From an uncultured Candidatus Saccharibacteria bacterium (GTDB taxonomy: Bacteria > Patescibacteriota > Saccharimonadia > Saccharimonadales > CAZNVG01), in the NCBI GenBank assembly GCA_964440975.1, contig CAYYKI010000001.1:2591-66590 (forward strand): DNA of 64,000 nucleotides, read 5' to 3'. How positions within the stretch are numbered: the first letter of the stretch is position 1; every line of letters starts with the position of its first letter. The position numbers and the translations under genes were made by a program. The notes under the pieces were generated by a model. That model was not told the DNA's origin. It saw only the letters and a list, made by a program, of their open reading frames with translations, and did not search any database. Below, one piece after another: positions 1 through 64,000 of this stretch.

Positions 1-250
1 TAAGCGATCGTAGTCCCTCTTTCTTAGCACGTAGTTAGCCACTACATTTTTACCCGAATCTATATGTTTGTTTATTGTTTTTATTGCTAGATCCATAGAC
101 TTGTCTAAATCTGTAGCCAAGTTAAAATTTGGGATGGTGTCGTTTAGGTCGTCTACATTAATAAATACGGCATCAAGCTTTTTTGCTAAGGCCTTGGACG
201 TTGTGGTTTTCCCGGAATTTATACTTCCACTTATAAAAACGAGCATGGGT
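1..250 (-). CDS. P-loop NTPase / kinase-like protein, N-terminal part (gene runs off window start)
   Basis: Minus-strand translation from ATG at 248-250: MLVFISGSINSGKTTTSKALAKKLDAVFINVDDLND.... It has a Walker A motif (GSINSGKTT) and no in-frame stop before position 1. It is absent from the ORF track only because it is truncated. The plus-strand ORF 68-259 is its antisense shadow. Confidence 0.5.
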
Positions 251-348
251 ATATCTTAGCAAATAAAAAATCCAGTAGCCCTAGCTAATGGATAGGTTAT
301 CAAATATATAGTTTCGGCTCCCGCTGGGGGCGCTCTTCGAACTAAATG

Positions 349-1005
349 CTACTTTATCGCGACTGATTCAAGTATTTTAACCAGCGTCGGGTAATCGCGA
401 CTGTTCTTGCTGATATCTTGAGAGCTCAAACTACCGGTGACATAGTATTTTCCACTTACAAAGACGATCGACCTTGCTGGCTGTGATTCGTAGCCATATT
501 CGTATTCATAGGCTGGTTTATCTCCGATCTTGCGAGCTTCTTTTGTTGGTCCTTTACCATCAGGCCAATTTTGCAAGCCAGGCTCGAAGCGCTGATCAAG
601 TGTCTTACCTAGTCGATCCTCTACCACCAGGCTAATATTAGTGCCTGCTGTTACAGCCTCACTACCTATAGGTTCGGTTTGCGACTTCATATCGGGACTG
701 TTTATTGTGTATGGCATTAACTTGCCAGCCTCTCCGTAGCCACCACTCTTAGCAGTCCAGTCAGCCGGGTACTTAAAAGTGATGCCGTTTGGATCGTCGC
801 TGTAGGTTTTCCAACCTTCGTAAGGGTCTTTTGATGCTTGTGGTGCCGATGTTGGGCTGTTTGATGATGTTTGTGTAGTAGATTGTGTCTTTTTATCAGT
901 CCGATGCTCTTTTATGTACCAACCGAGTCCACCAATAAGACCTAGGACAACCACAACGATTACAACCTCTACCGCCGAGAAGCCTTTTTGATTGAGTTTT
1001 TTCAT
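349..1005 (-). CDS. prepilin-type N-terminal cleavage/methylation domain protein (type IV pilin-like)
   Basis: N-terminus MKKLNQKG|FSAVEVVIVVVVLGLIGG is a class III (prepilin) signal: Gly at -1, Phe at +1, Glu at +5, then a hydrophobic helix. Start moved to the internal Met (1005) because pilin leaders are short; the ORF-track start was 1035. Confidence 0.6.
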   Translation of the reverse strand: MKKLNQKGFSAVEVVIVVVVLGLIGGLGWYIKEHRTDKKTQSTTQTSSNSPTSAPQASKDPYEGWKTYSDDPNGITFKYPADWTAKSGGYGEAGKLMPYTINSPDMKSQTEPIGSEAVTAGTNISLVVEDRLGKTLDQRFEPGLQNWPDGKGPTKEARKIGDKPAYEYEYGYESQPARSIVFVSGKYYVTGSLSSQDISKNSRDYPTLVKILESVAIK

Positions 1006-1089
1006 GTTCCCATCCTTAAGCATTACTATTTTCACCTAATTATACCCCCCTGAAAAATCCACACAAGACATATGAGGGACTTATACGAG

Positions 1090-4000
1090 TTAGCGTATTG
1101 CCACAGCACCCGATTCTGAACTTAGGCGTTTGAACAGCACATATCGTTTGCCATTGAAGACTCTGGCAAAGCCAGAACGGAGCACTTCTTCACGAGGAAT
1201 CATTGCGACACCACCATAAGTTGCTTTCAAGTCATCCATTCGCCGTAGCACTGCTTGCTCTTCTGCGAGGATTGTCTGGTCGTCTTCATTAAATACTGTT
1301 TCAACGACGTGCTCGCCAATCTCAAAAGCAACAGCCATCTTGCGTGAATCACGTAGTGACTCCTTGGTCTTCTTGAACTTGAGTGATTTAATGCCCGCAG
1401 CGCCAATTAAGCCTGCTAATTCAGGAGCAGACTTCTCGCAGTCGCGCACTTTCTCCAATACGATTACTTGGCTTCTAAAGTTTGAGCCACTCAACGCTAT
1501 GCCACTACGATCATCGATTACAAAACCAAGTTCATCCATAGACTTTACAAAGGTTTCGGAATCTTCAAGGTCGAGCGAGTAAATCATATCGACGACTGCC
1601 TTGCCGCCAGGCTTTAACACCCGGTTTAGCTCGCGTAAGACCTGCAGGCGCTCAACATTTTTTCTGCTCGGAACGAAGCTTGTGTAGTGCAGACCAAGCG
1701 ATAGGTTTACATAATCCATTGAGCCGTCTTGTGCCGGCAAGTTTGTGAAGCTACCCACAATTTGCTGAACGCCAGCCTTAGCAAAGTGCTTTGGATTGAT
1801 ATCGACACTTACGACTGCTTCTGCTAGTTCTTCAGAAATATGCCGCTTCAACATTTCTGGACCAGACGCCACATCGAGTACTCGCAAGTTTTTCGCATCT
1901 TGCTTTCGCTCAGCTACAAACGCGTGGATCAATGTGCCCGATAGCCGTGCGACGTTCGCCTGGTAGCTCCGTGCACCAACCAAGTTTGCGTAACTCTCCG
2001 CATACTCTTGGTCGTACTGTACCAAGAACTTTTTAAAGTCTTCTTCGCCGAGCTCTTTAACGTGTCCGTAAATGCGCATCATCTTATCCCACGACGAGAA
2101 GTAATACTCTGCAAGCTCTGAGTTAACCTCTAAGTTTGGATCGACCTGTTTTTCAGCCTGACGCAACATCTCTCGTTCAATTTCTGAGATTGGCACGCCG
2201 CGCAGTAGCTTTTGCACCGCTTGGTACTTAGTCTGAATATACCGATGAATTCCGTCTTCGATAGTGCCAGCTGCGACAAAGGTTCGTACAATTAGATCTT
2301 GCTTCAAGCCAGGACGATACACGCGAGATCGCTGCTGGTGTTTGTCATAGACCGTCCATGGTTCGTTGTAGAAGTAGACTTCTTCGGCTGCAGAGAAGTC
2401 GACCCCAACGTCAGCCGTTTGGCCACTCACGACCAATAGAACTTTTTGATTGGTCTGGCGGAGCTCGTTTTGAATTTCCAAACGGCGTTCCTTTTTAATT
2501 GAACCATCGACGGTAAAGACCTGCACATCCCTAGGGATATCGAGTGTGTCGAGAATGTGATTGTCGCCGCGCATCACACCGTCGATGTAGTCATTCACGA
2601 ACATAACAACCTTGTCTTTTACGGCAAAGGTCTGGTGAAGAGCTGCACTAACGGCGAATTGCTTGGATCCTTCAATGTTTGGTGTGGCATCAAACATCTG
2701 CGGGTTTAACGTAAACTGGCGAAGAATTCTAAGTTTGTCCATCGGGCTTAACTCGTCTTCTTCAACAAGTAAACTATAGACTTCTTGCTCCTCAGGAGTT
2801 AGCTCAAAGCGCACAACTTCTTCACGTATAGCTGGCATATTGATACTTTCGGCAAGTTCTTTTTGTTGCATGCGAGGTACGAGCAGGCTACGTAGATCAA
2901 GGATATCGCCATTGATGATTTGATTAACCAGCTCTTTGTTTTCGATATCCGCAAATTGTTCTGGGTAGAGTAATTTTAGTGACAATGCAACGTCGCTAAT
3001 AGTGTTTGGTACTGGCGTGCCAGAGAGCATCACGAGATATTTGTCATCTCCGGAAACTTGCTCGGCCAACTCCAACAGATACTCCGAACGCACGCCAGTT
3101 TTGAGGTTTTTAAGCTTGTGGACTTCGTCCGTGATGAGCATGTCGAAGGGCAGTTGCTTCAGCAGCGGCGTGTAAATACCGTTCAGTCTTTCTTGAGAAA
3201 TCACTACATAGTCGTAATCGTTTGGTTCAACATCAGTAAGGTCTTCTGGACTCCCAACAATCAAAACTCGAGGTTCTTGTCCCGGCTTAAAGTAGCCTTT
3301 TTGTTTGCCTTTATCATCAACTTCGCTAGACAAAAAATCCTGCCAAACTTCGACTACATTGCTCGGCACAATAACCAATGCTTGCTGCACACCAAGAATT
3401 TCTTTAGCCATGATAGCCGAGGCACTCTTGCCCAAACCCATCTCGTCAGCGATCAGCATGCGATGCTTGAAGGCAATTTCTTGGACGTTAATACGTTGGT
3501 TAATATCGGGGAAGAGACGGTCATCGCCAAGCGAGTCGACAAGATGGTCTGGTTTGTGAATATTCTCAAAGATCAGCTTGTAGTAAGCTTCAGCCTCGTC
3601 AAGCACTGACTCGAGTTCTGGCGTTATAAAGTCCGCTGTTTCTGCGCGGATGTGTGCGATATAGTCAGCGACCAGCGCAGCACTTGCGTCATCTGGTTCA
3701 AGTTGCCCGGCATCATGCAATGCCCGCAAACAGTCCGCCTTAACAATCTCAGTTAGCCCATCCCGAAAGACCGTTTCGGCTAAGAGTCCGATGCCTTTCT
3801 CAAGCCCTTCAAGAGAGAATTGACCGCGCACAATAAGGTACTCACCCAAATAATCCGTAAGCGCACTTTTAACGTAGGGGACTGGTAACTTTCGATACTC
3901 AGGGTGTTGCTGGTACAAAATGTCTACGGCGTAATCAGAACCAAACAGGCTTACGAGCGATTCGAAATCCTGAGCCTCAATAGACTCGCCTTCGCCTATT

Positions 4001-5232
4001 TCAATAATGAAGTTCTTTAGGTTATTTTGAAGTTTAATTTGTTCAGGATGAACTCCATTATTTGCTTTAATCTCGCGATAGATGTGTATTTGAGCCTTAA
4101 CTCTTTCAGATGATTCTTTGTATAGGTACGTTACTCGATTACCATTTGACGCCCTAAAGACTCCAAAGCAACCATTAGAAAGCGCTCCGACTTCTCCTGC
4201 TATCCGTTCAACATATTTTCTATTAGCACTGATCTCCTCAGCAATCGCTCTAATACTCTGTGCGCCTTCAGGCGGTCTTCCACCTTCAAGTAATCCATTT
4301 ACTCTTACTTCAATTGCTGCAACATAATCATCATAAATGTGCTCGCGCACAATTCCGTTTCCGCATCTATGGTACCCCATACTTTCTTGGTATTGCGGCC
4401 GGAGCTCTTCTATGATTGCATCTACCGTATAGTCATCAATTCCAAATTTGACTGCCAGTCCATGCCGGGTATAAGAACCCTTCGGCGCAGGAACTGACCT
4501 GCCTCTCTCTTCCTTGATTGCTGCAACAAGCTCTGGTTGATAGTAATCTGATACTCTTCCCGTGGAACCTTTTTGGGCTACAACTTGCCCCGGATACCTC
4601 TGAGCTAACGACGCTGCTATTGCTGTTATAGTTTCCTGACTAGCACCAAGCTCTTTTGCAAGAGCTTTATTACTGGCTGCACCTTCGGGTTTAGGCTGGT
4701 GTTTAGCATATTCAGCTGCAATCTTGCTAACCGAAGATGGATCAAAATGTAAGGCAGGGGTACTTGTGGATGTTCCTTTTAGCTCACTTGTTAGCTCCTG
4801 CTCCTCGGCTTCTAACCTACTGATTAATCTTTTAATCGTTGCTACGTCAGTTCCAACTTGACTAGCGATGGAGCTAGCGGTAAGCCATCCTACTTTCGGT
4901 CTGCCTCTATTGGATAAAGCTAGTTTTATTCTCCCTGTAAGCTCTGGTTCATAGTGCTCAGCCCACTTTTTATTATCAAGCCTCAATCTTACAATTGAAT
5001 CCGGAATATCTTCGGCTAGAGTCCTTGCTGTTTTCTTTACCAGACCGACGCTAACCTCGAGTTCTCTTGCAAGGTTAACTGCTGCTGAAGGAAGTTCAGG
5101 CTCTAAATTCCCATTCCCGTTCTCGGTTTGACCACTATACTTACCCTTCTCTTCCTGAGACACATCTAAACTACATACGGAGATGCCAGACTGCGACTCA
5201 AACTTTCCAGCTTCCGGTACGATCTCACTCAT
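1090..5232 (-). CDS. SNF2-family helicase with C-terminal SAM-dependent methyltransferase-like domain and N-terminal tandem HTH-like repeats (1380 aa)
   Basis: SNF2_N motifs: LIADEMGLGKSASAIMAKEIL (motif I) and MLITDEVHKLKN (DExH box). Helicase C-domain: VLLVVSGQTADVGVDFSAAEEVYFYNEPW...QQRSRVYRPG. C-terminal class I methyltransferase motifs: VLDVASGPE (motif I) ... VDIN ... LKPGGKAVV. The N-terminal ~500 aa contain about five repeats of a ~60-aa module ([IL]A.E[LIV]G.....[IV]..[IL]...[LV], plus recurring (H/D)Y.PEL). Confidence 0.7.
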   Translation of the reverse strand: MSEIVPEAGKFESQSGISVCSLDVSQEEKGKYSGQTENGNGNLEPELPSAAVNLARELEVSVGLVKKTARTLAEDIPDSIVRLRLDNKKWAEHYEPELTGRIKLALSNRGRPKVGWLTASSIASQVGTDVATIKRLISRLEAEEQELTSELKGTSTSTPALHFDPSSVSKIAAEYAKHQPKPEGAASNKALAKELGASQETITAIAASLAQRYPGQVVAQKGSTGRVSDYYQPELVAAIKEERGRSVPAPKGSYTRHGLAVKFGIDDYTVDAIIEELRPQYQESMGYHRCGNGIVREHIYDDYVAAIEVRVNGLLEGGRPPEGAQSIRAIAEEISANRKYVERIAGEVGALSNGCFGVFRASNGNRVTYLYKESSERVKAQIHIYREIKANNGVHPEQIKLQNNLKNFIIEIGEGESIEAQDFESLVSLFGSDYAVDILYQQHPEYRKLPVPYVKSALTDYLGEYLIVRGQFSLEGLEKGIGLLAETVFRDGLTEIVKADCLRALHDAGQLEPDDASAALVADYIAHIRAETADFITPELESVLDEAEAYYKLIFENIHKPDHLVDSLGDDRLFPDINQRINVQEIAFKHRMLIADEMGLGKSASAIMAKEILGVQQALVIVPSNVVEVWQDFLSSEVDDKGKQKGYFKPGQEPRVLIVGSPEDLTDVEPNDYDYVVISQERLNGIYTPLLKQLPFDMLITDEVHKLKNLKTGVRSEYLLELAEQVSGDDKYLVMLSGTPVPNTISDVALSLKLLYPEQFADIENKELVNQIINGDILDLRSLLVPRMQQKELAESINMPAIREEVVRFELTPEEQEVYSLLVEEDELSPMDKLRILRQFTLNPQMFDATPNIEGSKQFAVSAALHQTFAVKDKVVMFVNDYIDGVMRGDNHILDTLDIPRDVQVFTVDGSIKKERRLEIQNELRQTNQKVLLVVSGQTADVGVDFSAAEEVYFYNEPWTVYDKHQQRSRVYRPGLKQDLIVRTFVAAGTIEDGIHRYIQTKYQAVQKLLRGVPISEIEREMLRQAEKQVDPNLEVNSELAEYYFSSWDKMMRIYGHVKELGEEDFKKFLVQYDQEYAESYANLVGARSYQANVARLSGTLIHAFVAERKQDAKNLRVLDVASGPEMLKRHISEELAEAVVSVDINPKHFAKAGVQQIVGSFTNLPAQDGSMDYVNLSLGLHYTSFVPSRKNVERLQVLRELNRVLKPGGKAVVDMIYSLDLEDSETFVKSMDELGFVIDDRSGIALSGSNFRSQVIVLEKVRDCEKSAPELAGLIGAAGIKSLKFKKTKESLRDSRKMAVAFEIGEHVVETVFNEDDQTILAEEQAVLRRMDDLKATYGGVAMIPREEVLRSGFARVFNGKRYVLFKRLSSESGAVAIR

Positions 5233-5259
5233 AAAACAAAAAATACCATATAAATGGTA
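5233..5259 (-). terminator. rho-independent terminator downstream of the tRNA-Asn 3' end
   Basis: On the minus strand, directly after the CCA end: hairpin TACCAT-TTAT-ATGGTA (plus-strand 5244-5259) followed by TTTTTTGTTTT. Confidence 0.4.
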
Positions 5260-5312
5260 CTTTGTAAAACTTGGCTCCGGGGAAAGGATTCGAACCTTCG
5301 ACCTAGTGGTTA

Positions 5313-5870
5313 CACTTAATCACTGCTTTCACAGCGTGTGGACTATCTCATCTTGCTTATCAAAAATGATCTGCAAGCAGGGCGCTTATGAGAGATTATT
5401 GTTAGGCTCACTCTCTAGTCTCTGAACCTTCCTGAGTCTCTTAACCTAACTCAGGCTTGGCTGCGGATTACCATATCGTACGACGTAGGCTTCCCGACAA
5501 TTCACCCTGTTTTCACTATGGGATTACTCACCATAGGCTGCACTTTTACTAACCCTGCATGAATTTCTCTATGACAATTTGCGCATACAAGTATGCATTT
5601 ATCTGCTTCTGCCCTGACTTTTTCCCAAGAACGAGTAAGCCCTTTCGACGAAATTCCAAACTCTTTCTGAGATGCATCTATGTGATGAAGATCAAGCGCA
5701 TCAACACAATTGCTATAGCCACATTTCACGCACTGACCGCCTTTATACTCAACAAGCTTTCTGCGAACTGCCTTTCGACGTTTCGCAACTGCCATCTTGA
5801 GATAATCGGCACGATCAGCATAGGTTCGACGATCCGGCATACAACCTAGTGTATACCATTTGGTGTTCGT
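5313..5870 (-). mobile_element. group I self-splicing intron (558 bp) inserted between tRNA-Asn positions 35 and 36, carrying an HNH ORF
   Basis: The 5' exon ends in U (U35) and the intron ends in G (omegaG, complement of 5313). The intron 3' part, minus-strand sense, contains the conserved group I core elements: P-like ATTGTCGGGAAGCC directly after the ORF stop, Q-like AATCCGCAGCC, R-like GGTTCAGAGACTAGA, S-like AAGATGAGATAGTCC (P7 pairing GACTA/TAGTC). Confidence 0.8.
5502..5840 (-). CDS. HNH homing endonuclease (intron-encoded, 112 aa)
   Basis: CxxC...LHHID...CANCHREIH, i.e. the HNH motif with zinc-binding Cys pairs. The ORF starts 30 nt into the intron and ends one nucleotide before the P element. 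Confidence 0.75.
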   Translation of the reverse strand: MPDRRTYADRADYLKMAVAKRRKAVRRKLVEYKGGQCVKCGYSNCVDALDLHHIDASQKEFGISSKGLTRSWEKVRAEADKCILVCANCHREIHAGLVKVQPMVSNPIVKTG

Positions 5871-5904
5871 ACAGCCACCCGCTCTACCGCTGAGCTACCC
5901 CGGA

Positions 5905-5960
5905 ATGTATATAAAAGGTGCGATCACCACAGGTAATACAGGGGTAGATTATAGTTTGAA
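5905..5960 (-). promoter_or_regulatory. possible promoter for the tRNA-Asn gene
   Basis: Minus-strand sense upstream of tRNA nt 1: TTACCT-19nt-TATACA ending about 6 nt before +1. A perfect TATAAT lies further upstream. Weak, sequence-gazing only. Confidence 0.2.
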
Positions 5961-5990
5961 TGGAGTAGTTGGTCAAATAATATTGCCCTG

Positions 5991-6437
5991 CTAGCTTTTG
6001 CCCTTAATAGCCGTCAAGCGAGCAATGAATGAATTCGCCGCCCCATCCATGCCAAGCACCTTCAGTGCCCCAACCAATACATACAATTCATCAACTTTGT
6101 TCTTGTTGCCAGTTGGTTCTTGTTCCACCTGCCTAAAGTAGTGATCCACTTTCTCTACCAACCACTTTTCTTGGGTCTCGCTGACCGCGTTGGAGCTGAT
6201 TTTCGTTTCGATATTGCCATCAACAACCTCAAGTGACCTTGCTGACCGATCGCGTTTTCGTAAGTGACCTCTCTTGATGAGGCTATCAACATGCAGCGCT
6301 ACCGTTGCTACCGAGTTATAGCCGCACCCATTCATAATCTCGCGATAGCTGGGGCTGTACCCGTGCTCACCAATAAAGGCAGCGATAAATCGTAACAATT
6401 GCTGCTGCTTTTTAGTCGGACGAATTTGCTCGGCCAT
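5991..6437 (-). CDS. LexA-like winged-helix DNA-binding protein lacking an S24 peptidase domain
   Basis: N-terminus KKQQQLLRFIAAFIGEHGYSPSYREIMNGCGYNSVATVALHVDSLIKRGHLRKRD matches the LexA N-terminal DNA-binding domain pattern. The C-terminal 70 aa have no Ser/Lys peptidase motifs. Confidence 0.5.
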   Translation of the reverse strand: MAEQIRPTKKQQQLLRFIAAFIGEHGYSPSYREIMNGCGYNSVATVALHVDSLIKRGHLRKRDRSARSLEVVDGNIETKISSNAVSETQEKWLVEKVDHYFRQVEQEPTGNKNKVDELYVLVGALKVLGMDGAANSFIARLTAIKGKS

Positions 6438-6468
6438 AGATACCTATATTATACGCTATTGCTTACCA

Positions 6469-7848
6469 CTATGCTGCAAGCCGCTGATCCCACCCTTTAA
6501 GAAGGCTGTTTTTAATAGACTTACGTGCAATAGAATCTTTGCTCGCCGGAAATGTGAGCTGCGCTTTTGCTGGTAGATACAGTACGTATCCCGCAACACC
6601 CCACCATATTATTGCAAGGGTATCATCGGCCCATATGTGCAGCAATAGGCTCGCCACAGCCAGTCCCATGCCAGAAACAAACAGTGTGATTGGCCAACGG
6701 TACTTTCGCATACTGAATGCTCGCAGCAACACAGTGGCATATATCATCACAAACAACACTAGCCCTACAACGCCAACTTCTTGCGCAATCTGTACATAGT
6801 AATTTTCGGCCATACGCGTACCGCTCTTTTGTAAATTAACAGACGCCGGCCCTGCACTACCCGGCCCTGTCCCAAGTGGCTGATTTACAACGTCTTTGAG
6901 CCCAGCCTGCAATGCCGCAATATGACCATCGTTGCTAGTAACGGCAACGTTTGTTTCGTCGGTATGAAAAATGCTGTTCTCTATAAAGTTATTATCGCGG
7001 AAAGCTACCACAATTGCTGCTGCCACAACCATACCGACTACACCAAACGTAAGGCCTCTTTTTAACTGTGCAGGGGTCGCCTGCAATGCCGCATACAATG
7101 CAACCGCCAGCATAGCTGCAATCCACGCCGAGCGCGAAAAAGTACATACCAGCACCGCAAGACTTGCCGCAATCGCAACACGTGCCTGCTGCTTCTTAGC
7201 GCTGCGAACAAGGGGTAATAGTGCGCTCATTAGTACGACAATGTAGGCCCCGAACGGGTTGGGTCCTCGCAGGGTTGAACTGTATCGTAGTACATTCGAT
7301 CCGTCATGGAGCTTAGTGAATGGCCGAATAGTGCCTGGTCCAAAACCAAACCAGCGCAAAAAATCACTTGGTAGGACGGTTATTTGTAGTACGCCAAAAA
7401 CTATCGTCATGAGTCCAGTAGTCAATACTACTTTGGTAAGTAACTTCACGTCTTTTTTGTCTGTGTAGTGATGGGCGAGTATTTGCCCCAACAGGAACAT
7501 CGCTACAATGCGTAGGTTTATCATCAGCCCCGCAATCAACGCTCTCGCCTCCGGTCGACGCCAAGCAGCAATCGCGATATGCAAAACGATGTACCACAGC
7601 ACCAACCAGTTAACTCTGCGCCCCACCATTGCTAATCGCAGTTTTTTGTCTTTTGCAAATAGCCAAAACGCTAGCGGTGTAACTGCAGCAATCATTAGTT
7701 GCGGGACTATCTTAAACCAGTCAATGTGTCCAATGGTTGTGCCCGCCCATACATATATAAGTGCATGAAACGGCACATAGGCGAGTATCAACAAGAACCC
7801 TATCCATAGCAACTTGTTTGCAGTGTCGAGGTATTTGGGCGTAGCCAT
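6469..7848 (-). CDS. polytopic membrane protein, O-antigen ligase/polymerase (Wzy_C)-like
   Basis: About 10-12 predicted TM helices with a large periplasmic loop, sitting in a glycan-biosynthesis context. Family assignment is tentative. Confidence 0.4.
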   Translation of the reverse strand: MATPKYLDTANKLLWIGFLLILAYVPFHALIYVWAGTTIGHIDWFKIVPQLMIAAVTPLAFWLFAKDKKLRLAMVGRRVNWLVLWYIVLHIAIAAWRRPEARALIAGLMINLRIVAMFLLGQILAHHYTDKKDVKLLTKVVLTTGLMTIVFGVLQITVLPSDFLRWFGFGPGTIRPFTKLHDGSNVLRYSSTLRGPNPFGAYIVVLMSALLPLVRSAKKQQARVAIAASLAVLVCTFSRSAWIAAMLAVALYAALQATPAQLKRGLTFGVVGMVVAAAIVVAFRDNNFIENSIFHTDETNVAVTSNDGHIAALQAGLKDVVNQPLGTGPGSAGPASVNLQKSGTRMAENYYVQIAQEVGVVGLVLFVMIYATVLLRAFSMRKYRWPITLFVSGMGLAVASLLLHIWADDTLAIIWWGVAGYVLYLPAKAQLTFPASKDSIARKSIKNSLLKGWDQRLAA

Positions 7849-7853
7849 AGTAT

Positions 7854-9344
7854 ATGAACCATTATGGCGGTTTAGTATCAGTGGTACAATATGCCGGTAG
7901 CGTTATGCGTAATAATTCATCAACGATATACGGCAGCTTTTTGCTTATAGGCGACTTCTTTGCCCTCTTAGGCGCGTTTGTGATCGCCTACATATTTAGG
8001 GTCAGCCTCGATCATCGACCAATTGCCAATCAAATTGGTGCAGTAGAATTCTTACAAATCTTTACCTTGCTGGTACCGATAGTGTTGCTGATATTTGCAT
8101 CGCTTGGGCTCTATAGCCGGGCAATCTATGATAGCCGGGTACGAGAATTTGGACGGCTCATCGTCGGTTCATTCATTGGCATTCTTACCGTCATCAGCTA
8201 TGACTACATCAGTAATAAACCAATCCTGCCAGGTAAGCTTGTTGCACTCTACGCATTACTGCTTGGGTTTACCTTGCTTATTCTTGAACGATCAGTAGCG
8301 CGATGGCTACGAACCGCCCTGTTTAGTTATGGCGTAGGCATCAATAAAATTTTGATTGTCGGGAGCGGACGAACCACCAACGAACTTATTGAGAAAGTGT
8401 CCGACACAAAACACACCGGACAAAAAGTGGTGGCCGTAATAGGTAAAGAATCACCTATTATCCGCAAACTTGATATACCCGTTTACGAATCAATCGACAA
8501 CCTCAAGGAGATGGACGTCGACACGGTCATTCAAACGTCCTACCTTAACGACGACACTCTAACCAAAGACCTGATCGCGCGCGCGCAAGACGCCCATATT
8601 GCGTATCAGTTCTTGCCGGAGCAAACACGCCTGTACAGCGGTAACGCAAGTGTGGAGCTCTATCAAGGCCTCCCGATAGTTTCGGTGCACCCAACGGCGT
8701 TAATCGGCTGGGGAAGATTAGTGAAGCGCGGTTTTGATGTAATAAGCAGTCTTTTATTTCTGGTAGTTCTGTCGCCGGTTTTTGTGATTATCGGGCTAGC
8801 TATCAAGCTAACCGATCCAAGGGGTCCGATTTTGTTTCGACAAAAACGATTAACACGCTTTGATCAAGAATTCACGGTCTATAAATTCCGAAGTATGAAA
8901 CAAAAGTACAGTGGTCGCGGCGGTGATGAAATGGAAATTTTCAAAAAAATGGGCCGCCCAGATTTGGCAGAGGAATTCGAAAAAAATCGTGGCAAGGTAG
9001 CCAACGATCCACGAATCACCAGAGTTGGTCGCATCTTGCGCGCAACCAGTATGGACGAATTGCCACAATTCTTTAATGTACTTCGTGGCGATATTAGCCT
9101 TGTCGGGCCGCGCGCAATTGTCGAACATCATGCACAAGAATATAAAGAGAATCGATCGCTCATGTTAAGCGTCAAGACAGGCATCACCGGACTTGCTCAA
9201 GTATCTGGCCGCGACGACCTGTCACTGCAGGAACGCATTAATCTTGATATATATTATGTACAAAACTGGAGTTTTTGGATGGACCTCGGAATAATCTTTA
9301 AGACAGTGTATATATTGCTTTGGCGTAAAGGATTCAGGTCGTAA
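7854..9344 (+). CDS. polyprenyl-phosphate sugar phosphotransferase (WbaP/exopolysaccharide 'bacterial sugar transferase' family)
   Basis: C-terminal domain KRGFDVISSLLFLVVLSPVFVIIGLAIKLTDPRGPILFRQKRLTRFDQEFTVYKFRSM...DELPQFFNVLRGDISLVGPRA is the canonical sugar-transferase signature. N-terminal TM region plus a CoA-binding-like domain. Confidence 0.8.
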   Translation: MNHYGGLVSVVQYAGSVMRNNSSTIYGSFLLIGDFFALLGAFVIAYIFRVSLDHRPIANQIGAVEFLQIFTLLVPIVLLIFASLGLYSRAIYDSRVREFGRLIVGSFIGILTVISYDYISNKPILPGKLVALYALLLGFTLLILERSVARWLRTALFSYGVGINKILIVGSGRTTNELIEKVSDTKHTGQKVVAVIGKESPIIRKLDIPVYESIDNLKEMDVDTVIQTSYLNDDTLTKDLIARAQDAHIAYQFLPEQTRLYSGNASVELYQGLPIVSVHPTALIGWGRLVKRGFDVISSLLFLVVLSPVFVIIGLAIKLTDPRGPILFRQKRLTRFDQEFTVYKFRSMKQKYSGRGGDEMEIFKKMGRPDLAEEFEKNRGKVANDPRITRVGRILRATSMDELPQFFNVLRGDISLVGPRAIVEHHAQEYKENRSLMLSVKTGITGLAQVSGRDDLSLQERINLDIYYVQNWSFWMDLGIIFKTVYILLWRKGFRS

Positions 9345-9385
9345 CTAGTCCAAACCTCGCTAGTAACCACGACCTACCAAATCAT

Positions 9386-10540
9386 ATGAACGATTTCATT
9401 ATCAAACCAGCCAAGCAGCCAAACAAACCACGTGTTGCATTAGTGTGTGACTGGCTTACTGGTGGCGGCGCGGAAAGAGTTATGAAGGCGCTGCATCAAA
9501 TCTATCCAGATGCACCTATATATACTAGCTACGCCAGCCCTGCACAGCGACGAGTCTTTGATACTGCCGACGTTCGCACAAGCGGATTTTTGCAAACAAA
9601 ACTCGGCGGCAAATTACGAAAGTTCTTGCCAATCCTTCGTGAACGCTACTTTGAAAAGCTAGACCTTGGTGATTATGACATTGTGATATCTGCCAGTGGC
9701 GCAGAAGCTAAGGGGGTAAAAGTAGGAGAGGGCACACTACACATTAATTACTGTCACTCCCCTACCCATTACTACTGGGTGCGCTACGACGAATATGTCT
9801 CCAATCCTGGGTTTGGGTACTTTAATCCGATTGCGCGTCTAGGGCTCCGCATACTTGTTGCCAGTAGGCGTAAATGGGATCGAGCTGCGGCCCAAAGACC
9901 CCACATCATCATTGCTAATTCTTCGGTAACCCGTGACCGTATAGCCGAATACTACGGTCGTGAATCCACTGTAATATTTCCACCGGTAGACGTCGAGCAT
10001 TTTGGACTCAACACTAAACACAAGCGTATCGGCTTTGTTATCGCTGGTAGACAAACGATGTACAAGCGCTTCGATTTAGCAGTCGAGGTCTGTTCAAAAT
10101 TAAACCTCCCACTAAAAGTGGTTGGCGACGGCCCTGAACATAAAACATTGCGCTCAATTGCCGGCCCCAATGTAGAGTTCTTTACGAATGTGTCAGACAC
10201 AGAAATGGTGCATCACTTCCAAACAGCCGAGGCCTTTTTGTTTCCCGGCCTTGAAGACTTTGGTATAACACCGGTGGAGGCAATGGCCTGCGGCACTCCG
10301 GTACTGGCATATAAGGCTGGTGGCGCCCTTGATTACGTTGTACCGGGCCTAAGCGGTGATTTTTTTGCTCAGCAGACGGCTGCCTCACTACGTACGGCAC
10401 TGCGCGATTTCGATGCTTCTACGTACGAGCCACAAGCAATTCGTGCACATGCCGAAAAGTTTTCTACGCAAAAATTTGCTCAAGCAATTCATGCTTTTGT
10501 CGATAACGAATACGCTGCCTTTTCAGACAACAAACAGTAG
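9386..10540 (+). CDS. glycosyltransferase family 4 (GT-B, retaining)
   Basis: FLFPGLEDFGITPVEAMACGTPVLAYKAGGALDYV carries the EX7E-type motif. Confidence 0.8.
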   Translation: MNDFIIKPAKQPNKPRVALVCDWLTGGGAERVMKALHQIYPDAPIYTSYASPAQRRVFDTADVRTSGFLQTKLGGKLRKFLPILRERYFEKLDLGDYDIVISASGAEAKGVKVGEGTLHINYCHSPTHYYWVRYDEYVSNPGFGYFNPIARLGLRILVASRRKWDRAAAQRPHIIIANSSVTRDRIAEYYGRESTVIFPPVDVEHFGLNTKHKRIGFVIAGRQTMYKRFDLAVEVCSKLNLPLKVVGDGPEHKTLRSIAGPNVEFFTNVSDTEMVHHFQTAEAFLFPGLEDFGITPVEAMACGTPVLAYKAGGALDYVVPGLSGDFFAQQTAASLRTALRDFDASTYEPQAIRAHAEKFSTQKFAQAIHAFVDNEYAAFSDNKQ

Positions 10541-10542
10541 CC

Positions 10543-11028
10543 TTAGCGATGTTTTTTACGGAGATGTTTCTTTTCTGGACCCTTAAAGACCCAGAAACGG
10601 AATACCACATAATTCCAAAAGGTAAAGAAGAATGCTGCTAAATATTTGCCCCAATTCGGCGAAATACCATAGCGTTCCAAAACTTCTAGTATGACTACCG
10701 TTATGGCGTAATTAATAACCAGGACAATAGCATACCGTCGCGTTTCTTTTTTGATAGGATCACGCTTAGTCTGATTCTTAAAAACCCAGGCCCGCTCCAG
10801 TATGAAGTTTACGACGATTCCCACAACGTATGCCGGTGCTTGGGCGACCGGTACAGTCAGATCAAAGTGATTAAATCCTATATAAAACGTTAGATAGTCT
10901 GCATAAAAAACGATAATACCTGTGACTAGATACTGGATGACAGCACCCTTTAAAACCAGCCGCCACACGCCGTTTGAAGATTGCGCACTTGTTTTGCCTT
11001 TATTTTTTTGTAACCTTTTGCCAGCCAT
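10543..11028 (-). CDS. GtrA-like family membrane protein
   Basis: About 160 aa with 4 TM helices; the VIQYLVTGIIVFYADYLTFY...NFILERAWVFKN pattern is typical of the GtrA family. Confidence 0.55.
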   Translation of the reverse strand: MAGKRLQKNKGKTSAQSSNGVWRLVLKGAVIQYLVTGIIVFYADYLTFYIGFNHFDLTVPVAQAPAYVVGIVVNFILERAWVFKNQTKRDPIKKETRRYAIVLVINYAITVVILEVLERYGISPNWGKYLAAFFFTFWNYVVFRFWVFKGPEKKHLRKKHR

Positions 11029-11254
11029 ACTAGTTATGATTATAAACTAGCTGGATACCTGTAATGTAAATACTTTTGGATCGATAATAAGTTTGACAAG
11101 CAGTGAGTACGATTCTAAGGGCGATAGCCGAAGCCATCACATGCCTGCATAAACGGAACCCGTAGGGGTCCACCAGTAGCCGAAGCCGCTGATGGACCCC
11201 ATGGGCCCGGTCCCGTCGGATCTCAGTTGTTGTGCGCGGTTCTACCGCCGTCGA

Positions 11255-12049
11255 TCAGGACGTGGAGGCCGCCGTCTCGCTGGAGGCGTCGGGGTCGAGA
11301 CCCTCGCTGCCGCCGCTGGAGGCGCCCGCTCCCGACCACCAGTCGTCGCCGTTGGACGTGTCGGGGTCGAGACCACCGCCGCTGCTGCCGCTGCCACCGT
11401 CGGTCGATGCCGTCGTCTGCTGACGCGAGCCGGGGGAACCCCAGCCGTCGTCGAAGCTGCCGAAGACGGGCTGCCTGGAGGAGCCGAAGGGCCTGCCGAA
11501 GCCGCCGATGACGCGCAGGCCACCGATGTCGCCGGACAGGTTCCCGAAGAGGGCGCCACCGAACAGCTGCTCGAGGTTGAGAGAACCGCTGGCCTGCTGC
11601 AACTCGCCGAGGTAGTCGGTCAGGACCGGCTTGTACAGCCAGCTGGTGACCACGTCGACGACACCCTTGCCGACGATGCCCGGGAGGGCACGTCGGATGA
11701 CCTCCGCCGGCAGCGGCAGGTGCACCGTGGCGGTGATGGTGAGCGAGAGGCTGACGTCGTCGATCTCGGCGTTGAGGGTCGACACGATCTCGCCGGACGA
11801 ACCGTCGGTGGACGCGTCGTAGCCCTTCATCGCGCTGAACACGGAGTCGAGGCCGCGCGGGACAGCGGTGTTGAGGTTCTTGACGAGACGCTGCTGCGCC
11901 GTGTCGGCGATGGCGGCGAGCGTCTCGTCGTCCATCGATCCGGAGACGATGGTGGCAGGGTCGTAGGTCAGCTCGAGGACGGTGTTGATGGACGCGTGCG
12001 TGAACGAGACGTACGCCGCACGTGTGATCTGATGTCGATTGGACTGCAT
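11255..12049 (-). CDS. hypothetical protein encoded in a ~70% GC patch (264 aa; Gly/Ser/Asp-rich C-terminus)
   Basis: ORF with extreme GC3: nearly every codon ends in G/C (atg cag tcc aat cga cat cag atc ...). AGGAG sits about 11 nt upstream of the ATG. The overlapping plus-strand ORFs are Arg-rich antisense shadows. Confidence 0.5.
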   Translation of the reverse strand: MQSNRHQITRAAYVSFTHASINTVLELTYDPATIVSGSMDDETLAAIADTAQQRLVKNLNTAVPRGLDSVFSAMKGYDASTDGSSGEIVSTLNAEIDDVSLSLTITATVHLPLPAEVIRRALPGIVGKGVVDVVTSWLYKPVLTDYLGELQQASGSLNLEQLFGGALFGNLSGDIGGLRVIGGFGRPFGSSRQPVFGSFDDGWGSPGSRQQTTASTDGGSGSSGGGLDPDTSNGDDWWSGAGASSGGSEGLDPDASSETAASTS

Positions 12050-12360
12050 CGGAATGCTTTCTCCTCGCTATGGCAGGGTTGCCTAGCTCCCATTCATTAG
12101 GGGGCTATATGTGTACTCTTGACACACAAAGTGAGGACCAAACCCAGCTTCACCGAGCTTAGTTCTCACCTCGTGTATCTAAACTGCTTGTCAAGGAGCT
12201 TTGGAGCAAAATGCGCCAGTATATACACCGGCTGCAAACTCCGCTCAACAAAACTTTGCAAATTATAGTGTTTTTATTGCATATTGTCAATAGCTTTATG
12301 ACTGCAACCTTGTTTACTGTTATATGTTGTTTTAAACGCAAGACGGTATACTATTTTTAG

Positions 12361-13353
<993 letters not shown>

Positions 13354-13492
13354 TCGCGCTCACGGATGTCGGTATTGATCTTTTTTGATAGGTCCTATGC
13401 TGAGAGCCTACGCATCAAAGTACATATCCGGCAGAGCCCACTAATGAGACGAGTCGACAAACTTGCTATACTATTGCAGTATAAGGAGCACC

Positions 13493-14365
13493 ATGAAGGG
13501 AATTATTCTTGCCGGCGGTTCTGGCACTCGACTCTATCCAATCACCAAAGGTATTAGTAAGCAACTAATGCCGATTTATGACAAACCAATGGTGTATTAC
13601 CCGTTGAGCACCCTTATGCAGGCCGGCATAAAGGAGATCCTGATTATCACCACCCCGCAAGACAGTGAAAGCTTCCAGCGGCTGCTTGGAGACGGTAGCG
13701 ATTACGGTATATCGCTGAGCTATGCCGTGCAACCCGAGCCAAAAGGCCTTGCTCAGGCGTTTATTATTGGTGAAGATTTTATTGGTGACGATAAGGTGGC
13801 ATTAGTGCTCGGCGATAATATCTTTCATGGCGATGGGTTTGATGACATACTGGCTGGTTGCGTCAATCCTGACGGCGGCATTGTATTCGCCTACCGAGTC
13901 TCTGATCCAGAAAGGTACGGTGTTGTGGAGTTCGATGCCGAAAAGCGAGTTATTTCCGTTGAAGAAAAACCAACCAAGCCAAAGTCAAACTTTGCAATCA
14001 CCGGGCTATATTTTTATGATAACGACGTCGTTGAAATCGCCAAGCGAACTCAGCCAAGCGAGCGAGGAGAACTCGAAATAACAACCATTAACGAGGAGTA
14101 TCTCAAGAAGGGCAAGCTCCGCGTTGAGATACTGGACCGTGGTTCGGCATGGCTCGATACGGGAACCTTTGAGTCGATGATGCAGGCCAGCCAGTACGTT
14201 GAGGTTATCGAAAAGCGCACCGGCCTCAAACTTGGATGCGTCGAAGAAGTAGCGTATCAACGTGGATTTATCACCAAAGACCAGCTGCTTGCCCTGGCTG
14301 AACCGTTACATAAGAGTGGTTACGGGAAGTACTTGTCCAATCTCGCCCAGACTGAAGAATTATAA
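13493..14365 (+). CDS. rfbA: glucose-1-phosphate thymidylyltransferase
   Basis: [46 protein letters not shown] is the canonical RmlA N-terminus. Start placed at the internal Met (13493) rather than the ORF-track start 13463. Confidence 0.9.
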
Positions 14366-14491
14366 ATCAGATAGTCTTTGTGCTTTAAAAATAAAGTTGC
14401 TATTATAGATACAATATTGGGGTTTATTTCTTAGGAGGGTAGTCCGATCAGTGATCCCACACGACGCCGCGCCATAACCAGGGAGCCTAAG

Positions 14492-16165
14492 GTGGGTGAG
14501 AGAACATGGTTGCATGTCTTACGCAAGGTGGGGCTATTTTTTGTCGCACCAATTTTAGTATTTTCGTGTATATATTATCTTGTTAATCCTGGCCACCTGA
14601 GTAAATTCAACACATCGTTCTACTTAGACGCTGGTGATGGATACCAAAACGTGTGGAACAACTGGTGGGTCAATAAATCTATTGTTGATCACCGCGCAAG
14701 TCCATATCAAACTGATTATCTGCACTTCCCCAGCGGTGTCTCGTTGGCAACACAAACTATGAATATCTATAACGGCCTTGTCGGCATAGTGCTAATAAAT
14801 TTCCTAGGGGCCTCACTTGTACAAGCTACAAACATTGCCGTTTTGACCGGCTTTATTGGTACCGGCTTAACAATGTTCTGGTTATTATACTATCTCTTTC
14901 GCCGCTATGAAGCAGCCTTGCTTGGAGGCGGTATGTTTGCGTTTTCTAGCTACCATTTTGCCCACGGCATTGGCCACTTACAGCTTATTTCCTTACAGTT
15001 TGTTCCATTATTTGTACTTGCGTTCTTGGTTTTTATGCGGCGTTTGCGCTGGCAGAACGCAATATATGCCGGTATTACATTGGCGTTGGTTGGGCTCTGC
15101 GATTATTACTACCTCCTTTATTGTTGCATTTTTGCTGGCGGTTACGTTTTGTTTAAGGTTTTCTACAGAGAACTAGAAATTTCCTGGCGCAGTGTAAAGC
15201 TATTTTTAATTATGGCGATCAGCGGCTTAGCGATTCTTGGTTGGCCGATTTATCTACTACTGCAACTCACAAGCAGCCAGACCCTACTCGGCTCGCATGA
15301 TGCGCGAGCATTTAGTATGGACCTCCTTTCACCACTCATCCCTGGTGGAAATTGGCGTTGGTACGGATTAACAGACTGGTATTGGTCCCGCCTGCCCGGC
15401 TATCATTCTGAAACAAGTATATTTTTTGGTTTTGGGTTAATTAGTCTGTTGCTTTTTGCTCTGCTGAGACTACGTAAAAAACTCGTACCACGTGATATGT
15501 ATTTTTGGTGGGTCATAGCTATTATGTTTGGCATATTAGGCTTAGGGCCACGCTTAAGAATTTTTGGTGGCGGACTTGAGCTCATTCCTTTGCCTTATGC
15601 CCTGCTTGAACGGCTTGTTCCTACCTTCAAGATTTCTGGAATGCCAGTTCGGATGGTTGTGATGAGTTTACTTGCGGCAATCGTTATTGCAATGCAGGCC
15701 CTCAGTACGCTTAGTTTCTCAACCCGCAAAGTACGCGCATTATTTGTAGTACTTGTATTGGTCACTGCTTTAGATGTCTGGCCCCGCCCGCAGCCACTTT
15801 CAGCGACGACAGCTCCAAATTATGTTACCGCACTCAAACAGTTACCTCCTGGTGCTATTATCGACAACGGAGCGAATACCGCAACCGAAGCACTGTTCTT
15901 TCAGACAATACATGAACGAAAAATGGCGTTTGGATATGTCACCAGGTTGCCAGAAGTGATTGACAAGAAAGACCGCCTGCTCGAACAGGATCTTGAGGCT
16001 GGACGCTATGACTATATATGCCAGTTGTATAGAATTCGCTACCTAATTACTCGCGCCGACCTGCCTATCGTCCAGTATCCTGCCGTTTATAGTCAGCCAA
16101 AGAATATCAGTGATCCGTATGACAATTTACGTATTTACGATTTGAAAAATAGTGACCAATGTTAG
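14492..16165 (+). CDS. large polytopic membrane protein, possibly a GT-C-type glycosyltransferase
   Basis: 557 aa with more than 12 predicted TM helices. GTG start with GGGAG 6 nt upstream. Function inferred only from locus context. Confidence 0.45.
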   Translation: MGERTWLHVLRKVGLFFVAPILVFSCIYYLVNPGHLSKFNTSFYLDAGDGYQNVWNNWWVNKSIVDHRASPYQTDYLHFPSGVSLATQTMNIYNGLVGIVLINFLGASLVQATNIAVLTGFIGTGLTMFWLLYYLFRRYEAALLGGGMFAFSSYHFAHGIGHLQLISLQFVPLFVLAFLVFMRRLRWQNAIYAGITLALVGLCDYYYLLYCCIFAGGYVLFKVFYRELEISWRSVKLFLIMAISGLAILGWPIYLLLQLTSSQTLLGSHDARAFSMDLLSPLIPGGNWRWYGLTDWYWSRLPGYHSETSIFFGFGLISLLLFALLRLRKKLVPRDMYFWWVIAIMFGILGLGPRLRIFGGGLELIPLPYALLERLVPTFKISGMPVRMVVMSLLAAIVIAMQALSTLSFSTRKVRALFVVLVLVTALDVWPRPQPLSATTAPNYVTALKQLPPGAIIDNGANTATEALFFQTIHERKMAFGYVTRLPEVIDKKDRLLEQDLEAGRYDYICQLYRIRYLITRADLPIVQYPAVYSQPKNISDPYDNLRIYDLKNSDQC

Positions 16166-16303
16166 CAGTTCTTCTCATCCACAGACTATCCACGAAAGCT
16201 ACAATACTTACGCTTGCACTATAAATTGAGCTGTTTTACATTGCTAGAGTAAACGGGAGGGCAACATGATAATAGTAGTAAGCGGAGCGATTGGAGCTGC
16301 AAC

Positions 16304-16876
16304 ATGAAACGCCAATCGGCACTTATTATATTGATTAGCATTGCGTTGGTAGTGGCCGGTTTTACAGTGCTGGCACGTCGCGAAGAAGCTAGCAAGCAGT
16401 CAGACAACAACAGACCCAATGTGAGTCAAACCTACTTTGCCATACCCGAATGGGGCATCAATATTCCGGCAGATGCGTTTGGAGCAAGGCCTGCCGTATC
16501 CTACCTAATCGGTAGGTTTGCAGACTCACCCAGTGAGGCGATTGTATTTTTCGACAGACCTTTGGCGGATATTCAGTCGTCGATTGGTGAGACATATTTC
16601 AAGCAGTTAGTATCTTGCTTATCCTATACTCCAAGTATTTCTCGATCACCATCCGCCACCAACGCAGCAAATAATACGAACAATTCAGGCGTACCTCAAA
16701 ACCAAAAAGGCCGAGAACTCGATGGCTTCCGATATGAACCGATAACCCCTCAAGCAACTTGCCCAACTGCTACGGAGGATTACCCAGCAACCAAAATAGG
16801 AAATTACATGACCGGCTTATCTACAGAAACCGACCAAAGCCGAATAGAACAAGTCATCAACAGCATCACAAAGTAA
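16304..16876 (+). CDS. secreted or membrane-anchored hypothetical protein
   Basis: N-terminal signal/TM helix MKRQSALIILISIALVVAGFTVLA; GGAG 7 nt upstream of the ATG. Confidence 0.4.
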   Translation: MKRQSALIILISIALVVAGFTVLARREEASKQSDNNRPNVSQTYFAIPEWGINIPADAFGARPAVSYLIGRFADSPSEAIVFFDRPLADIQSSIGETYFKQLVSCLSYTPSISRSPSATNAANNTNNSGVPQNQKGRELDGFRYEPITPQATCPTATEDYPATKIGNYMTGLSTETDQSRIEQVINSITK

Positions 16877-16894
16877 TATCGCAGGAGCTATCAA

Positions 16895-18553
16895 ATGAAA
16901 TATGAGGCTATTATTAAAGACACCCTGAGTTCAGAATCGAACCCATTACTTAACAGAGTCAAGCGCTTGGCCGCGGTAGCCCTGGTAGGGCTTGGTACCA
17001 TCGGAGTTAACACGCTTATCGAGAACGAAGCAAGCGCCGCTCCAGACACTTACCCTTGGCAGCATGCCCAGGATTACAACCCAGGAAGCTATATGTGGTG
17101 GGTTGACGAAAACGGCAACGGCCGAGCAGATGTCACCTCTGCCCCAAACGACAATGATGAAGCCGTTGATCCCAATGGCTATTACTACCGAAACTGCACA
17201 TCGTACGCTGCCGCAAAACTTAAACAGCTTGGTTATGCTGGATCGATGAGTGGTCTAGGGAATGCAAAAAGCTGGGATGACATTGCACGTAGCAGAGGCG
17301 TCGGAGTAGATAATAGCCCCAGGGTCGGCGACGCCGCTGTCTGGGATTATATCGGCAACGACTCCCGATACGGCCATGTTGCTATCGTTGAAAAGGTGTA
17401 TGCCGATGGCTCTGTTGATGTAAGTGAGTACAATGCTGGACTACGTGGAGGCTATACCGCGAATCGTCATACTCGAGCACACAAGTATGTACATTTCCTG
17501 AATCGACCAAGCGGCACACCGAACATAGCTCCCCCAGCTAGCCAAATTCCGTATGCAGCTATAGCCGACGGGCAAGAGTACTTTAGCGATCAAAACTGGG
17601 TATACACAAAGGTTGGTGGCACCGCCTGGCCTATTAAGCACCGTAACGACTGGAATAGCGGTGATACTTTCAACTGGGGCGGTGCGCCGATAGGCCCTGT
17701 GAGCACACGTGAAACATGGGACCACGAGGCTGGCTATAACACCAACAACCAACGACAAGTTGGCGCCCATCCACCGACCGAAGGAACCGTTGTACATATC
17801 GAAGGAACTTCTCAGCAATATTACTTCTTCCGTGGGCATGCATATCCGATTGGCATAGAAGAGCTGGACGACCTACAGGCTCGCAATAAGGCGCGCAGGG
17901 TGCCTGCTTTTGGTAATCGGCTCATGGATTTTGTTGGAATAGTTCCACCGTTCGGAAATGGCGAGCTATACCGCTACGCCTCTGTGGCTCGAGTCAACCA
18001 ATTCATTACGAATGGTGATGGCTCTCATACAAGCTACCATGTAAACAATGACACCGTGCTCGATTGTCTAGAATTCAAGGAAGGTCGACACATTACGGTT
18101 CTCCCCAAGTCTGCGCAATCACTTATCACATTCAATCTTGGGCCAGAAGTCTCCCAGCCTGCTGCCTGCGATTATCCAAATAATAGTGTCGTATTAGGAC
18201 CAAACGGCGCAGAATTCTGGAAGATTAGAGGAGACAACAGCAGCACGCCCTATACTAGGCATTATATAGGGAACGAGCTAACCGCCTGGTTAAACTCTGG
18301 AGGGAGGCCAGTCTTACATCGCAGTCGAAGTGTTCAGGCTCTTAACGATATCCCACAAGGCCCAGACACATCAAACCCAGAAGGAATATACTTTGTAAAT
18401 AACGCAAACGGCGACGTATTTTTATGGCTAGATAACCAAGCCCATAAAGTTCCATCAAACGAAGTACTTAGCTGCCTAGGCAACCCGTCATTAGTCAGGG
18501 TTGACGGCCAAGTAGTTGGACCGCTACACCAAGCGGAGCCGGTTAGCTGTTAA
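16895..18553 (+). CDS. secreted CHAP-domain peptidoglycan amidase/peptidase with C-terminal extension
   Basis: Signal-like N-terminus. CHAP signature: [13 protein letters not shown] (catalytic Cys) ... GDAAVW ... GHVAIVEKV (catalytic His). Confidence 0.7.
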
Positions 18554-19287
18554 CTAGATTTTTTTGAACGGCGCACAGTCAGATTATAGTAGATAATTTC
18601 CCAGATGGCTTTAACGCCATCGCGCAGGCCAATCTTTTTGCCTTCTTCTTTGCTGCGACCGTAGTAGCTAATACCAATCTCGTAGACACGCGCACCGCTC
18701 TTGGCTACACGAGCGGTGATCTCTGGCTCAAAGCCAAATCGTTGCGCGTGCAAATCTTTGGCCAAGTCACGCACTAAGTCACCTTTGAACATTTTGTAGC
18801 AGGTTTCCATGTCGGTGAGGTTGAGGCCGGTAAAGACATTGCTGAGGAACGTGAGGAACTTGTTAGCCACTTGGTTACGGTAGTAGATAATGCGGTGTGG
18901 TTCGCCGCCAATAAAGCGCGAACCATATACGACGTCGGCATGTCCACGTTCAATTGGATACAACAGCCGGGGATATTCCTGTGGATCGTATTCGAGATCT
19001 GCATCTTGCACAATCACAACATCGCCGGTCGATTTGAGGATTCCTTTTTTAAGTGCGGCACCTTTGCCCTGGTTTTGCTTTTGGAAGATAAGCGTGATTG
19101 CTTTATTCTTTTCGGCCAGTTTTTTGAGTATATTGCGGGTACCGTCTTTGCTGCCGTCATCAACAATCAATATTTCTTTTTTGGTAGTTCCGAGGTTTAC
19201 CTCCATTACTTCGTCGAGGATTTTTTCGATAGTCGCTTTTTCGTTATAGCAAGGAATTACTATGGAAATTTTTTTAGCCTTTGACAT
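18550..19287 (-). CDS. GT2 glycosyltransferase, polyprenol-phosphate mannosyl/glucosyl-transferase-like
   Basis: [14 protein letters not shown] ... DDGSKDGT ... DADLEYDP are the GT-A DXD-type motifs. Start chosen at Met8 (19287), which has GGAG 5 nt upstream. Confidence 0.8.
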
Positions 19288-19356
19288 ATATGCTCCAATC
19301 TTAAGCATATATTAGCAAATAATTATAGAATTGAGCAAAGCTATTCAATGGCTATT

Positions 19357-19815
19357 CTAGGCGGATGTTGCGTGTTTTCCCGTCATTTGTTTACTTTTGC
19401 TAAATACAAACTTGCTGTTAAGAATATAGTTCCATATCAACGCGACTGCAGACCCTATTGCCAACGCAAGCCCATAAAACACATGGCCGTAATGAACTAG
19501 TGCGATTACTATGCCGCTATTAATACCTATACCCGCCCACGCTGTCATATGAAATTTTGCAAATTTTTTGTGTGTCGGATGGTGTTCGTGGCCAGTAAAG
19601 GCCCAGTAATTATTGCCGGTAAATGTGGCTAACAGGGCCAACTCTGCGCCAAATAGCTGCGCAATAACTATTGGTAGCGATAGTACGTCGTAGAGTGCTA
19701 TCAACGATATGTAGTTAACAATAAATCCTACAGTTCCGACGATCGCAAACCTTATAAAGCTGCGCTTTATCCATGTATTATAAAGTCTAATTACGCGTTG
19801 AATTATTTCCCTCAT
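19357..19815 (-). CDS. GtrA-like family membrane protein
   Basis: 152 aa, 4 TM helices; FIRFAIVGTVGFIVNYISL...NYILNSKFVFS is the GtrA pattern. It is adjacent to a GT2 gene, the classic GtrA/GtrB pairing. Confidence 0.55.
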   Translation of the reverse strand: MREIIQRVIRLYNTWIKRSFIRFAIVGTVGFIVNYISLIALYDVLSLPIVIAQLFGAELALLATFTGNNYWAFTGHEHHPTHKKFAKFHMTAWAGIGINSGIVIALVHYGHVFYGLALAIGSAVALIWNYILNSKFVFSKSKQMTGKHATSA

Positions 19816-19872
19816 GCTTTTTACAGTATACCCTAAAACAACAAACTAATACGGTATAATAAATGTGAATAT

Positions 19873-20685
19873 ATGACCAAGAGTGGACAAAATAAACACA
19901 TCAAGTCAACCCTGTTATCTATTGTTATCCCTGCCTACCAGGAACAAAAGATCATTGGTAAATCACTTAATACCCTTCATGCCTATTTGCAAAAGGAAAA
20001 ACTGCTCACCAAGTGTGAGGTAATTGTAGTATCAGCAGATGGTAAAGACAAAACTGCCCAGATCGCTAAGCGTTATGCTAAATTATTTCAACATTTTCAG
20101 GTTATTCAGCCTGGACCAAAGGCAGGAAAAGGCCGTGATGTTCGAGTTGGAGTGCTCGCGTCCAAAGCTAAATACGTTTTGTTTATGGATGCCGACCTTG
20201 CTACTCCATTACACCACATAAGAAGCCTTCTTGCCTCTCTAGAGGACGGGGCAGACATAGTGATAGGAGTACGCCGCTTAACTCGAATACATAGCGGTGT
20301 GCGAATGTATGTATCGATTTTTGGAAATCTTCTTTCGCGACTTATATTGCTCCCAAGAATCAGTGACACACAATGTGGTTTTAAGGGCTTCACAAGACAA
20401 GCAGCACAAAAAATATTTCGTGTTCAGCAAATAAATGGCTGGGGTTTTGACATGGAGGTACTTGCCATTGGGAAAAACTGGAAATTACGAATCCAAGAAG
20501 TACTAATCGATGATTGGCATGATCCAAAGATTGAACAGGGATTAGTCGGAGAATCTCGGATATCGGCAGTAGTCAACACGCTTACTGAACTATTCATAAT
20601 TCGCATACGACTGCTACGCGGAGTATATGATGCAAAACCAACAACTCAACGAGCCCGAAGTACTGGGTTGTCAAATAGAACTTGA
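19873..20685 (+). CDS. GT2 glycosyltransferase (dolichyl/undecaprenyl-phosphate hexosyltransferase-like)
   Basis: LSIVIPAYQEQ ... SADGKDKT ... FMDADLATP are GT-A motifs. Confidence 0.75.
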   Translation: MTKSGQNKHIKSTLLSIVIPAYQEQKIIGKSLNTLHAYLQKEKLLTKCEVIVVSADGKDKTAQIAKRYAKLFQHFQVIQPGPKAGKGRDVRVGVLASKAKYVLFMDADLATPLHHIRSLLASLEDGADIVIGVRRLTRIHSGVRMYVSIFGNLLSRLILLPRISDTQCGFKGFTRQAAQKIFRVQQINGWGFDMEVLAIGKNWKLRIQEVLIDDWHDPKIEQGLVGESRISAVVNTLTELFIIRIRLLRGVYDAKPTTQRARSTGLSNRT

Positions 20686-22727
20686 CCTGGTTCGTTTTCT
20701 TCGAATGTTACATCCAGGTGCTTTGCTGAAGATACTTTGATATTCACCAGGTCGTCACTTGCGCAAATACGACGCTCTTCTTGCTGCCTCTCAGTCCTCA
20801 GAACTACGATACCGCATGCTCCGAGTTGTTGAATAGAGGCATCCTGCCGGATACGAACAGACAACAGCGAATCACTGTTGGTGTTTTCCAATTTAATAGT
20901 TGCCTTTCGATCAACCAGTAGGGCGTTGCTAATGCCTGCCTGGCGATAATCCAATCCAGACACTGTAGCCTGTTTTCCCGAACGATACATATTAAACCGT
21001 GGATAAATCTCTAGTGAAGGCTTGTCTTTTGGAACCATCACCCATAAAGTTGCGTCATGAACGATTGTTTTAGTTACTTGGTAGTTTGTAGTTATATAGT
21101 TACTGATTCTCCACACCGCGCCAGAAAGAGCCTCTGCCTGCAAGACATCAAAAACAATGATCTGTGGTTTGGTTTCTTGCAGCTGCTGGATAGTACTATC
21201 CTGTTCTGCCTCGGTAACCTGCGGCTCAAACGTGAGCAACTTAGTGGCGTGTTTTGGAGCCAAACTATAGTAGATGGGCTGAATTGGAAAACTAAATAGT
21301 GTCCGTGGCTGAAGGCGATCAGTCACCTCTTTAACATCATAATATTCTGCGTATAAGCTCGGGCTAACCTGCACCCCTCCAATTTTCGGTTCAGCTGAAC
21401 GTCCATCGTGTAACTGAGCTCGCACAGAATTAATCGTTGCTATCATAGAGGGCGTTAGTATGTATATGAGTACTGTGAAGGTTGCGCCCAGAATGAGGTA
21501 GCTATTTACTGCAACTCGACCGCTGCGATCAATATCAGTAGACTGATACTCTGGACGATTTTTAACAGCTACGGCGATTACAAAAGGTATGAGAACTAGA
21601 AAGGCGCTTTTTGAGAAGATAGCCAAAAGAAGTGCTCCAAAAAAAGCTACGCCGTATGGTGCAAATGCGTGCAATGCCTTTTTATTTATTTGCACGCCTC
21701 GACAACTGAGCAAAAACAAAGGAACGATCAAGAATAACTCAGGGATAGAAAAATACAAGTGTCCAGCATCACTTCTCCCAAGCAGGGTTGTTAGCCGCAA
21801 AATCCCGAAACCTAATATAACTCCTTCTTCTTTTCCTAGTTTTTGGTTGAAATATAAAATCCCAAAACAGAGTCCATACAGTATGAATGGGAGATAATAA
21901 ACTATGGCGCTATAGCTAAATGAGGGGAACGGAAGGTCCATGAATTTTGGCTGTCGAACCATAGCATAGTACGTAGTGTAGTAAACGAATGCGCCAAAAC
22001 TTGAATAAAATAGTATATATAGTAGTAATGGGGCTGCACCAGCTAGCGCCCCACCAACAATCGCCTGCAGCCGCTTTATTAATCCAGTCCAACTTGAGCG
22101 CCACACCACTTCGTTTGCGACCATAGTTACAGCAGCAATCGCTGCCATTTCTTGTCCAAAAATAAATGTAACACCAGCCGTAACACCTGCGAGCTTTAGC
22201 GCTCGTTGTTTTATATCTACCAATTCAAGACTACGAATGTATAGGGCTACCGCCAGAAATGCAAGACCGGCCCGTAGCTGACCGAACGGTGGTATCAGCA
22301 TTGTTAGGCCCACAGCAAAACCACCATACCAAAAAGCTTGTTTCTTTTTTAAGGCCTTGAGTATTATCATGACTGAAAGGGCAAAAACGAGTGGATAGAA
22401 TATTAATGCTTCCGCATACAACGCGAGGGTCAAAGAATTCTGATGCATACCAAAAATTCGAATAAATAATGACCACAAAAAGTACGAGCCAGGAGTACGA
22501 AAGTGCACAAAGTCCTTGTATATGACCTCGCCTTTAGCGATATTACTTGCAAATGCATAGAAGGTTGATTGATCACCCCCACCAAGGTTATCGTCATAGA
22601 ATTTGATGGACATAAATGCCCCGGCTAGCAAAACAAGTCCACAAATAACAATCGTTGCCGCCCTCCAAGAGGATAACATCTTGCGCATTTGCAAGGCCTT
22701 ATTCGGTTTCTCTATTCTGCCTGCCAT
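20646..22727 (-). CDS. GT-C-like integral membrane glycosyltransferase candidate (ArnT/PMT-like) with C-terminal extracytoplasmic domain
   Basis: 693 aa. The N-terminal ~420 aa are highly polytopic and the C-terminal ~270 aa soluble. Its 3' end overlaps the convergent GT2 gene by 40 nt. Confidence 0.45.
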   Translation of the reverse strand: MAGRIEKPNKALQMRKMLSSWRAATIVICGLVLLAGAFMSIKFYDDNLGGGDQSTFYAFASNIAKGEVIYKDFVHFRTPGSYFLWSLFIRIFGMHQNSLTLALYAEALIFYPLVFALSVMIILKALKKKQAFWYGGFAVGLTMLIPPFGQLRAGLAFLAVALYIRSLELVDIKQRALKLAGVTAGVTFIFGQEMAAIAAVTMVANEVVWRSSWTGLIKRLQAIVGGALAGAAPLLLYILFYSSFGAFVYYTTYYAMVRQPKFMDLPFPSFSYSAIVYYLPFILYGLCFGILYFNQKLGKEEGVILGFGILRLTTLLGRSDAGHLYFSIPELFLIVPLFLLSCRGVQINKKALHAFAPYGVAFFGALLLAIFSKSAFLVLIPFVIAVAVKNRPEYQSTDIDRSGRVAVNSYLILGATFTVLIYILTPSMIATINSVRAQLHDGRSAEPKIGGVQVSPSLYAEYYDVKEVTDRLQPRTLFSFPIQPIYYSLAPKHATKLLTFEPQVTEAEQDSTIQQLQETKPQIIVFDVLQAEALSGAVWRISNYITTNYQVTKTIVHDATLWVMVPKDKPSLEIYPRFNMYRSGKQATVSGLDYRQAGISNALLVDRKATIKLENTNSDSLLSVRIRQDASIQQLGACGIVVLRTERQQEERRICASDDLVNIKVSSAKHLDVTFEENEPGQVLFDNPVLRAR

Positions 22728-22787
22728 CGTTACAGATATAGTAATGGTCTGGCTGCGATTGTCCTAATTTACGAGTTTGTGCTGACC

Positions 22788-25145
22788 CTACAGACTCGCG
22801 CCTGTCGGTATTGTTGCCGCGAAGTTGTCCGAAACTTGTAGCGTATTCTGCGACGTCCCCCCTTGCGTGGTATAGGTTTGCATGCTGGTTACGTGGCGTT
22901 TCTGCCCGCTCGCTATTTTGTATATTTTTCCATCGTTCGTACGAATAAAATTGGTGAGCTCTTGAGTTGATGTTGGTAAATAGCCGCAATTAACGCTATT
23001 TAAACTGTTGAATTGATTGTCAGCCCAGCCATAATCGTTTTGTACTGATAAGCTAACCGCAAATAGCGTGCCGTTGCTTGCAGCATACTTTGTGCCGTTG
23101 CAATTAATCAGATTAGTCAAGTTTCCAATCTCTTGGTATGTTGCCAAGCTACTCGAATCGACCGTTCGAACGTTACTACTCACACCCATATCGTTTGTTG
23201 TACCAAAGCTGCCCACATACCACTTACGCAGAAATCCATCTATATAATAGACGTTTGGACTGTTATTGGGTTTCACCAGGCTGTCTGTTACGTATGCTGG
23301 AGGCCCATCAGATATTGCGTTAGTCGATGAAGGATATAGCGTAGCAAATGAGCTAGAGTTTCCATTGAGCTTCACGAAATAATTCCAGTCTTCCATTGGG
23401 TACTTTTTAGCTCCTTGAACATAGTAGATGACTGGACTATTAGAGGGCTTAACGAAGCCGTTATTAATTGGCTGCGATGAGGTTGGAGTCTGAGAAATTA
23501 CACTATCGTCAAAATCAGTGTTGAAGGTTGACGACCAGTCACTTGGCGACGTGAGCTGCTTTTTACCAGAGCCATCGACAAGGAAATTGGAACCTGATGT
23601 ATTAGCAATAAATCCATTGAAACTGGGGTTTATGGTCGATCGCAAAATCGTATCATCAGTGAGGCTACCGTGCGTCATTCCAGCAATAAATGGGCTGGAA
23701 AGAAATTCACTAGGGATTGGTGTAAATTCTCCATCTCGATAGTAATAATAGTTTGCCGTGTAGAATCCACGTACAATCACATTACTTCGTATTACTGGAC
23801 TTCCAAGTGGTAGGTTTTCTATGGCATCTGCCTCAAGCCGGTTGTAGTAGCCACTCAACCCTGCGTTCTGCCTAGATTGCTCGTCGTATACCTCGCTCCG
23901 ACTTCCGCCTGAAATGTAGTAGTTTGTGTTATTTGTTGTCTGGAAGAATGCTGTCATGTCAGGACCAGTTTGCATGGCAGCCATTTGGTAATCATTCAAT
24001 ACTGCTTCTTGGCCACACGCCATGCCATAGGCCACAAGCATCTCACACGAGGTGAACTTGAGCTTATAGCCGGCATCAAAGAAATACAGATCGGCATTGG
24101 TGTTTGATTTAATAGCTCTTTTTAAAGCAGCGCCAGTCTGAAGGCTATCTAGGTACGCCTGTGATGTGTAGCTAACTTCACCCAGTGGCCTTGTAAGGTC
24201 GTACAACAACCCAGAACTATAAATGGGATATTTTTTATCGTATGCAATCAGGTATACCAGTGGGTTTTCATTCGTTCTCACTAATGAGGTGGATCGAGTA
24301 GAGCCAAACCAATCATTAAACATTCTCCAAAAGTTACGATTACCGTAGGCACTACAACCATCACCGATACCATATAAATTATTGAGTGCTGCAGCATTTG
24401 GCTGGTACGGCGTGTAGTTATATAAAGCAGCTGTAGCACCGTTTTGTATTGATATGTTAGAGCCCCCACATCCTGCGTTTGGGTTGTAGGCAATATAGCT
24501 TGTTCTTCCTGCGGCGTAGTTAAACGAGTTGGGCTGTAGAACATATCGTTTAAACTGTCGGGCTGCGCGATAGACTTGATTGAAGAATCCATAATACTCA
24601 GCATCACACGGAGCAGTATCGGGGCAGCCATATCCAGTCGCCGATCGATATTGTATGGGCCAAGGCCAGTCGTCGGTAATGAGGCTTTGTTCCTTTTGCA
24701 GCAATACAATGAGTGACTGCGGATTAATGCCGCAAACTTTTGCAACATCATAGATAATCATGGCGGCACTTTTGTTTCCTCCACTCATACCTCCACAAAA
24801 AGCGTCTGGAGCAATTTGTGGAACACTTTGGACGTAGTCCTTTACACAGGTATAGGGCGGTGGCACCCCGCTGGCTCTACCAAAGTCTGCACGAGTGGCA
24901 TAACCAGCTCTTCCCGACGGTTGGGAACCATTAGTATCGCAAGTCGGGACTTTGGAGTTTAAAAATGCCTGGATAGTACTAATATCCATTGTATTACTAT
25001 TGAAGAATATGCCGTCACCAATTATATTAGCGGCATTGAAGCTACTACCAGACAGCGCAGATGCACGAGAAGCACTAAATGGTGCAGCCTGAACTAAGGT
25101 TGCCAAAACAAATACAACGCCGAGGAATAGAGAGTGTCGCTTCAT
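22788..25145 (-). CDS. large secreted Asn/Tyr/Ser/Thr-rich surface protein (785 aa)
   Basis: Signal peptide MKRHSLFLGVVFVLATLVQAAPFSASRASA, no TM helices. Located inside the glycan locus. Confidence 0.5.
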   Translation of the reverse strand: MKRHSLFLGVVFVLATLVQAAPFSASRASALSGSSFNAANIIGDGIFFNSNTMDISTIQAFLNSKVPTCDTNGSQPSGRAGYATRADFGRASGVPPPYTCVKDYVQSVPQIAPDAFCGGMSGGNKSAAMIIYDVAKVCGINPQSLIVLLQKEQSLITDDWPWPIQYRSATGYGCPDTAPCDAEYYGFFNQVYRAARQFKRYVLQPNSFNYAAGRTSYIAYNPNAGCGGSNISIQNGATAALYNYTPYQPNAAALNNLYGIGDGCSAYGNRNFWRMFNDWFGSTRSTSLVRTNENPLVYLIAYDKKYPIYSSGLLYDLTRPLGEVSYTSQAYLDSLQTGAALKRAIKSNTNADLYFFDAGYKLKFTSCEMLVAYGMACGQEAVLNDYQMAAMQTGPDMTAFFQTTNNTNYYISGGSRSEVYDEQSRQNAGLSGYYNRLEADAIENLPLGSPVIRSNVIVRGFYTANYYYYRDGEFTPIPSEFLSSPFIAGMTHGSLTDDTILRSTINPSFNGFIANTSGSNFLVDGSGKKQLTSPSDWSSTFNTDFDDSVISQTPTSSQPINNGFVKPSNSPVIYYVQGAKKYPMEDWNYFVKLNGNSSSFATLYPSSTNAISDGPPAYVTDSLVKPNNSPNVYYIDGFLRKWYVGSFGTTNDMGVSSNVRTVDSSSLATYQEIGNLTNLINCNGTKYAASNGTLFAVSLSVQNDYGWADNQFNSLNSVNCGYLPTSTQELTNFIRTNDGKIYKIASGQKRHVTSMQTYTTQGGTSQNTLQVSDNFAATIPTGASL

Positions 25146-25675
25146 AATTTCACCTCTTTTTCGGCCGAAGTTCCCTGTGCTTTAGGGGAAGAGTACGAGA
25201 CGGAGAGTTTCCAAATGCCTGGCGCAGTAAAGTCTGAGCGATTGAACGTCGTATACTCACAATTTGTAGTAGTGGCGTTGGCCATCCCTGACACATTTCT
25301 GGATACCTTATTTGCTCCTTGTTGCAGTGTTATTGTGCAAACACCCCCATCTTCAATAATCCCGCTAACATAGCTAGCTATTTGTACCGATGCGTCGTCT
25401 ACGGTAGCAGACGTTATTGTGACAACTATAGAGTTGCCGTTGTTGCTTGTTTGCGGTGTCTGCGTTTGCTGCTTGGCTATATCATCTTTATGCTGCTCTG
25501 TTTCGGCCTTCTCTGTTTCAGTTGGAGGGTTGTAGTTTATCTCGCCAGTTGGATTTTCTGGTATTTGTGTTGGTGTTTTTGCATTATTTGGCCATAACAT
25601 CACCGCTCCGCCAACCGCCAGCAGAGTAACGCCGCCTGCAAGGGCAACCTTCTTGTACGCTAAGAGCCTATGCAT
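25142..25675 (-). CDS. membrane-anchored small hypothetical protein, co-transcribed with the 785-aa protein
   Basis: N-terminal TM helix AYKKVALAGGVTLLAVGGAVMLW; Thr/Gln-rich linker; ATGA start/stop overlap with the downstream gene. Confidence 0.4.
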   Translation of the reverse strand: MHRLLAYKKVALAGGVTLLAVGGAVMLWPNNAKTPTQIPENPTGEINYNPPTETEKAETEQHKDDIAKQQTQTPQTSNNGNSIVVTITSATVDDASVQIASYVSGIIEDGGVCTITLQQGANKVSRNVSGMANATTTNCEYTTFNRSDFTAPGIWKLSVSYSSPKAQGTSAEKEVKL

Positions 25676-25762
25676 GGGAGATATATTTTATCAGTTTTTA
25701 TCTTTTATGTTAGTGCTTTAATTGTATGCCAATTGTAAGTTATCCACAAGAGTATTTGTCTA

Positions 25763-26731
25763 TTATCTTTTGCGCGCTTTTTGCTCTAACGAATAGTTTT
25801 TGCCTTTCTTGTTGAATCGACTCTTAGCGCCCTTATCTGCGGCTCGACCGGCAGTACGTCGCAGTATGTTATATATCGGGGCTTGCATTAGCCAGCGAAG
25901 CTTTGCTTTTGTGGTGTAATCTTTATCTTTGATAATAAACTTGATGTCTTGCCAGCTATCTTTTAGCGAGCCAAACAGCAATTCCTGCACGCTAACTAGC
26001 TGGCGCTCTGGATACAGTCTCTTTAGGGCAGCATATTCGTCATACACCCGCCCGAAATACTCCTTCAGTTTGTAATTATGGGAATGAATGACTGATCCAT
26101 ATGGCACATATGCCTTAATTAAACCTTTATTAAGAATATCTTCGGCAAGATACCTGTCTTCAGCGTACGGCACGTCTCGATAAGGTATGTCTTTAAGCAG
26201 CGCAGTTCGACGGACCGCTGAGTTAGCATCGGAAAAAAATTCACTCGTTGCTGGAAAAGAATCGTTTACGAAGGGATCGCGATAATGAAGCGTCAGACTG
26301 CCGTCGGGCCCCTGACCAGCAAAAGCGTTAATCATATCTCGCTTGTTGAGCGGCATACAGTCAGGACGTGGAATTTGTTTGCCAAAAACAGCTACGATTT
26401 TTTCACTGATACTAAATGGGTGCATCATTTCGTTTAGCCAGTTCTCGTGTGCTGGCACTGCATCTTGCGTAAGGTACATTATGATTTCGCCCTTTGCCAG
26501 TTTGGCAATGGCATTTCGGGTTTTCCCGTGCCCAAATTCTGAATTGCTGATTTGTACCAGCCTAACCTTATCGCCAAACCGACGAATAATGTCGAGTGTT
26601 CGGTCGGTTGAACCGGAGTCAACTATCAGTAACTCGTATTGCTTTTTAGTCTTCTGACTAAGTATCGATTCTATGACTGACTCCATGAACTCTTCGCCAT
26701 TAAAGGTAGGGATCGCAACTGTCACATCCAT
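25763..26731 (-). CDS. GT2 glycosyltransferase
   Basis: VAIPTFNGEEF ... LLIVDSGSTDRT is the GT-A fold signature. Confidence 0.75.
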   Translation of the reverse strand: MDVTVAIPTFNGEEFMESVIESILSQKTKKQYELLIVDSGSTDRTLDIIRRFGDKVRLVQISNSEFGHGKTRNAIAKLAKGEIIMYLTQDAVPAHENWLNEMMHPFSISEKIVAVFGKQIPRPDCMPLNKRDMINAFAGQGPDGSLTLHYRDPFVNDSFPATSEFFSDANSAVRRTALLKDIPYRDVPYAEDRYLAEDILNKGLIKAYVPYGSVIHSHNYKLKEYFGRVYDEYAALKRLYPERQLVSVQELLFGSLKDSWQDIKFIIKDKDYTTKAKLRWLMQAPIYNILRRTAGRAADKGAKSRFNKKGKNYSLEQKARKR

Positions 26732-27981
26732 TATAGTCCTGCCTTCTTACGCATAAAGGTTTCGGCTGCATCCCAAGTCTTTCCCCACGGCTCAAGCCGC
26801 GCCTTTGACGAAGCCTCCTTGAAGTAAGTGGGTGCTGTATCAAATAATAACTTTTCAGCTTCCGCCACCATCTTGCTAGGATCCGGATCAATATAGCGCA
26901 TGTACGGGCTATCGAAAACCATTGAGTTATTATCAGCTTTATTAACAAGAGGTATGCAACCGGTTGCAAGCATTTCCTGGGGAATTAGTGACATATTCGT
27001 AAACGAAATTACTATACCAGTTCGACATCTATTGTAGATTTTGTTTAGTTGTTCGTGTGACGTAACGCCATGATCTTCATAGGTAAAATCAAATTTGTAT
27101 TTTTTTAAATCTCCACCAAAACAATGAATTTTAAGGTCTGGATGTTTACGGGCTAATTGTTCGAGCACCAGTATGCCTAACTCAAATCCGCGCCGAGGAG
27201 TTCCTGGTCGTGCATAAAAACATATATCTTTACGAGGTTTGTTTTGATTGAAATAAATATGATGATCAATACCAAAATCAAAGCTTTCACAATCCATGCC
27301 AAATTCATCATGAAGCTTATGCTTCAGCCACTTACCCGCAGTAATTCCGTATAGTCCGTACGTATAGGTGTTTTCCGCAAAGGTTGAGTAGGATCCAACT
27401 GCGTTAAACATTGGTTCGTAGTCTTGGACAAAATAGAAACGAGGACATTTGTTTTTTATGCTCAAACACCCGTATACAGAAGTCCAGTCAGTAGCATACA
27501 AAATATCTGCTTTTTCAGCACCTTCTAGTCCGTAAAACACCTCAGCCTTGAACTTAGCAAACTGTGTCTTGAGAATTTCAACCGCAACCTCGGGCTTTTT
27601 TGTCTTCAACGGATCATATATGTACAAGCTGACCTGATAATCCTTAGTTTCAAGAAACTGCACATACCTTGATATCGTAGTGTGTCCACCCGATCCAGGA
27701 TCTGCGGGGGGGACAATCATACCTATTTTAGTTCGACCCTGGTTTTTAGATACCTTATACTGAGTAACTTTTTTTGCACCAACAATATGCTTTTTTTCCG
27801 CGGGCCACACCACCTCTAAATCCTTTCCGGCGCCCCTGAGCATACGCACTTCAGCAGCCCACTCTTCGTTGCGTTCTTCGAGCTTTTCGATGGTACTACG
27901 GAGTGCGTCCACCTTTTTCATAACAATGCTCGCGGGATACGTTTTGCGTAACACTGACTTTGCTATCTGTCTCTTGTTCAT
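26731..27981 (-). CDS. putative GT-B glycosyltransferase, WsaF-like
   Basis: IGMIVPPADPGSGGHTTISRYV resembles the N-terminal nucleotide-sugar pocket of WsaF-type rhamnosyltransferases. Operonic with GT2 and sugar-modification genes. Tentative. Confidence 0.4.
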   Translation of the reverse strand: MNKRQIAKSVLRKTYPASIVMKKVDALRSTIEKLEERNEEWAAEVRMLRGAGKDLEVVWPAEKKHIVGAKKVTQYKVSKNQGRTKIGMIVPPADPGSGGHTTISRYVQFLETKDYQVSLYIYDPLKTKKPEVAVEILKTQFAKFKAEVFYGLEGAEKADILYATDWTSVYGCLSIKNKCPRFYFVQDYEPMFNAVGSYSTFAENTYTYGLYGITAGKWLKHKLHDEFGMDCESFDFGIDHHIYFNQNKPRKDICFYARPGTPRRGFELGILVLEQLARKHPDLKIHCFGGDLKKYKFDFTYEDHGVTSHEQLNKIYNRCRTGIVISFTNMSLIPQEMLATGCIPLVNKADNNSMVFDSPYMRYIDPDPSKMVAEAEKLLFDTAPTYFKEASSKARLEPWGKTWDAAETFMRKKAGL

Positions 27982-27999
27982 ACCTTGGAGAATCCTTTG

Positions 28000-28539
28000 T
28001 TATCTACTATTCTTTGCTATAAGCGTGTAGTGAAACGGCATCAAAAACCTATCAGCCTGTTCAAGTCCTTTCAGCTCAATCAGCTCAAAATCCTTAAATA
28101 ACTCTCGTAAGCCGTGTTCCGTAAACCGCCAACAATCAGGTAGCGGTCCATGGATCCTAAAATCAAAAGGTGTCGAAACCAAAGCAAGCCCGCCTTTTTT
28201 AAGGATTCGTCGAATCTCGGCAACTGCATTGAAGGGTTGTAGGGTGTGCTCTAGAACTTCAGTGCACACCACAATATCAAATGACTCACTTGGTATGGTT
28301 GCACTGTTATTGGTGCATAAATCAGCAATGTAATCAGCCCCAGACTCTGCGTCTATATCCATCGTCTTGATCGATGCGTTCGGAAAATAGGGAGATGCCC
28401 CCTCGTGATCTTGTGGTGCGATATCTAATATGGTCAGCCCATTATTGTCGTACTTTTGGCCGCATTGCTGCATAAAATTGCTAATGTTTTGGCGCATTTT
28501 TTTATGAATTTCTTTATCAAGATCGGATACTTCTGGCAT
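28000..28539 (-). CDS. class I SAM-dependent methyltransferase
   Basis: LTILDIAPQ ... VVCTEVLEHTLQPFNAVAEIRRILKKGGLALVSTP is a Methyltransf_11-type pattern. Confidence 0.65.
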   Translation of the reverse strand: MPEVSDLDKEIHKKMRQNISNFMQQCGQKYDNNGLTILDIAPQDHEGASPYFPNASIKTMDIDAESGADYIADLCTNNSATIPSESFDIVVCTEVLEHTLQPFNAVAEIRRILKKGGLALVSTPFDFRIHGPLPDCWRFTEHGLRELFKDFELIELKGLEQADRFLMPFHYTLIAKNSR

Positions 28540-28544
28540 AATTA

Positions 28545-29834
28545 CTAATCCTTTTCCATTAATGCTTCAATCATGTGTGAATCAAATACTGGCAGTCCGA
28601 GTTCTTTGTGTACAGATGCACGCTCAGCATGCGAATCATCTATGAATATTGCTTTTGTTTCCGTAATCCGTGACGGCTTTAACGAACCGTCCTGAATCCA
28701 TATTATCTCATCAAACATTTGTCCGAGTCGGTACTTTTTTAAGGTTTCGTTTAAGTCCTGTTTGTGCTTGGTGATCAAATGTAACTTAATACCCTTATTC
28801 AAACACTGGTACAAGAAAGCGACTATCTGAGTGTTCACTCTGTTGTTGAAAATGATAAGGTCGTCAAAATCAATATACACATGCTCATATTCGAGATTAT
28901 GCGTGTAGCGACTAGCGAGTGCTCGATCGATTGTCAGCTCGACGTCGTTTTCAAAGATGTCTACATCATAACCCATCCAGTCAAACAAGTTGAGTAGTGG
29001 TAAATTCACACCCGCACACCGAACCAGCCCCATTGTTCCGGCTACCCGTACGGCGACCTCCATGAGCACTAGTTCACCGTTTGATCTCTCTTTAACCTGG
29101 AAGAACCAGACGCCTCGCAGTTCCAAAATTTCATTAATTTTTTCTGCCATCTTCCTGAATCGACTGTCCTTTGTAGTCATAGAGCTAACACTAATTCCAT
29201 TTGAAATTCTCTTACGCTGTCTGCCCCGGACAAACCTGACTGCACCATGTCGGTCAGTAAAGCAATCTATGGTGTATTCCTTTCCAGGTAGGTATTCCAA
29301 CAATAGTAAGCTTGGGTTTTGGTTGAGGTAGAAGATGGCTTCGTCACTATTTTGGGCAACATGGGTGCCTTTTGAGCCCTGCCCAACATTTGGTTTCATA
29401 AAAATTGGGTATTGATCACCAGGGATGGCGCCTACAGCGCCGTAAACCCTCGGAGTCTCTACGGCTAACTGAAGATATTCATACGTCTTACGTTTTGAAC
29501 GCACAATCTGGTTTGTGCTATAGCTTGATGATATTACATCACAAGCAAGCAGACCCTTATCGCTCGCCTCGCTAAGCCGTAGTGCAACCTCATCATGTGC
29601 CGGAAAAATTGCTGCAATGTCGTGGGCCTTCACCGTGGCATTTATCGCCTCAATGAAGTTCCTATCATTAACATAGGGGAGTTCCGGAATATAGTTCTTG
29701 TAAACAAATTGGCCATGATCATCCTCCGATGATCCCCCCCAGAGCTCAAAGTGAGTAGAGAAGCAAACAGAGCGATAGATTTCTAAACCTATTTCCGAAC
29801 CGCACGGAAAGACCAAGACATTCTTTTTAGGCAT
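28545..29834 (-). CDS. ATP-grasp ligase fused to a C-terminal HAD-like hydrolase domain
   Basis: Central ATP-grasp motifs (PIFMKPNVGQGSKGTHV ... EYLPGKEYTIDCF ... LMEVAVRVAG). C-terminal HAD-like DFDDLII ... FIDDSHAE. Confidence 0.55.
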   Translation of the reverse strand: MPKKNVLVFPCGSEIGLEIYRSVCFSTHFELWGGSSEDDHGQFVYKNYIPELPYVNDRNFIEAINATVKAHDIAAIFPAHDEVALRLSEASDKGLLACDVISSSYSTNQIVRSKRKTYEYLQLAVETPRVYGAVGAIPGDQYPIFMKPNVGQGSKGTHVAQNSDEAIFYLNQNPSLLLLEYLPGKEYTIDCFTDRHGAVRFVRGRQRKRISNGISVSSMTTKDSRFRKMAEKINEILELRGVWFFQVKERSNGELVLMEVAVRVAGTMGLVRCAGVNLPLLNLFDWMGYDVDIFENDVELTIDRALASRYTHNLEYEHVYIDFDDLIIFNNRVNTQIVAFLYQCLNKGIKLHLITKHKQDLNETLKKYRLGQMFDEIIWIQDGSLKPSRITETKAIFIDDSHAERASVHKELGLPVFDSHMIEALMEKD

Positions 29835-30909
29835 TACACTTCCTTACAATCTTTGACACACGTGCAATGTCAGCCTCGGATATATCGTCAAATAGTGGCA
29901 AGCAAAGTATCGAGCTAGAAATCTTTTCAGAAATCGGACAAGCCTCATTGCTACCAGTGTAGGGGAGCGTATTAAGTGAAGGATAAAAGTATCTTCTTGG
30001 AAAAATACGTTCAGCCGTGAGTGCGTCAATGGTAGAGCGTAGCTTCTCTTCGTTTGTTAGCACGAGCGGATAATAGGCGTAGTTAGGCGTAGTGTCTTTT
30101 GCAATCTGTGGCCGCAATCCAATTCCCGATAACTCTTGGTCATATTGCTCACTTGCTATTTTACGTCGCGAAATTATCTGATCAATGTACGGCAAGTTAC
30201 ACAACCCCATGGCGGCATGAAACTCAGACGCCTTGGCATTAATGCCCAACATGAAATGTTCATCTCCGTGGTGCCCAAACCGCTTCATGAGCTCTACCCT
30301 GTCGCTTATTTTCTTATCGCGTGATATAACAGCACCACCTTCGATTGTTTGAAACAGCTTCGTAGCATGAAAGCTGCATGTAGAAACATCACCATAACTG
30401 AGTAGTGATTTGTCTTTATATGCCACACCAAATGCGTGCGCCGCGTCATATATGACTTTTAGGTTATGCCGTTTTGCGATAGCGTCAATTTTTTCTACAT
30501 CGCAAGCATTACCAAATACGTGTACAGGCATAATAGCTTTAGTATTTTCTGTAATCGCTGCTTCGATTTTATTCGGATCTAAGCAAAGAGTATTTTCGTC
30601 AATATCAACGTACACTGGTCGCAAGCCTTCCCACAATATTGCCGAGGTAGTGGCAACATAAGTGAAAGGGGTTGTTATAACCTCGCCCTGTGCCAGCCCT
30701 AGGGCTCGTAGCGACAACTGCAGAGCAACAGTACCATTCGCAACATAATGTAGGTTGGGAGTTTTTAAGTACTGGCTTACTTTTTCTTCGAATTCTTTTA
30801 GCAGCGGCCCTTGGTTGGTAAGCCAATTCTCGTTCCAGATTTTTTCTACATAGGCCTGATATTCTGCAATTGGCGGCAGAAATGTCTTGGTGACGTAGAG
30901 ATCACCCAC
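29827..30909 (-). CDS. DegT/DnrJ/EryC1/StrS-family PLP-dependent sugar aminotransferase
   Basis: FHATKLF (PLP lysine) and NAKASEFHAAMG are typical of nucleotide-sugar 3- or 4-aminotransferases. Confidence 0.85.
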   Translation of the reverse strand: MGDLYVTKTFLPPIAEYQAYVEKIWNENWLTNQGPLLKEFEEKVSQYLKTPNLHYVANGTVALQLSLRALGLAQGEVITTPFTYVATTSAILWEGLRPVYVDIDENTLCLDPNKIEAAITENTKAIMPVHVFGNACDVEKIDAIAKRHNLKVIYDAAHAFGVAYKDKSLLSYGDVSTCSFHATKLFQTIEGGAVISRDKKISDRVELMKRFGHHGDEHFMLGINAKASEFHAAMGLCNLPYIDQIISRRKIASEQYDQELSGIGLRPQIAKDTTPNYAYYPLVLTNEEKLRSTIDALTAERIFPRRYFYPSLNTLPYTGSNEACPISEKISSSILCLPLFDDISEADIARVSKIVRKCNA

Positions 30910-31024
30910 AGAGTGCCCCAGTGAACATGTCTTGATTCATCCTTTTGATTCTACAAGATACAGAGGTAAACATAAACTGTCCAGTTAAGATCTGTCACTT
31001 GCCGGTTACAACTGATAGAATGAT

Positions 31025-32272
31025 GTGGTGAAAAAAGGCACAAAACGACTTATCGTTTTTTTGCTACCACCAAAGAAGACAATCAATGGCGGTATTCTGT
31101 CCATCTATTCAATATGCCAAGTAAGCCGACAGTTTGAATCAACGCATCATGCGAAAGTTATTCTCGCGACATACCCTGGCTACAAAAGCTATGGCCATAA
31201 CGATCTTTTCGAGAATCAAGAGTCTATAAAATCTTTCAGGGAAATAGTAGAAGCGGGCCCATATGATTTTCTTATGCTGCATATCCCGGAATACGCATCC
31301 AATGAGGTATTTGATAATCTACAGAAATATAATGATTTCTTGCAATCCGTACCCGATCTACGAATAAATATCATGAACCAGAATATATTAATGATGCCTA
31401 AACCTACTGATATAGCGCGATGGTTTGAGCTTACCCCACGCGTTACACAAACAACCGCACACGACAAATACAGCACGGCCGATTTTGCTAATAAGTACGG
31501 CCTACCAACCCATCATCTTTCAACTTTTGTCCATGAAGGCCTATATAAAAAGCTTTCGTTCGATGAGAAGGAGGATCTTATCGTCGTATCACCAGATGAG
31601 CACCCTAAACGAAAGGCCATACTACTACTGCTGGAACGTGAGTACCCAGATTTTCGTTTTGTGACTATTAAGAATATGCGCTACGAAACCTACAAGGATC
31701 TGATGGCAAAAGCTAAGTTTGCCATAACTTTTGGTGAAGGTTTTGACGGATATTTTGTTGAGGGTTTTTTTAGCCATGGCGTAACTTTCGCTGTATACAA
31801 CGATGACTTTTTCCCAAGTGCTGAATTCAAATCACTCGCTAACGTATTCCGCACTTACACGGAAATGCAGGAAAACATTGCATTAAAAATTAAGGAGTTA
31901 CAGGATCGCGAATCTTACATGAGGTTAGTCGATGCCAACCTAGTCATAATTAACAGATTCTATAATTTTAAGACTTACATGGGGAAAGTTGGTGATTTTT
32001 ATAAAGATAAGTTATCTGTACTTCCAGAAAGTGCTGCGTTCCCTCCTATCATCGGAAACATATTGGTCGAAAAAAATAAACGAATTGAGGAATTAGAGAA
32101 ACAGCTTACTGCTAAGCACAACGAGGTCCTCGAAGTGGGCAAGGAAGTACTTGATCGTACGCGTGAGCTTCACGCAAAGCACGACGAGTTGCAGGATGTT
32201 CTTAATTCAAAGAGTTGGAAAATTACTAAGCCGCTGAGAGATATTTCAGCGATTCGAAAGCCTAAGGCTTGA
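31025..32272 (+). CDS. putative WsaF-like glycosyltransferase with C-terminal coiled coil
   Basis: KRLIVFLLPPKKTINGGILSIYSI resembles the N-terminus of the 26731-27981 protein. C-terminal heptad-rich segment ends in SWKITKPLR. Confidence 0.4.
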   Translation: MVKKGTKRLIVFLLPPKKTINGGILSIYSICQVSRQFESTHHAKVILATYPGYKSYGHNDLFENQESIKSFREIVEAGPYDFLMLHIPEYASNEVFDNLQKYNDFLQSVPDLRINIMNQNILMMPKPTDIARWFELTPRVTQTTAHDKYSTADFANKYGLPTHHLSTFVHEGLYKKLSFDEKEDLIVVSPDEHPKRKAILLLLEREYPDFRFVTIKNMRYETYKDLMAKAKFAITFGEGFDGYFVEGFFSHGVTFAVYNDDFFPSAEFKSLANVFRTYTEMQENIALKIKELQDRESYMRLVDANLVIINRFYNFKTYMGKVGDFYKDKLSVLPESAAFPPIIGNILVEKNKRIEELEKQLTAKHNEVLEVGKEVLDRTRELHAKHDELQDVLNSKSWKITKPLRDISAIRKPKA

Positions 32273-33488
32273 CCGGCTTCTTGCGAGCACGCCAATCGCC
32301 CTGAATATAGAATACGCCATCCTGATAACCTGTTGTGTTTATAATATTAAACTTAGGCATATCAACCCCATAATTTTTATCTATAACATCGATTAGATCA
32401 GGAACGTCGTCCATTGTATACACACTGAGCCCCATGTAATATTTGCCTTTTATAAGCTGCCCGGACCGTATCGTGCAGGTTAGAGTATGCTCGCCCTTAG
32501 CTGGTGTATATTGTTTGAGATCATGTGTGGAATTTACGCCAGCCAAATACTCTCCGTCCGCATTTAAGAAAAATAGATTTATCTGCACCTCAGCTGGCTT
32601 TCGCACACTTAGGTTTATTGTGGCAACAAGGTCTTCATCGACCGTATAGTTAGCGTCCTTACTTGCGCTTGGTTTTAGTGTCAACTCTTCTATTCGTATT
32701 GCCGGTTTCGTCGGTCTACGCAACTCCCCGTCATCTTCTTTAGTGCTGTTAGCAGAATTTGCAGCTTCGTAACGCAATGCAATTTTACGAGGTTCGCCAA
32801 TTTCTACAACCTCGGAATCTTGGATCATCATGGCACGATCACAAAATTCTTGGACTATGCTCATGTCGTGTGTAACAAATATGACTGTTTTACCGCTATC
32901 TTTTATTTGTCTGAACGTCTGGAAGCACTTGCGTTGAAAATTAGTATCACCAACCGCAAGCACTTCATCGATGAGTAGTATGTCGTTGTGCGCTTGGATG
33001 GCAATCGAAAAAGCAAGCCTAACCTGCATGCCGGATGAGTAATTCTTAAGCTTCTGATCCATGAATTTTTCGAGCTCCGAAAATGCCACTATCTCGTTAT
33101 ACTTCTGCTCGACTTCTTTGCGCGTTAAGCCAAGGATCGCCCCGTTCAAAAATACATTCTCACGACCAGTAAGCTCGGGATTAAACCCTATACCAAGCTC
33201 TATAAACGGAGTCAATGTTCCGTTTACTATTATTTCACCTGCAGTTGGTTGATATATCCCACCGATTAGTTTGAGTAGGGTGCTTTTTCCGCTCCCATTA
33301 CGACCAACTATTCCAAAGAATTCGCCCTTTTTAACATCAACGTTGATATCCCGAAGCGCATGGAACTTTTCATAGCTAATTTTTTTGCGCCAATTCAACG
33401 CAAGTTCTTTCAGTGAGTTGCGGCGTTCATGTGGCAATTTAAAGTCTTTATATACGTTGCGTATTGTTAGCGCTACCTCATCTTGCAT
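32262..33488 (-). CDS. ABC transporter ATP-binding protein for polysaccharide export (Wzt/TagH-like) with extra C-terminal domain
   Basis: Walker A GRNGSGKST, signature LSGGMQVRLAFSIA, Walker B ILLIDEVLAVGD. About 160 aa of C-terminal extension, as in Wzt glycan-binding domains. Confidence 0.85.
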   Translation of the reverse strand: MQDEVALTIRNVYKDFKLPHERRNSLKELALNWRKKISYEKFHALRDINVDVKKGEFFGIVGRNGSGKSTLLKLIGGIYQPTAGEIIVNGTLTPFIELGIGFNPELTGRENVFLNGAILGLTRKEVEQKYNEIVAFSELEKFMDQKLKNYSSGMQVRLAFSIAIQAHNDILLIDEVLAVGDTNFQRKCFQTFRQIKDSGKTVIFVTHDMSIVQEFCDRAMMIQDSEVVEIGEPRKIALRYEAANSANSTKEDDGELRRPTKPAIRIEELTLKPSASKDANYTVDEDLVATINLSVRKPAEVQINLFFLNADGEYLAGVNSTHDLKQYTPAKGEHTLTCTIRSGQLIKGKYYMGLSVYTMDDVPDLIDVIDKNYGVDMPKFNIINTTGYQDGVFYIQGDWRARKKPVKP

Positions 33489-34295
33489 CTAAAGTTCCTC
33501 CGCAAAGTACTTGGAATGACGTCTAAAATAAAGCCCAGCCACAACTAGCAGAACCAACACGACCGCTACCGAAACAATTCGAGCCAACTGGCTATTGAAT
33601 ATTTCTACTGTTGTAACGGTGGCTGGTGTAATGAGAACAGAACGAGCATCTTGGATGATTTGCATCACAGGGTTCAAAGCCAGTATTTTAGCGTACTTTG
33701 GCGACACTCGATCCATAGTATATATAATTGGCGTTGCATAGAACATGAGTTGCAGTACCACATCCCATATGTGGCTAAGATCTCGAAAACGCACGTATAG
33801 TGCCGATAAGAGGAATGAGATACCCAAGCATAGGAGAATTAATTCTCCTAGAATGAACGGTAGTAGGATTGCATTTGGCTGCAACTCCACATGCCCAATG
33901 AACATAAAGATAGCCACTATCACCATGTTGAGACACAGGTTGACGAACGCAGATATTGTAGTGCTTACAACGATGACATACTTGGGGATGCTCACTTTAC
34001 GTACCATATCTCCACGGCCAGTGATCGCGTTGAGCCCGGATATGGTTGACTCAACAAAAAAAGTCCACATCACCAACCCGAGTAACAGGTAGGTAGGATA
34101 GTTTGGAATACTTTGACCAAGCGGGAATACTACTGTAAAAACCACATACAAAACACCAAATAACATAAGTGGTCTAAGTAGCGACCATAGGTAACCCAGT
34201 ACTGAGTTTTGGTATCGCAACCGAAAGTCACTAACAACAAGCTCACGGATTAAGCTCCGATTACTTGGCTTAAACAGTCTGCGCATTCCGTCCAT
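33489..34295 (-). CDS. ABC-2 type polysaccharide export permease (Wzm/TagG-like)
   Basis: 268 aa, 6 TM helices, immediately upstream of and abutting the Wzt-like ATPase. Confidence 0.75.
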   Translation of the reverse strand: MDGMRRLFKPSNRSLIRELVVSDFRLRYQNSVLGYLWSLLRPLMLFGVLYVVFTVVFPLGQSIPNYPTYLLLGLVMWTFFVESTISGLNAITGRGDMVRKVSIPKYVIVVSTTISAFVNLCLNMVIVAIFMFIGHVELQPNAILLPFILGELILLCLGISFLLSALYVRFRDLSHIWDVVLQLMFYATPIIYTMDRVSPKYAKILALNPVMQIIQDARSVLITPATVTTVEIFNSQLARIVSVAVVLVLLVVAGLYFRRHSKYFAEEL

Positions 34296-36349
34296 TATTC
34301 TGCAATCCTTTTGTAAAACGACTCTACTTTATTCATTACCACGTCCCATCGATATTGTTGCGCAGTTTTTAGTCCTTCTTTTGATAGTGTGTTGCGTAAC
34401 TTCTCGTCGCTAAGTAAACGCTCTATCGCGGCGCTTAAGGCTGGCACATCATCATGCTCTACTATAAGGCAATTCTTCATATCATGACAGAAGTCTCGAT
34501 TGCCATGTGCGTCCGTGCAAATCACAGGGCACCCTGCAGCCATAGCTTCTAGTATTGGCAGGCTAAAGCCTTCATGCCTTGATGTTTGCACAAAGACCGT
34601 TGCCTGGTTATAGAGCTTATTAACTTCTTCGTTGCTGGGTTTTTCTGAGTAGGTAATTCTGCTGTCCATACGCTCCATGTCGGGCTCAACACCAAATAGC
34701 CACATATCTGGACGCTTATCGCCGAGTTTCCTCCAGGCCTTAAAGGTCATTGCAAAGTTCTTTTGAAAGAAACGACGCCCAACCCCAAGTAGGACGTTAT
34801 CCAATCTCTTCACATTTGGAAGCAGTTTATACGTAGCCGCATCGTATCCACAGGGAATCGCTGTTGCCTGTAACCCAATGGCTCTAATCTCTTCTAGGTT
34901 ATATTGCGATGTAGTCATGTTTATAAATTCTTTACGATAGCAGGAAACTACCGTCGATTGTGCAATGATATCGTCTGGATAGAACCATGATTCAAACTCT
35001 TGGATAAAGTACACTGGAACCCCAACTCTGATTGAAGATAACCAAACCGGGAATGCAGTCTCCCACCACGTTGCCACCTTTATGGCCTCTTGTGTTTCAA
35101 GTTCCTTCGTCATAACTTCATAATTTTTGAATGTTCTGATTTTTACCTTCGGATCAATATCCCATGGCGTCCCATGCCAATCCATTCCCCAAATTTCAAT
35201 CGCAAAGCCTTTGCGTTGTGCTAAGCGAGTGGCATGCTCAAAAACAATCTTTATGCCCCCGCTCATTCCCATTGTTTGAAGCACGAATATTATTCTTATG
35301 TTTCCTTCTTTGTCGTGCACATTGCGCCCATCAAACCATGTGCCCCATTTTTTCCAAAAGTACTCAAGAGACTGTTTTTCTTTTGGACCTAGAGTGGTGT
35401 TTTTTGGTCGAGTCGCTGACTCCACATGGGTGAGTGTCGCTGAGGGGAAATACAACGAACGATAGCCAGCCTCCCACGCTCTAATACACCAATCCATATC
35501 TTCAAAGGCAAACTGAAACTTGTCATCAAGTGGACCGATTGTGTCCAGGCAAGCGCGCGTTATGTACATACAAGCCCCTGTAACACCAATGCAATACTGT
35601 GGAATATTAGCTGGACCATAATTAGCGGGTTGAAAACGATAGTAGTGGTCAAACCATTCTGGAGACTCAGTGTTTCGATGGCTACCCGCACTCTGAATGC
35701 GACCATCCGGATATAAGAGTTTGGGACCTACTATGCCTGTATCCTTGCCAAACTTATATGCACCATATTGTAGCGCCGCCAACCAACCTTCATGGGCCAC
35801 AGTGTCGCTATTCAGCAAGACAATGTCGTGTTTTGTATTAGCGCTTCTGAGGCCGCTATTTACTGCCTTAGCAAAACCCCCGTTTTGTTTTCGGTATATA
35901 ACTGTCGTTACTTCACTCTCAAGCGTTTCGAGTTTCTTCTTGTTTTCTGGTTGGCAGTAATCATCAACGATGAAGATATGTATATTATTTGCGTCTGTAG
36001 TAGCTAATATACTTTCGACACATGGTTTTAATAACTCAAAGTCATTGTAGCTGGGTATAACAATGTCGACGGGCTTCGCATGCTTACCATACCAGTCTTC
36101 AATCGCACCAGACTTCACGCCAGTTACAAGTCCATTAGGGAATACTAGGTTGCTGCCCAGACTCTTATCGATACTGATCAATTCTTGTTTTACTTTTTGA
36201 ATAAAGCCTTTTGCGCCGTAGCGTTTTGCATACGAAGCAGCTCGACTAACAAGTTTATGTGGTGGTTGATTTTTGTATCTAATCTGTCCCTTAGCTGCTT
36301 TAACAGCTATTTTTTTGGTAACTCTAAGTAGTGTTTTAACTTTTCTCAT
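34295..36349 (-). CDS. bifunctional glycosyltransferase (N-terminal GT2 domain and C-terminal GT4 domain)
   Basis: N-terminal IVIPSYNDFELL ... FIVDDYCQ (GT-A). C-terminal EGFSLPILEAMAAGCPVICTD (GT4 EX7E). Confidence 0.7.
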   Translation of the reverse strand: MRKVKTLLRVTKKIAVKAAKGQIRYKNQPPHKLVSRAASYAKRYGAKGFIQKVKQELISIDKSLGSNLVFPNGLVTGVKSGAIEDWYGKHAKPVDIVIPSYNDFELLKPCVESILATTDANNIHIFIVDDYCQPENKKKLETLESEVTTVIYRKQNGGFAKAVNSGLRSANTKHDIVLLNSDTVAHEGWLAALQYGAYKFGKDTGIVGPKLLYPDGRIQSAGSHRNTESPEWFDHYYRFQPANYGPANIPQYCIGVTGACMYITRACLDTIGPLDDKFQFAFEDMDWCIRAWEAGYRSLYFPSATLTHVESATRPKNTTLGPKEKQSLEYFWKKWGTWFDGRNVHDKEGNIRIIFVLQTMGMSGGIKIVFEHATRLAQRKGFAIEIWGMDWHGTPWDIDPKVKIRTFKNYEVMTKELETQEAIKVATWWETAFPVWLSSIRVGVPVYFIQEFESWFYPDDIIAQSTVVSCYRKEFINMTTSQYNLEEIRAIGLQATAIPCGYDAATYKLLPNVKRLDNVLLGVGRRFFQKNFAMTFKAWRKLGDKRPDMWLFGVEPDMERMDSRITYSEKPSNEEVNKLYNQATVFVQTSRHEGFSLPILEAMAAGCPVICTDAHGNRDFCHDMKNCLIVEHDDVPALSAAIERLLSDEKLRNTLSKEGLKTAQQYRWDVVMNKVESFYKRIAE

Positions 36350-36386
36350 TGTTGTGCCAACGTAGGTTTAACTATACCATAATCTT

Positions 36387-37481
36387 ATGCGGATTACTGT
36401 TGACGCACGCGAATTGCGAACTACAAGCGGTCGCTATGTAGAGCGTCTACTGCATTACCTACAAAAGATCGACACGACTAATCATTACACCATTCTGCTT
36501 AAACCACCAGATATGGAGGGATGGCAGCCGAGCAATCCACACTTTAACGTCATCGCTGCTCCACAAAAAGAATTCACGTTTGCAGAACAGTTCAGCTTCA
36601 TGTCATTAATACGCTCAACGAACCCTGACCTAGTCTTTTTCCCGTTTGCTCAGCAGCCAGTGCTGTATCGCGGGAGAGTTGTCACAACAATCCAAGACCT
36701 TACGGCACTTCGATTCAACAACCCAAGTAAAAACCCAGTGCTTTTTAAGGTTAAGCAGGTGGTCTACGGCTTAGTTGTCAAGCGAGTCGCCCGACGGTCA
36801 TCCACAATCATTACACCTAGCCAGTTTGTGAAGGACGATGTTGTTGCCTACGCGGGCATTGATCCAAACAATGTAGTTGTCACACTGGAATCTGCCGATC
36901 CGATAACCCATAAAGCTGAGCCAGTTTCAGCTGTCAAAAATGCTAAGTATATTATGTATGTGGGCAGACCACAGCCGCATAAAAATCTTAGTCGACTCAT
37001 AGATGCGTTTGCACTATTACAAAAAACACATCCTGACTTAAAGCTAGTGTTGGCTGGTAAAAAAGATGTGTTATTTGATGCACACGAAGCCGACGTGCAA
37101 AAAAGAAAACTAAGTGGCGTTATATTTACTGGGTTTGTAAGCGAGGGCCAACTACGGTGGCTATACGAACATACGCAGGCGTATGTTTTCCCGAGTCTCA
37201 GTGAAGGTTTTGGGTTGCCTGGTTTAGAAGCTGCTTTGTGTGGTGCGCCGGTTGTTGCCAGTAACGCGAGTTGTTTGCCAGAGGTATATGGCGAGGGCGC
37301 ATATTATTTTGACCCGCTTGATCCTCAAGATATCGCGGACAAAGTGGGTCATATACTCGATGATCCAAAGTTGCGCACCCACTATGTAGCGGCGGGCAAA
37401 AAGCAAGCCGCGAAGTATTCATGGGAACGAATGGCAAAACAAACCCTAGCAGTGTTCGAGGCAGCTCTCAAAAAACCCTGA
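36387..37481 (+). CDS. glycosyltransferase family 4
   Basis: EGFGLPGLEAALCGAPVVASN is the EX7E motif. Confidence 0.8.
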   Translation: MRITVDARELRTTSGRYVERLLHYLQKIDTTNHYTILLKPPDMEGWQPSNPHFNVIAAPQKEFTFAEQFSFMSLIRSTNPDLVFFPFAQQPVLYRGRVVTTIQDLTALRFNNPSKNPVLFKVKQVVYGLVVKRVARRSSTIITPSQFVKDDVVAYAGIDPNNVVVTLESADPITHKAEPVSAVKNAKYIMYVGRPQPHKNLSRLIDAFALLQKTHPDLKLVLAGKKDVLFDAHEADVQKRKLSGVIFTGFVSEGQLRWLYEHTQAYVFPSLSEGFGLPGLEAALCGAPVVASNASCLPEVYGEGAYYFDPLDPQDIADKVGHILDDPKLRTHYVAAGKKQAAKYSWERMAKQTLAVFEAALKKP

Positions 37482-37493
37482 GTACTAGTTGGG

Positions 37494-38003
37494 TTACTCT
37501 GACTCTTCGTCGATTTCATTGTCTGTTGTTGCCTGACCATCATTGTCTTTAACGGCAATGTGTATGACAACGTGTCGATCGCGACCTTCGCCCTCTGATG
37601 CGCTCTGCACACTACCACTATCGGCGATTGCCTTATGGACAACCCTTCGATCAGCCGCGTTCATCGGGTTGAGGTGGCGAGACTTACCACTCTTGATTAC
37701 TTCTTGAATCCACTCATTCACTTGCTCAATAAGCCGCTCTTGACGCTGCTTCTTGTAATCTGCGATGTCCAGGTTAACGCGGTAGGTAGCATACCCTTGC
37801 TGACGAAGTGCTGTGCTGACCATAAACTGCAGGGCCCGCATGGTCTCTCCGCGCTGTCCAATCAAAAAGCCGTTTAAGTAGGTGGAGGGGATGGACAGCT
37901 CAATCACATCGTCCTCGTGTGTTGCGTATACGTCGGTATTTAGACCAAAGAATGACAATAGGTCTTCGATATATTTTTTAGCATAGGCGATTGCTTCTTC
38001 CAT
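37494..38003 (-). CDS. jag: Jag/KhpB RNA-binding protein (KH plus R3H domains)
   Basis: Jag_N-like N-terminus, then KH and R3H (RHLNPMNAADRRVVHKAIAD). Conserved position downstream of yidC. Confidence 0.8.
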   Translation of the reverse strand: MEEAIAYAKKYIEDLLSFFGLNTDVYATHEDDVIELSIPSTYLNGFLIGQRGETMRALQFMVSTALRQQGYATYRVNLDIADYKKQRQERLIEQVNEWIQEVIKSGKSRHLNPMNAADRRVVHKAIADSGSVQSASEGEGRDRHVVIHIAVKDNDGQATTDNEIDEESE

Positions 38004-38011
38004 GACACCCC

Positions 38012-38929
38012 CTAGCGTCGTTTCTTTTTAGTACTCTTCTTATTCTTCGGGGTGGTTTTGGTTGTTTTTTTAGGTTGCGTGATGGTTACTTTGCTGCCGT
38101 CTTCTGCGGCGGTGATAAGCTCTTCTTCGTCTTGTCCCAATATGCGACTTTGTTGGTAGTAAGCCACTACTCCGCTCACTAACCAGTAGAGTGGTAGGGC
38201 CGATGGAAGTCCTACCGAGATAAGCAGGATTAAACCGGGAATTAACAGGAGTGTAAATTTGCTAACTGCTGCGTTCATTTCGGCTTGGTCTGCTTGTTTG
38301 CCAGCCGCGCTTTCCTTTAGAATTTCGCGCACTGTTTTAGCCTTACCCTGGTCTGGCATAAGCTGCTTAGATTGGAAGTATTGCACTACCGCACTGCCGG
38401 CAGCAATGAGTAGCGCCGGGAAGTAATAGGCGCCATCAGTCATGGCGGCGCGTTTAAGATCTATACCTATAAAGTTATAGCTAAACTTACCCATATCTCC
38501 AGCCAACTCTTTAAGATAGCCGGTGTTTTTAAGAGGTTCATAAGCATACTTAATGATGTTGTTTGGGTCGTCGATGACACGCCGTAACCCAATGTATAGT
38601 CCAATGAGAATAGGTAGCTGCACGAGTACAATTCCTAGCGAAGAAAATGGACTGATCTCACGTTCTTTGTACAGCGCCATTGTGAGCTGAGCTTCTTTTT
38701 GTCGGTCCCCTTTGGCTTCTTTTTTAATACGCTTCAGCTCGGGTTGTAGCTGGCGCATCGCCTTGGTGTGATGCAGCTGCTTTTTAAGCAGTGGCCACAG
38801 TAAGATACGGACTATGATCGTAAAGATAATGATTGACACACCGAGGTTATGCCCAGGAACAAAACTCTGGATAAAAATGAGTATGTTAAGGATAGGGATA
38901 ACGATAAAGTTCTCAAACATCAGGAGCAA
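38012..38929 (-). CDS. yidC: membrane protein insertase YidC/Oxa1 family (short Gram-positive type)
   Basis: FTIIVRILLWPLLKKQ...MRQLQPELKRIK...LPILIGLY core motifs; Lys-rich C-terminal tail. Confidence 0.85.
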   Translation of the reverse strand: MLLMFENFIVIPILNILIFIQSFVPGHNLGVSIIIFTIIVRILLWPLLKKQLHHTKAMRQLQPELKRIKKEAKGDRQKEAQLTMALYKEREISPFSSLGIVLVQLPILIGLYIGLRRVIDDPNNIIKYAYEPLKNTGYLKELAGDMGKFSYNFIGIDLKRAAMTDGAYYFPALLIAAGSAVVQYFQSKQLMPDQGKAKTVREILKESAAGKQADQAEMNAAVSKFTLLLIPGLILLISVGLPSALPLYWLVSGVVAYYQQSRILGQDEEELITAAEDGSKVTITQPKKTTKTTPKNKKSTKKKRR

Positions 38930-38955
38930 TCATACCATAATTTGCTGGAGTTGCG

Positions 38956-39630
38956 CTAGCTTTGAAGCCAAGGTTGCAACAGCTTAGCTTCACGCTCCGA
39001 TACGCCATCGCTCATGATAGCTTCAACACCAATTCGAACGCTTTGACAATACGGTTCGTCGTTGTTGCCATAATAGCCATGGTTAAGCCACTTCTTATTA
39101 AGTGTTCGTGCCATACCCCCACCAAGCTCAACAGCTCCTGAAAGCATTAAATCGCCTACGAACGATGGCAAGCCATTCTGATCGTTTATATATGGACTAC
39201 TGACCTCGAATTGCCAGGCTCCGGTATCAACTTCTTCGGTTGGCAGAAAGCAGCCAACGCCGGTAAGCCCACGAGCACCGGTTGCACCACCCAGTGCGTC
39301 ACTCACCCAACGACCATCCTGATACGTACCTATTAAATCGCCAGGCTTTGCTTTGTTCAGCTCATCAACGAGTTGCTTGTGGTGTTTAAGCGCTTTGTCT
39401 GTTTGACCCTGCACCGTATACATAGCGGCTATATATAGTTCAACGTCTTTAGTAACACCACGCATGGTGTCGACTATAAGAGAGGCTGCTTCAACCGAAA
39501 GCTCTAGTTGGCGTTGGGGCTGGTTTTCACCAATCTGGCGAGCACGTTCTATGAATTCTTGGCCGATAGTAGGGGTAGGTTGTGTTGTCATAGCCCGATT
39601 ATTGCCTTGACGGCCATTGTTTGCAAGCAT
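38956..39630 (-). CDS. hypothetical protein in the position usually occupied by yidD
   Basis: 224 aa, no TM helix, no recognisable motifs. Lies between rnpA and yidC. Confidence 0.4.
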   Translation of the reverse strand: MLANNGRQGNNRAMTTQPTPTIGQEFIERARQIGENQPQRQLELSVEAASLIVDTMRGVTKDVELYIAAMYTVQGQTDKALKHHKQLVDELNKAKPGDLIGTYQDGRWVSDALGGATGARGLTGVGCFLPTEEVDTGAWQFEVSSPYINDQNGLPSFVGDLMLSGAVELGGGMARTLNKKWLNHGYYGNNDEPYCQSVRIGVEAIMSDGVSEREAKLLQPWLQS

Positions 39631-39650
39631 GACCGAATTATTGCATGGTC

Positions 39651-39998
39651 TTATTTGGTCACGCCGCCACGTTTAAGTAGTGTGGTGATAAGCTTTTTTA
39701 ATTCCTTGGTGGGCATGTCGGCGGCCTGCCGATCATACACGATGATAGCAAAGTCTTGGTTTGGACCTATATGTTCGGCTTGCAGTCGGACAATTTCGTA
39801 AATACGACGCCTGATACGGTTACGTTCAGGTGAGTTTTTAGCTACCTTTTTTGCCACAATCACCGAACACCGCCACTTAGGTCGCCGAGGATTGGGTGTA
39901 ACTCGCAAACTAACGAAGAACATCCTCGTAGTTTGTCCACGACGAAATAGGTAGTTCAAGCTACCATAGCCATGGAAGCGATGGGTACGAGTAAGCAT
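39651..39998 (-). CDS. rnpA: ribonuclease P protein component
   Basis: Basic ~115-aa protein with FVSLRV...KKVAKNSPERNRIRRRIYEIVR (RNR-like motif), directly downstream of rpmH. Confidence 0.8.
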   Translation of the reverse strand: MLTRTHRFHGYGSLNYLFRRGQTTRMFFVSLRVTPNPRRPKWRCSVIVAKKVAKNSPERNRIRRRIYEIVRLQAEHIGPNQDFAIIVYDRQAADMPTKELKKLITTLLKRGGVTK

Positions 39999-40011
39999 GT
40001 ATGTCAGCGGT

Positions 40012-40149
40012 TTAGTGGCTAAGACGCACGCGGCCTTTTAGGCGACGAGCTTTCAGCACCGCACGACCACCAGCGCTAGCCATTCGAGCACGAAAACCAT
40101 GTTCGCGCTTTCGTTGTTTAACTTTTGGTTGATACGTTCGTTTCGGCAT
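40012..40149 (-). CDS. rpmH: 50S ribosomal protein L34
   Basis: Minus-strand translation [45 protein letters not shown] is essentially the L34 consensus (45 aa). It is below the ORF-track size cutoff. Confidence 0.85.
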
Positions 40150-40225
40150 TGCGATAATCCTACCAGATAATTACCCCTAAAATCAAGCCACTCGACTACG
40201 GCTAAACAACATTGTCAAGAGTAAG

Positions 40226-40255
40226 TTATCCACACAACCCCTACTGTTATCCACA
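40226..40255 (+). promoter_or_regulatory. two perfect DnaA boxes (TTATCCACA) upstream of dnaA
   Basis: TTATCCACA at 40226-40234 and 40247-40255, same orientation, 21 bp apart. A weaker ACTATCCAT lies about 30 bp downstream. Confidence 0.6.
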
Positions 40256-40443
40256 GTTTAACAGGGGTGGGCTTGTTTTGTGCATAACTATCCATCTGTT
40301 GGACTTTGCGGCAAAAATCATGAAAAATCATGTGGAAAAGTAATACAATAGTCAGGTACTATAGGGGTACTAAGTCAGGAGGGTTAGTCACCAAGCCTCA
40401 TACGCAGTGGTGATTGGCAGGGTATAAAACATGGGGTTTCTTT

Positions 40444-41808
40444 ATGGTAGATAAGGTCTGGCAGACCGTTTTGGGAGAGATAGAACTTTCCGTTTCTAAG
40501 GGCAGTTTTATCACGTGGTTTAAAAACACCACGTTGCTAGACCACGACAACTCGACGGTGATAATCGGGGTACCCAATATTTTTGCCAAACAACAGTTGG
40601 AGGTTAAGTTTAACAGCCTCGTGTCGGATGTTCTGAAGCGCAACGGACTGCCAGCAAAGAACATTCAATATAAGATTCACTCGTCCTTAACCACCAAACG
40701 CGCCACACCGCGTGAAGGTCTACTGTCTGCCGTCAATAATCACGCCAACAAAGAACCCGCTCGAGCGACAATAACTACATCATCTCGGCAACCGATACGC
40801 CAAGGCTTGAACGAAAAATATTCTTTCGAGTCTTTCATTGTGGGATCGGGTAATGAGCTGGCATATGCAGCATGCCAGGCAATCGTTAAGTCGCCAGGTG
40901 AAAAATATAACCCGTTGTTTGTCTATGGTGGGGTAGGGCTTGGTAAGACCCATCTCATCCAGGCAGTAGGCAACGCGATAGCTGCCAACAACCCGAGCCT
41001 TAAGGTGTTGTACGTCACAAGCGAGACCTTTGTGCAGGAGTTCTTGGATGCAATTCGTTCCAAGAAGCCTTTTTCGGACAGATATCGCCGAACAGACGTT
41101 TTGATAATCGACGACATGCAATTCATCGCCGGAAAGGAAAAAACCCAAGAAGAGTTCTTCCACACATTCAACGCATTGCACCAGGCAAACAAACAAATCA
41201 TTATCAGTAGCGACAAGCCCCCGAAATCAATCCCAACACTAGAGGAACGACTACGATCGCGCTTTGAATGGGGCATGACTATTGATATCCAAGCGCCTGA
41301 CTTTGAAACACGCTGTGCAATCCTACAGACAAAAGCCACTAGCCACAATGTAACTCTGGAGCAGGGGGTAGTTGAGTACCTAGCGACACATATTCAGACG
41401 AATATTCGTGAGCTGGAAGGTGGCCTTAATCAACTCTTGGCTTTCTGTGAAATGCGGGGGATTGAACCAGACCTAGAAACGGCCACAGAATTAATGAGCA
41501 ATGTCCGAACCCGACCCAAGCATGTCACTCCAAAACAGATCATAGAGCGAACAGCCAGGCACTTCCAGATTGAGCTAAACGACTTGGTGGGCCCAAAGAG
41601 AGATAAAGACATCGTGGTACCACGCCAGATAGCCATGTACTTACTCCGCAGCGAGCTACACCTAAGTTTTCCCAAGGTGGCTCGTGAACTAGGGAGGAAG
41701 GATCATACCACCGCGATTCATTCTATTGATAAAATCGAGCGCGCCTTACGACAGGATCAAATCACTCGTGAGCACGTCAATCAAATTAAGGACCGCTTGT
41801 ATGCATAG
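40444..41808 (+). CDS. dnaA: chromosomal replication initiator protein DnaA
   Basis: AAA+ Walker A GGVGLGKTHL and Walker B VLIIDDMQF; the sensor and C-terminal DNA-binding helix-turn-helix are present. Start chosen at MVDKVWQTVL (40444), the conserved DnaA N-terminus. Confidence 0.9.
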   Translation: MVDKVWQTVLGEIELSVSKGSFITWFKNTTLLDHDNSTVIIGVPNIFAKQQLEVKFNSLVSDVLKRNGLPAKNIQYKIHSSLTTKRATPREGLLSAVNNHANKEPARATITTSSRQPIRQGLNEKYSFESFIVGSGNELAYAACQAIVKSPGEKYNPLFVYGGVGLGKTHLIQAVGNAIAANNPSLKVLYVTSETFVQEFLDAIRSKKPFSDRYRRTDVLIIDDMQFIAGKEKTQEEFFHTFNALHQANKQIIISSDKPPKSIPTLEERLRSRFEWGMTIDIQAPDFETRCAILQTKATSHNVTLEQGVVEYLATHIQTNIRELEGGLNQLLAFCEMRGIEPDLETATELMSNVRTRPKHVTPKQIIERTARHFQIELNDLVGPKRDKDIVVPRQIAMYLLRSELHLSFPKVARELGRKDHTTAIHSIDKIERALRQDQITREHVNQIKDRLYA

Positions 41809-42165
41809 CTCCCCTACCTTGTTTTATCCACAATTTGACTTAGGCGCTATTTTAGTTCAATACAATAGTATTTTTAACCTAAATGTTTTACAATGTATTG
41901 AAATATTTGCAAGTGGTATAAAATGTGTACAACTGAATGATTTCAGTGAGGAAAACCTGTTCAAACCCCCTACCCTTACCCACAGGACTGTACAAATAAT
42001 CAGCACAAGACGTTTTAATACTCATGTTCTACACAATAGCTATCAACAGCTAGCGACACATATCCACGCCCACTTCACGGCTCTACTCGATAGCGTTTCA
42101 CGGCTTTACACACTATCCACAGTGCCTATTACTACTACTAATTATATAAAGAGAAGGGATTAAGG
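41809..42165 (+). promoter_or_regulatory. dnaA-dnaN intergenic oriC candidate with DnaA boxes and AT-rich unwinding element
   Basis: TTATCCACA at 41824-41832, CTATCCACA at 42113-42121, ATATCCACG at ~42060. A strongly AT-rich stretch at ~41840-41960 is a DUE candidate. Confidence 0.6.
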
Positions 42166-43266
42166 ATGAAGTTAGCAGTAACGCAAGAGAATCTTTCCAA
42201 GGGTCTAGGCCTTGTAAGTCGCGTAGCCGGAGGCAGCCGAACATCCTTACCGGTACTCCAGAATGTATTAATAGCAACCGACGGCAACTCGCTTCGTCTC
42301 GCCGCAACCAACCTGGAGATTGCTATTAGACTGACTATCGGTGCAAAGGTTGAACAACAAGGAACCATTACTGTACCAGCGCGATTAGCGCAGGATTTTG
42401 TGGCTTCACTCCCGGCTGGCCCTATCAACCTCAAGCTAGATGGGACGCGTCTTGATGTTGTGACCGATAACTATAAGTCGGTGCTTAATGGTGTACCAGC
42501 CGACGAGTTCCCTGCTATTCCAGAGGTGGGTAGCGACAAACAGCTGACTATCGACGCAGCTACCCTCAAGGATGCGATTAGTCAGGTGGTAATCGCCGCT
42601 TCGCACGATGAGACGCGTCCGGTATTAACTGGTGTGTGGCTGCATAGCTACGAAAAAAACTTATACATGGTAGCTACCGATAGTTACCGGCTAGCTGAAC
42701 GCAAACTGGGCCCGACTGAAGAGGAAATCAACCTGTTAGTACCAGTTAACGCTATGCAAGACGTTCTTCGTATCCTTGGTGATGCAGAAGAAGAAGTAGT
42801 TATAGCTTACGACGAGCAACAGGTCTGCTTTAGGATTGGGCAGATTGAGCTCACTAGTCGTCTTATTGACGGCAAGTACCCCGACTATCGACAGCTTATC
42901 CCCAAGAAAACGAGCCTGTCAGCCAGCTTAAGTCGACAAGATCTCATAAATATAACTAAGGTGTCGAGTTTGTTTGCTCGAGAATCAGCCGGGAGTGTTA
43001 CGTTGGAGCTAAACGAGGGAGATCAGTCGCTAAGTATTCGTTCGGTTGCCAGCCAAGTTGGTGAAAACACCGCCAAAGCTAATGCGTTAGTTGAAGGTGA
43101 CCTCGAAGTGGCGCTTAACTCTCGCTATTTACTCGACGCGCTTGGCGTTATCGACGAAGCTGAGGTTGTCTTTGCATGTGACGGCAAAACTAACCCATGT
43201 ATTCTTCGCCCAGGCGGCAAAAAGCCAACCGCGTACACCCATATCATCATGCCGCTGCGTAGTTAG
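42166..43266 (+). CDS. dnaN: DNA polymerase III beta sliding clamp
   Basis: 366 aa with the three-domain clamp pattern, beginning MKLAVTQENLSKGL...LPVLQNVLI. Position directly after dnaA. Confidence 0.9.
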   Translation: MKLAVTQENLSKGLGLVSRVAGGSRTSLPVLQNVLIATDGNSLRLAATNLEIAIRLTIGAKVEQQGTITVPARLAQDFVASLPAGPINLKLDGTRLDVVTDNYKSVLNGVPADEFPAIPEVGSDKQLTIDAATLKDAISQVVIAASHDETRPVLTGVWLHSYEKNLYMVATDSYRLAERKLGPTEEEINLLVPVNAMQDVLRILGDAEEEVVIAYDEQQVCFRIGQIELTSRLIDGKYPDYRQLIPKKTSLSASLSRQDLINITKVSSLFARESAGSVTLELNEGDQSLSIRSVASQVGENTAKANALVEGDLEVALNSRYLLDALGVIDEAEVVFACDGKTNPCILRPGGKKPTAYTHIIMPLRS

Positions 43267-43321
43267 AACCGGTGCTCGGGTACCCATAGTGTCTAAGCTA
43301 TGGGTGGTGGATGTGTATTGC

Positions 43322-43927
43322 CTAGGCGGCTAAACGAGGAGGTAATGACCGGTAGGTTTCCTCGGCAGTGATACTTACAGCAACTTCTTTAGGTCCTTTT
43401 GCAGCTCCCATCACTAAAACATCAGGAAGTCCTGCATTGTAGGCCACTCTCAGGTCGGGCCAATCACTTGTCATGCCCACAAAAGCACGAGCTACTTGCA
43501 TGGCTCTGCCGAGGCGACCACGCTGATAATAAGCATCTACCTGTGCCTGGTTTTGTTCCCGCTTAACGACTAACGCCTCGGCTTCAGAGCGATCAAGTGG
43601 GCCGGTCGGCTTCTTTGGTTGGGTTATGCTAAAAGAAAAAGTTGCAGTCGGCTCATTTTGTAGTCTGTTCCGACGATTTTCCAGCATCTTTTCGTATACA
43701 GCTACGCGTTCTGCATAACCCCAGGGGTGCACATCTAATACCTCTAATGGCCCGCGATCAGTTCCTGTCACATGGATAGTCCGCGTTGCGAGGTCACCCA
43801 AGGCAATTACGTCAACATATTTTTCTCTAAACTCAGAGTAATCTAACAGGCAAACTTCGGTCGTTTCATCAAAACCCCACCATCGATGGTCCATTCCGTT
43901 GTATAGTTCACTTACATCGTATGCCAT
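43322..43927 (-). CDS. hypothetical protein
   Basis: 201 aa, soluble, no recognised motifs; convergent with dnaN. Confidence 0.4.
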   Translation of the reverse strand: MAYDVSELYNGMDHRWWGFDETTEVCLLDYSEFREKYVDVIALGDLATRTIHVTGTDRGPLEVLDVHPWGYAERVAVYEKMLENRRNRLQNEPTATFSFSITQPKKPTGPLDRSEAEALVVKREQNQAQVDAYYQRGRLGRAMQVARAFVGMTSDWPDLRVAYNAGLPDVLVMGAAKGPKEVAVSITAEETYRSLPPRLAA

Positions 43928-43978
43928 AAAACTCCTTTCTCACCACTATACACTGAACGCAAATGCTATCATAGGACA

Positions 43979-45046
43979 ATGGTTATCACTTCCTTGCAAC
44001 TCACCGGATTCCGTTCCTATTTGGATGCTGAATTTGAGTTTGGAGATGGAGTGAATATTGTAGTTGGTCCAAACGCGAGCGGCAAAACCAACCTCCTTGA
44101 AGCACTGTTGGTGACTTGCTTGGGAAAATCCTACCGTGCTGAAACCGCTGACCTGGTTAATAACGAAAGCAACCTAGCCCGCATCCAGTCAACATACAAG
44201 GATGGTGACCGCGTAATCACCATAGAGAAGCATGATGGCCATAGTGTTCGGCGGCTACTAGTAAATGGTTCAGAACATGCGCGGTGGCGGCGTGATGACA
44301 CATTGCCGGTTGTGCTGTTTGAGCCACAGCACATGATGCTCGTAAACGGTTCACCAAGCTCCAGACGGGCATATCTGGATGGAATCCTGGAATCTACCGT
44401 AACCGGATATAAGTCGGCCTTGGCGCGCTTTACACGCGCTTTGGCACAACGCAATCGTCTGCTCAAGACCGCTGGTGTTAGTGAACAGCAGTTTTTTGTT
44501 TGGGATATGAAATTTGCCGAATATGCCAGTGAAATTATCCATTGGCGCAGGCAACTGGTTGACCGTTTGAATGCCGTACTACCCTCTCATTACGCTAGCA
44601 TTGCTGGCCGACAAACTCCCATTGTTGCTAGCTACCACAGTACCATCGGCGCAAAAGATTATCAGACAGGATTGCTTGCAGCACTACACAGGCGTCGAGC
44701 TGATGAGCAACTGCGAGGCTACACACTGAGTGGTCCTCACCGTGATGATCTGCGCATTGAGCTCAACCACCAGCCTGCGGAGATATCTGCATCACGAGGA
44801 GAAAGTCGCAGTATTGTACTGAGCCTCAAGCTTGCCGAAATGAGTATTCTGCAAGATTCGCACGACGCCTCACCACTTATACTGCTCGATGACGTGTTCA
44901 GTGAACTAGACAAAGACCGTCAAAAAGCCCTGGCAGCTACGCTTAAGGACCATCAAACTATCATCACTACGACCAATGCTGACGCGTGGGTGCGTTTTGG
45001 TAACAAGCACTTTGAAACAATCGTTCTTGGCGGAAATGCGGCCTAG
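43979..45046 (+). CDS. recF: DNA replication and repair protein RecF
   Basis: Walker A GPNASGKTN, an SMC-like ABC signature region, and Walker B ILLDDVFSELD. Confidence 0.85.
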   Translation: MVITSLQLTGFRSYLDAEFEFGDGVNIVVGPNASGKTNLLEALLVTCLGKSYRAETADLVNNESNLARIQSTYKDGDRVITIEKHDGHSVRRLLVNGSEHARWRRDDTLPVVLFEPQHMMLVNGSPSSRRAYLDGILESTVTGYKSALARFTRALAQRNRLLKTAGVSEQQFFVWDMKFAEYASEIIHWRRQLVDRLNAVLPSHYASIAGRQTPIVASYHSTIGAKDYQTGLLAALHRRRADEQLRGYTLSGPHRDDLRIELNHQPAEISASRGESRSIVLSLKLAEMSILQDSHDASPLILLDDVFSELDKDRQKALAATLKDHQTIITTTNADAWVRFGNKHFETIVLGGNAA

Positions 45047-45058
45047 TCCACTGACTGA

Positions 45059-46444
45059 CTACTCTTCTGGCGCAGGCAAAAGTGGGCTGTTGTATTCGAA
45101 GTGGTAGTCCAGGAGATTGATATCGATATCGGCCTCGCGAAGTTGCTTGAATACTTTTTCCCTCGCTTGGTCGCTATCCTCGAACATGGTGATATTCAAC
45201 ACGCCAAGTGAGGAAACCTCGTATGTATATGTTCCGTCGTCCTTATCTTCTATAGACTTGAGCTTGCTTTCCATATCGGTTGGTACTTTGACAGTATCCT
45301 TACTCAAGATATCTATGGTGCGCGCGTTGGTTAGCACAAAAAGTCGGCCGTTTTCAGTCGTCATGGAAAGTGGCTGTTCACGATATCCCTTGTCGGTTTT
45401 TGATTGGGTGTTTGGTAGTATTCGCGTAAAGCTTTTCGTATCAACGTTCGCCTGCACGAGTGAATACGGTCGATCCTTGCTTGTAAAGTCGCTTCCAAAA
45501 ATGTAGAGGATGTTATTGTGCCAGGCCAAGCTGGCTTCGCTTGAGAAACCACCGTCGCGTAATACCGTCTTTTTTGAGTTTAGGTCTAATATGGTGAGTT
45601 TTGCTTCAGCTTCACCGTCACCCTCTCCACTGCCTTGTGCTTGCAAATACGCCGAGTGCTTGCCGTCATTTGAAACATAGATGGTTTCTGCCGCATCATC
45701 ACTCTGTGATACGGTCTTGGTTTCAACGTCGATCAGGTTTAGTACCCCAACCGCGTCAGCATCTCTCTTTATATCCGCCATGACGTAGAGAGTATTATCC
45801 GTAGCAACCACTGTTTGCGCGGCGCCTGCAACCTCGTAGCTGTCAGCCTGCCTCAAGTCTTCGCCTATCCCCACTACGGAGCTGGTATCGCCGCTGTCTG
45901 CCTCCGCCCCCTCTTCCGTGTCAGCTTCGAAGGGACTGGTAGTTACATAGAAAGGATACTTCTTATTGCCCGTGAAGCACTGTTCAAGATCGGTACCTAT
46001 AAAGCTAAAGGCTTTTGTTTGCAAGTCAAAACCCCACCAGTATTCATCATCGAGTGATTGGTTCTGAGCGACAATTATCTTGCCAAGGTCATCGTCTTCC
46101 AAATACCCTTTAGCTCTAAACACAACCTTGTTGCGTTGCTTGTTCCAGCACATTCGCTCGATAATTGGCAGTTTAAACGTCGGAGTGGTAGCGGTAGTGG
46201 CACCGGTTGCAAGATCTAATTCTGAAAAGTTTTTACCGTTAAACAACGACAGCTTCTTGCCGTCTTCACTAGACACAGCCTTTACGTCACCGCTGGTTAT
46301 GCCACTATAAATTTGCAGAGTTTCGGTGTTGTACGTTGGCCCTCGACGCGTCAGCATAAATACAACCAGCAGCACTGCCGTGGCAATCGCGCCAATGATG
46401 AAAAGTTTTTTCTTGTTGTTTTTTGGTGTGACTGTTGGGTCCAT
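45059..46444 (-). CDS. membrane-anchored extracytoplasmic beta-rich protein, last gene of the T4SS-like operon
   Basis: N-terminal TM helix LFIIGAIATAVLLVVFML. The remainder has alternating beta-strand-like segments and acidic patches. Confidence 0.45.
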   Translation of the reverse strand: MDPTVTPKNNKKKLFIIGAIATAVLLVVFMLTRRGPTYNTETLQIYSGITSGDVKAVSSEDGKKLSLFNGKNFSELDLATGATTATTPTFKLPIIERMCWNKQRNKVVFRAKGYLEDDDLGKIIVAQNQSLDDEYWWGFDLQTKAFSFIGTDLEQCFTGNKKYPFYVTTSPFEADTEEGAEADSGDTSSVVGIGEDLRQADSYEVAGAAQTVVATDNTLYVMADIKRDADAVGVLNLIDVETKTVSQSDDAAETIYVSNDGKHSAYLQAQGSGEGDGEAEAKLTILDLNSKKTVLRDGGFSSEASLAWHNNILYIFGSDFTSKDRPYSLVQANVDTKSFTRILPNTQSKTDKGYREQPLSMTTENGRLFVLTNARTIDILSKDTVKVPTDMESKLKSIEDKDDGTYTYEVSSLGVLNITMFEDSDQAREKVFKQLREADIDINLLDYHFEYNSPLLPAPEE

Positions 46445-46446
46445 GG

Positions 46447-47877
46447 CTACTCCGGTACGGATTTATATGCTTCTCTGAGGAATGGTTGTACGGTAATGAA
46501 TCTACCCGGATAATCTTTGAGACACTCGTTGGCAGAACAGCTTGGGCGAGAGGCGCCGTTGGTCATGTCAAAGTGTAGGTGTGCTTCTGTTCCGTTAGCA
46601 TTTTTGCTTTCGCCGCTATGGCCCAGTAGTTGCCCAGCAGTTATGGTATCGCCGACATGTACCACATTGCCGTCCTTAGGCATGTGGGTGTAGTAATAGT
46701 TGATGCCATCATCTCCCTTTATTTGCACATTTCGTCCGAATTTATCAGAGTACCCTGTCCGTACTACCTTACCGGGTCGCGAGGCTACTATAGGAGTGCC
46801 CGGGGGCGTAAAGATGTCAGCGGCATTGTAATGGTGGTGGCAATTGGTGTTATTATTTTCGCACCACTGATCTGGTTTTTGAGAACGTATAATCGACTTT
46901 TTTACTTGTAGTGGGAACACAAAACCACTGGCACTTACTGCGACTTGTGGCACTGTTCCGGGGGTGCACTGCTCGCTAGCCGGGGCCGCTGGGCCATCCG
47001 GTGCCGGAGATATGCCGCCTGGAATAGCATCGGCCTCATAGACGGTACCAGACTCGACTGACTGATCTGGCGCCCAGCGATACTGTAAGTCGTCACCCTG
47101 TGAGTTGCGCCTACCGCCAGACGGCCCACCGTATTGCCATTGGGCTGCATCAATAGCCTTCATTGCAGCGGGCGCCAATCCAGCAACCCGTCCATCATAT
47201 TCGGCGGGAGTTCCTTCGACATATCCCGACCAATAGCTCGGTACACTACCCCTAGAGTTGCTTTTAGTGCCCGTCCATGGTGCGGGTCCAGTTTCTATAA
47301 GGGCCGTAACCACTGCCTTCTTGGTGCGCGGGTTAATGACTAGTATTTTGCGTAGTGCGCTGTAGTACCAGCCTTTGGTGTCTTTTTCGGAGCCATTTAC
47401 TTTGCTACTACCGTCCCATTTCCAGGTGAACGGTCGCGTACGCATGTTGGAATAAAACTTTACATCAATTGGTTTAAGGATATTTTTCATAGAACCACCA
47501 ACAGCGAGAGATGGCTGGCCGGCGATATGAAGGAGTCGCACTACCCCATTTGAGTCAATAAATGCTTCACTCTCTTGCCCCGTTCCACCATGGGTTGCCG
47601 GCAGCTTATGCCCCTCAAGGGTGTCTGAGCCACCAGCTGGTATGGGCCCGGCAGGAGTGGTTGTCGTTGTGGTGGTAGGCGTGGCTGGGCAGGTGATGCC
47701 GTAGTCGCACGCATCTAGCACGTCAACATTATTTTTGCGGAGGGCTGCTTCCCGGCCTGGTGAACAGTCCTTACCGATCTTAGCGTGTACCGGTTTAGGG
47801 ACAAATGCCAACATTACAGACAGCATAAATATAGACACGGTGACAATAGCCTGTATACGATGCAGCAGCTTAGTCAT
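46447..47877 (-). CDS. secreted M23 (LytM) family peptidase
   Basis: Signal peptide. C-terminal M23 motifs HHHYNAADI (HxxxD) ... GHSGESKNANGTEAHLHFD (HxH). Confidence 0.75.
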   Translation of the reverse strand: MTKLLHRIQAIVTVSIFMLSVMLAFVPKPVHAKIGKDCSPGREAALRKNNVDVLDACDYGITCPATPTTTTTTTPAGPIPAGGSDTLEGHKLPATHGGTGQESEAFIDSNGVVRLLHIAGQPSLAVGGSMKNILKPIDVKFYSNMRTRPFTWKWDGSSKVNGSEKDTKGWYYSALRKILVINPRTKKAVVTALIETGPAPWTGTKSNSRGSVPSYWSGYVEGTPAEYDGRVAGLAPAAMKAIDAAQWQYGGPSGGRRNSQGDDLQYRWAPDQSVESGTVYEADAIPGGISPAPDGPAAPASEQCTPGTVPQVAVSASGFVFPLQVKKSIIRSQKPDQWCENNNTNCHHHYNAADIFTPPGTPIVASRPGKVVRTGYSDKFGRNVQIKGDDGINYYYTHMPKDGNVVHVGDTITAGQLLGHSGESKNANGTEAHLHFDMTNGASRPSCSANECLKDYPGRFITVQPFLREAYKSVPE

Positions 47878-50800
47878 TTGGACACCCCGCTAGGATTCGA
47901 GGACCCTTAACCGACACGTGAATATGATTGGCATGGTCTCTGAGTGTCCCTGAGCCATAGCTATGTGGCTCGCCCTGTTTAAGGTTAGATGTGCCCGGGG
48001 GTGGATTGGAGTAAATCAACTCGTTAATGTTGAGCGCAGCACGGTTGTTATACAGATACGGCATAAGCTGCGGCGCAACAGACTCGTTACCGATATCAAT
48101 AGCATATCCTCCGTAATGGTTTGAGGTGACCTTTGTTTGTCGTGTGCAGGGATTGTGTCCTGTTTGGATAACTGACGGCTCAAGGGTAACTTTAGCCTGC
48201 TCTAGCATGGCTACTATCAGCTGAACCAAACCATCCTTAGCCACGCCATTTTGGATATCAACGGTTGGCCTATTGGTCTGCGGTTTCCAGCCAGGATTGT
48301 TGAAAATACGGTTTACCAATTGAGCCCTCTCTCCTGCAGGTAGTGTGCCGCCGGGAGTTGGGCCGGTTTCTCCAGTAATTGCCTGGGCGACAACGTCATT
48401 GACGATTAGCTGGGCAAGAATGGTATAGCAGTTGGCTCCTGGGTGGACACCCGCAGCCTCTGTAATACATGCTGACCTGTTAATGCGGCCGTCATCAAAG
48501 TAGGCCTTAAGATCAATTATCTTAAAGTTCTTAGCGATAGCCTGCAGCTTAAGAATGTTGTTATAGGTATCATACTTTGCCTGGCCAGCTCCGCCAGAAT
48601 AGATATTTACAAAATATATTGAGATATTTGGGTTTGCCGCGCGCGCTTTATCCACTGCCTCGACAATTTTTGCACCATAACCGTCTGGCGTCTCCAGTGC
48701 ATTAGTACCGAGCGCAATAACGAGTGTACCTGCTCGAGCAATCTCGGCAGTGTGTGCGTCGATTTGTTGAACGCCCCAAGTCAGGGCCTGGCCACCAACA
48801 GCATTAATGGTTGATGTCCAGCCGGCGGCTTGGAATTTATCGGTAATTTTTACATTGTTATATCCAACAGTAAGTGAATCCCCAATCATATAAACCGACT
48901 TATTCACCGCAGCGGGGCTAGGTGTTGGGGCTATCGGCTCGTCATCTGATGTGTCGCTCAGATCACCAGTAATATTGTCAGAGATTGAGGTGCTGAGGTC
49001 TAGGTCCATTACATATACACGCATACGATTCTTTTCCTCGCTATTGTCCTTGCATTCGGTGCGTTCACCAAAATCACCCGTATCGGTAGAGCTATTATAT
49101 TCAACATCTACCGGGTCAATACAGCTCTTTTTGAATTTATCAAACTCACTATCGGGCACTGGCTTGCCGGCTTCGTCTACGTAGTTCTGGTCCATCATCC
49201 AGCGTTCATTTTCGCCAGGATCTATAGTCTCGGTAACGTTATCTGGTAGGCCCATTATCGGGTTTCCAAAGGCATCGTGGGCAATTTCGTCGGGGTCTTC
49301 TGCAGCAAAGGCCTTATTGGTGGTTACATCGAGTACTGATCCGAACATGGCAGGTATGCCGGCAAAACTCATGCTCCCAATTGCTCCAACGTTCGCAAGT
49401 TGACTATATCCAGAAATCAAGCTAGTTGAGGCCAGTGAAGTGGGATTGCCGAGGCTAATGTAGCGTTCAAACAGACTTTGCTTGGCGAGTTCGGTGCGGC
49501 GGGTTTCGTCCACCTCTTGTTGCAGCGCAAATACTTGGCGATTTTTAAGCGGTTTCATGCCCATACTATGTCCACGCATTTGCGACATGGCTCCCGCTCC
49601 CGATACTAAGGCTGCTGCCAGGTTGTCACCACTTTCGTCACCAGTTATGACGGCCCCTGCCAAGGTTCGGGCCAAGATTGGAAGTAGCACGGCTTTTGCG
49701 ATTTCTAGGGTTGCTGAAATAGCACCTGCGCTTGCTGCACTGGCTGCAACTGCTGTCGCGGTAAGTGTTCCTCCGGTAGCAATACCGCCTCCAATCCTGA
49801 CGACGACTAACTCGGTTGCGCTGGTTGCGATTTGGAAGATTGGATTTCCAGCCACCTTACAAATACCTTTAGTTGGCAGATAATGATCTGCGGCATCCAG
49901 GAACGATCCAAGGTCGCCACCGATTTTTCCATCAACCGAATATCGATTACGCTCCCTGCCAACTACTCCCGGGTTCTTTCGTTTGTTGCTCACATAATTC
50001 CAGGAGCCCGAACTATAGAATGATTTGCCTGTCGACTTGTTTAGAGTGTGGGCCAGGGCCATAAAGCCCGCCATGTCCTGACCGTCGATATCACCATCTT
50101 TAACTGAATCAGCCATAACAAATATAGCCGTAGCAAATTTCGCTAGCTGCATTGCGCGCATCACCCGGCTCGCACCACGAACTGCTTGGGCAAAGGCATA
50201 GGCCTGACAGCTATAGTCGGCAACGGCTGCAAAGCCTCCAATTGCGCCTTTAGCTGCACCTTCTGCACCCTCTTTTACGGTCTTGCCGGCAATATCTGCA
50301 GCTTCACTTTCAATCCGCTCTAAGGACTCTTCACCAACATCCCCCGCAATGCGCCCGGCTGGATCAGCATCAACTTGCTCTGCGATTTCATCCGCAAGCT
50401 TGTTCGCATCATCTAATTCACTAGCAGCCTGGTCGATGTCTGCATCGGCTCGCTCGCGTTCTGGGTCTGGCGATTCTGGGTCATCTGGCCCCGGATCTGT
50501 CTTGGCCTCCCCTTTGCCTTTAGCGGTAACATCATAGCCCGGGATCAATCCCATAAGCGCACCGCGCATCTTAGCTTTAAATTTTTCCCTAAAGTTAAAT
50601 TTGCGTCCTAGTTTTTCACGTAGCTCCAACTCTTTCCGCTCGAGCCAGTCAACTACCCGATTGTCCCTGATCCAGTTTTTGCGGATTAAACCATATCGCT
50701 TGAATACAGCTCGCGCTTTACGTCCGCGCCAAAAAGCACTCCTCCCAGAGTGCCGTTCTGCGATTGCCTCTTTGATCGCTGAGCGTCGTTTCCAGATTGA

Positions 50801-51529
50801 TTCAAACTGATCTGCTGTATTGATACGGGTACCATCTGGCCCTATCAGCTCAGAGAGTGTTCCTCGATTTGTGTTCATCTTAAAGTCGTAGCCATTTGCG
50901 CGCATATCGGCAACAAACTTATCTGACTGGATGTTTTTATAAATTGAAGTTAACTTACCACGTGACTTATACCCATCAAATTCCCCCTCGTGGAAGAAAA
51001 ACCCTCTCGAAAACACCTTACCTGACCGTGTCGTTACTACTTGGGACTGTATGCCCCCGTATTCGCGAAGCATTATTTCTTTAATATGTACCAGCTCAAA
51101 AGCCGGCATAAAGATTGATCCGGCGATAGTTAGGCCAAGGGCAGCAAGCGAACCAAACCCGGCAATCATGAGGGCGCGTTTTCGGTTTCTTAGGGTGGTT
51201 CCTAGGCCACCGCCCTTCTTTTTACGCCCAAGTAGCCGTTTTTTCCCGTCATCCTTTTTATCAAAGTCACCTTCTTTATAAAGGAGGTTCGGGTCACGCT
51301 CTTCCTCGTCCTTTTTATCCTTTTTGCCCTTTTTCGGGCCGGAGCCGTCGGTTTCTTTAGCAGCTAACTCATCGTGGGCATCGCTTTGTTCTTCGTCGCT
51401 GTCGGCATAGTAGCCAGAATCTCCTTGTTCTAGCAGGGCATTTGCTTCGTCGTCATCCATGCCTCCAGAATCTTGGTTGGCGATTGGTCGTGTTTCTTCT
51501 CGTTCTTTATCGTATACGTCATTTGGCAT
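47870..51529 (-). CDS. giant membrane-anchored multi-domain cell-wall hydrolase candidate (1219 aa): SGNH/GDSL hydrolase plus LAS (M15-like) metallopeptidase domains
   Basis: Charged N-terminal tail, one TM helix (ALMIAGFGSLAALGLTIAGSIF), and an Ala/Gly-rich central region. MIGDSLTVGYNN is a GDSL-like motif. C-terminal SNHYGGYAIDIG ... DHANHIHVSV is the LAS-family HxxxxxxD ... HxH zinc site. Confidence 0.55.
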   Translation of the reverse strand: MPNDVYDKEREETRPIANQDSGGMDDDEANALLEQGDSGYYADSDEEQSDAHDELAAKETDGSGPKKGKKDKKDEEERDPNLLYKEGDFDKKDDGKKRLLGRKKKGGGLGTTLRNRKRALMIAGFGSLAALGLTIAGSIFMPAFELVHIKEIMLREYGGIQSQVVTTRSGKVFSRGFFFHEGEFDGYKSRGKLTSIYKNIQSDKFVADMRANGYDFKMNTNRGTLSELIGPDGTRINTADQFESIWKRRSAIKEAIAERHSGRSAFWRGRKARAVFKRYGLIRKNWIRDNRVVDWLERKELELREKLGRKFNFREKFKAKMRGALMGLIPGYDVTAKGKGEAKTDPGPDDPESPDPERERADADIDQAASELDDANKLADEIAEQVDADPAGRIAGDVGEESLERIESEAADIAGKTVKEGAEGAAKGAIGGFAAVADYSCQAYAFAQAVRGASRVMRAMQLAKFATAIFVMADSVKDGDIDGQDMAGFMALAHTLNKSTGKSFYSSGSWNYVSNKRKNPGVVGRERNRYSVDGKIGGDLGSFLDAADHYLPTKGICKVAGNPIFQIATSATELVVVRIGGGIATGGTLTATAVAASAASAGAISATLEIAKAVLLPILARTLAGAVITGDESGDNLAAALVSGAGAMSQMRGHSMGMKPLKNRQVFALQQEVDETRRTELAKQSLFERYISLGNPTSLASTSLISGYSQLANVGAIGSMSFAGIPAMFGSVLDVTTNKAFAAEDPDEIAHDAFGNPIMGLPDNVTETIDPGENERWMMDQNYVDEAGKPVPDSEFDKFKKSCIDPVDVEYNSSTDTGDFGERTECKDNSEEKNRMRVYVMDLDLSTSISDNITGDLSDTSDDEPIAPTPSPAAVNKSVYMIGDSLTVGYNNVKITDKFQAAGWTSTINAVGGQALTWGVQQIDAHTAEIARAGTLVIALGTNALETPDGYGAKIVEAVDKARAANPNISIYFVNIYSGGAGQAKYDTYNNILKLQAIAKNFKIIDLKAYFDDGRINRSACITEAAGVHPGANCYTILAQLIVNDVVAQAITGETGPTPGGTLPAGERAQLVNRIFNNPGWKPQTNRPTVDIQNGVAKDGLVQLIVAMLEQAKVTLEPSVIQTGHNPCTRQTKVTSNHYGGYAIDIGNESVAPQLMPYLYNNRAALNINELIYSNPPPGTSNLKQGEPHSYGSGTLRDHANHIHVSVKGPRILAGCPND

Positions 51530-51531
51530 GG

Positions 51532-53472
51532 CTATTGCATAGGCCCGTTAGGTTGCGTATTTTGCGGCCCGGGAGCGGGTGCTGACTCCAACGGTTCGTC
51601 TAGGTAGTCCTGGTCTTCTTCGGCGGTGGCTCGCTCCTGCTGCTGTTGCTGTAGCTGCGCGGGGTTTGTGGTGATAAGACTGGCTTCTGTGGGGCTTGGA
51701 GTGATTTGGATATGAACGTGATTCTGGCCAGCAAAGAACAAGCCCTGCCCTACCGGGAACTGACTCAGTCGCTTTCGTTCTTCACTGGTGAGCTTGAACG
51801 TGTCTGCCAGTACGTCTACGGCACTCGTGGATTGCTTGAGGAGAATTTGCATTGAGGCGTTAGCGACAATCGCCCGTCCCATGCGCGACCCCATAAAGTC
51901 TTCAACATCCTGCGTGATGGTCGTTAACCCAAGGTAGTATTTACGGCAACGCTTAGCAATGCTAAAGAGGAAGCTAGCTGAATCCTCATACTTCATTAGC
52001 TGCCACGCCTCATCAACAAGTAGCAGTCGTTTTTTCTTATCGGATTTAGTGCGATTCCAGATGTAGTTGAGCACAATATACATGGCAACTGGGCGGAGTT
52101 CGTCCTCGAGATCACGAATATTAAACACCACCAGCGCATTGTTAATGTCAACATTTGATTGCTGAGAGAAAATACCCGCAAACGTACCACTCGTATATTT
52201 GCGCAGTCGTTGGGCTAATTGTGGACCGGTGCCACCCATATGAAGCAGCGTATCGTATAGGTCGTTGATGGTTGGGGGCGGCGATTTGTGTGTCAACGGG
52301 TCGGTTGTGATCCCGGCTTTGGCATAGGTGTCGATGAGGGCTTGGTCGAGGTCGGCTTCCTCAACAGGATTAAGCGCTGGCGCGAACTGCCCGGCACCCT
52401 CGCCGGCCATTTGTGCTTGCGCCCCACCCATCATCAAGCGTAATAGCCCATGCAATGTAATGAGATTAGACCGCAAGGCGTTGTCCCCGTCGTCGGTATC
52501 GATGACCTGTGGCAAATCAAACGGATTAATGCGTGTTTGCGAATTAAGACTCAGGCGAATGTACGAACCACCGACTGCTTCACACATGCGTTGGTATTCA
52601 TTCTCCGGGTCAATAATCATCACCTCGGTGCCAAGCATCATGCTGCGGAGCGCCTCTAATTTAACCGTGAACGACTTACCGGCGCCTGCCTTTGCAAATA
52701 CCACTGAGTTAGCGTTCTCTAACGTAAAGCGGTCAAAGATCACCAGTCCCGAGTTGTGCATATTGATGCCATACAAAATACCATTCTCTTGGCTCAAATC
52801 GGCCGAGGTAAAAGGAAAGCTAGTGCTAATTGCACCCGTGTTCATGTTGCGCCTAATTTGCAGCTGATCCATAAATTGCGGGACGATGGAGTTGAATCCT
52901 TGTTCCATTTGAGCGGTTGCTGCTTTGCTATAGACGAGCTGCTGGCCAAGAATTGACTCGATTTTATGATGAATGAAATCGAGTTCTTCCAGGCTGCTCG
53001 CATATACATTCATATACAAGCCAAAGCGGAAGAACCGCTCTTCACCTACTTGGAGCTTATCTCGGAGCTCTTCGGCGTCGAGAATGGCAGCTTGCTTTCC
53101 TGGATCACGGACGCGTCCCTTCTCGTTATCAATCTGGATCCCTGCCTCTAGTTGAGAGACTTTTTTGCGCAAATTATCTAGCACCACCTGGCTCTCCACC
53201 GGATAGATATAGATAGAGATGTTCATTTCTTCATCTATGTTGATGATGGGGCTCAGCCAGCCGGTAAATATTTGACGCGGATATCCGTACACATAAAACG
53301 TGCGTGCGTAGCGGGTGCCAAGTCGGAAGTAGCCAGACTGATACTCCAAGCTGCTCGGAGCAATAAAATCGCGGAGCGCCGTTACACCCTTTTGGAACGC
53401 CTGCTCAACCTCTTGCTGTTCGCGAAGACGCTGTTCCTCTGCTATTTGAATTGGATCTTTCTTCTTTGCCAT
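51532..53472 (-). CDS. VirB4/TrbE/CagE-family type IV secretion ATPase
   Basis: N-terminal VirB4 region (DFIAPSSLEY...YFRLGTRYARTFYVYGYPRQIFTGWL), Walker A KAGAGKSF, Walker B LLLVDEAWQL. 646 aa. Confidence 0.85.
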   Translation of the reverse strand: MAKKKDPIQIAEEQRLREQQEVEQAFQKGVTALRDFIAPSSLEYQSGYFRLGTRYARTFYVYGYPRQIFTGWLSPIINIDEEMNISIYIYPVESQVVLDNLRKKVSQLEAGIQIDNEKGRVRDPGKQAAILDAEELRDKLQVGEERFFRFGLYMNVYASSLEELDFIHHKIESILGQQLVYSKAATAQMEQGFNSIVPQFMDQLQIRRNMNTGAISTSFPFTSADLSQENGILYGINMHNSGLVIFDRFTLENANSVVFAKAGAGKSFTVKLEALRSMMLGTEVMIIDPENEYQRMCEAVGGSYIRLSLNSQTRINPFDLPQVIDTDDGDNALRSNLITLHGLLRLMMGGAQAQMAGEGAGQFAPALNPVEEADLDQALIDTYAKAGITTDPLTHKSPPPTINDLYDTLLHMGGTGPQLAQRLRKYTSGTFAGIFSQQSNVDINNALVVFNIRDLEDELRPVAMYIVLNYIWNRTKSDKKKRLLLVDEAWQLMKYEDSASFLFSIAKRCRKYYLGLTTITQDVEDFMGSRMGRAIVANASMQILLKQSTSAVDVLADTFKLTSEERKRLSQFPVGQGLFFAGQNHVHIQITPSPTEASLITTNPAQLQQQQQERATAEEDQDYLDEPLESAPAPGPQNTQPNGPMQ

Positions 53473-54497
53473 TACATTGCCAACGTATTATCTAGATTAG
53501 GTTGCGAAGCTTCACCTTGTCCTTTGGTAACTACTGGCGCGGTGAGATCATCGAAGTTTTGGATCTGCTGACGGGTGGCTGTATCTGGATTGTAAACATC
53601 GTAATATAACTCTATAAGCTCCTGGGTATCGAGCGGCAGGGCCTGGATTCCCATTTGGGTGAGGCTGTTAAGCACTGCCTGAACCTGGTTGCGCAATTCT
53701 GTTTTTGCCTTTTCAAGCGTTGCCTCATCAATAACCACGGTCTCTTGCTTTTTATTGAAGCCAAAGATGTTATCGAAAAAGCTTTTACCCTTTTGGACTG
53801 TCTGGGCGGTTGTGTTCGGTGGTGTATACGGAATGACCATGTAAAACTTCTTGTCCATGATATTGGTTTGCTGGGTCAATACGGCCATAAACTCTATGTA
53901 GTCTTCCATCAAAAGTGCGAGCAGCATATTGTCGTGCTCGAGTCGGATTTTATTGAGGCGTTCCAGGTATGGGCGCATGTCAACTTTAGTGCTTTTGATA
54001 AATATCTGCACCGGAAAATAGAGCGAGTTCAAAAAGCTCTGATAACTAAACTCTACCGCCTCTCGTTCACCCTGGCTCATGAGGTCAAAGTTGATCGTCT
54101 TACACATAATAACCGACCGAAACGTTCCGTCGTTCATGATGACGACCCCGTCACGAATTTCGCTTATCTTGAGCGTATTTTGGGTACTGTTCGGGTTTGT
54201 CTTGGCCGGTGGCGTCTGACCGAGTGGCTTGCCGTTCTGGTCGACTTGGCCAGCTTGCACCTGACCTGGTACAGCTGGTGTCCCCACTGGCCCACCAGTG
54301 GGTACACCGGGCGTCATAGAGGCATCGGGAATCGCCTGCTGCGCCTGCATCATTGGAGTGACCGCATATTGCGCAACATGCGCCTGCTGATCGTTGGGCG
54401 TTGCTTGTGGGGGTGGAGGCGTGGTTGGCACTCCCTGGTACCCAGGGGGAGCTTGACCGCCGGCCGGTGGTTGGAATTGGTTTTGTTGTGGATCCAT
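53472..54497 (-). CDS. T4SS-associated hypothetical protein with Pro/Gln-rich disordered N-terminus
   Basis: 341 aa, no TM helix. Its stop overlaps the VirB4-like start, indicating translational coupling. Confidence 0.4.
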   Translation of the reverse strand: MDPQQNQFQPPAGGQAPPGYQGVPTTPPPPQATPNDQQAHVAQYAVTPMMQAQQAIPDASMTPGVPTGGPVGTPAVPGQVQAGQVDQNGKPLGQTPPAKTNPNSTQNTLKISEIRDGVVIMNDGTFRSVIMCKTINFDLMSQGEREAVEFSYQSFLNSLYFPVQIFIKSTKVDMRPYLERLNKIRLEHDNMLLALLMEDYIEFMAVLTQQTNIMDKKFYMVIPYTPPNTTAQTVQKGKSFFDNIFGFNKKQETVVIDEATLEKAKTELRNQVQAVLNSLTQMGIQALPLDTQELIELYYDVYNPDTATRQQIQNFDDLTAPVVTKGQGEASQPNLDNTLAM

Positions 54498-54550
54498 AAA
54501 AGTTTTACGCGAACAACTGATGACCAGATGGTGGCGAACCCTCCGAGCGA

Positions 54551-55591
54551 CTAATGTAGTTTGATGACGACTTCGTCACCGTCACCACTGGCCACCCTAT
54601 CAGCTTCGCGCGCTATTACATCTAAGTTTAAGTCATCACGCTGCGATAACTCAAGTTTAGCAGATTCAGGGAGCGAAACGGTAGTGGCTTTATCGTCTTT
54701 GGCGGGAGTACCCCTATGGCTTTTGCTTGGATCGAGTACGTGCTGGCGCATCGACGAGGGGTATGGGTCGTAATGTGGTGCCGCACCTCCTGCGTTAATA
54801 AACGGCATGGTACTACCATTGTCGACTGTCGTTGTAGGAGTGGTTGGCGGAGCCTGTGTTGGGGTGATGACCGATGGCTGAGTGGCGCTTGATTGATACG
54901 GTGCGGCCTGATTATTCCAGGCGGTCACCGGTTGTCCGGCTTGGGCTGATTGCATCTGGGTAAGGGCGGCATCACGAACACTGCTGGTGGCTTTGCTGGC
55001 CAATTCGTCCATGTGATGGGCTAAGTAGCTAGCGTTAGGGTCTAATATATCGTCTGCTGCCGTTATGTCGCTATCTGGAACCATTTGCGGGAGCGCTGTG
55101 GCGGGCACTAAACGGTCGGATGGGCCGCTGGAAGGAAATAAATCATTCGACGAATCATTCACGTAGGCATTCTTTGTTGCCCATCCGCGGCTATCGATGG
55201 TCGTGGCTAGTATCTCCAGTCGAGAACGGACTTCCCTTTGATTGAGTCCATTGGAATATTGGTGTTCAATTTTTTTCGGAACCGTAATGCGTACCAGCTC
55301 TTCCATGCCGGCCTGATCCCACACTCGTCGCCGGGGCTTGAGCAGGAAACGCAACCTCGCGCCAAGATACACATCCGTGGGTTGATCGCGCTGAAACGGT
55401 GCGGCCAGGTAGCCAAACAAGGCGATGCCGGGCAAGAAAGGAATAACCAACAGCGGCTGTGCCTTACCCGCTAAAAACGCCAAATAACACAGCAGTATAG
55501 TAATAATTGCAAAAATAAACTGCTTGAGGGTCAACGGCCCTAAGAGCTTATCTTCGGCCTCGACATCTTGCGGTACTTTATACGTCGACAT
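54551..55591 (-). CDS. T4SS-associated membrane protein, possible VirB3-like N-terminal domain with C-terminal extension
   Basis: N-terminal ~100 aa with two closely spaced TM helices (FIFAIITILLCYLAFLAG / LLVIPFLPGIALFGYLAAPF). A small hairpin membrane gene just upstream of the VirB4 region is typical of VirB3/PrgI/ConD. Assignment by topology and position only. Confidence 0.35.
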   Translation of the reverse strand: MSTYKVPQDVEAEDKLLGPLTLKQFIFAIITILLCYLAFLAGKAQPLLVIPFLPGIALFGYLAAPFQRDQPTDVYLGARLRFLLKPRRRVWDQAGMEELVRITVPKKIEHQYSNGLNQREVRSRLEILATTIDSRGWATKNAYVNDSSNDLFPSSGPSDRLVPATALPQMVPDSDITAADDILDPNASYLAHHMDELASKATSSVRDAALTQMQSAQAGQPVTAWNNQAAPYQSSATQPSVITPTQAPPTTPTTTVDNGSTMPFINAGGAAPHYDPYPSSMRQHVLDPSKSHRGTPAKDDKATTVSLPESAKLELSQRDDLNLDVIAREADRVASGDGDEVVIKLH

Positions 55592-55634
55592 GGTCGACTA
55601 AAGTATACCGTATGTGGCTAAATGGGGCCTAGTT

Positions 55635-57179
55635 TTATATTTGGCCGCGGCGTTGCCAGCGGTTGCGACTTGCTTTGCGAGCTGAGTATGTTTCGGCGAC
55701 GGTATCCATCGGGTGAAGGCGGTTGCCTCTTTGGTTGCCGGTACGCAGGGCGTCTTTAATGGCATGACGCACTCCATTGCGCTGGAACTCCTTGCCTGAC
55801 CGAACAACGGTGACCAGGCTGTCTTTAAGCTGTGCAAAGCGGTCACGATAGTCACGCTCGTCGAGGCCAACTTTCATGCGTGGACCCTTGGGGCTTACTT
55901 TTACACGTAGGCCAAAGCCACTAAACGCTTCATCGTATCGTATCTTAGCTTGGTCCATAAGGGCTGCCCGGTCCTTCTTGTTTGGGTTCGCCTCGATAGC
56001 TTCCATGAGCCGCTTAAAATCCAGTTCAATGTCGAGCATTTGTGATTCAAGGTCGACAGCGCGTAGCACCACACGTTCGATATGGACGCCATTTTGTTGT
56101 TCAATCGGGGGTTTTTCTTCAGGGCGTGGAACTAATTTTTCTCGATCTTTACCCCTTGGGCGTAAGTAGTTAAGGTCGTATTGTAGTTGCTCTACTTCTG
56201 CTTTACGGGCAGCTTGCAAAGCTTTGATTGCTGCAACTTCTGCCGATATCTGATCAGATAGAAGCTGATGCTGAATTTCTTTTTCCGCATCACTTAGCGT
56301 GTCGTCGGCGTTTATTGCACGTTTGGCTGCAGATGCCTTTGGGCCATCAAATCCGTACGTAAAAGGACTCTCGTCAACTGGGGGTATTTGCAAATTTGCG
56401 TCGTAACGGGCGTCTAATGCCTTGTTGGCCTCAACCCACTGCTGGGTGCTGAGTTTTTGCAGTGCTTCACGTGCTACTGAGTCGTATCCTAAAAATAGCT
56501 GTTGTGAGCGGATGGATGCTCGGAATAGCCACTTGTAGCGGTTCTGGCTTGCTTCTAGATCAGCCGAGCTAAGATCTGCCCAATCCTGCCGTTCAATAGC
56601 CATTTGCTGATTAGTGGCCTCGTATACCGCGCCAAATACAAACCGGTTAACTTCGGCAAATACCAGTAGCTGTCGATCGGTAAACTGGCGAGTATCGATT
56701 AAGGTTGGATCTTCTAGTTCGGCGTCTGCTCCTGTAAGTTGTCCGGCAGCAGCCATGCGCTCTATGACATCTCGGGTTAAGCCAAAGATTCGGGCGTGGT
56801 GGCGCATCTCCAGGTCTTTGATAAAAGGAATCTGTCCTTCTACGTTGGCAGCGTCAAGATCGGCATCACCTGCTTCGTTAAACATTTGGGATGCAGCATT
56901 CCACTTACCCTCAGCTCGCAAAGCGGTTGCTTTAGCTCGTAGCTGACTGGCTTTTGAGCGGTATTCCTCCGCCTGAATAGGCATAAAGTCGGAGTTTGCA
57001 TCCTCGTACTGCAGGGTTGTAGCGGTGTGGTACACAACTTCATCAAACCGGTTCTGTAGGGTTGGGTCGGCGTCAAAATGATCACCGATCATTTCGGTGT
57101 AGGCATCTTGGTGTGTTGCTAACTCTTCGGGCTTAATTGCCCTCGAGTAGCGATCTTCTTGTAGCGAAGAAGTTTCCAT
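55635..57179 (-). CDS. T4SS-associated hypothetical protein (largely alpha-helical, 514 aa)
   Basis: No TM helices or catalytic motifs recognised. Sits between the VirB6-like and VirB3-like genes. Confidence 0.4.
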   Translation of the reverse strand: METSSLQEDRYSRAIKPEELATHQDAYTEMIGDHFDADPTLQNRFDEVVYHTATTLQYEDANSDFMPIQAEEYRSKASQLRAKATALRAEGKWNAASQMFNEAGDADLDAANVEGQIPFIKDLEMRHHARIFGLTRDVIERMAAAGQLTGADAELEDPTLIDTRQFTDRQLLVFAEVNRFVFGAVYEATNQQMAIERQDWADLSSADLEASQNRYKWLFRASIRSQQLFLGYDSVAREALQKLSTQQWVEANKALDARYDANLQIPPVDESPFTYGFDGPKASAAKRAINADDTLSDAEKEIQHQLLSDQISAEVAAIKALQAARKAEVEQLQYDLNYLRPRGKDREKLVPRPEEKPPIEQQNGVHIERVVLRAVDLESQMLDIELDFKRLMEAIEANPNKKDRAALMDQAKIRYDEAFSGFGLRVKVSPKGPRMKVGLDERDYRDRFAQLKDSLVTVVRSGKEFQRNGVRHAIKDALRTGNQRGNRLHPMDTVAETYSARKASRNRWQRRGQI

Positions 57180-57234
57180 AACTAAAACATTAGCATAAAT
57201 AACTGTTTAAGTCAATATTATGTTAATGCAAGTA

Positions 57235-60200
57235 CTATGGCGCTGAATCGTCAGGGCTTGATGAGTTAGCTCCTTCGTCGATCATAGCAATCTCTCCTGC
57301 GGTATATCTTGGATTGACTCCGCTGTAATCAGAAGGTGTCGGCTCCGGGTGTTGCTCGCTCGCATGCGCTGGGTCGTGCTCAATAGCAATTGCAGTACCC
57401 TCCTGCGCGACCTTTTGATTACCAATATTGCCTTGAGGTAAGTTTGTACTGAGCAACGATCTAACCCGTTTAGCATTATCAACGGTCTCTGCGTCAACTG
57501 CATCGCTGCCCTCTAGGTTGAGTACTGCATTTGAAGATTCGGCCAGGTTTTTAACTGAATTACCCTTAAGCCGTCCTGCTTGCAGTGCATCTACCGACTT
57601 GCCACCCTCAACATGGGCGCGGTGCTTGTTTCGCTCCAGTCGTTCGTCTGAAGCGGCTGAAGGCCCACGTAAATGGGCTCGTGCGTCGTCAATGTCACTC
57701 ATACTGACGCCTGATAGCTCGTTGCGATACGCTTCTTTCTGTTTGGCCTTGTTGAAGCCCCATAACGATTCTTGGGTCTCAAAGTTGTCGCCGGCAATAC
57801 GGGCAATAGTTTCGGATACGTCTCGAGCGTCCGTAAAGGCGGTGCCGTTCATCACCATCTGTTTAAAGGCTGCTTCGCGGTTATTGAAGCCGAGGGCGCC
57901 AGCGGCACGGCGGGCGGTAACCTTGCCGTCACGCTCTGCTTTGGCGAGGGCGGCTTGACCTGCTGCGCTCGCCTCCCAATCGGCCCTACTTTCGACGCCA
58001 CTTTCGGCAAAGGCTTTGTCGGCATAGAAATCTTTCATGCCCACTTCGGCAGCACGTTGGTTGCGATACGTTGCGGCGCGGATGAGGTCGTCGCGTCGTG
58101 CCGAGGCTACCCAACGTGGGTCGCGGAGTCTTTCTTCTTGGGCTGCAGAGCGTCGGCTGGCATATACCTCACGACCACGTGCTCCGAGGCCAAAGCGGCC
58201 ACCAACACCCGCGCCAAGCCCACCACTGACACGGTTGAAACCGCGCCCGAACGGGTTGCTATCCTTGAAGCGGTTACCGGTAGCATTAGCTGCGCGCCTC
58301 GCGGCATTTTGTTCGGCAGTGCGTTTGCGGCGAGTATCCAAGATTCCCCTTGAGCGGTCGTTGACCATGCCGCCAACGGTAGAGATTAGCCCGCCCGCAA
58401 ACTTAAAGGTAAACGGAATCATCATGTAAGGCGCAAAATACGCAGCAATTGCAGCAAGTTTAATAAAGGTATTGCCGCCACCATCAGTTTGGGCAAGCCA
58501 TGGGGCAACATTCCAGTTTGACCAGATGTTGCCAATACTACCTCCGCTCGCAAAACCAGACATAATCAGCGAACTGGCAATGCGACCGGATACGAGCAGC
58601 ATAACGATGAGTGGATACATGAGCAGAGACTTGGTAAAGAAGTTCCACCAGGCTTTAAAGACTCCCTGAGTATTAGGCAGAATCCAGGCAATAAAGGCTA
58701 TAGGCGCGCCGACGATACAAGCAACAATCACCAAGTAACGCACGAGCACCACAAAGAACGCGGCCAGCACTGCAAAACTTACGGCTATAAGGACGGTGCC
58801 GAGTGAGCTCCAGAGCCCAATACCTGATGCAATAGCAGCAGCTCCACCACCAACGAATGTTAGTAGAGAGTCTGCTCCCCCTATGTCTACGTTTTGTAGC
58901 ACTCCCGATTTTGCAAACGGAGCTAAAATCAGATCCTTAGTTGTGTCACCGAGGGCCTGGATCAAGCCAACCAACCAGGCGGCAACAAACCATGATAACT
59001 GCACAACAATAGCAGCGATAACTAACCTTGGGAGTGCTTTTTTGACGGTATACGCACTAAGCGACTCAATCGAAATAATCTGCGACAAAATGATAATGAG
59101 CGTAATGATAATGAGCAGCACGTTAGCTATCGATCGGAACGACGCCCAAGAAACATACAACCCGCGATCCTTGCTATCCGTTTGAGTAGCAGCATTTGCT
59201 GAAATATCAAATCGTAGCAATAGCACCAGCTGATCTCCAAACCAGCCAACCAAGTCATCAAGTATTTTGATGCCTGCACAGAGGATCCATGAGAGCGTGT
59301 AGCCACTGGCTTCGCAGGGGTCGACATCCTGGTTTGCGATGCCGCTGGGTGCGATCTCCAGTTCCGATGTCCCGCCATTTTTCAGGTCCTCTGCTTCAGC
59401 GTCGGCATAGGCTTGCGCCAACGATTTGTTTTTGAGTTCTTCGAGGAGGTCGCCGCAACTCACTTGAACGTTGTCCTCGGTCTTATCAGCGCCGGCATTG
59501 TACACTCCCCAGCCGACGTTGGCTTCTTCTTCGTCTTGCAGTACGCCGTTCACCTCTACTGGCTTACCGTCTTTGACAATCCATATTTTCTCGTGTCTAT
59601 TTGTAGAGCCTGCAATATCCTCGTCTTTCATGTCGGTGCTAAAGCCACAGGCACTATTTCGTAGTGCTGAGTAGTATAGCCACCATCTCGCACCAGGTGA
59701 GAGGTTGTCTATGCCGCCATCGCCAGGTTCGGCTTTTTCTGCTTTACTCTCTACATAAGCCTTGAAAATTGCTTCGAAAGCCCGCGACGAAATATCTCTG
59801 GTACCGCTCCCTGGTGAATATAGGATGTCTATGAGTTCTTTTGTGTCTTTTATACCCATGTAAGGTAGGTATTTGTCCATTTCTTCGACATTAGTGCACA
59901 CAATCTCACCATCATCTTTTTCTACATGCTCTCCAATATATGCCGTGCGCGATCCGTCAAATATATCAATGAGTTGATTTCTACGTAATTCGCTGCCGGT
60001 TCCACTCTGCGGTTCTAATTTTGTGCCAATGTGTAGACCAGGAGATGTATCAGGCCCACCTTGTATACAATTTCGAAAAATTCCCCAGAACACCGAATGT
60101 GTCTTAGCCTCGTTCTGTAGTTTTTTGGCATTTTCATTTTTTGCGTAGGCTTGCTCTACTGGGTGGACGGTTTGCACAATGTTAAACGCAAACACAGCCA

Positions 60201-60237
60201 GGACAACCCCAAGAGCAATTCGCATACGGTTTTTCAT
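57235..60237 (-). CDS. VirB6/TrbL-like polytopic channel protein candidate with large N-terminal ectodomain and ~400-aa Arg/Ala/Gly-rich C-terminal tail
   Basis: Signal/TM at the N-terminus (MKNRMRIALGVVLAVFAF). A cluster of about 6-8 TM helices in the middle (residues ~380-640). Low-complexity C-terminal tail. First gene of the operon. Confidence 0.45.
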   Translation of the reverse strand: MKNRMRIALGVVLAVFAFNIVQTVHPVEQAYAKNENAKKLQNEAKTHSVFWGIFRNCIQGGPDTSPGLHIGTKLEPQSGTGSELRRNQLIDIFDGSRTAYIGEHVEKDDGEIVCTNVEEMDKYLPYMGIKDTKELIDILYSPGSGTRDISSRAFEAIFKAYVESKAEKAEPGDGGIDNLSPGARWWLYYSALRNSACGFSTDMKDEDIAGSTNRHEKIWIVKDGKPVEVNGVLQDEEEANVGWGVYNAGADKTEDNVQVSCGDLLEELKNKSLAQAYADAEAEDLKNGGTSELEIAPSGIANQDVDPCEASGYTLSWILCAGIKILDDLVGWFGDQLVLLLRFDISANAATQTDSKDRGLYVSWASFRSIANVLLIIITLIIILSQIISIESLSAYTVKKALPRLVIAAIVVQLSWFVAAWLVGLIQALGDTTKDLILAPFAKSGVLQNVDIGGADSLLTFVGGGAAAIASGIGLWSSLGTVLIAVSFAVLAAFFVVLVRYLVIVACIVGAPIAFIAWILPNTQGVFKAWWNFFTKSLLMYPLIVMLLVSGRIASSLIMSGFASGGSIGNIWSNWNVAPWLAQTDGGGNTFIKLAAIAAYFAPYMMIPFTFKFAGGLISTVGGMVNDRSRGILDTRRKRTAEQNAARRAANATGNRFKDSNPFGRGFNRVSGGLGAGVGGRFGLGARGREVYASRRSAAQEERLRDPRWVASARRDDLIRAATYRNQRAAEVGMKDFYADKAFAESGVESRADWEASAAGQAALAKAERDGKVTARRAAGALGFNNREAAFKQMVMNGTAFTDARDVSETIARIAGDNFETQESLWGFNKAKQKEAYRNELSGVSMSDIDDARAHLRGPSAASDERLERNKHRAHVEGGKSVDALQAGRLKGNSVKNLAESSNAVLNLEGSDAVDAETVDNAKRVRSLLSTNLPQGNIGNQKVAQEGTAIAIEHDPAHASEQHPEPTPSDYSGVNPRYTAGEIAMIDEGANSSSPDDSAP

Positions 60238-60374
60238 ATTCACGGTTATTATAGGCCTTTGGCGATACGGCCACAAGTATTTGATAGCCATTTCTGGTCA
60301 GCTCAATTCGCTGAGGCGTTTACAGCTTACGGCAGATATGATTGAATGAACATATTCGGTATACTAATAAAAAG

Positions 60375-61124
60375 ATGAAACACAACTCTATTCTAAGTTT
60401 AGCTCACCAAGCCACTCGTGTGGCTGTGCTGCTGTTGGCACTTGCTGCACTGCTAGGGCAAGCTACCCCTGCGCGCGCCCAAAGTCCCGACTCCATCGAC
60501 CGTGATGTCTCGCCCGATTTTGCAGCAACGTGTTATCAGCAGAAAGGCACCTTTAAGTATGACAACCCAGATACTCCCACCGACGAGAATATGACGCTTA
60601 AAAAATATGAAGAGATTAACTGTGCAGATTTGCAGTCAGTTGACGGAGGTAAAGATTACCAAGCAGCAACGGCTTGCTACGAGCTCGTCACAACAAGTGA
60701 AGGTGGTCGCCAAGCAAAAACCGTGCTGGTTGCAAATTGCAACGAAATCCGTTTTTTGCGCGCCCTGGAGCAAAACAATGGCGCCACCGAAGAAGATCCT
60801 GATGGCGGCGGCGGTGGAGGCTCAGAAACCACACCAAAATCACCCCGTAACTTTGGCAACTTGGAGTCAAATGACTTACCCGTGCAGGACCAGCCGTTTT
60901 TTAAGGACTACCTCATCCCCATTGTTAATATTCTTTCGGGTGGTGTTGTAGCGCTGGCAGCGGTCTTTATGGTTGTGGCTGGAGTGCAATATTCGACCGG
61001 TCGCGACAACCCGCAAATGGTTGCTGCGGCTAAGGCGCGTATCGTTAATGTACTGATTGGCTTGCTCGCCTACCTATTCATCTATGGCTTCTTGCAGTGG
61101 ATTATTCCAGGGGGCGCACTGTAA
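60375..61124 (+). CDS. VirB2/TrbC-like pilin paralog 1 (large N-terminal domain)
   Basis: Signal peptide, ~150-aa head, then the conserved C-terminal two-helix hairpin ...GVVALAAVFMVVAGVQYSTGRDNPQMVAAAKARIVNVLIGLLAYLF. Confidence 0.5.
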   Translation: MKHNSILSLAHQATRVAVLLLALAALLGQATPARAQSPDSIDRDVSPDFAATCYQQKGTFKYDNPDTPTDENMTLKKYEEINCADLQSVDGGKDYQAATACYELVTTSEGGRQAKTVLVANCNEIRFLRALEQNNGATEEDPDGGGGGGSETTPKSPRNFGNLESNDLPVQDQPFFKDYLIPIVNILSGGVVALAAVFMVVAGVQYSTGRDNPQMVAAAKARIVNVLIGLLAYLFIYGFLQWIIPGGAL

Positions 61125-61525
61125 TGTTTAGCTATGTAGCAGTGACCGTGAGCCAGTGGGGCTTTCAGCTAGCACAACTTGCCGGAACCTGCGATAAAAA
61201 CCGCACCTTTTTGGGGCTCAAGCCGTGGTATCACTACGCAAACTTTGACGCCAGCTGCGCCTACCTGCCAGCTAATGGCAGCGGGTTTACCGGTGCTGAT
61301 GTTTGGCCGATATTAGCGGTTGTATTCGAAGATTTGTTAGTGATTGCCGCGTATGTGGCGATAGCTTATGTGCTGGTGGGCTCTTTTCAGATGATGACCG
61401 CACAGGGCGAGCCAGATAAGTTCAAGTCTGCACGTGGTACGGTAATCAATGCCCTGATCGGCTTGGTGATTGCAGTAATTGGCGGCCGATTGGTCGGTTT
61501 CCTCTTTAACGGAGTCTTTAAATGA
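61124..61525 (+). CDS. VirB2/TrbC-like pilin paralog 2
   Basis: Start overlaps the previous stop (TAATG). C-terminal hairpin LVIAAYVAIAYVLVGSFQMMTAQGEPDKFKSARGTVINALIGLVIAVIGG. Confidence 0.5.
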   Translation: MFSYVAVTVSQWGFQLAQLAGTCDKNRTFLGLKPWYHYANFDASCAYLPANGSGFTGADVWPILAVVFEDLLVIAAYVAIAYVLVGSFQMMTAQGEPDKFKSARGTVINALIGLVIAVIGGRLVGFLFNGVFK

Positions 61526-61824
61526 TTAGTCAGCTATATTTGTTCTTTGGCCAAACGTGCAACAACCCGTATGGCATTGTTATTCCCTGCCGCGATACTT
61601 CAAGCAATCCAATCGAAACAGCCATTAAGCTGGCGATTGCTGTTGCAGCTGGAGTAAGTATCTTATTTGTCACCATCGGCGCCTTTCGGTACGTCATAAG
61701 TGCCGGAGATCCAGGTAATATTTCGAAAGCCAAAAACACCATCATTTATGCGCTCGTTGGACTTGTTGTTTCAGTGACAGTGTATGGACTGGTAACCTTT
61801 GTAATTGATCGGGCGGCTGGATAA
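61522..61824 (+). CDS. VirB2/TrbC-like pilin paralog 3
   Basis: ATGA overlap with the previous gene. IAVAAGVSILFVTIGAFRYVISAGDPGNISKAKNTIIYALVGLVVSVTVYG. Confidence 0.55.
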   Translation: MISQLYLFFGQTCNNPYGIVIPCRDTSSNPIETAIKLAIAVAAGVSILFVTIGAFRYVISAGDPGNISKAKNTIIYALVGLVVSVTVYGLVTFVIDRAAG

Positions 61825-61825
61825 T

Positions 61826-62260
61826 ATGAAGCGACGATTAGTACAACTCGCGTTGGCAATTGTAGCTGTACTTTCGATGGCCTCTGTTTCGCCGGTGCAC
61901 GTAGATGCCCTTGACTGTTCAAAAGACCCTGATCGGGGATCGGCTGCCTGTAATCCAGAAAACCAGAACAACCCCTGCGTTAACCCCGAAGTTGCCAAGA
62001 GCGCATTGTGCGAAAGTACGCGCAACAACCAGGATCCTATTAATGGTCCCGACGGCATACTGACCCGCGCGGTTGAATTGATGTCATATTTAGTTGGTAT
62101 CGCCTCTATAGTTGTTGTAATCGTTGGTGCCATTAGGTTCACCACTTCTTCCGGCGACGCCAATGGTATTTCGGCAGCAAAAAAGATGATAGTTTACGCA
62201 TTAATCGGTATTGTAGTTGCTATATTCGCCCAAGCTCTGGTAATTTTGGTATTGAAATGA
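61826..62260 (+). CDS. VirB2/TrbC-like pilin paralog 4 (Cys-rich variable head)
   Basis: Signal peptide MKRRLVQLALAIVAVLSMASVSPVHVDA, a head with 4 Cys, and hairpin LVGIASIVVVIVGAIRFTTSSGDANGISAAKKMIVYALIGIVVAIFAQALV. Confidence 0.55.
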   Translation: MKRRLVQLALAIVAVLSMASVSPVHVDALDCSKDPDRGSAACNPENQNNPCVNPEVAKSALCESTRNNQDPINGPDGILTRAVELMSYLVGIASIVVVIVGAIRFTTSSGDANGISAAKKMIVYALIGIVVAIFAQALVILVLK

Positions 62261-62655
62261 TGAAAAAACTCAGTCTACTCGTTCTCCCCATTGCTGCCAT
62301 GTTTAGTTTGTTGGCTGCGCCTGTAATTGCCACAGCGCAATCTAAAACTGCCGCGCAAATCGCCTGCGAATCAGCTGGTGGTAGCTGGAGTGGCAGCGGT
62401 TGTGTAAAAAGCAATCCGGCCGAAAAAGGTGTAGACGACACGGTGCGCGCCGCCGTCAGCATCTTGTCGTACATCGCTGGTGTCGCTTCTATAGTTATGG
62501 TTATCGTTGGTGGAATCAAGTATGTCGTATCAAGCGGTGATTCTAATGCGGTCGGTAGCGCCAAGAATACCATCACCTATGCCTTGGTCGGTTTAGTGAT
62601 CGCTATTATGGCACAAGCTATGGTGCGATTTGTGTTTACGAAGTCAACGAGTTAG
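62257..62655 (+). CDS. VirB2/TrbC-like pilin paralog 5
   Basis: ATGA overlap. Signal peptide, 2-Cys head (ACESAGGSWSGSGC), hairpin IAGVASIVMVIVGGIKYVVSSGDSNAVGSAKNTITYALVGLVIAIMAQAMVRFV. Confidence 0.6.
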   Translation: MMKKLSLLVLPIAAMFSLLAAPVIATAQSKTAAQIACESAGGSWSGSGCVKSNPAEKGVDDTVRAAVSILSYIAGVASIVMVIVGGIKYVVSSGDSNAVGSAKNTITYALVGLVIAIMAQAMVRFVFTKSTS

Positions 62656-62722
62656 CCTTGCATAGCTGGGGTCAAACTGCTAGCATACAAAAGATAAGAT
62701 AGTTACTAAACAGGAAAACAAC

Positions 62723-63136
62723 ATGATACAACGCATAAAGTTATTAATCGTTAGCTTGGGTGCTGTTTTTGCCGTAGCGGCACCAGCAGTAGCAGTTTCG
62801 GCGCAGACTGGCGTTACTGAACCAAACGTCGCGTGTGGAATTGAACTTAAGGGTACCAATTGTGGTACAAGTGTTAATCCAGACGAAGGTGAGAACCGCG
62901 TTGTTAACATTATCAAAACTATCATCAACGTTCTCTCGTTGATTGTTGGTGCGATTTGTATCATCATGATTGTCTTCGGCGGCTTTAAGTACATGACATC
63001 AGGTGGTGAGTCGGCCGGTGTGAGTGGTGCAAAGAATACTATTCTGTACGCTGTTGTCGGCTTGGTAGTCGTATTGCTAGCGCAGGCGATTGTCCGCTTT
63101 GTGTTCACCCGAACAACCACCAACCCTACTCCGTAA
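62723..63136 (+). CDS. VirB2/TrbC-like pilin paralog 6
   Basis: Signal peptide, 2-Cys head (VACGIELKGTNCGTS), hairpin LIVGAICIIMIVFGGFKYMTSGGESAGVSGAKNTILYAVVGLVVVLLAQAIVRFV. Confidence 0.6.
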   Translation: MIQRIKLLIVSLGAVFAVAAPAVAVSAQTGVTEPNVACGIELKGTNCGTSVNPDEGENRVVNIIKTIINVLSLIVGAICIIMIVFGGFKYMTSGGESAGVSGAKNTILYAVVGLVVVLLAQAIVRFVFTRTTTNPTP

Positions 63137-63156
63137 GTACCGCACGAACGAAAACT

Positions 63157-63186
63157 ACAGCCGGCCCGCAGCCGGCTGTTTTTATT
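63157..63186 (+). terminator. rho-independent terminator after pilin paralog 6
   Basis: Perfect 9-bp stem ACAGCCGGC / GCCGGCTGT with a 5-nt loop, followed by TTTTTATT. Confidence 0.5.
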
Positions 63187-63221
63187 ACCCCCGTTGCTAA
63201 CCAGTTGCTACCAGTGGTAAA

Positions 63222-63677
63222 ATGCCAAGTATGAGACACCGCATCAACCTACTGGTCCTAGCTTTATTAACTCCGCTGATTTCCGTTGTCGCTGCCCTAT
63301 CGGTTCAGCCGCAAATGGTATCTGCGCAAGATTCTAGTGTTACTCTGCCCGACAATAGCACCAGCGTGACCCAAGGCCCGGTTGCCTGTGGTATTGAGCT
63401 TACTACCGGTACTAACTGTGCGGTTGATGGCACAAAGGGCGAAAGTAAGGTACTTGGGATCATCAAGCAGGTTATAAATGTTACTTCCCTGCTGGTAGGC
63501 GCTATTTGTGTGATTATGATTATATTTGGTGGCTTTAGGTATATGGTTTCAGGGGGCGACTCTTCTGGAGTATCAAACGCCAAGAACACCATTCTATACG
63601 CCGTTGTTGGTTTGATCATCGTGTTGCTTGCGCAAGCACTGGTTCGCTTCGTGTTCTCGCGTGCGACGGCAGCCTAG
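63222..63677 (+). CDS. VirB2/TrbC-like pilin paralog 7
   Basis: Signal peptide, 2-Cys head (VACGIELTTGTNCAVDG), hairpin LLVGAICVIMIIFGGFRYMVSGGDSSGVSNAKNTILYAVVGLIIVLLAQALVRFV; closest sibling of paralog 6. Confidence 0.6.
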   Translation: MPSMRHRINLLVLALLTPLISVVAALSVQPQMVSAQDSSVTLPDNSTSVTQGPVACGIELTTGTNCAVDGTKGESKVLGIIKQVINVTSLLVGAICVIMIIFGGFRYMVSGGDSSGVSNAKNTILYAVVGLIIVLLAQALVRFVFSRATAA

Positions 63678-63803
63678 CAAGAGACGATAGCAACATACGA
63701 ACTCATACTGCTTACTTTTGTGGCAGACGGGCGCCATGGGGTGCTAAAAAATGCGCACATAATGCTCTTTAAACGTTTTGTGGAGCTCGGCGGTTGCTAA
63801 TAC

Positions 63804-64000
63804 CTAGAGTACTTGAATCTTTTTGACGGTTTCTTGGACTTTCTTAAAGCCAATAGTGAGGACACCGTCTTTGAGTGTAGCTTCGATTTCGTCTTCTTTA
63901 ACCTGGACGGGTAACGTGATGCTTCGGGAGAATTCACCCCAGTAACATTCCTGAACGTAGTAGTTAACAGCTTCTGGGTCATCGCCACTATTGAGTGTTC
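63804..64000 (-). CDS. Hsp20/alpha-crystallin family small heat-shock protein, C-terminal part (gene runs off window end)
   Basis: Minus-strand frame ending at stop 63804-63806 reads ...YVQECYWGEFSRSITLPVQVKEDEIEATLKDGVLTIGFKKVQETVKKIQVL*, a typical Hsp20 C-terminal pattern. The ORF-track entry 63797-63988 is an overlapping wrong frame. Confidence 0.6.
   Translation of the reverse strand, partial: TLNSGDDPEAVNYYVQECYWGEFSRSITLPVQVKEDEIEATLKDGVLTIGFKKVQETVKKIQVL

Follow-up and report, generated by a model that had tools for sequence, protein, structure and literature searches.

The locus next to the replication origin of this Saccharibacterium very probably encodes a chromosomal type IV secretion system (T4SS) that is shared in conserved form by the class Saccharimonadia as a whole, has its collinear ortholog in SEML1_0004-0019 of Southlakia epibionticum, and descends from monoderm MPF-FATA conjugation machinery whose DNA-processing module has been lost; instead of conjugating, it probably links epibiont and host as a contact-dependent conduit. 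The analyzed window is a single stretch of 64 kb from a lineage of the Patescibacteria/CPR, and its VirB4 shares 78-92% identity with proteins that carry the name Saccharibacteria or Saccharimonadales. The preliminary description of the window had proposed a chromosomal, non-conjugative Gram-positive-type (MPF-FATA) T4SS with VirB2-like pilins at the replication origin. All tests made support this proposal, and every ORF claimed in it is present in the position described. The proposal is correct, yet such a system, with pilins, without a relaxase or coupling protein, located beside dnaA and not conjugative, was already published for Saccharibacteria in 2023-2025 (PMC10633639, PMC12102498, PMC12857230), and the T4SSs have been surveyed phylum-wide (Quinonero-Coronel 2025, PMC12102498). 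The small addition of the present work is a 514-aa ORF that is a near-orphan in a hypervariable slot of the core operon.

The T4SS operon includes eight tightly packed minus-strand genes (45059-60237), with intergenic gaps of 55, 43, 53, -1, 2, -8, and 2 nt, and it adjoins the rnpA-yidC-jag / dnaA-dnaN-recF side of the window. Seven VirB2-like pilin genes are located divergently on the plus strand (60342-63677; Table 1). The genes that the locus was said to abut, dnaA, dnaN, and recF, are all confirmed by Pfam, and rnpA, yidC, and jag are found upstream of dnaA. The recF gene is convergent with the operon, and 12 nt separate its stop codon from that of the last gene in the operon. Three of the four perfect DnaA boxes in the 64-kb window flank dnaA. 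The far border of the locus is formed by an Hsp20 gene, likewise in Southlakia (SEML1_0020) and in the related genome L082.

Table 1. Features of the T4SS locus and the adjacent origin region (positions in the window)
Feature	Coordinates	Strand	Evidence or remark
DnaA-box-like 9-mers, four, two perfect (TTATCCACA), upstream of dnaA; candidate oriC element	40226..40339	.	Motif positions
dnaA	40414..41808	+	Pfam Bac_DnaA 7.6e-69
DnaA-box-like sites, three, dnaA-dnaN spacer	41824..42121	.	Motif positions
dnaN	42166..43266	+	Three DNA_pol3_beta domains
recF	43979..45046	+	Pfam SMC_N 4.5e-21
Anchored protein, 461 aa, last operon gene, variable position	45059..46444	-	TM at residues 14-32
M23 metallopeptidase, 476 aa, membrane-anchored or secreted, peptidoglycan endopeptidase type	46447..47877	-	Peptidase_M23 1.5e-18, residues 351-440
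Multidomain envelope protein, 1219 aa	47870..51529	-	Lipase_GDSL_2 and LAS-like motif
VirB4-family ATPase, 646 aa	51532..53472	-	NCBIfam conju_CD1110, PDB 4AG5, Pfam P-loop_TraG
TrsD-like protein, 341 aa, soluble, homologous to N-terminal region of full-length VirB4	53472..54497	-	NCBIfam TrsD 6.8e-8, below cutoff
PrgI-family (VirB3-like) protein, 346 aa	54551..55591	-	Pfam PrgI 1e-10, residues 5-91, above cutoff
Soluble near-orphan, 514 aa, predicted all-helical	55635..57179	-	Slot between virB6-like gene and prgI
VirB6/TrbL-like polytopic membrane protein, 1000 aa from ATG at 60237	57235..60237	-	PF19590 TrbL_3, TrwI/VirB6 fold matches
Pilin 1, VirB2-like C-terminal hairpin, long N-terminal extension	60342..61124	+	PF18895 1.6e-6
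Pilin 2	61097..61525	+	PF18895 2.1e-5, 24.9 bits, just under 26.6 cutoff
Pilin 3	61522..61824	+	PF18895 9.8e-10
Pilin 4	61805..62260	+	PF18895 6.8e-7
Pilin 5	62257..62655	+	PF18895 1.7e-9
Pilin 6	62723..63136	+	PF18895 1.9e-12; TrbC 6.4e-6
GC-rich hairpin then T-run, terminator-like, between pilins 6 and 7	63157..63179	+	Consensus match only
Promoter-like site after terminator-like hairpin	63194-63223		Consensus match only
Pilin 7	63222..63677	+	PF18895 4.7e-12
Hsp20 gene, 3' end, cut by window end	63804..64000	-	Translation; 97% identical to L082 Hsp20

VirB4 is the single P-loop transfer ATPase among the genes of the locus. Its identification had been set beforehand as the refutation test for the proposed system, and the 646-aa protein passes the family cutoff of NCBIfam conju_CD1110 (4.1e-109, 365.9 bits, cutoff 325). 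It also matches the Mycoplasma ICE VirB4 family (2e-73), Pfam P-loop_TraG (1.6e-26), and, in a profile search, the solved monoderm VirB4 in PDB 4AG5 (1.2e-53), and contains the invariant Walker A (G263-S267) and Walker B (D487-E488) motifs. The matches to CedB (1.9e-13) and CedD are weak, lie far below the cutoffs, and reflect the generic P-loop region. The protein begins at positions 177, 292, and 239 of the CD1110, VirB4_plasma, and VirB4_CagE profiles, and the TrsD-like protein covers positions 2-118, 99-290, and 18-179 of the same profiles, respectively. The TrsD-like stop codon overlaps the virB4 start (TAATG), and each of the 80 related loci encodes a homologue directly in front of virB4; a profile-profile comparison between the TrsD-like protein and the VirB4 family of the window gave no significant match.

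The VirB3-like hairpin protein claimed for the operon is present, as evidenced by a PrgI match, but its gene had been misassigned: the product of 53472-54497 has no predicted transmembrane (TM) segment and is the TrsD-like protein, whereas the hairpin protein is encoded at 54551-55591. Its TM hairpin (residues 24-42 and 46-64) is followed by a long low-complexity tail, and PrgI homologues were found in 70 of the 80 related loci. The polytopic membrane protein, whose longest ORF extends to 60291, is composed of an N-terminal signal/TM segment, an extracytoplasmic domain, a core of 5-6 TM segments at approximately 380-580, and a helical C-terminal domain. Its proposed VirB6-like identity agrees with two lines of evidence: (i) the database entry of the protein (P0123) carries a precomputed match to PF19590 TrbL_3, which was not reproduced with the local Pfam copy, and (ii) the best three Foldseek matches of its predicted model (mean pLDDT 54.6) in PDB are R388 TrwI/VirB6, at a weak score (E ~0.06, TM 0.40-0.45). 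Weak matches to Pfam TrbL were observed for 3 of 36 orthologues.

The wall-degrading components are encoded downstream of virB4. The M23 peptidase assignment holds, and the protein also matches peptidoglycan hydrolase families of NCBIfam. The 1219-aa protein consists of a charged N-terminus, a TM segment (~119-147), an approximately 800-aa domain that is conserved downstream of virB4 among relatives, an SGNH/GDSL esterase domain (882-1035), and a C-terminal region with an invariant SxHxxGxAxD...HxxHxH motif in the alignment (1136-1204); tblastn matches to it were obtained in 27 of 80 loci. The combination of SGNH and LAS peptidase domains claimed for this protein is thus confirmed for SGNH (Lipase_GDSL_2, 35 bits against a cutoff of 32.9), whereas the LAS region, having no Pfam or PDB sequence match, is suggested by the motif and by the Hedgehog/DD-peptidase fold published for the C-terminus of the Southlakia counterpart SEML1_0007. 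The last operon gene, whose product had been described as membrane-anchored, encodes a large extracytoplasmic domain with a single N-terminal TM anchor. This 461-aa protein matches no family in Pfam, NCBIfam, or PDB, has a homologue in only one of the 80 species loci, and is 43% identical to its L082 counterpart.

All seven plus-strand ORFs described as VirB2/TrbC-like pilin genes match PF18895 (T4SS_pilin), and six exceed its gathering score. The alignment of their products revealed signal-peptide-like N-termini and a conserved hairpin, outside of which the other pilins are 15-22% identical to pilin 1, whose likely start is the ATG at 60375. For each of the seven, the best match is to the Mycoplasma ICE Mbov_0395 'pilin-like' family, at sub-threshold scores.

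The gene for the 514-aa near-orphan fills the slot that lies between prgI and the virB6-like gene. A search against 5.8e9 proteins matched the protein only to itself, and among 1.84e9 representatives a single homologue was detected (P0122, 31% identity, E 7e-21), which occupies the same slot in L082. The two counterparts are 25-31% identical, whereas VirB4 and Hsp20 of the same genome are 92% and 97% identical, respectively. The AF2 model is all-helical and poor (pLDDT 41), and no sequence match to a VirB8-like NTF2-fold protein (PrgL/TcpC/TraM) was found. Among other Saccharibacteria, about half of the related loci have an empty slot, and unrelated soluble orphan ORFs fill it in others; since so many loci have no gene there, the slot gene cannot be a conserved essential cargo. 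Two of the eight operon proteins, those encoded at 45059-46444 and 55635-57179, remain without a family, not three as had been counted.

The families of VirB4, PrgI, and TrsD come from monoderm conjugative elements, and the locus, with a GC content of 0.498, is somewhat richer in GC than the 40 kb upstream of it (0.455), as might be expected if the locus were an integrated conjugative element, or its remnant, lying beside recF by chance. This explanation is close to refuted. Among 54 related species with enough flanking sequence, 53 have recF-dnaN 4.7-8.6 kb downstream of virB4, in the identical position and orientation relative to recF-dnaN-dnaA. Across the species loci, conservation is higher for VirB4 (78-84% identity) than for DnaA (59-75%), DnaN (49-61%), and RecF (35-60%). 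The absence of a relaxase, VirD4, and integrase from the window, as first described, was borne out by searches of all ORFs of the 64 kb, which yielded none of these and no recognisable NTF2-like (VirB8-like) gene, and no direct repeats flanking the locus were found that could represent att sites. Because relaxase, coupling protein, and integrase are missing from the locus, it most probably does not conjugate, although a VirD4-like gene may lie elsewhere in the genome, as does the non-essential one of Southlakia. Furthermore, its counterpart in S. epibionticum ML1, SEML1_0004-0019, is essential for growth on the host according to Tn-seq (Wang 2023, PMC10633639).

The gene order in Southlakia is dnaA, dnaN, recF, two exported proteins, a hydrolase, a 1113-aa LAS protein, VirB4, a 293-aa protein, PrgI, VirB6-like proteins, six pilins, and Hsp20. 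The window shares with this system (PMC10633639), and with the 'Patescibacteria clade' T4SS (PMC12102498), (i) the borders, formed by dnaA-dnaN-recF at one end and by Hsp20 at the opposite end, (ii) the strands and order of beta-rich exported protein(s), hydrolases, LAS-bearing protein, VirB4, TrsD-like protein, PrgI, VirB6-like protein, and divergent PF18895 pilins, and (iii) the lack of a relaxase or coupling protein. Membership of the window's VirB4 in this clade, which is nested in MPF-FATA, is supported by its identity values and NCBIfam CD1110 score. Unlike Southlakia, the window encodes seven pilins instead of six, one VirB6-like protein instead of two, M23, SGNH, and LAS-like hydrolases instead of lysozyme/CHAP and LAS, an unrelated 461-aa anchored protein as the last gene product, and, in the place of the NTF2-like (VirB8-fold) protein, for which no gene was recognised here, the 514-aa soluble, predicted helical near-orphan.

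The MPF-FATA systems, exemplified by the CD1110 family of C. difficile CTn2, pCF10 prg, pGO1 trs, and the Mycoplasma ICE, resemble the locus in having a VirB4 above the CD1110 cutoff, a PrgI-family VirB3-like protein, a TrsD-like protein (in pGO1), and a membrane-anchored multidomain wall hydrolase comparable to PrgK/TraG, and in lacking an outer-membrane core. In contrast to them, the locus has no relaxase, T4CP, integrase, or oriT context, is not on a mobile element, and lacks a recognisable VirB8/NTF2-like gene; VirB2-like pilins are present here and absent from walled Gram-positive MPF-FATA systems. In Helicobacter pylori ComB and Sulfolobales Ced, a single VirB4-family ATPase acts as the motor without VirD4 or VirB11. 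Further components of these importers are a polytopic protein, either VirB6-like or CedA, and small membrane proteins with a hairpin, and Ced works together with type IV pili. The window locus likewise has VirB4 as its sole motor, without VirD4 or VirB11. The differences are that ComB is a diderm system with VirB7-10, and that Southlakia can do without ComEC-dependent competence.

Judging by what the homologous parts do, the following mechanism may be proposed. VirB4, whose N-terminal region appears to be separately encoded as the translationally coupled TrsD-like protein, would supply energy and dock on a membrane platform formed by the PrgI/VirB3-like hairpin and the VirB6/TrbL-like polytopic protein. 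The membrane-anchored hydrolases (M23, SGNH esterase, and LAS-like peptidase) would open the epibiont's own wall around the machine. Up to seven Sec-exported VirB2-like pilins would then be extracted from the membrane and polymerised into a putative pilus or tube, which may contact the host bacterium carrying the epibiont; tubular structures have been reported at a parasite-host interface (10.64898/2026.06.21.733656).

Such a contact-dependent conduit between epibiont and host is more likely than conjugation, and the direction of transport through it can be assigned only tentatively. We slightly favor the uptake of macromolecules, for example nucleic acids, from the host over effector export, because a VirB4-only machine without VirD4 and VirB11 resembles the importers ComB and Ced, and because these organisms cannot make nucleotides; the uptake idea has been discussed (PMC11665869, PMC12857230). 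Export, in which epibiont proteins would be injected into the host for nutrient release or defence suppression, as by pathogen T4SSs, is a realistic possibility that we hold slightly less probable than the reverse. It was the first speculation in the field, and non-conjugative T4SSs are, as generally known, mostly exporters (PMC12857230). The fast-evolving soluble 514-aa ORF of the core operon, which has no signal peptide, looks as effector or specificity genes often do, and so does the occupation of this slot by unrelated soluble ORFs in many relatives. However, this slot is often empty, no coupling protein is encoded at the locus to recruit cytoplasmic substrates, the distant T4CP (VirD4-like) homologue of Southlakia is non-essential, and no effector is known.

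It is very unlikely that the machine translocates nothing and only assembles a pilus for adhesion of the epibiont to its host, with variable pilins setting the host range. The divergence of the seven pilin paralogues, the much faster evolution of exposed parts compared with VirB4, and the arrays of 2-11 pilins across Patescibacteria, for which a role in host range has been suggested, would fit such a function. Yet two type IV pili already serve adhesion and motility in Saccharibacteria (PMC11623550), the conserved, essential components include a VirB6-like channel protein and PrgI, and an obligate epibiont would still need a route for building blocks.

Lineage-specific cargo of the T4SS or factors of host specificity may have their hot spot in the slot that separates prgI from the virB6-like gene, although we consider this rather unlikely. 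The slot proteins could be translocated effectors or adaptors acting in lieu of the absent coupling protein, in which case they would offer a first clue to the cargo of this essential machine.

[quoted passage not shown] The authors of that work described a Gram-positive-like composition and pilins of an unusual kind, and noted that neither a coupling protein nor a relaxase is present; nearly all of the genes listed above were found essential by Tn-seq (PMC10633639). A survey of 2,474 virB4 genes of Patescibacteria revealed several features of these systems: (i) the virB4 clade is nested in MPF-FATA, (ii) the neighboring genes encode TrsD, PrgI, VirB6 and VirB1-like proteins, as well as arrays of 2-11 VirB2-like pilins, and (iii) relaxases are nearly absent, and dnaA and dnaN are close by (Quinonero-Coronel 2025, PMC12102498). 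A review from 2025 lists this machinery as a newcomer in the T4SS superfamily (PMC12857230).

In the window, eight minus-strand ORFs are separated by gaps of 55, 43, 53, -1, 2, -8 and 2 nt, consistent with a single operon, and seven plus-strand ORFs diverge from them; the ORF coordinates, with recF, dnaN and dnaA to the left, agree with the preliminary description. The genes rnpA, yidC and a jag/KhpB-like gene lie farther left than dnaA, and the right end of the window falls inside the Hsp20 gene. DnaA-box-like 9-mers are clustered just upstream of dnaA and in the dnaA-dnaN spacer, and these two sites contain three of the four perfect DnaA boxes of the whole window. If the clusters around dnaA mark the origin, the 15-kb operon would be transcribed head-on to replication; its orientation relative to the origin region is the same in Southlakia and related loci. 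The 712-nt gap between dnaN and recF is occupied by a 201-aa ORF with neither a Pfam or NCBIfam match nor a homologue among 80 related loci, where, unlike in the window, dnaN and recF are usually adjacent.

Features of the window and amino acid identity of the encoded proteins to those of L082, the closest relative with a full locus
Feature	Coordinates	Strand	Identity to L082 (%)
1380-aa protein	1090-5232	-	
Apparently split tRNA gene	5271-5904	-	
Group I intron, complete Rfam match	5320-5560		
HNH-type endonuclease ORF	5502-5840		
LexA-like repressor	5991-6437		
Local GC peak	10000-13000		
ORF in the GC peak	11192-12100		
DnaA-box cluster upstream of dnaA	40226-40339		
DnaA-box clusters around dnaA	40226-42121		
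201-aa ORF	43322-43927	-	
recF	43979-45046		
T4SS operon	45059-60237	-	
461-aa protein		-	43
M23 peptidase		-	54
1219-aa protein		-	51
VirB4 (646 aa)	51532-53472	-	92
TrsD-like protein	53472-54497	-	79
PrgI / VirB3-like protein	54551-55591	-	63
514-aa protein	55635-57179	-	25
VirB6-like protein	57235-60237	-	42
Seven pilins	60342-63677	+	53-81
Hairpin with T-run and promoter-like site	63157-63223	+	
Hsp20			97

The assignment of the 646-aa protein to VirB4, which anchored the preliminary description, is confirmed by a match to the CD1110 family of VirB4-like conjugal transfer ATPases above the NCBI curated cutoff (4.1e-109, 365.9 bits vs 325), by a match of its profile to the solved VirB4 of Thermoanaerobacter (PDB 4AG5, 1.2e-53), and by invariant Walker A and Walker B residues. 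Further NCBIfam matches are to the VirB4 of Mycoplasma ICEs (Mbov_0397 family, 2e-73) and to general models (VirB4/CagE, TraC). The preceding gene, whose stop overlaps the virB4 start (TAATG), had been taken for a possible VirB3-like membrane hairpin protein. This proved incorrect: its product has no predicted transmembrane segment and is TrsD-like (TrsD/TraD family, 6.8e-8, under the family cutoff), and the hairpin, at residues 24-64, belongs to the PrgI / VirB3-like protein encoded by the adjacent gene (Pfam PrgI, 1e-10). The TrsD-like protein aligns to N-terminal positions of three VirB4 profiles (CD1110, 2-118; VirB4_plasma, 99-290; VirB4_CagE, 18-179), and in these profiles alignment of the 646-aa protein does not begin until positions 177, 292 and 239, respectively. 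Given this complementary coverage, the gene pair looks like a split VirB4. When the TrsD-like family was compared directly, profile against profile, with the VirB4 family of the window, no significant match emerged (both alignments are of low diversity), and nothing was retrieved from the PDB with the TrsD-like profile.

The first gene of the operon encodes the VirB6-like protein, which is predicted to be polytopic; a precomputed TrbL_3 match (PF19590) is listed in the database entry of this protein but was not reproduced by a local Pfam scan of the protein and its fragments at E up to 10. A model built from database homologues (mean pLDDT 54.6, 70-88 in the membrane core) had TrwI/VirB6 of the R388 T4SS as its three best fold matches among 350,542 PDB chains, all of them weak (E about 0.06, TM 0.40-0.45).

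Downstream of virB4, the 1219-aa protein combines a transmembrane anchor, an approximately 800-aa domain common to the same-position gene in other species, and an SGNH/GDSL domain. Its C-terminal segment carries the invariant SxHxxGxAxD...HxxHxH, typical of LAS metallopeptidases. The LAS domain proposed initially is a putative assignment based on this motif and the published fold of the Southlakia counterpart. The following genes encode an M23 peptidase (Pfam) and a membrane-anchored 461-aa protein with no recognisable family in Pfam, NCBIfam and PDB sequence searches. Nothing useful was retrieved when PDB sequences were queried with the 1219-aa protein or its C-terminus, with the 461-aa protein, or with the pilin profile.

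All seven plus-strand proteins match the T4SS pilin family PF18895, and several also match TrbC/VirB2 weakly. They share a C-terminal hydrophobic helix-loop-helix, and most have a signal-peptide-like N-terminus and a cysteine pair. In NCBIfam, each of them matches best to the "Mbov_0395 family pilin-like conjugal transfer protein" of Mycoplasma ICE, below the 40-bit cutoff in every case (E 3e-9 to 1e-4). Taken with the VirB4 match to the neighboring Mbov_0397 family, this is a hint that some monoderm MPF-FATA elements may already possess hairpin proteins of the VirB2 type. Relative to L082, the best conserved pilins are 6 and 7 (81% and 79%, respectively). Between their genes, a strong GC-rich hairpin with a T-run is followed by a promoter-like site, which suggests that the last pilin may be transcribed on its own; the promoter scan was at chance level (20 sites vs 20.5 expected).

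The interval between the virB6-like gene and prgI is a hypervariable slot. Its occupant in the window is a soluble 514-aa protein, predicted to be all-helical (poor model, pLDDT 41). A word-indexed search of 5.8 billion proteins retrieved only the protein itself, and HMMER, run exhaustively on 1.84 billion representatives, retrieved a single relative, encoded in the same slot of L082 (P0122; 31% identity, E 7e-21). An iterative HMM search of 1,263 ORFs of related loci added no members to the family and did not connect the slot ORFs. In about half of the species loci the slot is empty, the virB6-like gene being followed directly by prgI; occupied slots contain one to four ORFs of 125-785 aa (loci L003-L082 of related species). 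These ORFs include an unrelated 664-aa ORF in L081, another close relative, and apparent riboflavin genes in L033; the others encode mostly soluble proteins that are mutually unrelated by BLAST and have no Pfam domain where tested. In the corresponding region, Southlakia encodes another VirB6-like protein, its second, together with an NTF2-like protein that is non-essential.

Several features outside the locus were also observed. A tRNA gene is apparently split by a group I intron of ~560 nt that carries the HNH-type endonuclease ORF. ARAGORN found no tRNA in the window; the 5' half, TCCGGGGTAGCTCAGCGGTAGAGCGGGTGGCTGT, begins at 5904, and the 3' half (T-arm, acceptor stem, CCA) ends near 5271. 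After in-silico splicing, ARAGORN calls a tRNA whose identity, Asn-GUU, Thr-UGU or other, is set by the exact splice sites. This gene and the LexA-like repressor gene are neighbors of the gene for the 1380-aa protein, an SNF2-type helicase fused to a class I methyltransferase domain (Pfam), which is possibly a defence or mobile-element-related gene. The local GC peak (0.546 vs about 0.46 around) coincides with an ORF without a family match, where long antisense ORFs are present.

Comparison with related genomes argues that the locus is an old chromosomal feature, inherited vertically and under strong constraint. VirB4 has thousands of close relatives, the best 80-100% identical, which, where named, belong to Candidatus Saccharibacteria, Saccharimonadales or Patescibacteria; all 80 loci from a scan with one genome per species belong to this group. 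Surface-polysaccharide genes and a type IV pilin-like gene elsewhere in the window fit such an organism. The TrsD-like gene was found in all 80 loci; the counts for PrgI, the VirB6-like gene and pilins were 70, 60 and about 50, limited mostly by contig ends. Sequence downstream of virB4 extends for at least 9.5 kb in 54 loci, and in 53 of them recF lies on the opposite strand, 4.7-8.6 kb from virB4, followed by dnaN and usually dnaA; VirB4 identity in these loci (78-84%) exceeds that of DnaA (59-75%), DnaN (49-61%) and RecF (35-60%). The fixed position beside recF and the high conservation of VirB4 make a recently integrated element very unlikely. No direct repeats bracket the locus, the only matches being chance ones of 16-21 nt within genes, and Pfam scans of the ORFs of the whole 64-kb window detected no relaxase, VirD4/TcpA-type coupling protein, VirB11, integrase or NTF2-like protein. 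Accessory genes show turnover: partial matches to the 1219-aa protein were found in 27 of the 80 loci, to the M23 protein in eight and to the 461-aa protein in one. The initial interpretation as a chromosomal, non-conjugative, Gram-positive-type T4SS is right, and it is already published; the system is not of a new kind. Our additions are small: the conservation gradient along the locus, the complementary coverage of VirB4 profiles by two adjacent genes, the sub-threshold best match of the pilins to the Mbov_0395 family, and the hypervariable slot with its near-orphan occupant; we found no description of this slot in the publications consulted.

Based on the known roles of homologous parts, VirB4 and its separately encoded N-terminal region would dock on two membrane partners, PrgI and the VirB6-like protein, the anchored hydrolases would open the wall, and the pilins would be exported by Sec, inserted into the membrane, extracted, and polymerised to a pilus or tube reaching the host cell. 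Conjugation is very unlikely, because the window lacks a relaxase and a coupling protein. Two functions have been proposed, effector delivery and uptake of host molecules (PMC11665869, PMC12857230). We lean slightly and tentatively towards uptake, to which we give somewhat less than an even chance. Four points favor it. A machine driven by VirB4 alone resembles ComB and Ced, and, to our knowledge, Saccharibacteria lack nucleotide synthesis. In addition, ComEC-dependent competence is dispensable in Southlakia, and a relative is reported to feed on host RNA, with tubular structures at the interface (preprint 10.64898/2026.06.21.733656). Effector export by the T4SS, argued for chiefly by the fast evolution of the soluble slot proteins, is a little less probable than uptake.

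The window offers a further well-resolved instance of this locus, whose rigid fixation at the replication origin it confirms. VirB4, the TrsD-like protein and PrgI are its frozen parts, whereas the VirB6-like ectodomain, the hydrolases, the pilins and the slot gene turn over quickly and are natural candidates for host-range determinants or cargo. The T4SS of Patescibacteria belongs to a small number of machines with a known essential role in the epibiotic life of this huge, mostly uncultured bacterial radiation.

Follow-up and report, generated by a model that had tools for sequence, protein, structure and literature searches.

Within the window analysed here (the whole stretch of 64,000 nucleotides from an uncultured Candidatus Saccharibacteria bacterium), a chromosomal type IV secretion system (T4SS) locus adjoins dnaA/dnaN/recF, as in Saccharibacteria, and raises the question of what the large gene directly downstream of VirB4 contributes to this machine. 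This ORF, located at 47870..51529 on the minus strand, starts with ATG and encodes 1219 aa according to an ORF check of the window, exactly as claimed by an earlier description made from the letters alone (the sequence-only reading). With a syntenic orthologue at 51% identity and homologues in the hundreds, it is not a chance ORF. Domain identities, conserved catalytic residues, operon context and family distribution are established for its product, which is probably a cell-wall-remodelling subunit of a chromosomal Gram-positive-type T4SS/pilus system in a Saccharibacteria (Patescibacteria) epibiont, with the architecture and activities proposed below. The surrounding genes are the following.

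60342..63677, plus strand: divergent array of six to seven small VirB2-like pilin genes (PF18895 T4SS_pilin, E 1.6e-6 for the first gene)
57235-60291, minus strand: 1018-aa polytopic membrane protein with ~6 hydrophobic segments, candidate VirB6-like
55635-57179, minus strand: 514-aa protein without matches, upstream T4SS gene
54551-55591, minus strand: PrgI/VirB3-like gene (PF12666 PrgI, E 1e-10), upstream T4SS gene
51532..54497, minus strand: VirB4, split in two ORFs (N-terminal part 53472-54497; ATPase 51532-53472)
46447..47877, minus strand: M23 partner gene, 476 aa, directly downstream of the target gene (PF01551, E 1.5e-18)
45059..46444, minus strand: last operon gene, 461 aa, with an N-terminal TM segment, kept in the orthologous locus

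The VirB4-like gene expected upstream was clearly recognised: its ATPase ORF matched NCBIfam conju_CD1110 (E 4e-109) as well as Pfam P-loop_TraG and CagE_TrbE_VirB, and the ORF of its N-terminal part matched the N-terminal region of conju_CD1110 and also TrsD. The sequence-only reading had the stop of VirB4 overlapping the start of the target gene, which was incorrect, as 2 nt separate them (TAG CC ATG), and it is the target stop that overlaps the start of the M23 gene, by 8 nt. The adjacent M23 peptidase that it had pointed out was indeed found, as a C-terminal lysostaphin-type peptidase domain with lysostaphin and LytM as best PDB sequence matches; the ~320-aa N-terminal region of this partner gave no matches, and its N-terminal hydrophobic segment indicates a secreted or anchored protein. 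The 461-aa protein matched no family and was retrieved by tblastn at 43% identity in L001, an orthologous metagenome locus with the same layout. The 1018-aa polytopic protein may be VirB6-like, as suggested by its position and by Table S2 of Wang et al. (2023). The remaining genes of the pilin array share a common pattern, i.e., a signal peptide and two C-terminal hydrophobic segments, and a comparable array has been reported in S. epibionticum. Placement after VirB4 was also observed in L001, L002, L004-L006, L009, L024 and L026; in MAG loci of Saccharibacteria, ~2.7 kb separate VirB4 from the LAS domain that follows it. With its gene starting 2 nt after that of the VirB4 ATPase, the protein belongs by position among T4SS-associated (VirB1-type) hydrolases. 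By domain content it departs from them: Pfam showed no transglycosylase/lysozyme, CHAP or NlpC-P60 domain either in the protein or in the products of the neighbouring operon genes. In other lineages such domains do occur near the homologues, e.g., Phage_lysozyme2. The description of a Gram-positive-type T4SS operon devoid of any Pfam-detectable transglycosylase or CHAP gene was thus upheld.

The protein itself was divided as follows, all on the minus strand.

51179..51529: charged tail, aa 1-117 (composition and hydropathy), acidic first, then K/R-rich before the membrane helix
51101..51178: single transmembrane anchor, aa ~118-143 (Kyte-Doolittle 19-residue windows, peak 1.83)
48905..51100: conserved all-alpha N-module, aa ~144-875, with invariant Cys441, Cys557, Cys803 and Cys826
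48395..48904: SGNH/GDSL domain, aa 876-1045 (Pfam match aa 882-1035), with Pro/Thr/Ser/Gly linkers on both sides
47873..48394: predicted LAS-type zinc peptidase domain, aa 1046-1219, with a Hedgehog/DD-peptidase fold, MT3/VldE-like

The three motifs on which the sequence-only reading relied, MIGDSLTVGY (Ser885), SNHYGGYAIDIG (H1138...D1145) and HANHIHVSV (H1199/H1202/H1204), occupy their announced places, and so do the charged tail and the single membrane helix, seen as a basic stretch before one strong hydrophobic segment. The first ~110 aa comprise 32% D/E and 17% K/R, and ~11 K/R lie within the 30 residues preceding the TM segment, which, by the positive-inside rule, puts the N-terminus inside the cell; aa 1-117 are probably a disordered cytoplasmic tail. 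The TM segment is the start of a long helix in the AF2 model (model residues 4-67). All eight Cys fall after this segment and four of them, those of the N-module, are invariant in 73 sequences, which suggests an extracytoplasmic location of this module. The region between the TM segment and the SGNH domain had been described as ~600 aa rich in Ala and Gly. It is moderately so (16-33% A+G per 100 aa), but it is no spacer or low-complexity stretch: it is the conserved and confidently folded helical core of a protein family (AF2 model, pLDDT 78.3, pTM 0.82). The N-module had no match in Pfam, NCBIfam or PHROG and no fold match in PDB or BFVD (BFVD best E 0.15). As none of the solved T4SS components is recognisably related to it, a structural role for it is a guess.

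The C-terminal domain was identified, on the basis of profile, fold and invariant motifs, as a predicted LAS-type zinc peptidase, with the MT3/VldE L,D-endopeptidases as nearest relatives by type. Both motifs of this class, H-x(3-6)-D and H-x-H, are present (H1138-x6-D1145; H1202-I-H1204), H1138, D1145 and H1204 being the predicted Zn ligands, H1202 the first His of HxH, and H1199 an extra His, as in VldE. Across 41 sequences (mean column identity 33%), H1138, G1141, D1145, H1199, H1202 and H1204 never vary, and Cys1128 and Cys1216 are kept in close relatives. The AF2 model of this domain (pLDDT 94.7, pTM 0.88) matched the VldE catalytic domain best in Foldseek against PDB (E 4e-4, probability 1.00), followed by ~25 Hedgehog N-domain entries. 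The target-normalised TM-score of the VldE match was 0.62-0.65, and the query-normalised one only ~0.43 because the LAS domain of the target has an extra sub-domain. A hydrolase fold (VldE, Hedgehog/DD-peptidase) was thus obtained from the structure prediction that the sequence-only reading had called for. In line with this, the family profile reached VldE (1.5e-7), Sonic hedgehog (2e-5) and VanY-type carboxypeptidases (2e-3) among PDB sequences, and the full-length family profile reached VanY-type PDB sequences at 9e-9. The VanY/M15 Pfam models (PF02557, PF13539, PF08291, etc.) matched neither the isolated domain, even at E<=10, nor the whole protein. The proposed VanY/M15-like peptidase is therefore of the LAS type by profile, fold and motifs, but without such a Pfam match and with MT3/VldE as nearest type. 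This domain most likely cuts peptidoglycan stem peptides; VldE is an experimentally shown Zn-dependent L,D-endopeptidase (ligands H301/D308/H375; H370..H373-x-H375 motif; PMC11667670).

As for the SGNH domain claimed by the same reading, PF13472 (Lipase_GDSL_2) matched it with 35.0 bits for a gathering cutoff of 32.9 (E 2.6e-8), over profile positions 2-176 of 178; superfamily membership by this threshold is thus borne out, by a score just above the cutoff. In the alignment of 11 related domains used as the SGNH profile, the G, D and S of block I (G883-D884-S885-L886) are invariant and so is block III (G941-T-N943). Block II is placed at G912/G913 ('AVGGQ'), opposite OatA 'GKVGRQ' in the HMM alignment, an assignment that is less certain as relatives have either G or S in this column. 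In block V, His1029 is invariant, but the DxxH motif is incomplete, residue -3 being Ala1026 (EAAGVHP); the canonical Asp is present in 7 of the 11 relatives and missing in 3-4, target included. Ser885, Asn943 and His1029 are nevertheless invariant in all 11, despite 21-36% identity. Absence of the Ser-Asp-His triad or of the HxH ligands had been named beforehand as grounds for abandoning the two-hydrolase description, and the outcome is divided, the HxH ligands being invariant and the triad incomplete. With its triad Asp missing, the SGNH domain may be slow, dyad-using or non-catalytic. CE2 esterases function with a Ser-His dyad, and NanS has no block V Asp (PMC9487903); in view of these precedents the fold assignment stands, though the full triad does not, and it is plausible that the domain is catalytically active despite Ala1026.

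Searched against PDB, the SGNH family profile found the C-domain of S. aureus OatA first (6WN9/6VJP, E 2e-15), then TesA/TAP thioesterase-lysophospholipases (1e-8 to 1e-7) and other acetyl-esterases, with PatB (3e-6) among the weaker matches. OatA was reached by the 11-sequence profile alone, the single target sequence giving no OatA match by phmmer. Database relatives include DUF459/PatB-family and AT3-linked proteins, some are named 'lysophospholipase L1-like esterase' by their sources, and the closest ones outside the N-module family are often actinobacterial. The peptidoglycan O-acetyl esterase guessed by the sequence-only reading thus receives indirect support from OatA-C, PatB and the DUF459/PatB relatives. 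OatA and PatB are themselves transferases and not esterases, which counts against an esterase. Their site of action is the C6-OH of peptidoglycan MurNAc and, as the closest characterised SGNH relatives, they have a 'vG(R/Q)' block II in common with the target besides blocks I, III and V; unlike it, they are fed by an AT3/MBOAT membrane partner and keep a full Ser-His-Asp triad. AT3 (PF01757) was absent from the target protein in Pfam, inspection of the polytopic proteins encoded in the 64-kb window revealed no AT3 or MBOAT, and the AT3 fusion or partner typical of the SGNH-AT3 (OatA-type O-acetyltransferase) family is thus lacking within this window. The activity proposed for the target is that of the Ape1-type O-acetyl-peptidoglycan esterases of Neisseria, SGNH enzymes that strip O-acetyl groups and so give other wall hydrolases access, a likeness of function and not of family: the profile reached 4K3U, which we take to be an Ape1-type enzyme (the depositor name is only 'GDSL-like Lipase/Acylhydrolase family protein'), at only E 0.007.

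The family to which the protein belongs was delineated with a profile (A1) of the N-module plus LAS tail, at a cut-off of E<=1e-3. It retrieved 720 cluster representatives, with the N-module present in 134 of the best 151, so that this module marks out a family with no fewer than 720 sequence clusters; its named members are from Candidatus Saccharibacteria. The target has the architecture of this unnamed, SEML1_0007-like, post-VirB4 family of Patescibacteria, i.e., a charged tail, one TM segment, a ~750-aa helical module with four Cys and a variable wall-hydrolase tail. The C-terminal slot was occupied by LAS (63 proteins), M23 (19), VanY (4) or Amidase_2 (2), and also by M14, M74 and CHAP; it thus holds predicted peptidoglycan peptidases and amidases that are interchangeable. 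The SGNH insert is rare and patchy, in 6 of ~122 family proteins, and the 51%-identical orthologue does not have it. SGNH also occurs elsewhere on a secreted protein (P0042), encoded at the next-gene position of its locus, together with a phage-tail-type lysozyme and LAS. A peptidase tail is therefore the norm at the post-VirB4 position in Saccharibacteria, and only the SGNH insert is unusual.

A likely counterpart, as compared by position, size and domain annotation and not by sequence, is SEML1_0007 of Southlakia epibionticum ML1, a 1113-aa protein encoded after VirB4 in the T4SS locus SEML1_0006-0019 and essential for epibiotic growth (Wang et al., 2023, Cell, Tables S1/S2). Like the target, it is of ~1100 aa, directly downstream of VirB4, in a T4SS locus beside dnaA/dnaN/recF. 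Its C-terminal ~155 aa belong to the ECOD 'Hedgehog/DD-peptidase' group, no Pfam domain covering most of its length (Wang et al., 2023, Table S2), and its full-length Foldseek neighbours end in M15B or M23 domains, in agreement with the interchangeable tail of the N-module family. Unlike in the target (1219 aa), no SGNH domain was reported in it, and the protein encoded downstream of it combines a double lysozyme with a cysteine peptidase and is not an M23 protein. The Hedgehog/DD-peptidase tail was thus already known, and the novelty lies in the SGNH insert on a wall-remodelling component. SEML1_0007 was essential in Tn-seq, but so was nearly the whole locus (Wang et al., 2023). VldE (Spr1875) of Streptococcus pneumoniae, whose MT3 domain (PDB 9FLH-9FLN) is the best match of the LAS domain by fold and profile, shares with it the H-x6-D plus H-x2-H-x-H zinc site at only ~18-20% identity. 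By contrast with the target, VldE carries a wall-binding module of the LysM type at its N-terminus, has no link to a T4SS and targets the septal wall of its own cell (PMC11667670); the LAS domain of the target for its part has an extra N-terminal helical sub-domain, which aligns with Hedgehog N-domains.

PrgK (pCF10), TraG (pIP501), CwlT (ICEBs1) and TcpG (pCW3) are, like the target, multi-domain proteins encoded in a T4SS operon near VirB4. PrgK and TraG also have an N-terminal TM anchor. In these VirB1-type hydrolases a glycosidase (SLT, lysozyme or muramidase) is paired with CHAP or NlpC/P60, whereas the target carries SGNH and LAS heads, and none of the four has a counterpart of the conserved ~750-aa helical module that makes up most of it. 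In Gram-positive T4SSs, such hydrolases open the wall locally for the machine (PMC12102498).

From a mechanistic point of view, what follows is inference as to topology, substrates, the direction of the SGNH reaction (esterase) and the wall attacked, which may be that of the epibiont, that of the host, or both. The charged tail would stay in the cytoplasm and one TM helix would anchor the protein, placing outside the membrane the ~750-aa disulfide-containing helical module, probably a structural partner of the T4SS, to which flexible linkers would tether the two catalytic heads. By analogy with VldE, the LAS head would cleave the L-Ala-D-iGlx bond of cross-linked stems. The SGNH head, with no acetyl-donor partner, would most likely be an esterase removing O-acetyl groups from glycan strands, and would thereby open the wall to partner hydrolases. 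Acting with the M23 endopeptidase, whose gene is translationally coupled to its own, the protein would create a local peptidoglycan gap for the passage of the T4SS and its pili. The observations of the sequence-only reading were confirmed and its interpretation partly supported.

A tentative and somewhat unlikely alternative is that the heads project past the epibiont's own wall to de-O-acetylate and cut host (Actinobacteria-type) peptidoglycan at the contact site, for the passage of T4SS pili or nutrients. The MT3 motif of mycobacteriophage TM4 helps attack actinobacterial walls from outside. The MT3 type to which the LAS domain belongs is named, according to the glossary of PMC11667670, after the motif in the tape measure protein of this phage. 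The T4SS moreover has no recognisable relaxase or coupling proteins and, in S. epibionticum, is essential for epibiotic growth. Actinobacterial SGNH relatives, the secreted SGNH-lysozyme-LAS versions at an equivalent locus position, and the exchange of hydrolase tails between lineages, as expected for host-range adaptation, all agree with action on a host. However, the target is membrane-anchored, which may limit how far its heads extend, and the need of Gram-positive T4SSs for an own-wall hydrolase alone explains its place beside VirB4. Nearly all peptidoglycans moreover contain the L-Ala-D-iGlx bond that the closest characterised enzyme cleaves, so that specificity does not point to either wall. 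Action on the host is compatible with remodelling of the epibiont's own wall, and the essentiality of the counterpart does not separate machine assembly from a host-directed role.

Three other explanations concern the SGNH head. A role as lipase, lysophospholipase or broad carbohydrate esterase, with host lipids or O-acetylated polysaccharides (teichoic or capsular) as substrates, for scavenging lipids or removing a surface barrier, is suggested by the thioesterase-lysophospholipase and acetyl-esterase matches, by the names of some relatives and by the lack of fatty-acid synthesis in Patescibacteria (PMC10633639). We consider it unlikely, as the OatA-C match is better than the lipase matches by 5-7 orders of magnitude, relatives are co-annotated DUF459/PatB, all partner domains in the N-module family act on peptidoglycan and SGNH is fused with lysozyme in P0042. 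A catalytically dead SGNH, serving as a glycan-binding or spacer module beside an active LAS head, would account for Ala1026, for the relatives sharing this loss and for a Pfam score barely above threshold; it is quite unlikely given the invariance of Ser885, Asn943 and His1029 in divergent relatives, the working dyads of CE2 esterases and the lack of a block V Asp in NanS. Local acetylation by an OatA-C/PatB-like O-acetyltransferase, for example to shield the wall of the epibiont against muramidases of its own or of the host, would fit the closest characterised relatives, but is very improbable for a protein without AT3/MBOAT donor, fused to hydrolases and not synthases, and deprived of its block V Asp. 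A peptidoglycan esterase within a wall-remodelling T4SS subunit thus remains the preferred reading.

Phage tape measure proteins, such as that of mycobacteriophage TM4 with its MT3 motif, also resemble the target as long, mostly helical proteins bearing a LAS/MT3-type wall peptidase. The N-module showed no significant similarity to them (no PHROGs match; BFVD as above), and their context is a phage and not a T4SS. In PHROGs, tape measure proteins often carry M23 domains as well.

The 1219-aa open reading frame announced by the sequence-only reading was indeed present at 47870-51529 on the minus strand, with an ATG start. As that reading had proposed, it lies in a T4SS-like operon, together with VirB4, PrgI/VirB3-like and M23 genes on the same strand. 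The locus comprises the following features besides the target gene itself:

Target operon, minus strand: 1018-aa polytopic protein, possibly VirB6-like
Target operon, minus strand: 514-aa protein, no matches
Target operon, minus strand: PrgI/VirB3-like protein
51532-54497, minus strand: split VirB4, consisting of a 341-aa N-terminal ORF (TrsD / VirB4 N-region) and a 646-aa ATPase ORF
46447-47877, minus strand: 476-aa protein with an M23 domain, directly after the target
Target operon, minus strand, last gene: 461-aa TM protein
60342-63677, plus strand: divergent array of 6-7 small VirB2-like pilin genes, each with a signal peptide and two C-terminal hydrophobic segments

The VirB4 ATPase ORF matched NCBIfam conju_CD1110 (E 4e-109), and the stop of one VirB4 ORF shares base 53472 with the start of the other. 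VirB4 is likewise split in the orthologous metagenome locus L001, and also in Southlakia epibionticum, as SEML1_0009/0008 (Wang 2023, Table S2). In the pilin array, a Pfam match (PF18895) was obtained for the first gene only. The genes dnaA, dnaN and recF were found just downstream of the last operon gene, at lower window coordinates. The same layout characterizes the T4SS of S. epibionticum ML1 (SEML1_0006-0019), which adjoins dnaA and on which epibiotic growth depends (Wang 2023), and a layout like that of the window has been described for Patescibacteria generally (PMC12102498). The overlap reported between the VirB4 stop and the target start turned out to be a 2-nt gap (TAG-CC-ATG); it is the target ORF whose end runs 8 nt into the beginning of the M23 gene.

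The architecture read from the protein was largely borne out. The first ~110 aa are highly charged, a K/R-rich stretch immediately precedes the sole strong hydrophobic segment (aa ~118-143), in line with the single TM helix described, and all eight cysteines are C-terminal to this segment. The quoted motifs G883-D-S885-L, S1136-N-H1138-YGGYAI-D1145 and H1199-AN-H1202-I-H1204 were all found. The region between the TM segment and the SGNH domain, described as Ala/Gly-rich, is so only moderately (16-33% per 100 aa) and not strongly. A second membrane span at aa ~598-630 was rejected, because charged residues (E, K, R) occur in this segment and AF2 modelled it as a helix that packs well (pLDDT 83-95).

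The C-terminal domain (aa 1046-1219) had been attributed to the VanY/LAS peptidases. No Pfam model, VanY and M15 included, detected it, nor did NCBIfam or PHROG. Its zinc site is nevertheless strictly conserved: in an alignment of the window domain with 40 homologous domains from an exhaustive HMMER search, H1138, G1141, D1145, H1199, H1202 and H1204 were invariant, while S1136, A1143, N1162 and E1170-L-I were near-invariant. Such a search was needed, a word-index homology search with this domain alone having found nothing; with the full target, the same approach returned the protein itself and one orthologue, low-complexity segments having swamped the candidates. Compared with PDB sequences, the LAS profile matched VldE of Streptococcus pneumoniae (E 1.5e-7), followed by the N-domains of Sonic, Indian and Desert hedgehog (E 2e-5 to 2e-3) and VanY-type DD-carboxypeptidases (E 2e-3), with weak matches to LdcB, the S. 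albus DD-peptidase and Ply500. The domain was modelled by AF2 with very high confidence (pLDDT 94.7, pTM 0.88), and Foldseek placed the VldE catalytic domain on top (E 4e-4, probability 1.0, target-normalised TM-score 0.62-0.65), then Hedgehog N-domains. Experiments have shown VldE to be a Zn-dependent L,D-endopeptidase that cleaves the L-Ala-D-iGlx bond of cross-linked stems. Zinc is bound there by H301, D308 and H375, the last of these within an H370...H373-x-H375 arrangement, and the catalytic module of VldE corresponds to the "MT3" motif, originally identified in the tape measure protein of mycobacteriophage TM4 (PMC11667670). The H-x6-D and H-x2-H-x-H pattern is common to VldE and the window domain, which, together with the profile and fold matches, identifies the latter as a LAS metallopeptidase of the MT3/VldE kind, and not as a classical VanY.

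Distribution was examined across species-representative genomes, using an 8-sequence LAS-domain alignment. The closest relatives were all found in Candidatus Saccharibacteria/Saccharimonadia MAGs (43-57% identity), and two named family members are annotated Candidatus Saccharibacteria; the window was accordingly assigned to a genome of the Saccharibacteria type. VirB4 was found upstream of the LAS domain in seven loci (L002, L004-L006, L008, L009, L016); it was not found in the fetched flank of L003 and L007. L003 (CAYOAI010000003.1, 6001-6465) carries a LAS domain 53% identical to that of the window, as high as bona fide Saccharibacteria MAGs reach, under the MAG label "uncultured Gammaproteobacteria". 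It has no VirB4 gene less than 6 kb away, and either mis-binning of a Saccharibacteria contig or a stand-alone paralogue would probably account for it. Remoter LAS/MT3-type copies (L010-L023), 30-38% identical over the C-terminal half of the domain, occur in Rhizobiales, Nitrobacter, Tahibacter, Polyangiaceae, a cyanobacterium and others.

Regarding the SGNH domain, PF13472 matched aa 882-1035 over nearly the whole model, by a slim margin (35.0 bits for a gathering threshold of 32.9). In an alignment of the window domain with ten related domains from family members (n = 11), GDS of block I, LG-N of block III and the His of block V were invariant. The expected Ser-Asp-His triad was only partly recovered in the target: Ser885 and the block V His are kept, and the Asp position is occupied by Ala1026, the block V Asp at -3 being present in 7 of the 11 domains. 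This replacement is a real caveat for SGNH activity; Ser-His dyads are documented in CE2 esterases, and NanS is without block V Asp (PMC9487903).

Compared with the PDB, the 11-domain profile best matched the C-terminal peptidoglycan O-acetyltransferase domain of S. aureus OatA (6WN9/6VJP, E 2e-15), then an Enterococcus acylhydrolase (1YZF, E 2e-10), TesA-type thioesterases (E ~1e-8), PatB (E 3e-6) and 4K3U (E 7e-3), deposited as "GDSL-like Lipase/Acylhydrolase family protein", which we take to be Neisseria Ape1. The identity of 6WN9/6VJP was confirmed in PMC9487903. In a large protein database, relatives were small SGNH proteins, many of them actinobacterial; several also carry PF04311 (DUF459, PatB family) and one has an AT3 domain. 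These matches and associations argue for a domain from the part of the superfamily that handles peptidoglycan O-acetyl groups. It would act as an esterase and not as a transferase, because an AT3/MBOAT acetyl-donor membrane partner is absent from the target and from the 64-kb window, and because the domain is fused to hydrolases. Polytopic ORFs of the window are indeed limited to Wzy_C, sugar transferase, ABC-2 permease and YidC proteins, and to three proteins without matches (693 aa, 468 aa, and the 1018-aa VirB6-like candidate). As to a recent horizontal gain of the SGNH segment, its composition differs too little (GC 0.46 vs 0.50, GC3 0.44 vs 0.46-0.48) to support such a gain or to argue against it.

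The region between TM helix and enzymes, hereafter the N-module (aa ~144-875), defines a large family. An exhaustive HMMER search, with a family profile built without the SGNH segment, retrieved 720 cluster representatives (clustering at 50% identity) at E<=1e-3, of which 421 remained at <=1e-10; most are 900-1100 aa long. Among the best 151 family matches, 134 contain the module corresponding to aa 111-875, 89 a LAS tail (with strict motifs in 42 of those 89) and 11 an SGNH domain related to that of the window. Four cysteines (C441, C557, C803, C826) were invariant in 73 sequences whose mean column identity is ~12%, which fits an extracytoplasmic disulfide-bonded domain. The N-module AF2 model was confident and almost all helical (pLDDT 78.3, pTM 0.82), and Foldseek gave no significant match to it in the PDB (best E 2.9) or among viral models (BFVD, best E 0.15). 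No solved T4SS component was matched by the family profile among PDB sequences; this profile matched LAS enzymes via the tails, and CagY via the charged N-terminal tail (E 5e-5), the latter match being probably compositional. Long helices, a Gly/Ala-rich segment and a lytic tail recall a phage tape measure protein. This idea was dropped as unsupported, because PHROGs gave no match and the best BFVD match had E 0.15 and a TM <0.1.

The enzymes borne by this module vary. In a census of about 122 full-length N-module proteins, 63 end with a LAS domain, 16 have no tail and 43 have other tails, the latter with Pfam matches to M23 (19), VanY (4), SGNH plus another enzyme (3), Amidase_2 (2), and M14, M74, CHAP and a NosD-like family (one each). 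The SGNH insert has a patchy distribution. P0002, a syntenic orthologue with 51% identity, is without exactly aa ~876-1045 and keeps the LAS domain at 60% identity. In the relative P0033, the N-module is only ~17% identical to that of the window, yet the N-SGNH-LAS order is the same; its gene lies between VirB4 and a Phage_lysozyme2/cysteine-peptidase-like gene, near recF-dnaN-dnaA. At locus L026 (651-3848), the 1065-aa N-module protein ends in a ~250-aa tail, a non-hydrolase in that lineage, with no match to any window module and without any precomputed Pfam assignment; the following gene encodes P0042, a signal-peptide protein with SGNH, Phage_lysozyme2 and LAS domains. The census, P0002, P0033 and P0042 therefore indicate that the two genes after VirB4 draw on a common, shuffled set of SGNH, LAS, lysozyme, M23 and CHAP domains. 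In the locus of P0033, a 23S_rRNA_IVP-family gene (PF05635) stands between recF and dnaN (L024, 6704-7081).

A wall hydrolase beside VirB4 is standard in Gram-positive T4SSs, as illustrated by PrgK, TraG, CwlT and TcpG, which differ from the target in combining a glycosidase with CHAP or NlpC/P60 (PMC12102498). A DD-peptidase-fold tail on the giant post-VirB4 protein was already recorded for Saccharibacteria (Wang 2023, supplementary table), "peptidase and lysozyme homologues downstream of virB4" were mentioned by Quinonero-Coronel 2025 (PMC12102498), and one family member bears the NCBI name "D-alanyl-D-alanine carboxypeptidase family protein". No description was found in the searchable literature of the N-module family's extent and modular organisation, of the MT3/VldE affinity of the tail, of the OatA/PatB-like insert, or of any SGNH domain in Saccharibacteria T4SS. 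The "hypothetical" giant gene after VirB4 is a member of a large family, comprising at least 720 clusters at 50% identity. Family proteins combine a conserved core of no known fold with a slot into which peptidoglycan-cutting enzymes are plugged; a few lineages, including that of the window, add an OatA/PatB-like SGNH domain.

The best-supported reading of the target is that of a T4SS-tethered wall-remodelling enzyme. From a mechanistic point of view, a cytoplasmic tail and a TM anchor would hold a helical module outside the membrane. This module is probably a structural partner of the secretion apparatus, and both enzymatic domains would be attached to it through flexible Pro/Thr/Ser/Gly linkers. 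Stem peptides would be cleaved by the LAS domain and cross-bridges by the coupled M23 enzyme, and the SGNH domain would probably strip O-acetyl groups. The analysis establishes the domain identities, the conserved residues, the genomic context and the distribution; which wall is attacked, on which substrates and in which topology, and in which direction the SGNH domain works, are inferred. Named catalytic residues, the predicted L-Ala-D-iGlx specificity and the predicted need for O-acetyl removal offer testable handles.

The wall attacked may be that of the epibiont or that of its host. The T4SS is among the few machines shown essential for Saccharibacteria epibiotic life, and the essentiality of the S. 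epibionticum counterpart suits equally an opening of the own wall for the pilus/T4SS and an attack on the host wall. To our knowledge, the linkage that the closest enzyme cleaves occurs in nearly all peptidoglycans and therefore does not discriminate between the two. If the enzymes remodel the own wall only, the target would be an ordinary VirB1 analogue of unusual build. More speculatively, and we hold this to be rather unlikely as a whole, the N-module may be a newly recognised structural T4SS tether or stalk presenting interchangeable "wall-drill" heads where epibiont and host meet. In the lineage of the window, the OatA-like SGNH esterase, the MT3-type L,D-endopeptidase and the coupled M23 endopeptidase would de-O-acetylate host peptidoglycan and then cut its peptide cross-links from outside, for pilus entry and uptake of host material, and tail swapping would track host wall chemistry and contribute to host range. 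Tail swapping is in any case a natural experiment, which may link enzymes to host wall chemistry.

Other observations concern the remainder of the locus and of the window. In the M23 protein, aa ~30-340 (the N-terminal two thirds) gave no Pfam, NCBIfam or PDB-sequence match; the stretch KILVINPRTKKAVVTALIETGPAPW...RVAGLAPAAMKAID resembles, by eye, RlpA/DPBB-type lytic transglycosylase motifs, and this putative domain, if real, would provide the "missing" glycan-cutting activity of the operon. A 552-aa CHAP protein (16895-18553, plus strand, E 4.8e-20) with one hydrophobic segment, encoded ~30 kb from the T4SS locus, is predicted to be another wall amidase/peptidase of the source genome. Surface-polysaccharide genes (~6469-9344 and 33489-37481) encode a Wzy_C-type ligase/polymerase, a Bac_transf initiating sugar transferase, an ABC-2 permease and GT2/GT4 glycosyltransferases; YidC is encoded at 38012-38929, and the polytopic 693-aa (20646-22727) and 468-aa (14759-16165) proteins had no Pfam match. 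The window is without tRNA or rRNA gene, despite a full-length group I intron at 5320-5560 on the minus strand (Rfam RF00028, 76.5 bits, E 1e-17). A 112-aa ORF (5502-5840, minus strand), with no Pfam match at E<=0.001, overlaps the 5' end of this intron and resembles, by eye only, an HNH homing endonuclease (CxxC...HH...CxxCH). Downstream of the intron, the ORF at 1090-5232 (minus strand) encodes a 1380-aa SNF2-helicase/methyltransferase fusion.

Follow-up and report, generated by a model that had tools for sequence, protein, structure and literature searches.

The analysed window, 64 kb of DNA from an uncultured Saccharimonadales lineage, carries seven co-oriented ORFs on the plus strand at 60375-63677, and the ORF listing confirmed the tandem array that a preliminary description had placed at these coordinates; the gene starts and ends given here are the most plausible choice among the ORF options. 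All seven proteins end in the same module, in which a hydrophobic helix is followed by the motif G-x-[KRQ]-[YFM]...S/A-G-D/E...A-K/R-x-x-I-x-x-A-L-x-G-L and by a second hydrophobic helix. Genes 1 and 2 carry degenerate versions of this shared module, described before; two hydrophobic helices are present in each of the seven proteins, and an HMM of the hairpin searched against the 64 kb window matched the seven array ORFs and nothing else. The topology of a signal peptide plus two helices, previously ascribed to all members, holds for genes 1, 4, 5, 6, and 7, where a classical signal peptide with an AxA↓Q-type site was called by heuristic hydropathy and the -3/-1 rule; gene 2 has a weak candidate and gene 3 has none, and the topology of these two proteins is less certain since a clear signal peptide is absent. 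The mature N-terminal heads measure ~26-140 aa, a correction of the earlier estimate of about 20 to 150 aa, and each of the seven contains two or four cysteines, where only five had been credited with two to four.

Gene 1 (60375-61124, 249 aa; PF18895 E = 1.6e-6, 28.5 bits), for which the ORF listing offers an alternative upstream TTG at 60342, combines a Sec-type signal peptide (ARA↓Q), a head of ~140 aa with four cysteines and a Gly6 linker, the hairpin, and a conserved IPGG motif at the C-terminus. The five homologs found for it align over the hairpin only, which makes the head lineage-specific; the AF2 model of this head is of low confidence. Gene 2 (61124-61525, 133 aa; PF18895 24.9 bits, E = 2e-5) has two cysteines in its head, a weak, uncharged hydrophobic N-terminus in which no segment above the Kyte-Doolittle threshold was found, and collinear orthologs in the related loci L001 and L002. 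Gene 3 (61522-61824, 100 aa; PF18895 E = 1e-9) has no signal peptide and a head of 26 aa with a cysteine pair. Signal peptides are seen in gene 4 (61826-62260, 144 aa; PF18895 E = 7e-7, TrbC E = 0.003), with VDA↓L and four cysteines in the head, and in gene 5 (62257-62655, 132 aa; PF18895 E = 1.7e-9), with ATA↓Q and two. Genes 6 (62723-63136, 137 aa; PF18895 E = 1.9e-12) and 7 (63222-63677, 151 aa; PF18895 E = 4.7e-12, TrbC E = 1.7e-4) share the site VSA↓Q and a two-cysteine head loop; they are 74% identical in the hairpin and 44% in the head, and gene 7 is, judged by sequence, a recent duplicate of type 6. For gene 6, which is 81% identical to its L001 ortholog overall and 88% in the hairpin, AF2 predicts a signal helix and two long helices (residues 2-23, 53-92, and 97-132; pLDDT 76 overall, 86-93 in the hairpin).

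The translational coupling described earlier was seen at genes 1/2, where the gene 2 ATG overlaps the gene 1 stop (TAATG), and as ATGA overlaps at genes 2/3 and 4/5; genes 3 and 4 are separated by a 1-nt spacer. Longer spacers lie ahead of gene 6 (67 nt) and gene 7 (85 nt). An intrinsic-terminator-like GC hairpin on the plus strand (63157-63179; 9-10 stem pairs, 7 of them G-C) follows gene 6 with a T run behind it, TTTTTATT, and a promoter-like site lies ahead of gene 7 (63194-63223), which is probably a transcription unit of its own.

Profile searches bore out the VirB2/TrbC-like pilin identity. PF18895 (T4SS_pilin) matches all seven genes with E from 2e-5 to 2e-12; six lie above its gathering score of 26.6 bits (28.5-47.5 bits), while gene 2, whose orthologs are also matched, falls just below it. 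Against TrbC/VirB2 (PF04956) all window paralogs stay under the gathering score, the best being gene 6, the most TrbC-like of the seven (E = 6.4e-6, 26.7 vs 27.9 bits), and genes 2 and 3 gave no match. In the wider family, PF18895 matches 125 of 125 members and TrbC 113 of 125 at E <= 1e-3. The 80-residue model NF045849 covers all seven window paralogs nearly full length (E 4e-4 to 3e-9; gene 6 3.4e-9) and all 125 family members (best 2.8e-11), with scores of 20-36 bits that are under its 40-bit equivalog cut-off. The TrbC matches in the wider family support TrbC/VirB2 homology at superfamily level, and homologs are annotated as pilins of Candidatus Saccharimonadales.

Directly upstream and on the opposite strand, the array adjoins a divergent monoderm-type T4SS operon (VirB6-like, PrgI/VirB3, split VirB4, M23 peptidase), which does not appear in the preliminary description. 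Its first gene (57235-60291, minus strand, as are all that follow in the operon) encodes a polytopic VirB6/TrbL-like T4SS channel component of 1018 aa without a Pfam match of its own; syntenic orthologs in the loci L002 and L003 match PF19590 TrbL_3, and SEML1_0013 of Southlakia epibionticum is annotated TrbL/VirB6-like (Wang et al., 2023, Table S2, PMC10633639). Next come a 514-aa protein (55635-57179) with no assigned family, to which Pfam and NCBIfam searches gave no match and which has syntenic counterparts of 516 aa in L001 and 664 aa in L002, a PrgI/VirB3-like protein (54551-55591, 346 aa; PF12666 PrgI E = 1e-10), and a 341-aa TraC-like protein (53472-54497; weak PF11130, orthologs matching PF26593 TraC-like) that we interpret as the N-terminal portion of a split VirB4. 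The VirB4-type ATPase itself (51532-53472, 646 aa) matches PF19044 (E = 1.6e-26) as well as AAA_10, DUF87, and, sub-threshold, CagE_TrbE_VirB. The operon further encodes a GDSL lipase/acylhydrolase domain protein (47870-51529, 1219 aa) and an M23 peptidase (46447-47877, 476 aa), both (46447-51529) envelope-acting, with a likely VirB1-type role in wall remodelling. No relaxase or coupling protein (T4CP) domain was found among the cluster ORFs, and no VirB5/TrbJ domain in those scanned with Pfam. Downstream, the 3' end of hsp20 (alpha-crystallin; 63803-64000, minus strand, running off the window, its translation ending in GEFSRSITLPVQVKEDEIEATLKDGVLTIGFKK and a stop) marks a conserved boundary of the array, as HSP20 occupies the same position in the related loci L001-L004 and as SEML1_0020. 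The array starts ~18.6 kb downstream of dnaA and lies about 20 kb from dnaA/oriC: dnaA (40414-41808) lies with dnaN and recF at 40414-45046 and has DnaA-box clusters on both sides (40226-40339 and 41824-42121).

Eighty related loci were found, mostly in Saccharibacteria MAGs, and among the 75 complete arrays, counted from species-representative genomes, 45 have six genes, 21 have seven, and 7 have 8-10; the collinear ortholog arrays L001 and L002 have seven and eight. Nearly every array has type 1 first and type 2 second, mostly with type 3 third, whereas copy number varies between species from 4 to 10, mainly in types 4-7 at the 3' end. In other genera, collinear orthologs exist for types 1-3 and largely for types 4-5, and only the pair 6/7 looks recent; types 1-3 are deep ortholog classes in fixed order across Saccharimonadia. 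Class 3, in 74 arrays, has a median length of 99 aa with 26 residues ahead of the hairpin, and an N-terminal hydrophobic segment in 19%. Within the array, paralogs share on average 25% identity (range 12-56%), compared with a published mean of 25% and maximum of 54% (Quinonero-Coronel et al., 2025, PMC12102498). The heads are far from identical, as had been claimed: mean identity between paralogs is 15% in heads and 33% in hairpins, and dN between window and L001 orthologs is 0.21-0.81 in heads against 0.06-0.23 in hairpins, that is, 1.7-5.5x higher in the heads. Among 478 heads, 410 have an even number of cysteines, 6 an odd number, and 62 none, and counts that are almost always even imply disulfide-bonded external heads.

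It is therefore highly probable that the locus is a VirB2-superfamily (PF18895) pilin array of a chromosomal, oriC-proximal, monoderm-type T4SS of Saccharimonadales (Saccharibacteria/Patescibacteria), and we hold with similarly strong confidence that it is orthologous to the essential genes SEML1_0014-0019 of S. epibionticum. The interpretation in the preliminary description is supported overall, and none of the refuting outcomes named there was obtained; the observation is real, the identity is correct, and this kind of array is already known. Arrays of this type in Patescibacteria were first noted in 2018, a published example being that of TM7x (McLean et al., bioRxiv 258137), and 441 of them, with 2-11 genes each, have since been catalogued (Quinonero-Coronel et al., Microb Genom 2025, PMC12102498). 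In S. epibionticum, Tn-seq scored each of SEML1_0014-0019 as a growth defect and then as essential (Wang et al., Cell 2023, PMC10633639), although essentiality gene by gene is not fully proven for SEML1_0014-0018, since polar effects of transposon insertions are possible within a coupled operon, and essentiality for epibiotic growth is known only in this species. Already described and shown essential in a cultivated relative, the window array is a typical example rather than a discovery. What is added here is the recognition of positions 1-3 as deep, positionally conserved ortholog classes, of a class 3 without signal peptide, of nearly always even cysteine counts in the heads, of a faster non-synonymous divergence of heads than of hairpins, and of the family match to a "pilin-like" family of Mycoplasma ICEs.

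Since the paralog classes are ancient, position-conserved, and individually required in S. epibionticum, the paralogs most likely serve as non-redundant components of a single heteromeric structure. Each pilin would insert in the cytoplasmic membrane, exposing its head and C-terminus on the outer side and keeping the short, basic S-G-G-D...A-K-N loop on the inner side; the VirB4/VirB6 machine could then pull subunits out of the membrane and stack them as a tubular filament or a short conduit. In such a structure the wall would consist of hairpin helices and the lumen would be lined by the loop, with the disulfide-stabilised heads displayed on the surface toward the host bacterium. Types 6/7 may be the major subunit, a role assigned only on their being best conserved and having promoter-like and terminator-like signals of their own, while type 1 with its large variable head and the leaderless type 3 could have specialised roles at the tip, at the base, or as initiators. 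Lineage-specific duplication at the 3' end together with faster head evolution might tune host contact. The filament is inferred, since a T4SS pilus has been observed in no Patescibacterium, and published work likewise treats an extracellular adhesive pilus as hypothetical (PMC12857230).

This bears on an alternative that is possible but rather doubtful, namely that the proteins are membrane-embedded T4SS translocon subunits in the cytoplasmic membrane or cell wall without any extended filament, comparable to the requirement of VirB2 in substrate transfer independent of pilus growth. Besides the lack of a reported pilus, it would agree with monoderm MPF_FATA systems being normally pilus-free (PMC12102498, PMC10633639) and with the match to NF045849 of ICEs in wall-less Mycoplasma, which is not known to bear a long pilus. 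However, the helices of gene 6 in the AF2 model span 36-40 residues, more than a bilayer needs, variable extracytoplasmic heads with even cysteine counts are expected of disulfide-bonded surface parts under diversifying pressure, and seven paralogs would be a large number for a static channel.

The preliminary description had instead likened the array to Bartonella Trw, and a repertoire of interchangeable variants of one major pilin, amplified for receptor-binding or antigenic diversity with different copies serving different hosts, is also offered by the 2025 catalogue (PMC12102498). We consider it distinctly unlikely. The variation in copy number, mainly among types 4-7, the recent duplicates 6/7 with heads more diverged than hairpins, and the faster heads in general are in its favor, but the fixed order of types 1, 2, and 3 across the class, the low paralog identity, and the different class architectures (leaderless type 3, large-headed type 1) are not, and a need for all pilin genes of S. 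epibionticum on a single host is unexpected for a redundant repertoire. Amplification in the manner of Trw, with copies closer to one another than to orthologs elsewhere, describes the 3' end and fails for the ancient collinear types 1-3. The analogy was the weakest part of the earlier reading, and specialised subunits fit better than interchangeable variants because collinear classes persist across Saccharimonadia and each pilin gene scores as essential in S. epibionticum. That the genes encode holins, bacteriocins, or other small membrane-active peptides with no tie to secretion is extremely improbable, since apart from their being small two-helix membrane proteins it has only a lone Pfam holin match to point to (gene 1, Phage_holin_5_2, E = 0.044), whereas PHROGs matched none of the seven, T4SS pilin models matched all, the genes keep a fixed synteny with VirB6, VirB3, and VirB4, and no immunity, ABC-exporter, or lysis cassette lies beside the array.

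Among known systems, the array resembles the diderm TrbC/VirB2 pilins (PF04956; Agrobacterium VirB2, RP4 TrbC, F TraA) in a predicted signal peptide (five of the seven), in two long hydrophobic helices with a short polar, basic loop between them, and in being encoded with VirB4 and VirB6; HMM similarity to PF04956 is significant, with E down to 6e-6 in the window and 1e-9 in the family. It differs from diderm systems in its monoderm host, the absence of an outer-membrane core complex, seven divergent paralogs in place of one gene, cysteine-paired N-terminal heads, and two paralog classes without a classical leader. With the trwL genes of Bartonella Trw and the virB2 paralogs of Anaplasma it shares several tandem VirB2-family genes in a host-interaction T4SS that has lost conjugation, and variability in exposed parts. 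In both genera the amplification is specific to the lineage and lies in a diderm system, with trwJIH co-amplified in Bartonella, whereas the paralog classes of the present array are ancient, differ in architecture, keep their order throughout a whole class, and are each required, and a co-amplified VirB5-like (TrwJ) minor pilin was not found among the Pfam-scanned cluster ORFs. The "Mbov_0395 family pilin-like conjugal transfer protein" (NF045849) of Mycoplasma ICEs is, as here, a monoderm T4SS component, but it belongs to a mobile element and the array is chromosomal. The closest precedent, in place of Trw, is the published Patescibacteria pilin array (PMC10633639, PMC12102498, bioRxiv 258137), which agrees with the window in PF18895 membership, dnaA proximity, PrgI, VirB4, and VirB6 partners, absence of a relaxase or coupling protein from the cluster, a within-array identity of ~25%, and a 5' order of long, ~130-aa, and ~100-aa genes. 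The window represents a lineage whose closest sampled array, L001, reaches only 81% identity in the best-conserved paralog. In S. epibionticum ML1 the genes SEML1_0013, 0014-0019, and 0020 encode VirB6 (minus), pilins (plus), and hsp20 (minus) in the same order as in the window, which has seven pilin genes to the six of S. epibionticum owing to its extra type 6/7 duplicate.

The window holds seven plus-strand pilin genes between 60375 and 63677, at the location first proposed for them, which at their most plausible starts are gene 1 (60375-61124, 249 aa), gene 2 (61124-61525, 133 aa), gene 3 (61522-61824, 100 aa), gene 4 (61826-62260, 144 aa), gene 5 (62257-62655, 132 aa), gene 6 (62723-63136, 137 aa) and gene 7 (63222-63677, 151 aa). 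The junctions that had been read as translational coupling are present, with TAATG at genes 1/2 and ATGA at genes 2/3 and 4/5; spacers measure 1 nt between genes 3 and 4, 67 nt before gene 6 and 85 nt before gene 7. Positions 63157-63179 form a terminator-like hairpin, and 63194-63223 resemble a promoter. The common C-terminal module (the hairpin) claimed for all seven is seen on alignment as a helix, G-x-[KRQ]-[YFM], a short S/A-G-D/E loop, A-K/R, I-x-x-A-L-x-G-L and a second helix, which genes 3-7 show most clearly and genes 1 and 2 in a looser form. All seven paralogs belong to the Pfam family T4SS_pilin (PF18895, E 2e-5 to 2e-12), and since, in addition, a hairpin HMM run over the 64 kb window matches these seven ORFs only, the shared module is, judged from sequence, far beyond chance.

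This PF18895 match supplies the significant similarity to a pilin HMM on which the identification depended. The TrbC/VirB2 family PF04956 was also matched significantly, although below the gathering score (best 26.7 versus 27.9 bits), and 113 of 125 family members match it at E <= 1e-3. The NCBIfam family NF045849, the "Mbov_0395 family pilin-like conjugal transfer protein" of Mycoplasma ICEs, is matched at E <= 1e-3, with scores under the equivalog cut-off, by all seven window paralogs and by 125/125 homologs in the pilin alignment (A2). This match suggests, at the level of profile similarity, that VirB2-like hairpin proteins occur in at least one monoderm system of the MPF_FATA type, a class from which such proteins have been stated to be absent (Quinonero-Coronel et al., 2025; PMC12102498). 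A literature search for a VirB2-like protein of Mycoplasma ICEs gave one 2025 review, in which VirB3-like features are ascribed to CDS13 and CDS15 and no pilin is mentioned. Homologs of gene 6, where the source names them, are annotated "pilin [Candidatus Saccharimonadales bacterium]".

In an AF2 model of gene 6 (125 sequences), residues 2-23 form the signal helix, the head, as we call the N-terminal region, is of low confidence, and residues 53-92 and 97-132 form two long helices; the hairpin reaches a pLDDT of 86-93. For gene 1, with 5 homologs only, the pLDDT was 55.8, too poor for its head to be put to a fold search. Matches to ATP-synthase c-subunit-like or histidine-kinase DHp-like folds, which occur in Table S2 of Wang et al. 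(2023; PMC10633639) and, for the DHp type, also in the structure searches made here, were taken as generic hairpin resemblance. A holin or bacteriocin reading was rejected; PHROGs gave no match for the array proteins.

Cysteines had been described in five heads only, but all seven carry 2 or 4. Among 478 pilins from 74 related loci the head cysteine count is even in 410 and odd in 6, and 62 heads have none. This parity points strongly to disulfide pairs, and it implies that the heads are extracytoplasmic and that organisms with very reduced genomes carry out systematic extracellular disulfide bonding. The proposed signal peptide plus two-helix topology, with signal peptides assessed by a heuristic, stands for genes 1, 4, 5, 6 and 7, whose leader combines a basic n-region with a hydrophobic core and a site resembling AxA|Q, but not in classical form for genes 2 and 3: the N-terminus of gene 2 is hydrophobic but weak and uncharged, and the heuristic scan found no signal peptide in gene 3. 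If both helices span the membrane, this topology would place the head and C-terminus of the five leadered proteins outside and the short basic loop inside.

A scan of genome contigs with the pilin alignment yielded 80 related loci from species-representative genomes, mostly Saccharibacteria/Saccharimonadales MAGs; a scan of genome contigs with the VirB6-like protein as query gave no confirmed relative. The closest arrays have seven genes (L001) or eight (L002 and L003, where the gene finder had missed one gene), and their paralogs are collinear, one for one, with those of the window. Complete arrays (75 loci) have six genes in 45 cases, seven in 21, eight in four, nine in two, ten in one and four to five in two, so that the window array, with the seven genes of 21/75, is an ordinary example. 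Nearly all 75 follow the same order of paralog classes, or types, with type 1, type 2 and mostly type 3 followed by a variable number of types 4-7. Across the sampled arrays class 1 proteins are long, with a median of 196 aa and 2-12 cysteines in the head. Those of class 3 are short, with a median of 99 aa and 26 residues ahead of the hairpin, and mostly leaderless, and proteins of the other classes have a leader, two cysteines in the head and a length of about 137-140 aa. The class-3 gene of L002 (~8373-8681, plus strand), and likewise that of L003, encodes a leaderless protein of 102 aa with a GTG start and is uncalled in the source assembly, and array sizes published from called genes may undercount class 3. 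Saccharimonadia-type arrays were also seen in a MAG labelled Candidatus Babeliales (L066, DATIIZ010000036.1, seven pilin genes) and in one labelled Burkholderiaceae (L072, JAYVTZ010000012.1, ten). Both are likely binning contamination, although the Babeliales (TM6) array could be real, since a pilin array has been mentioned in a TM6 amoeba symbiont (McLean et al., bioRxiv 258137).

The heads have diverged further than the hairpins. Identity among the window paralogs is 25% over the full length, the hairpins taken alone giving 33% and the heads 15%, so the copies do not have identical heads and the claimed head diversification holds; genes 6 and 7 are the sole recent pair (74% in the hairpin, 44% in the head). 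The suggested comparison of dN/dS could be made in part: between the window and L001 dN is higher in heads (0.21-0.81) than in hairpins (0.06-0.23), but the ratio was not obtainable, and only dN was compared because synonymous sites are saturated in the closest arrays (pS > 0.75 in nearly all segments). Gene 3 of L002 was left out of the dN comparison. Lineage-specific duplication with fast head evolution is confined to the 3' types.

A T4SS operon lies upstream of the array, divergent on the minus strand. It encodes a polytopic protein of 1018 aa whose syntenic orthologs match TrbL_3/VirB6, a 514-aa protein without Pfam or NCBIfam match (55635-57179), a PrgI/VirB3 protein, a VirB4 function apparently split between a 341-aa TraC-like ORF and a 646-aa ATPase ORF (51532-54497, abutting at 53472), at 46447-51529 a protein of 1219 aa whose C-terminal domain is a GDSL lipase/acylhydrolase and an M23 peptidase of 476 aa, and a 461-aa protein again without Pfam or NCBIfam match (45059-46444). 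The VirB4 split recurs in L001-L003 (332 + 644 aa; 317+ aa), so the arrangement is conserved and is no frameshift. The GDSL protein and the M23 peptidase may remodel the envelope or the host surface, or may be effectors. Beyond the operon lie recF, dnaN, dnaA (40414-41808, with dnaN/recF downstream) and then yidC (38012-38929). DnaA boxes form two clusters on either side of dnaA (40226-40339 and 41824-42121), with three perfect TTATCCACA and four with one mismatch. This region is, from its sequence features, probably oriC and lies about 3 kb away from where the T4SS operon ends, and the neighbourhood makes the array locus chromosomal and adjoining oriC. On its 3' side the array is followed by a minus-strand hsp20 gene, cut by the window end. 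Elsewhere the window contains a 1380-aa ORF (1090-5232, minus strand) with an SNF2-type helicase (SNF2-rel_dom and Helicase_C) fused to a class I SAM methyltransferase domain, a 552-aa protein with a CHAP (peptidoglycan amidase/peptidase) domain (16895-18553, plus strand) and two adjacent large ORFs of 693 and 785 aa without Pfam match (20646-25145, minus strand). Local GC peaks at 0.546 in 10001-12000, against ~0.45 on both sides, and two long opposite-strand ORFs overlap there (11192-12100, plus; 11255-12049, minus).

By analogy with VirB2/TraA pilins, a VirB4-powered machine would pull the subunits from the membrane and polymerise them with the loop facing the lumen and the termini exposed, into either a long pilus or a short conduit across the wall. 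The possibility that a monoderm makes a pilus has been called "intriguing" and unproven (2025 review, PMC12857230). We prefer a single heteromeric structure whose subunits are specialised to a repertoire of variants that could replace one another, since the classes are ancient, keep their order, differ in architecture and are each needed in Southlakia epibionticum. A joint reading, which we consider possible though rather doubtful, combines an obligate heteropolymer of ancient specialised classes, not variants, with descent of the family together with the monoderm MPF_FATA machinery, the latter drawn from the relationship to the Mycoplasma ICE family. Class 1, with its large, disulfide-rich, fast-evolving head, would then be a tip or adhesin subunit, class 3 a leaderless initiator or base subunit and classes 6/7 the major subunit, and there would have been no capture from a diderm system. 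If true, the heteropolymer would be a T4SS parallel to type IV pili with their major and minor pilins. Pilin co-option from diderm systems has been left as a possibility (PMC12102498), and the NF045849 match bears on that question.

The Saccharibacteria T4SS is the first shown to be essential for the organism that carries it, the pilin array distinguishes it from every other monoderm T4SS, and the product and cargo of the array matter to the whole epibiotic lifestyle of Patescibacteria. Experiments on cultivable strains may gain from the fixed classes and their fixed order, the leaderless class 3, the even-Cys rule, the faster evolution of heads than hairpins and the Mycoplasma ICE family link. 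The class structure and the disulfide rule were not found stated in the published array accounts consulted, whose supplementary figures were partly covered.

Among known systems, Bartonella Trw, named as precedent in the preliminary description, shares with the window array only the presence of several VirB2-family genes; the signature of Trw-type amplification is absent, and so, among the cluster ORFs, is a co-amplified VirB5. Diderm VirB2 pilins share the superfamily, but the window array falls under the PF04956 threshold and differs in its monoderm host, multiple genes, Cys-paired heads and leaderless class. The array is instead a member of the published class of Patescibacteria T4SS pilin arrays, of which it shows every testable defining feature. 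In Saccharibacteria an array of 4-6 small signal-peptide VirB2-related proteins was reported beside VirB4 and VirB6 (McLean et al., bioRxiv 258137), and 441 VirB2 arrays of 2-11 genes were later found in 383 assemblies, commonest in Saccharimonadia and Microgenomatia, with a mean identity of 25% and a maximum of 54%, in a study that already contains both the dnaA proximity and the Bartonella/Anaplasma analogy (PMC12102498). Given these published arrays, the earlier identification as VirB2-like pilins is correct, and the feature was known before. In S. epibionticum six plus-strand genes of 312-558 nt (SEML1_0014-0019), each listed as growth defect, then essential (Wang et al., 2023, Table S1; PMC10633639), are preceded by the VirB6-like SEML1_0013 and followed by the hsp20 gene SEML1_0020, both on the minus strand. 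This synteny of VirB6-like gene, pilins and hsp20 is identical to that of the window, whose array is a typical ortholog of the published ones.
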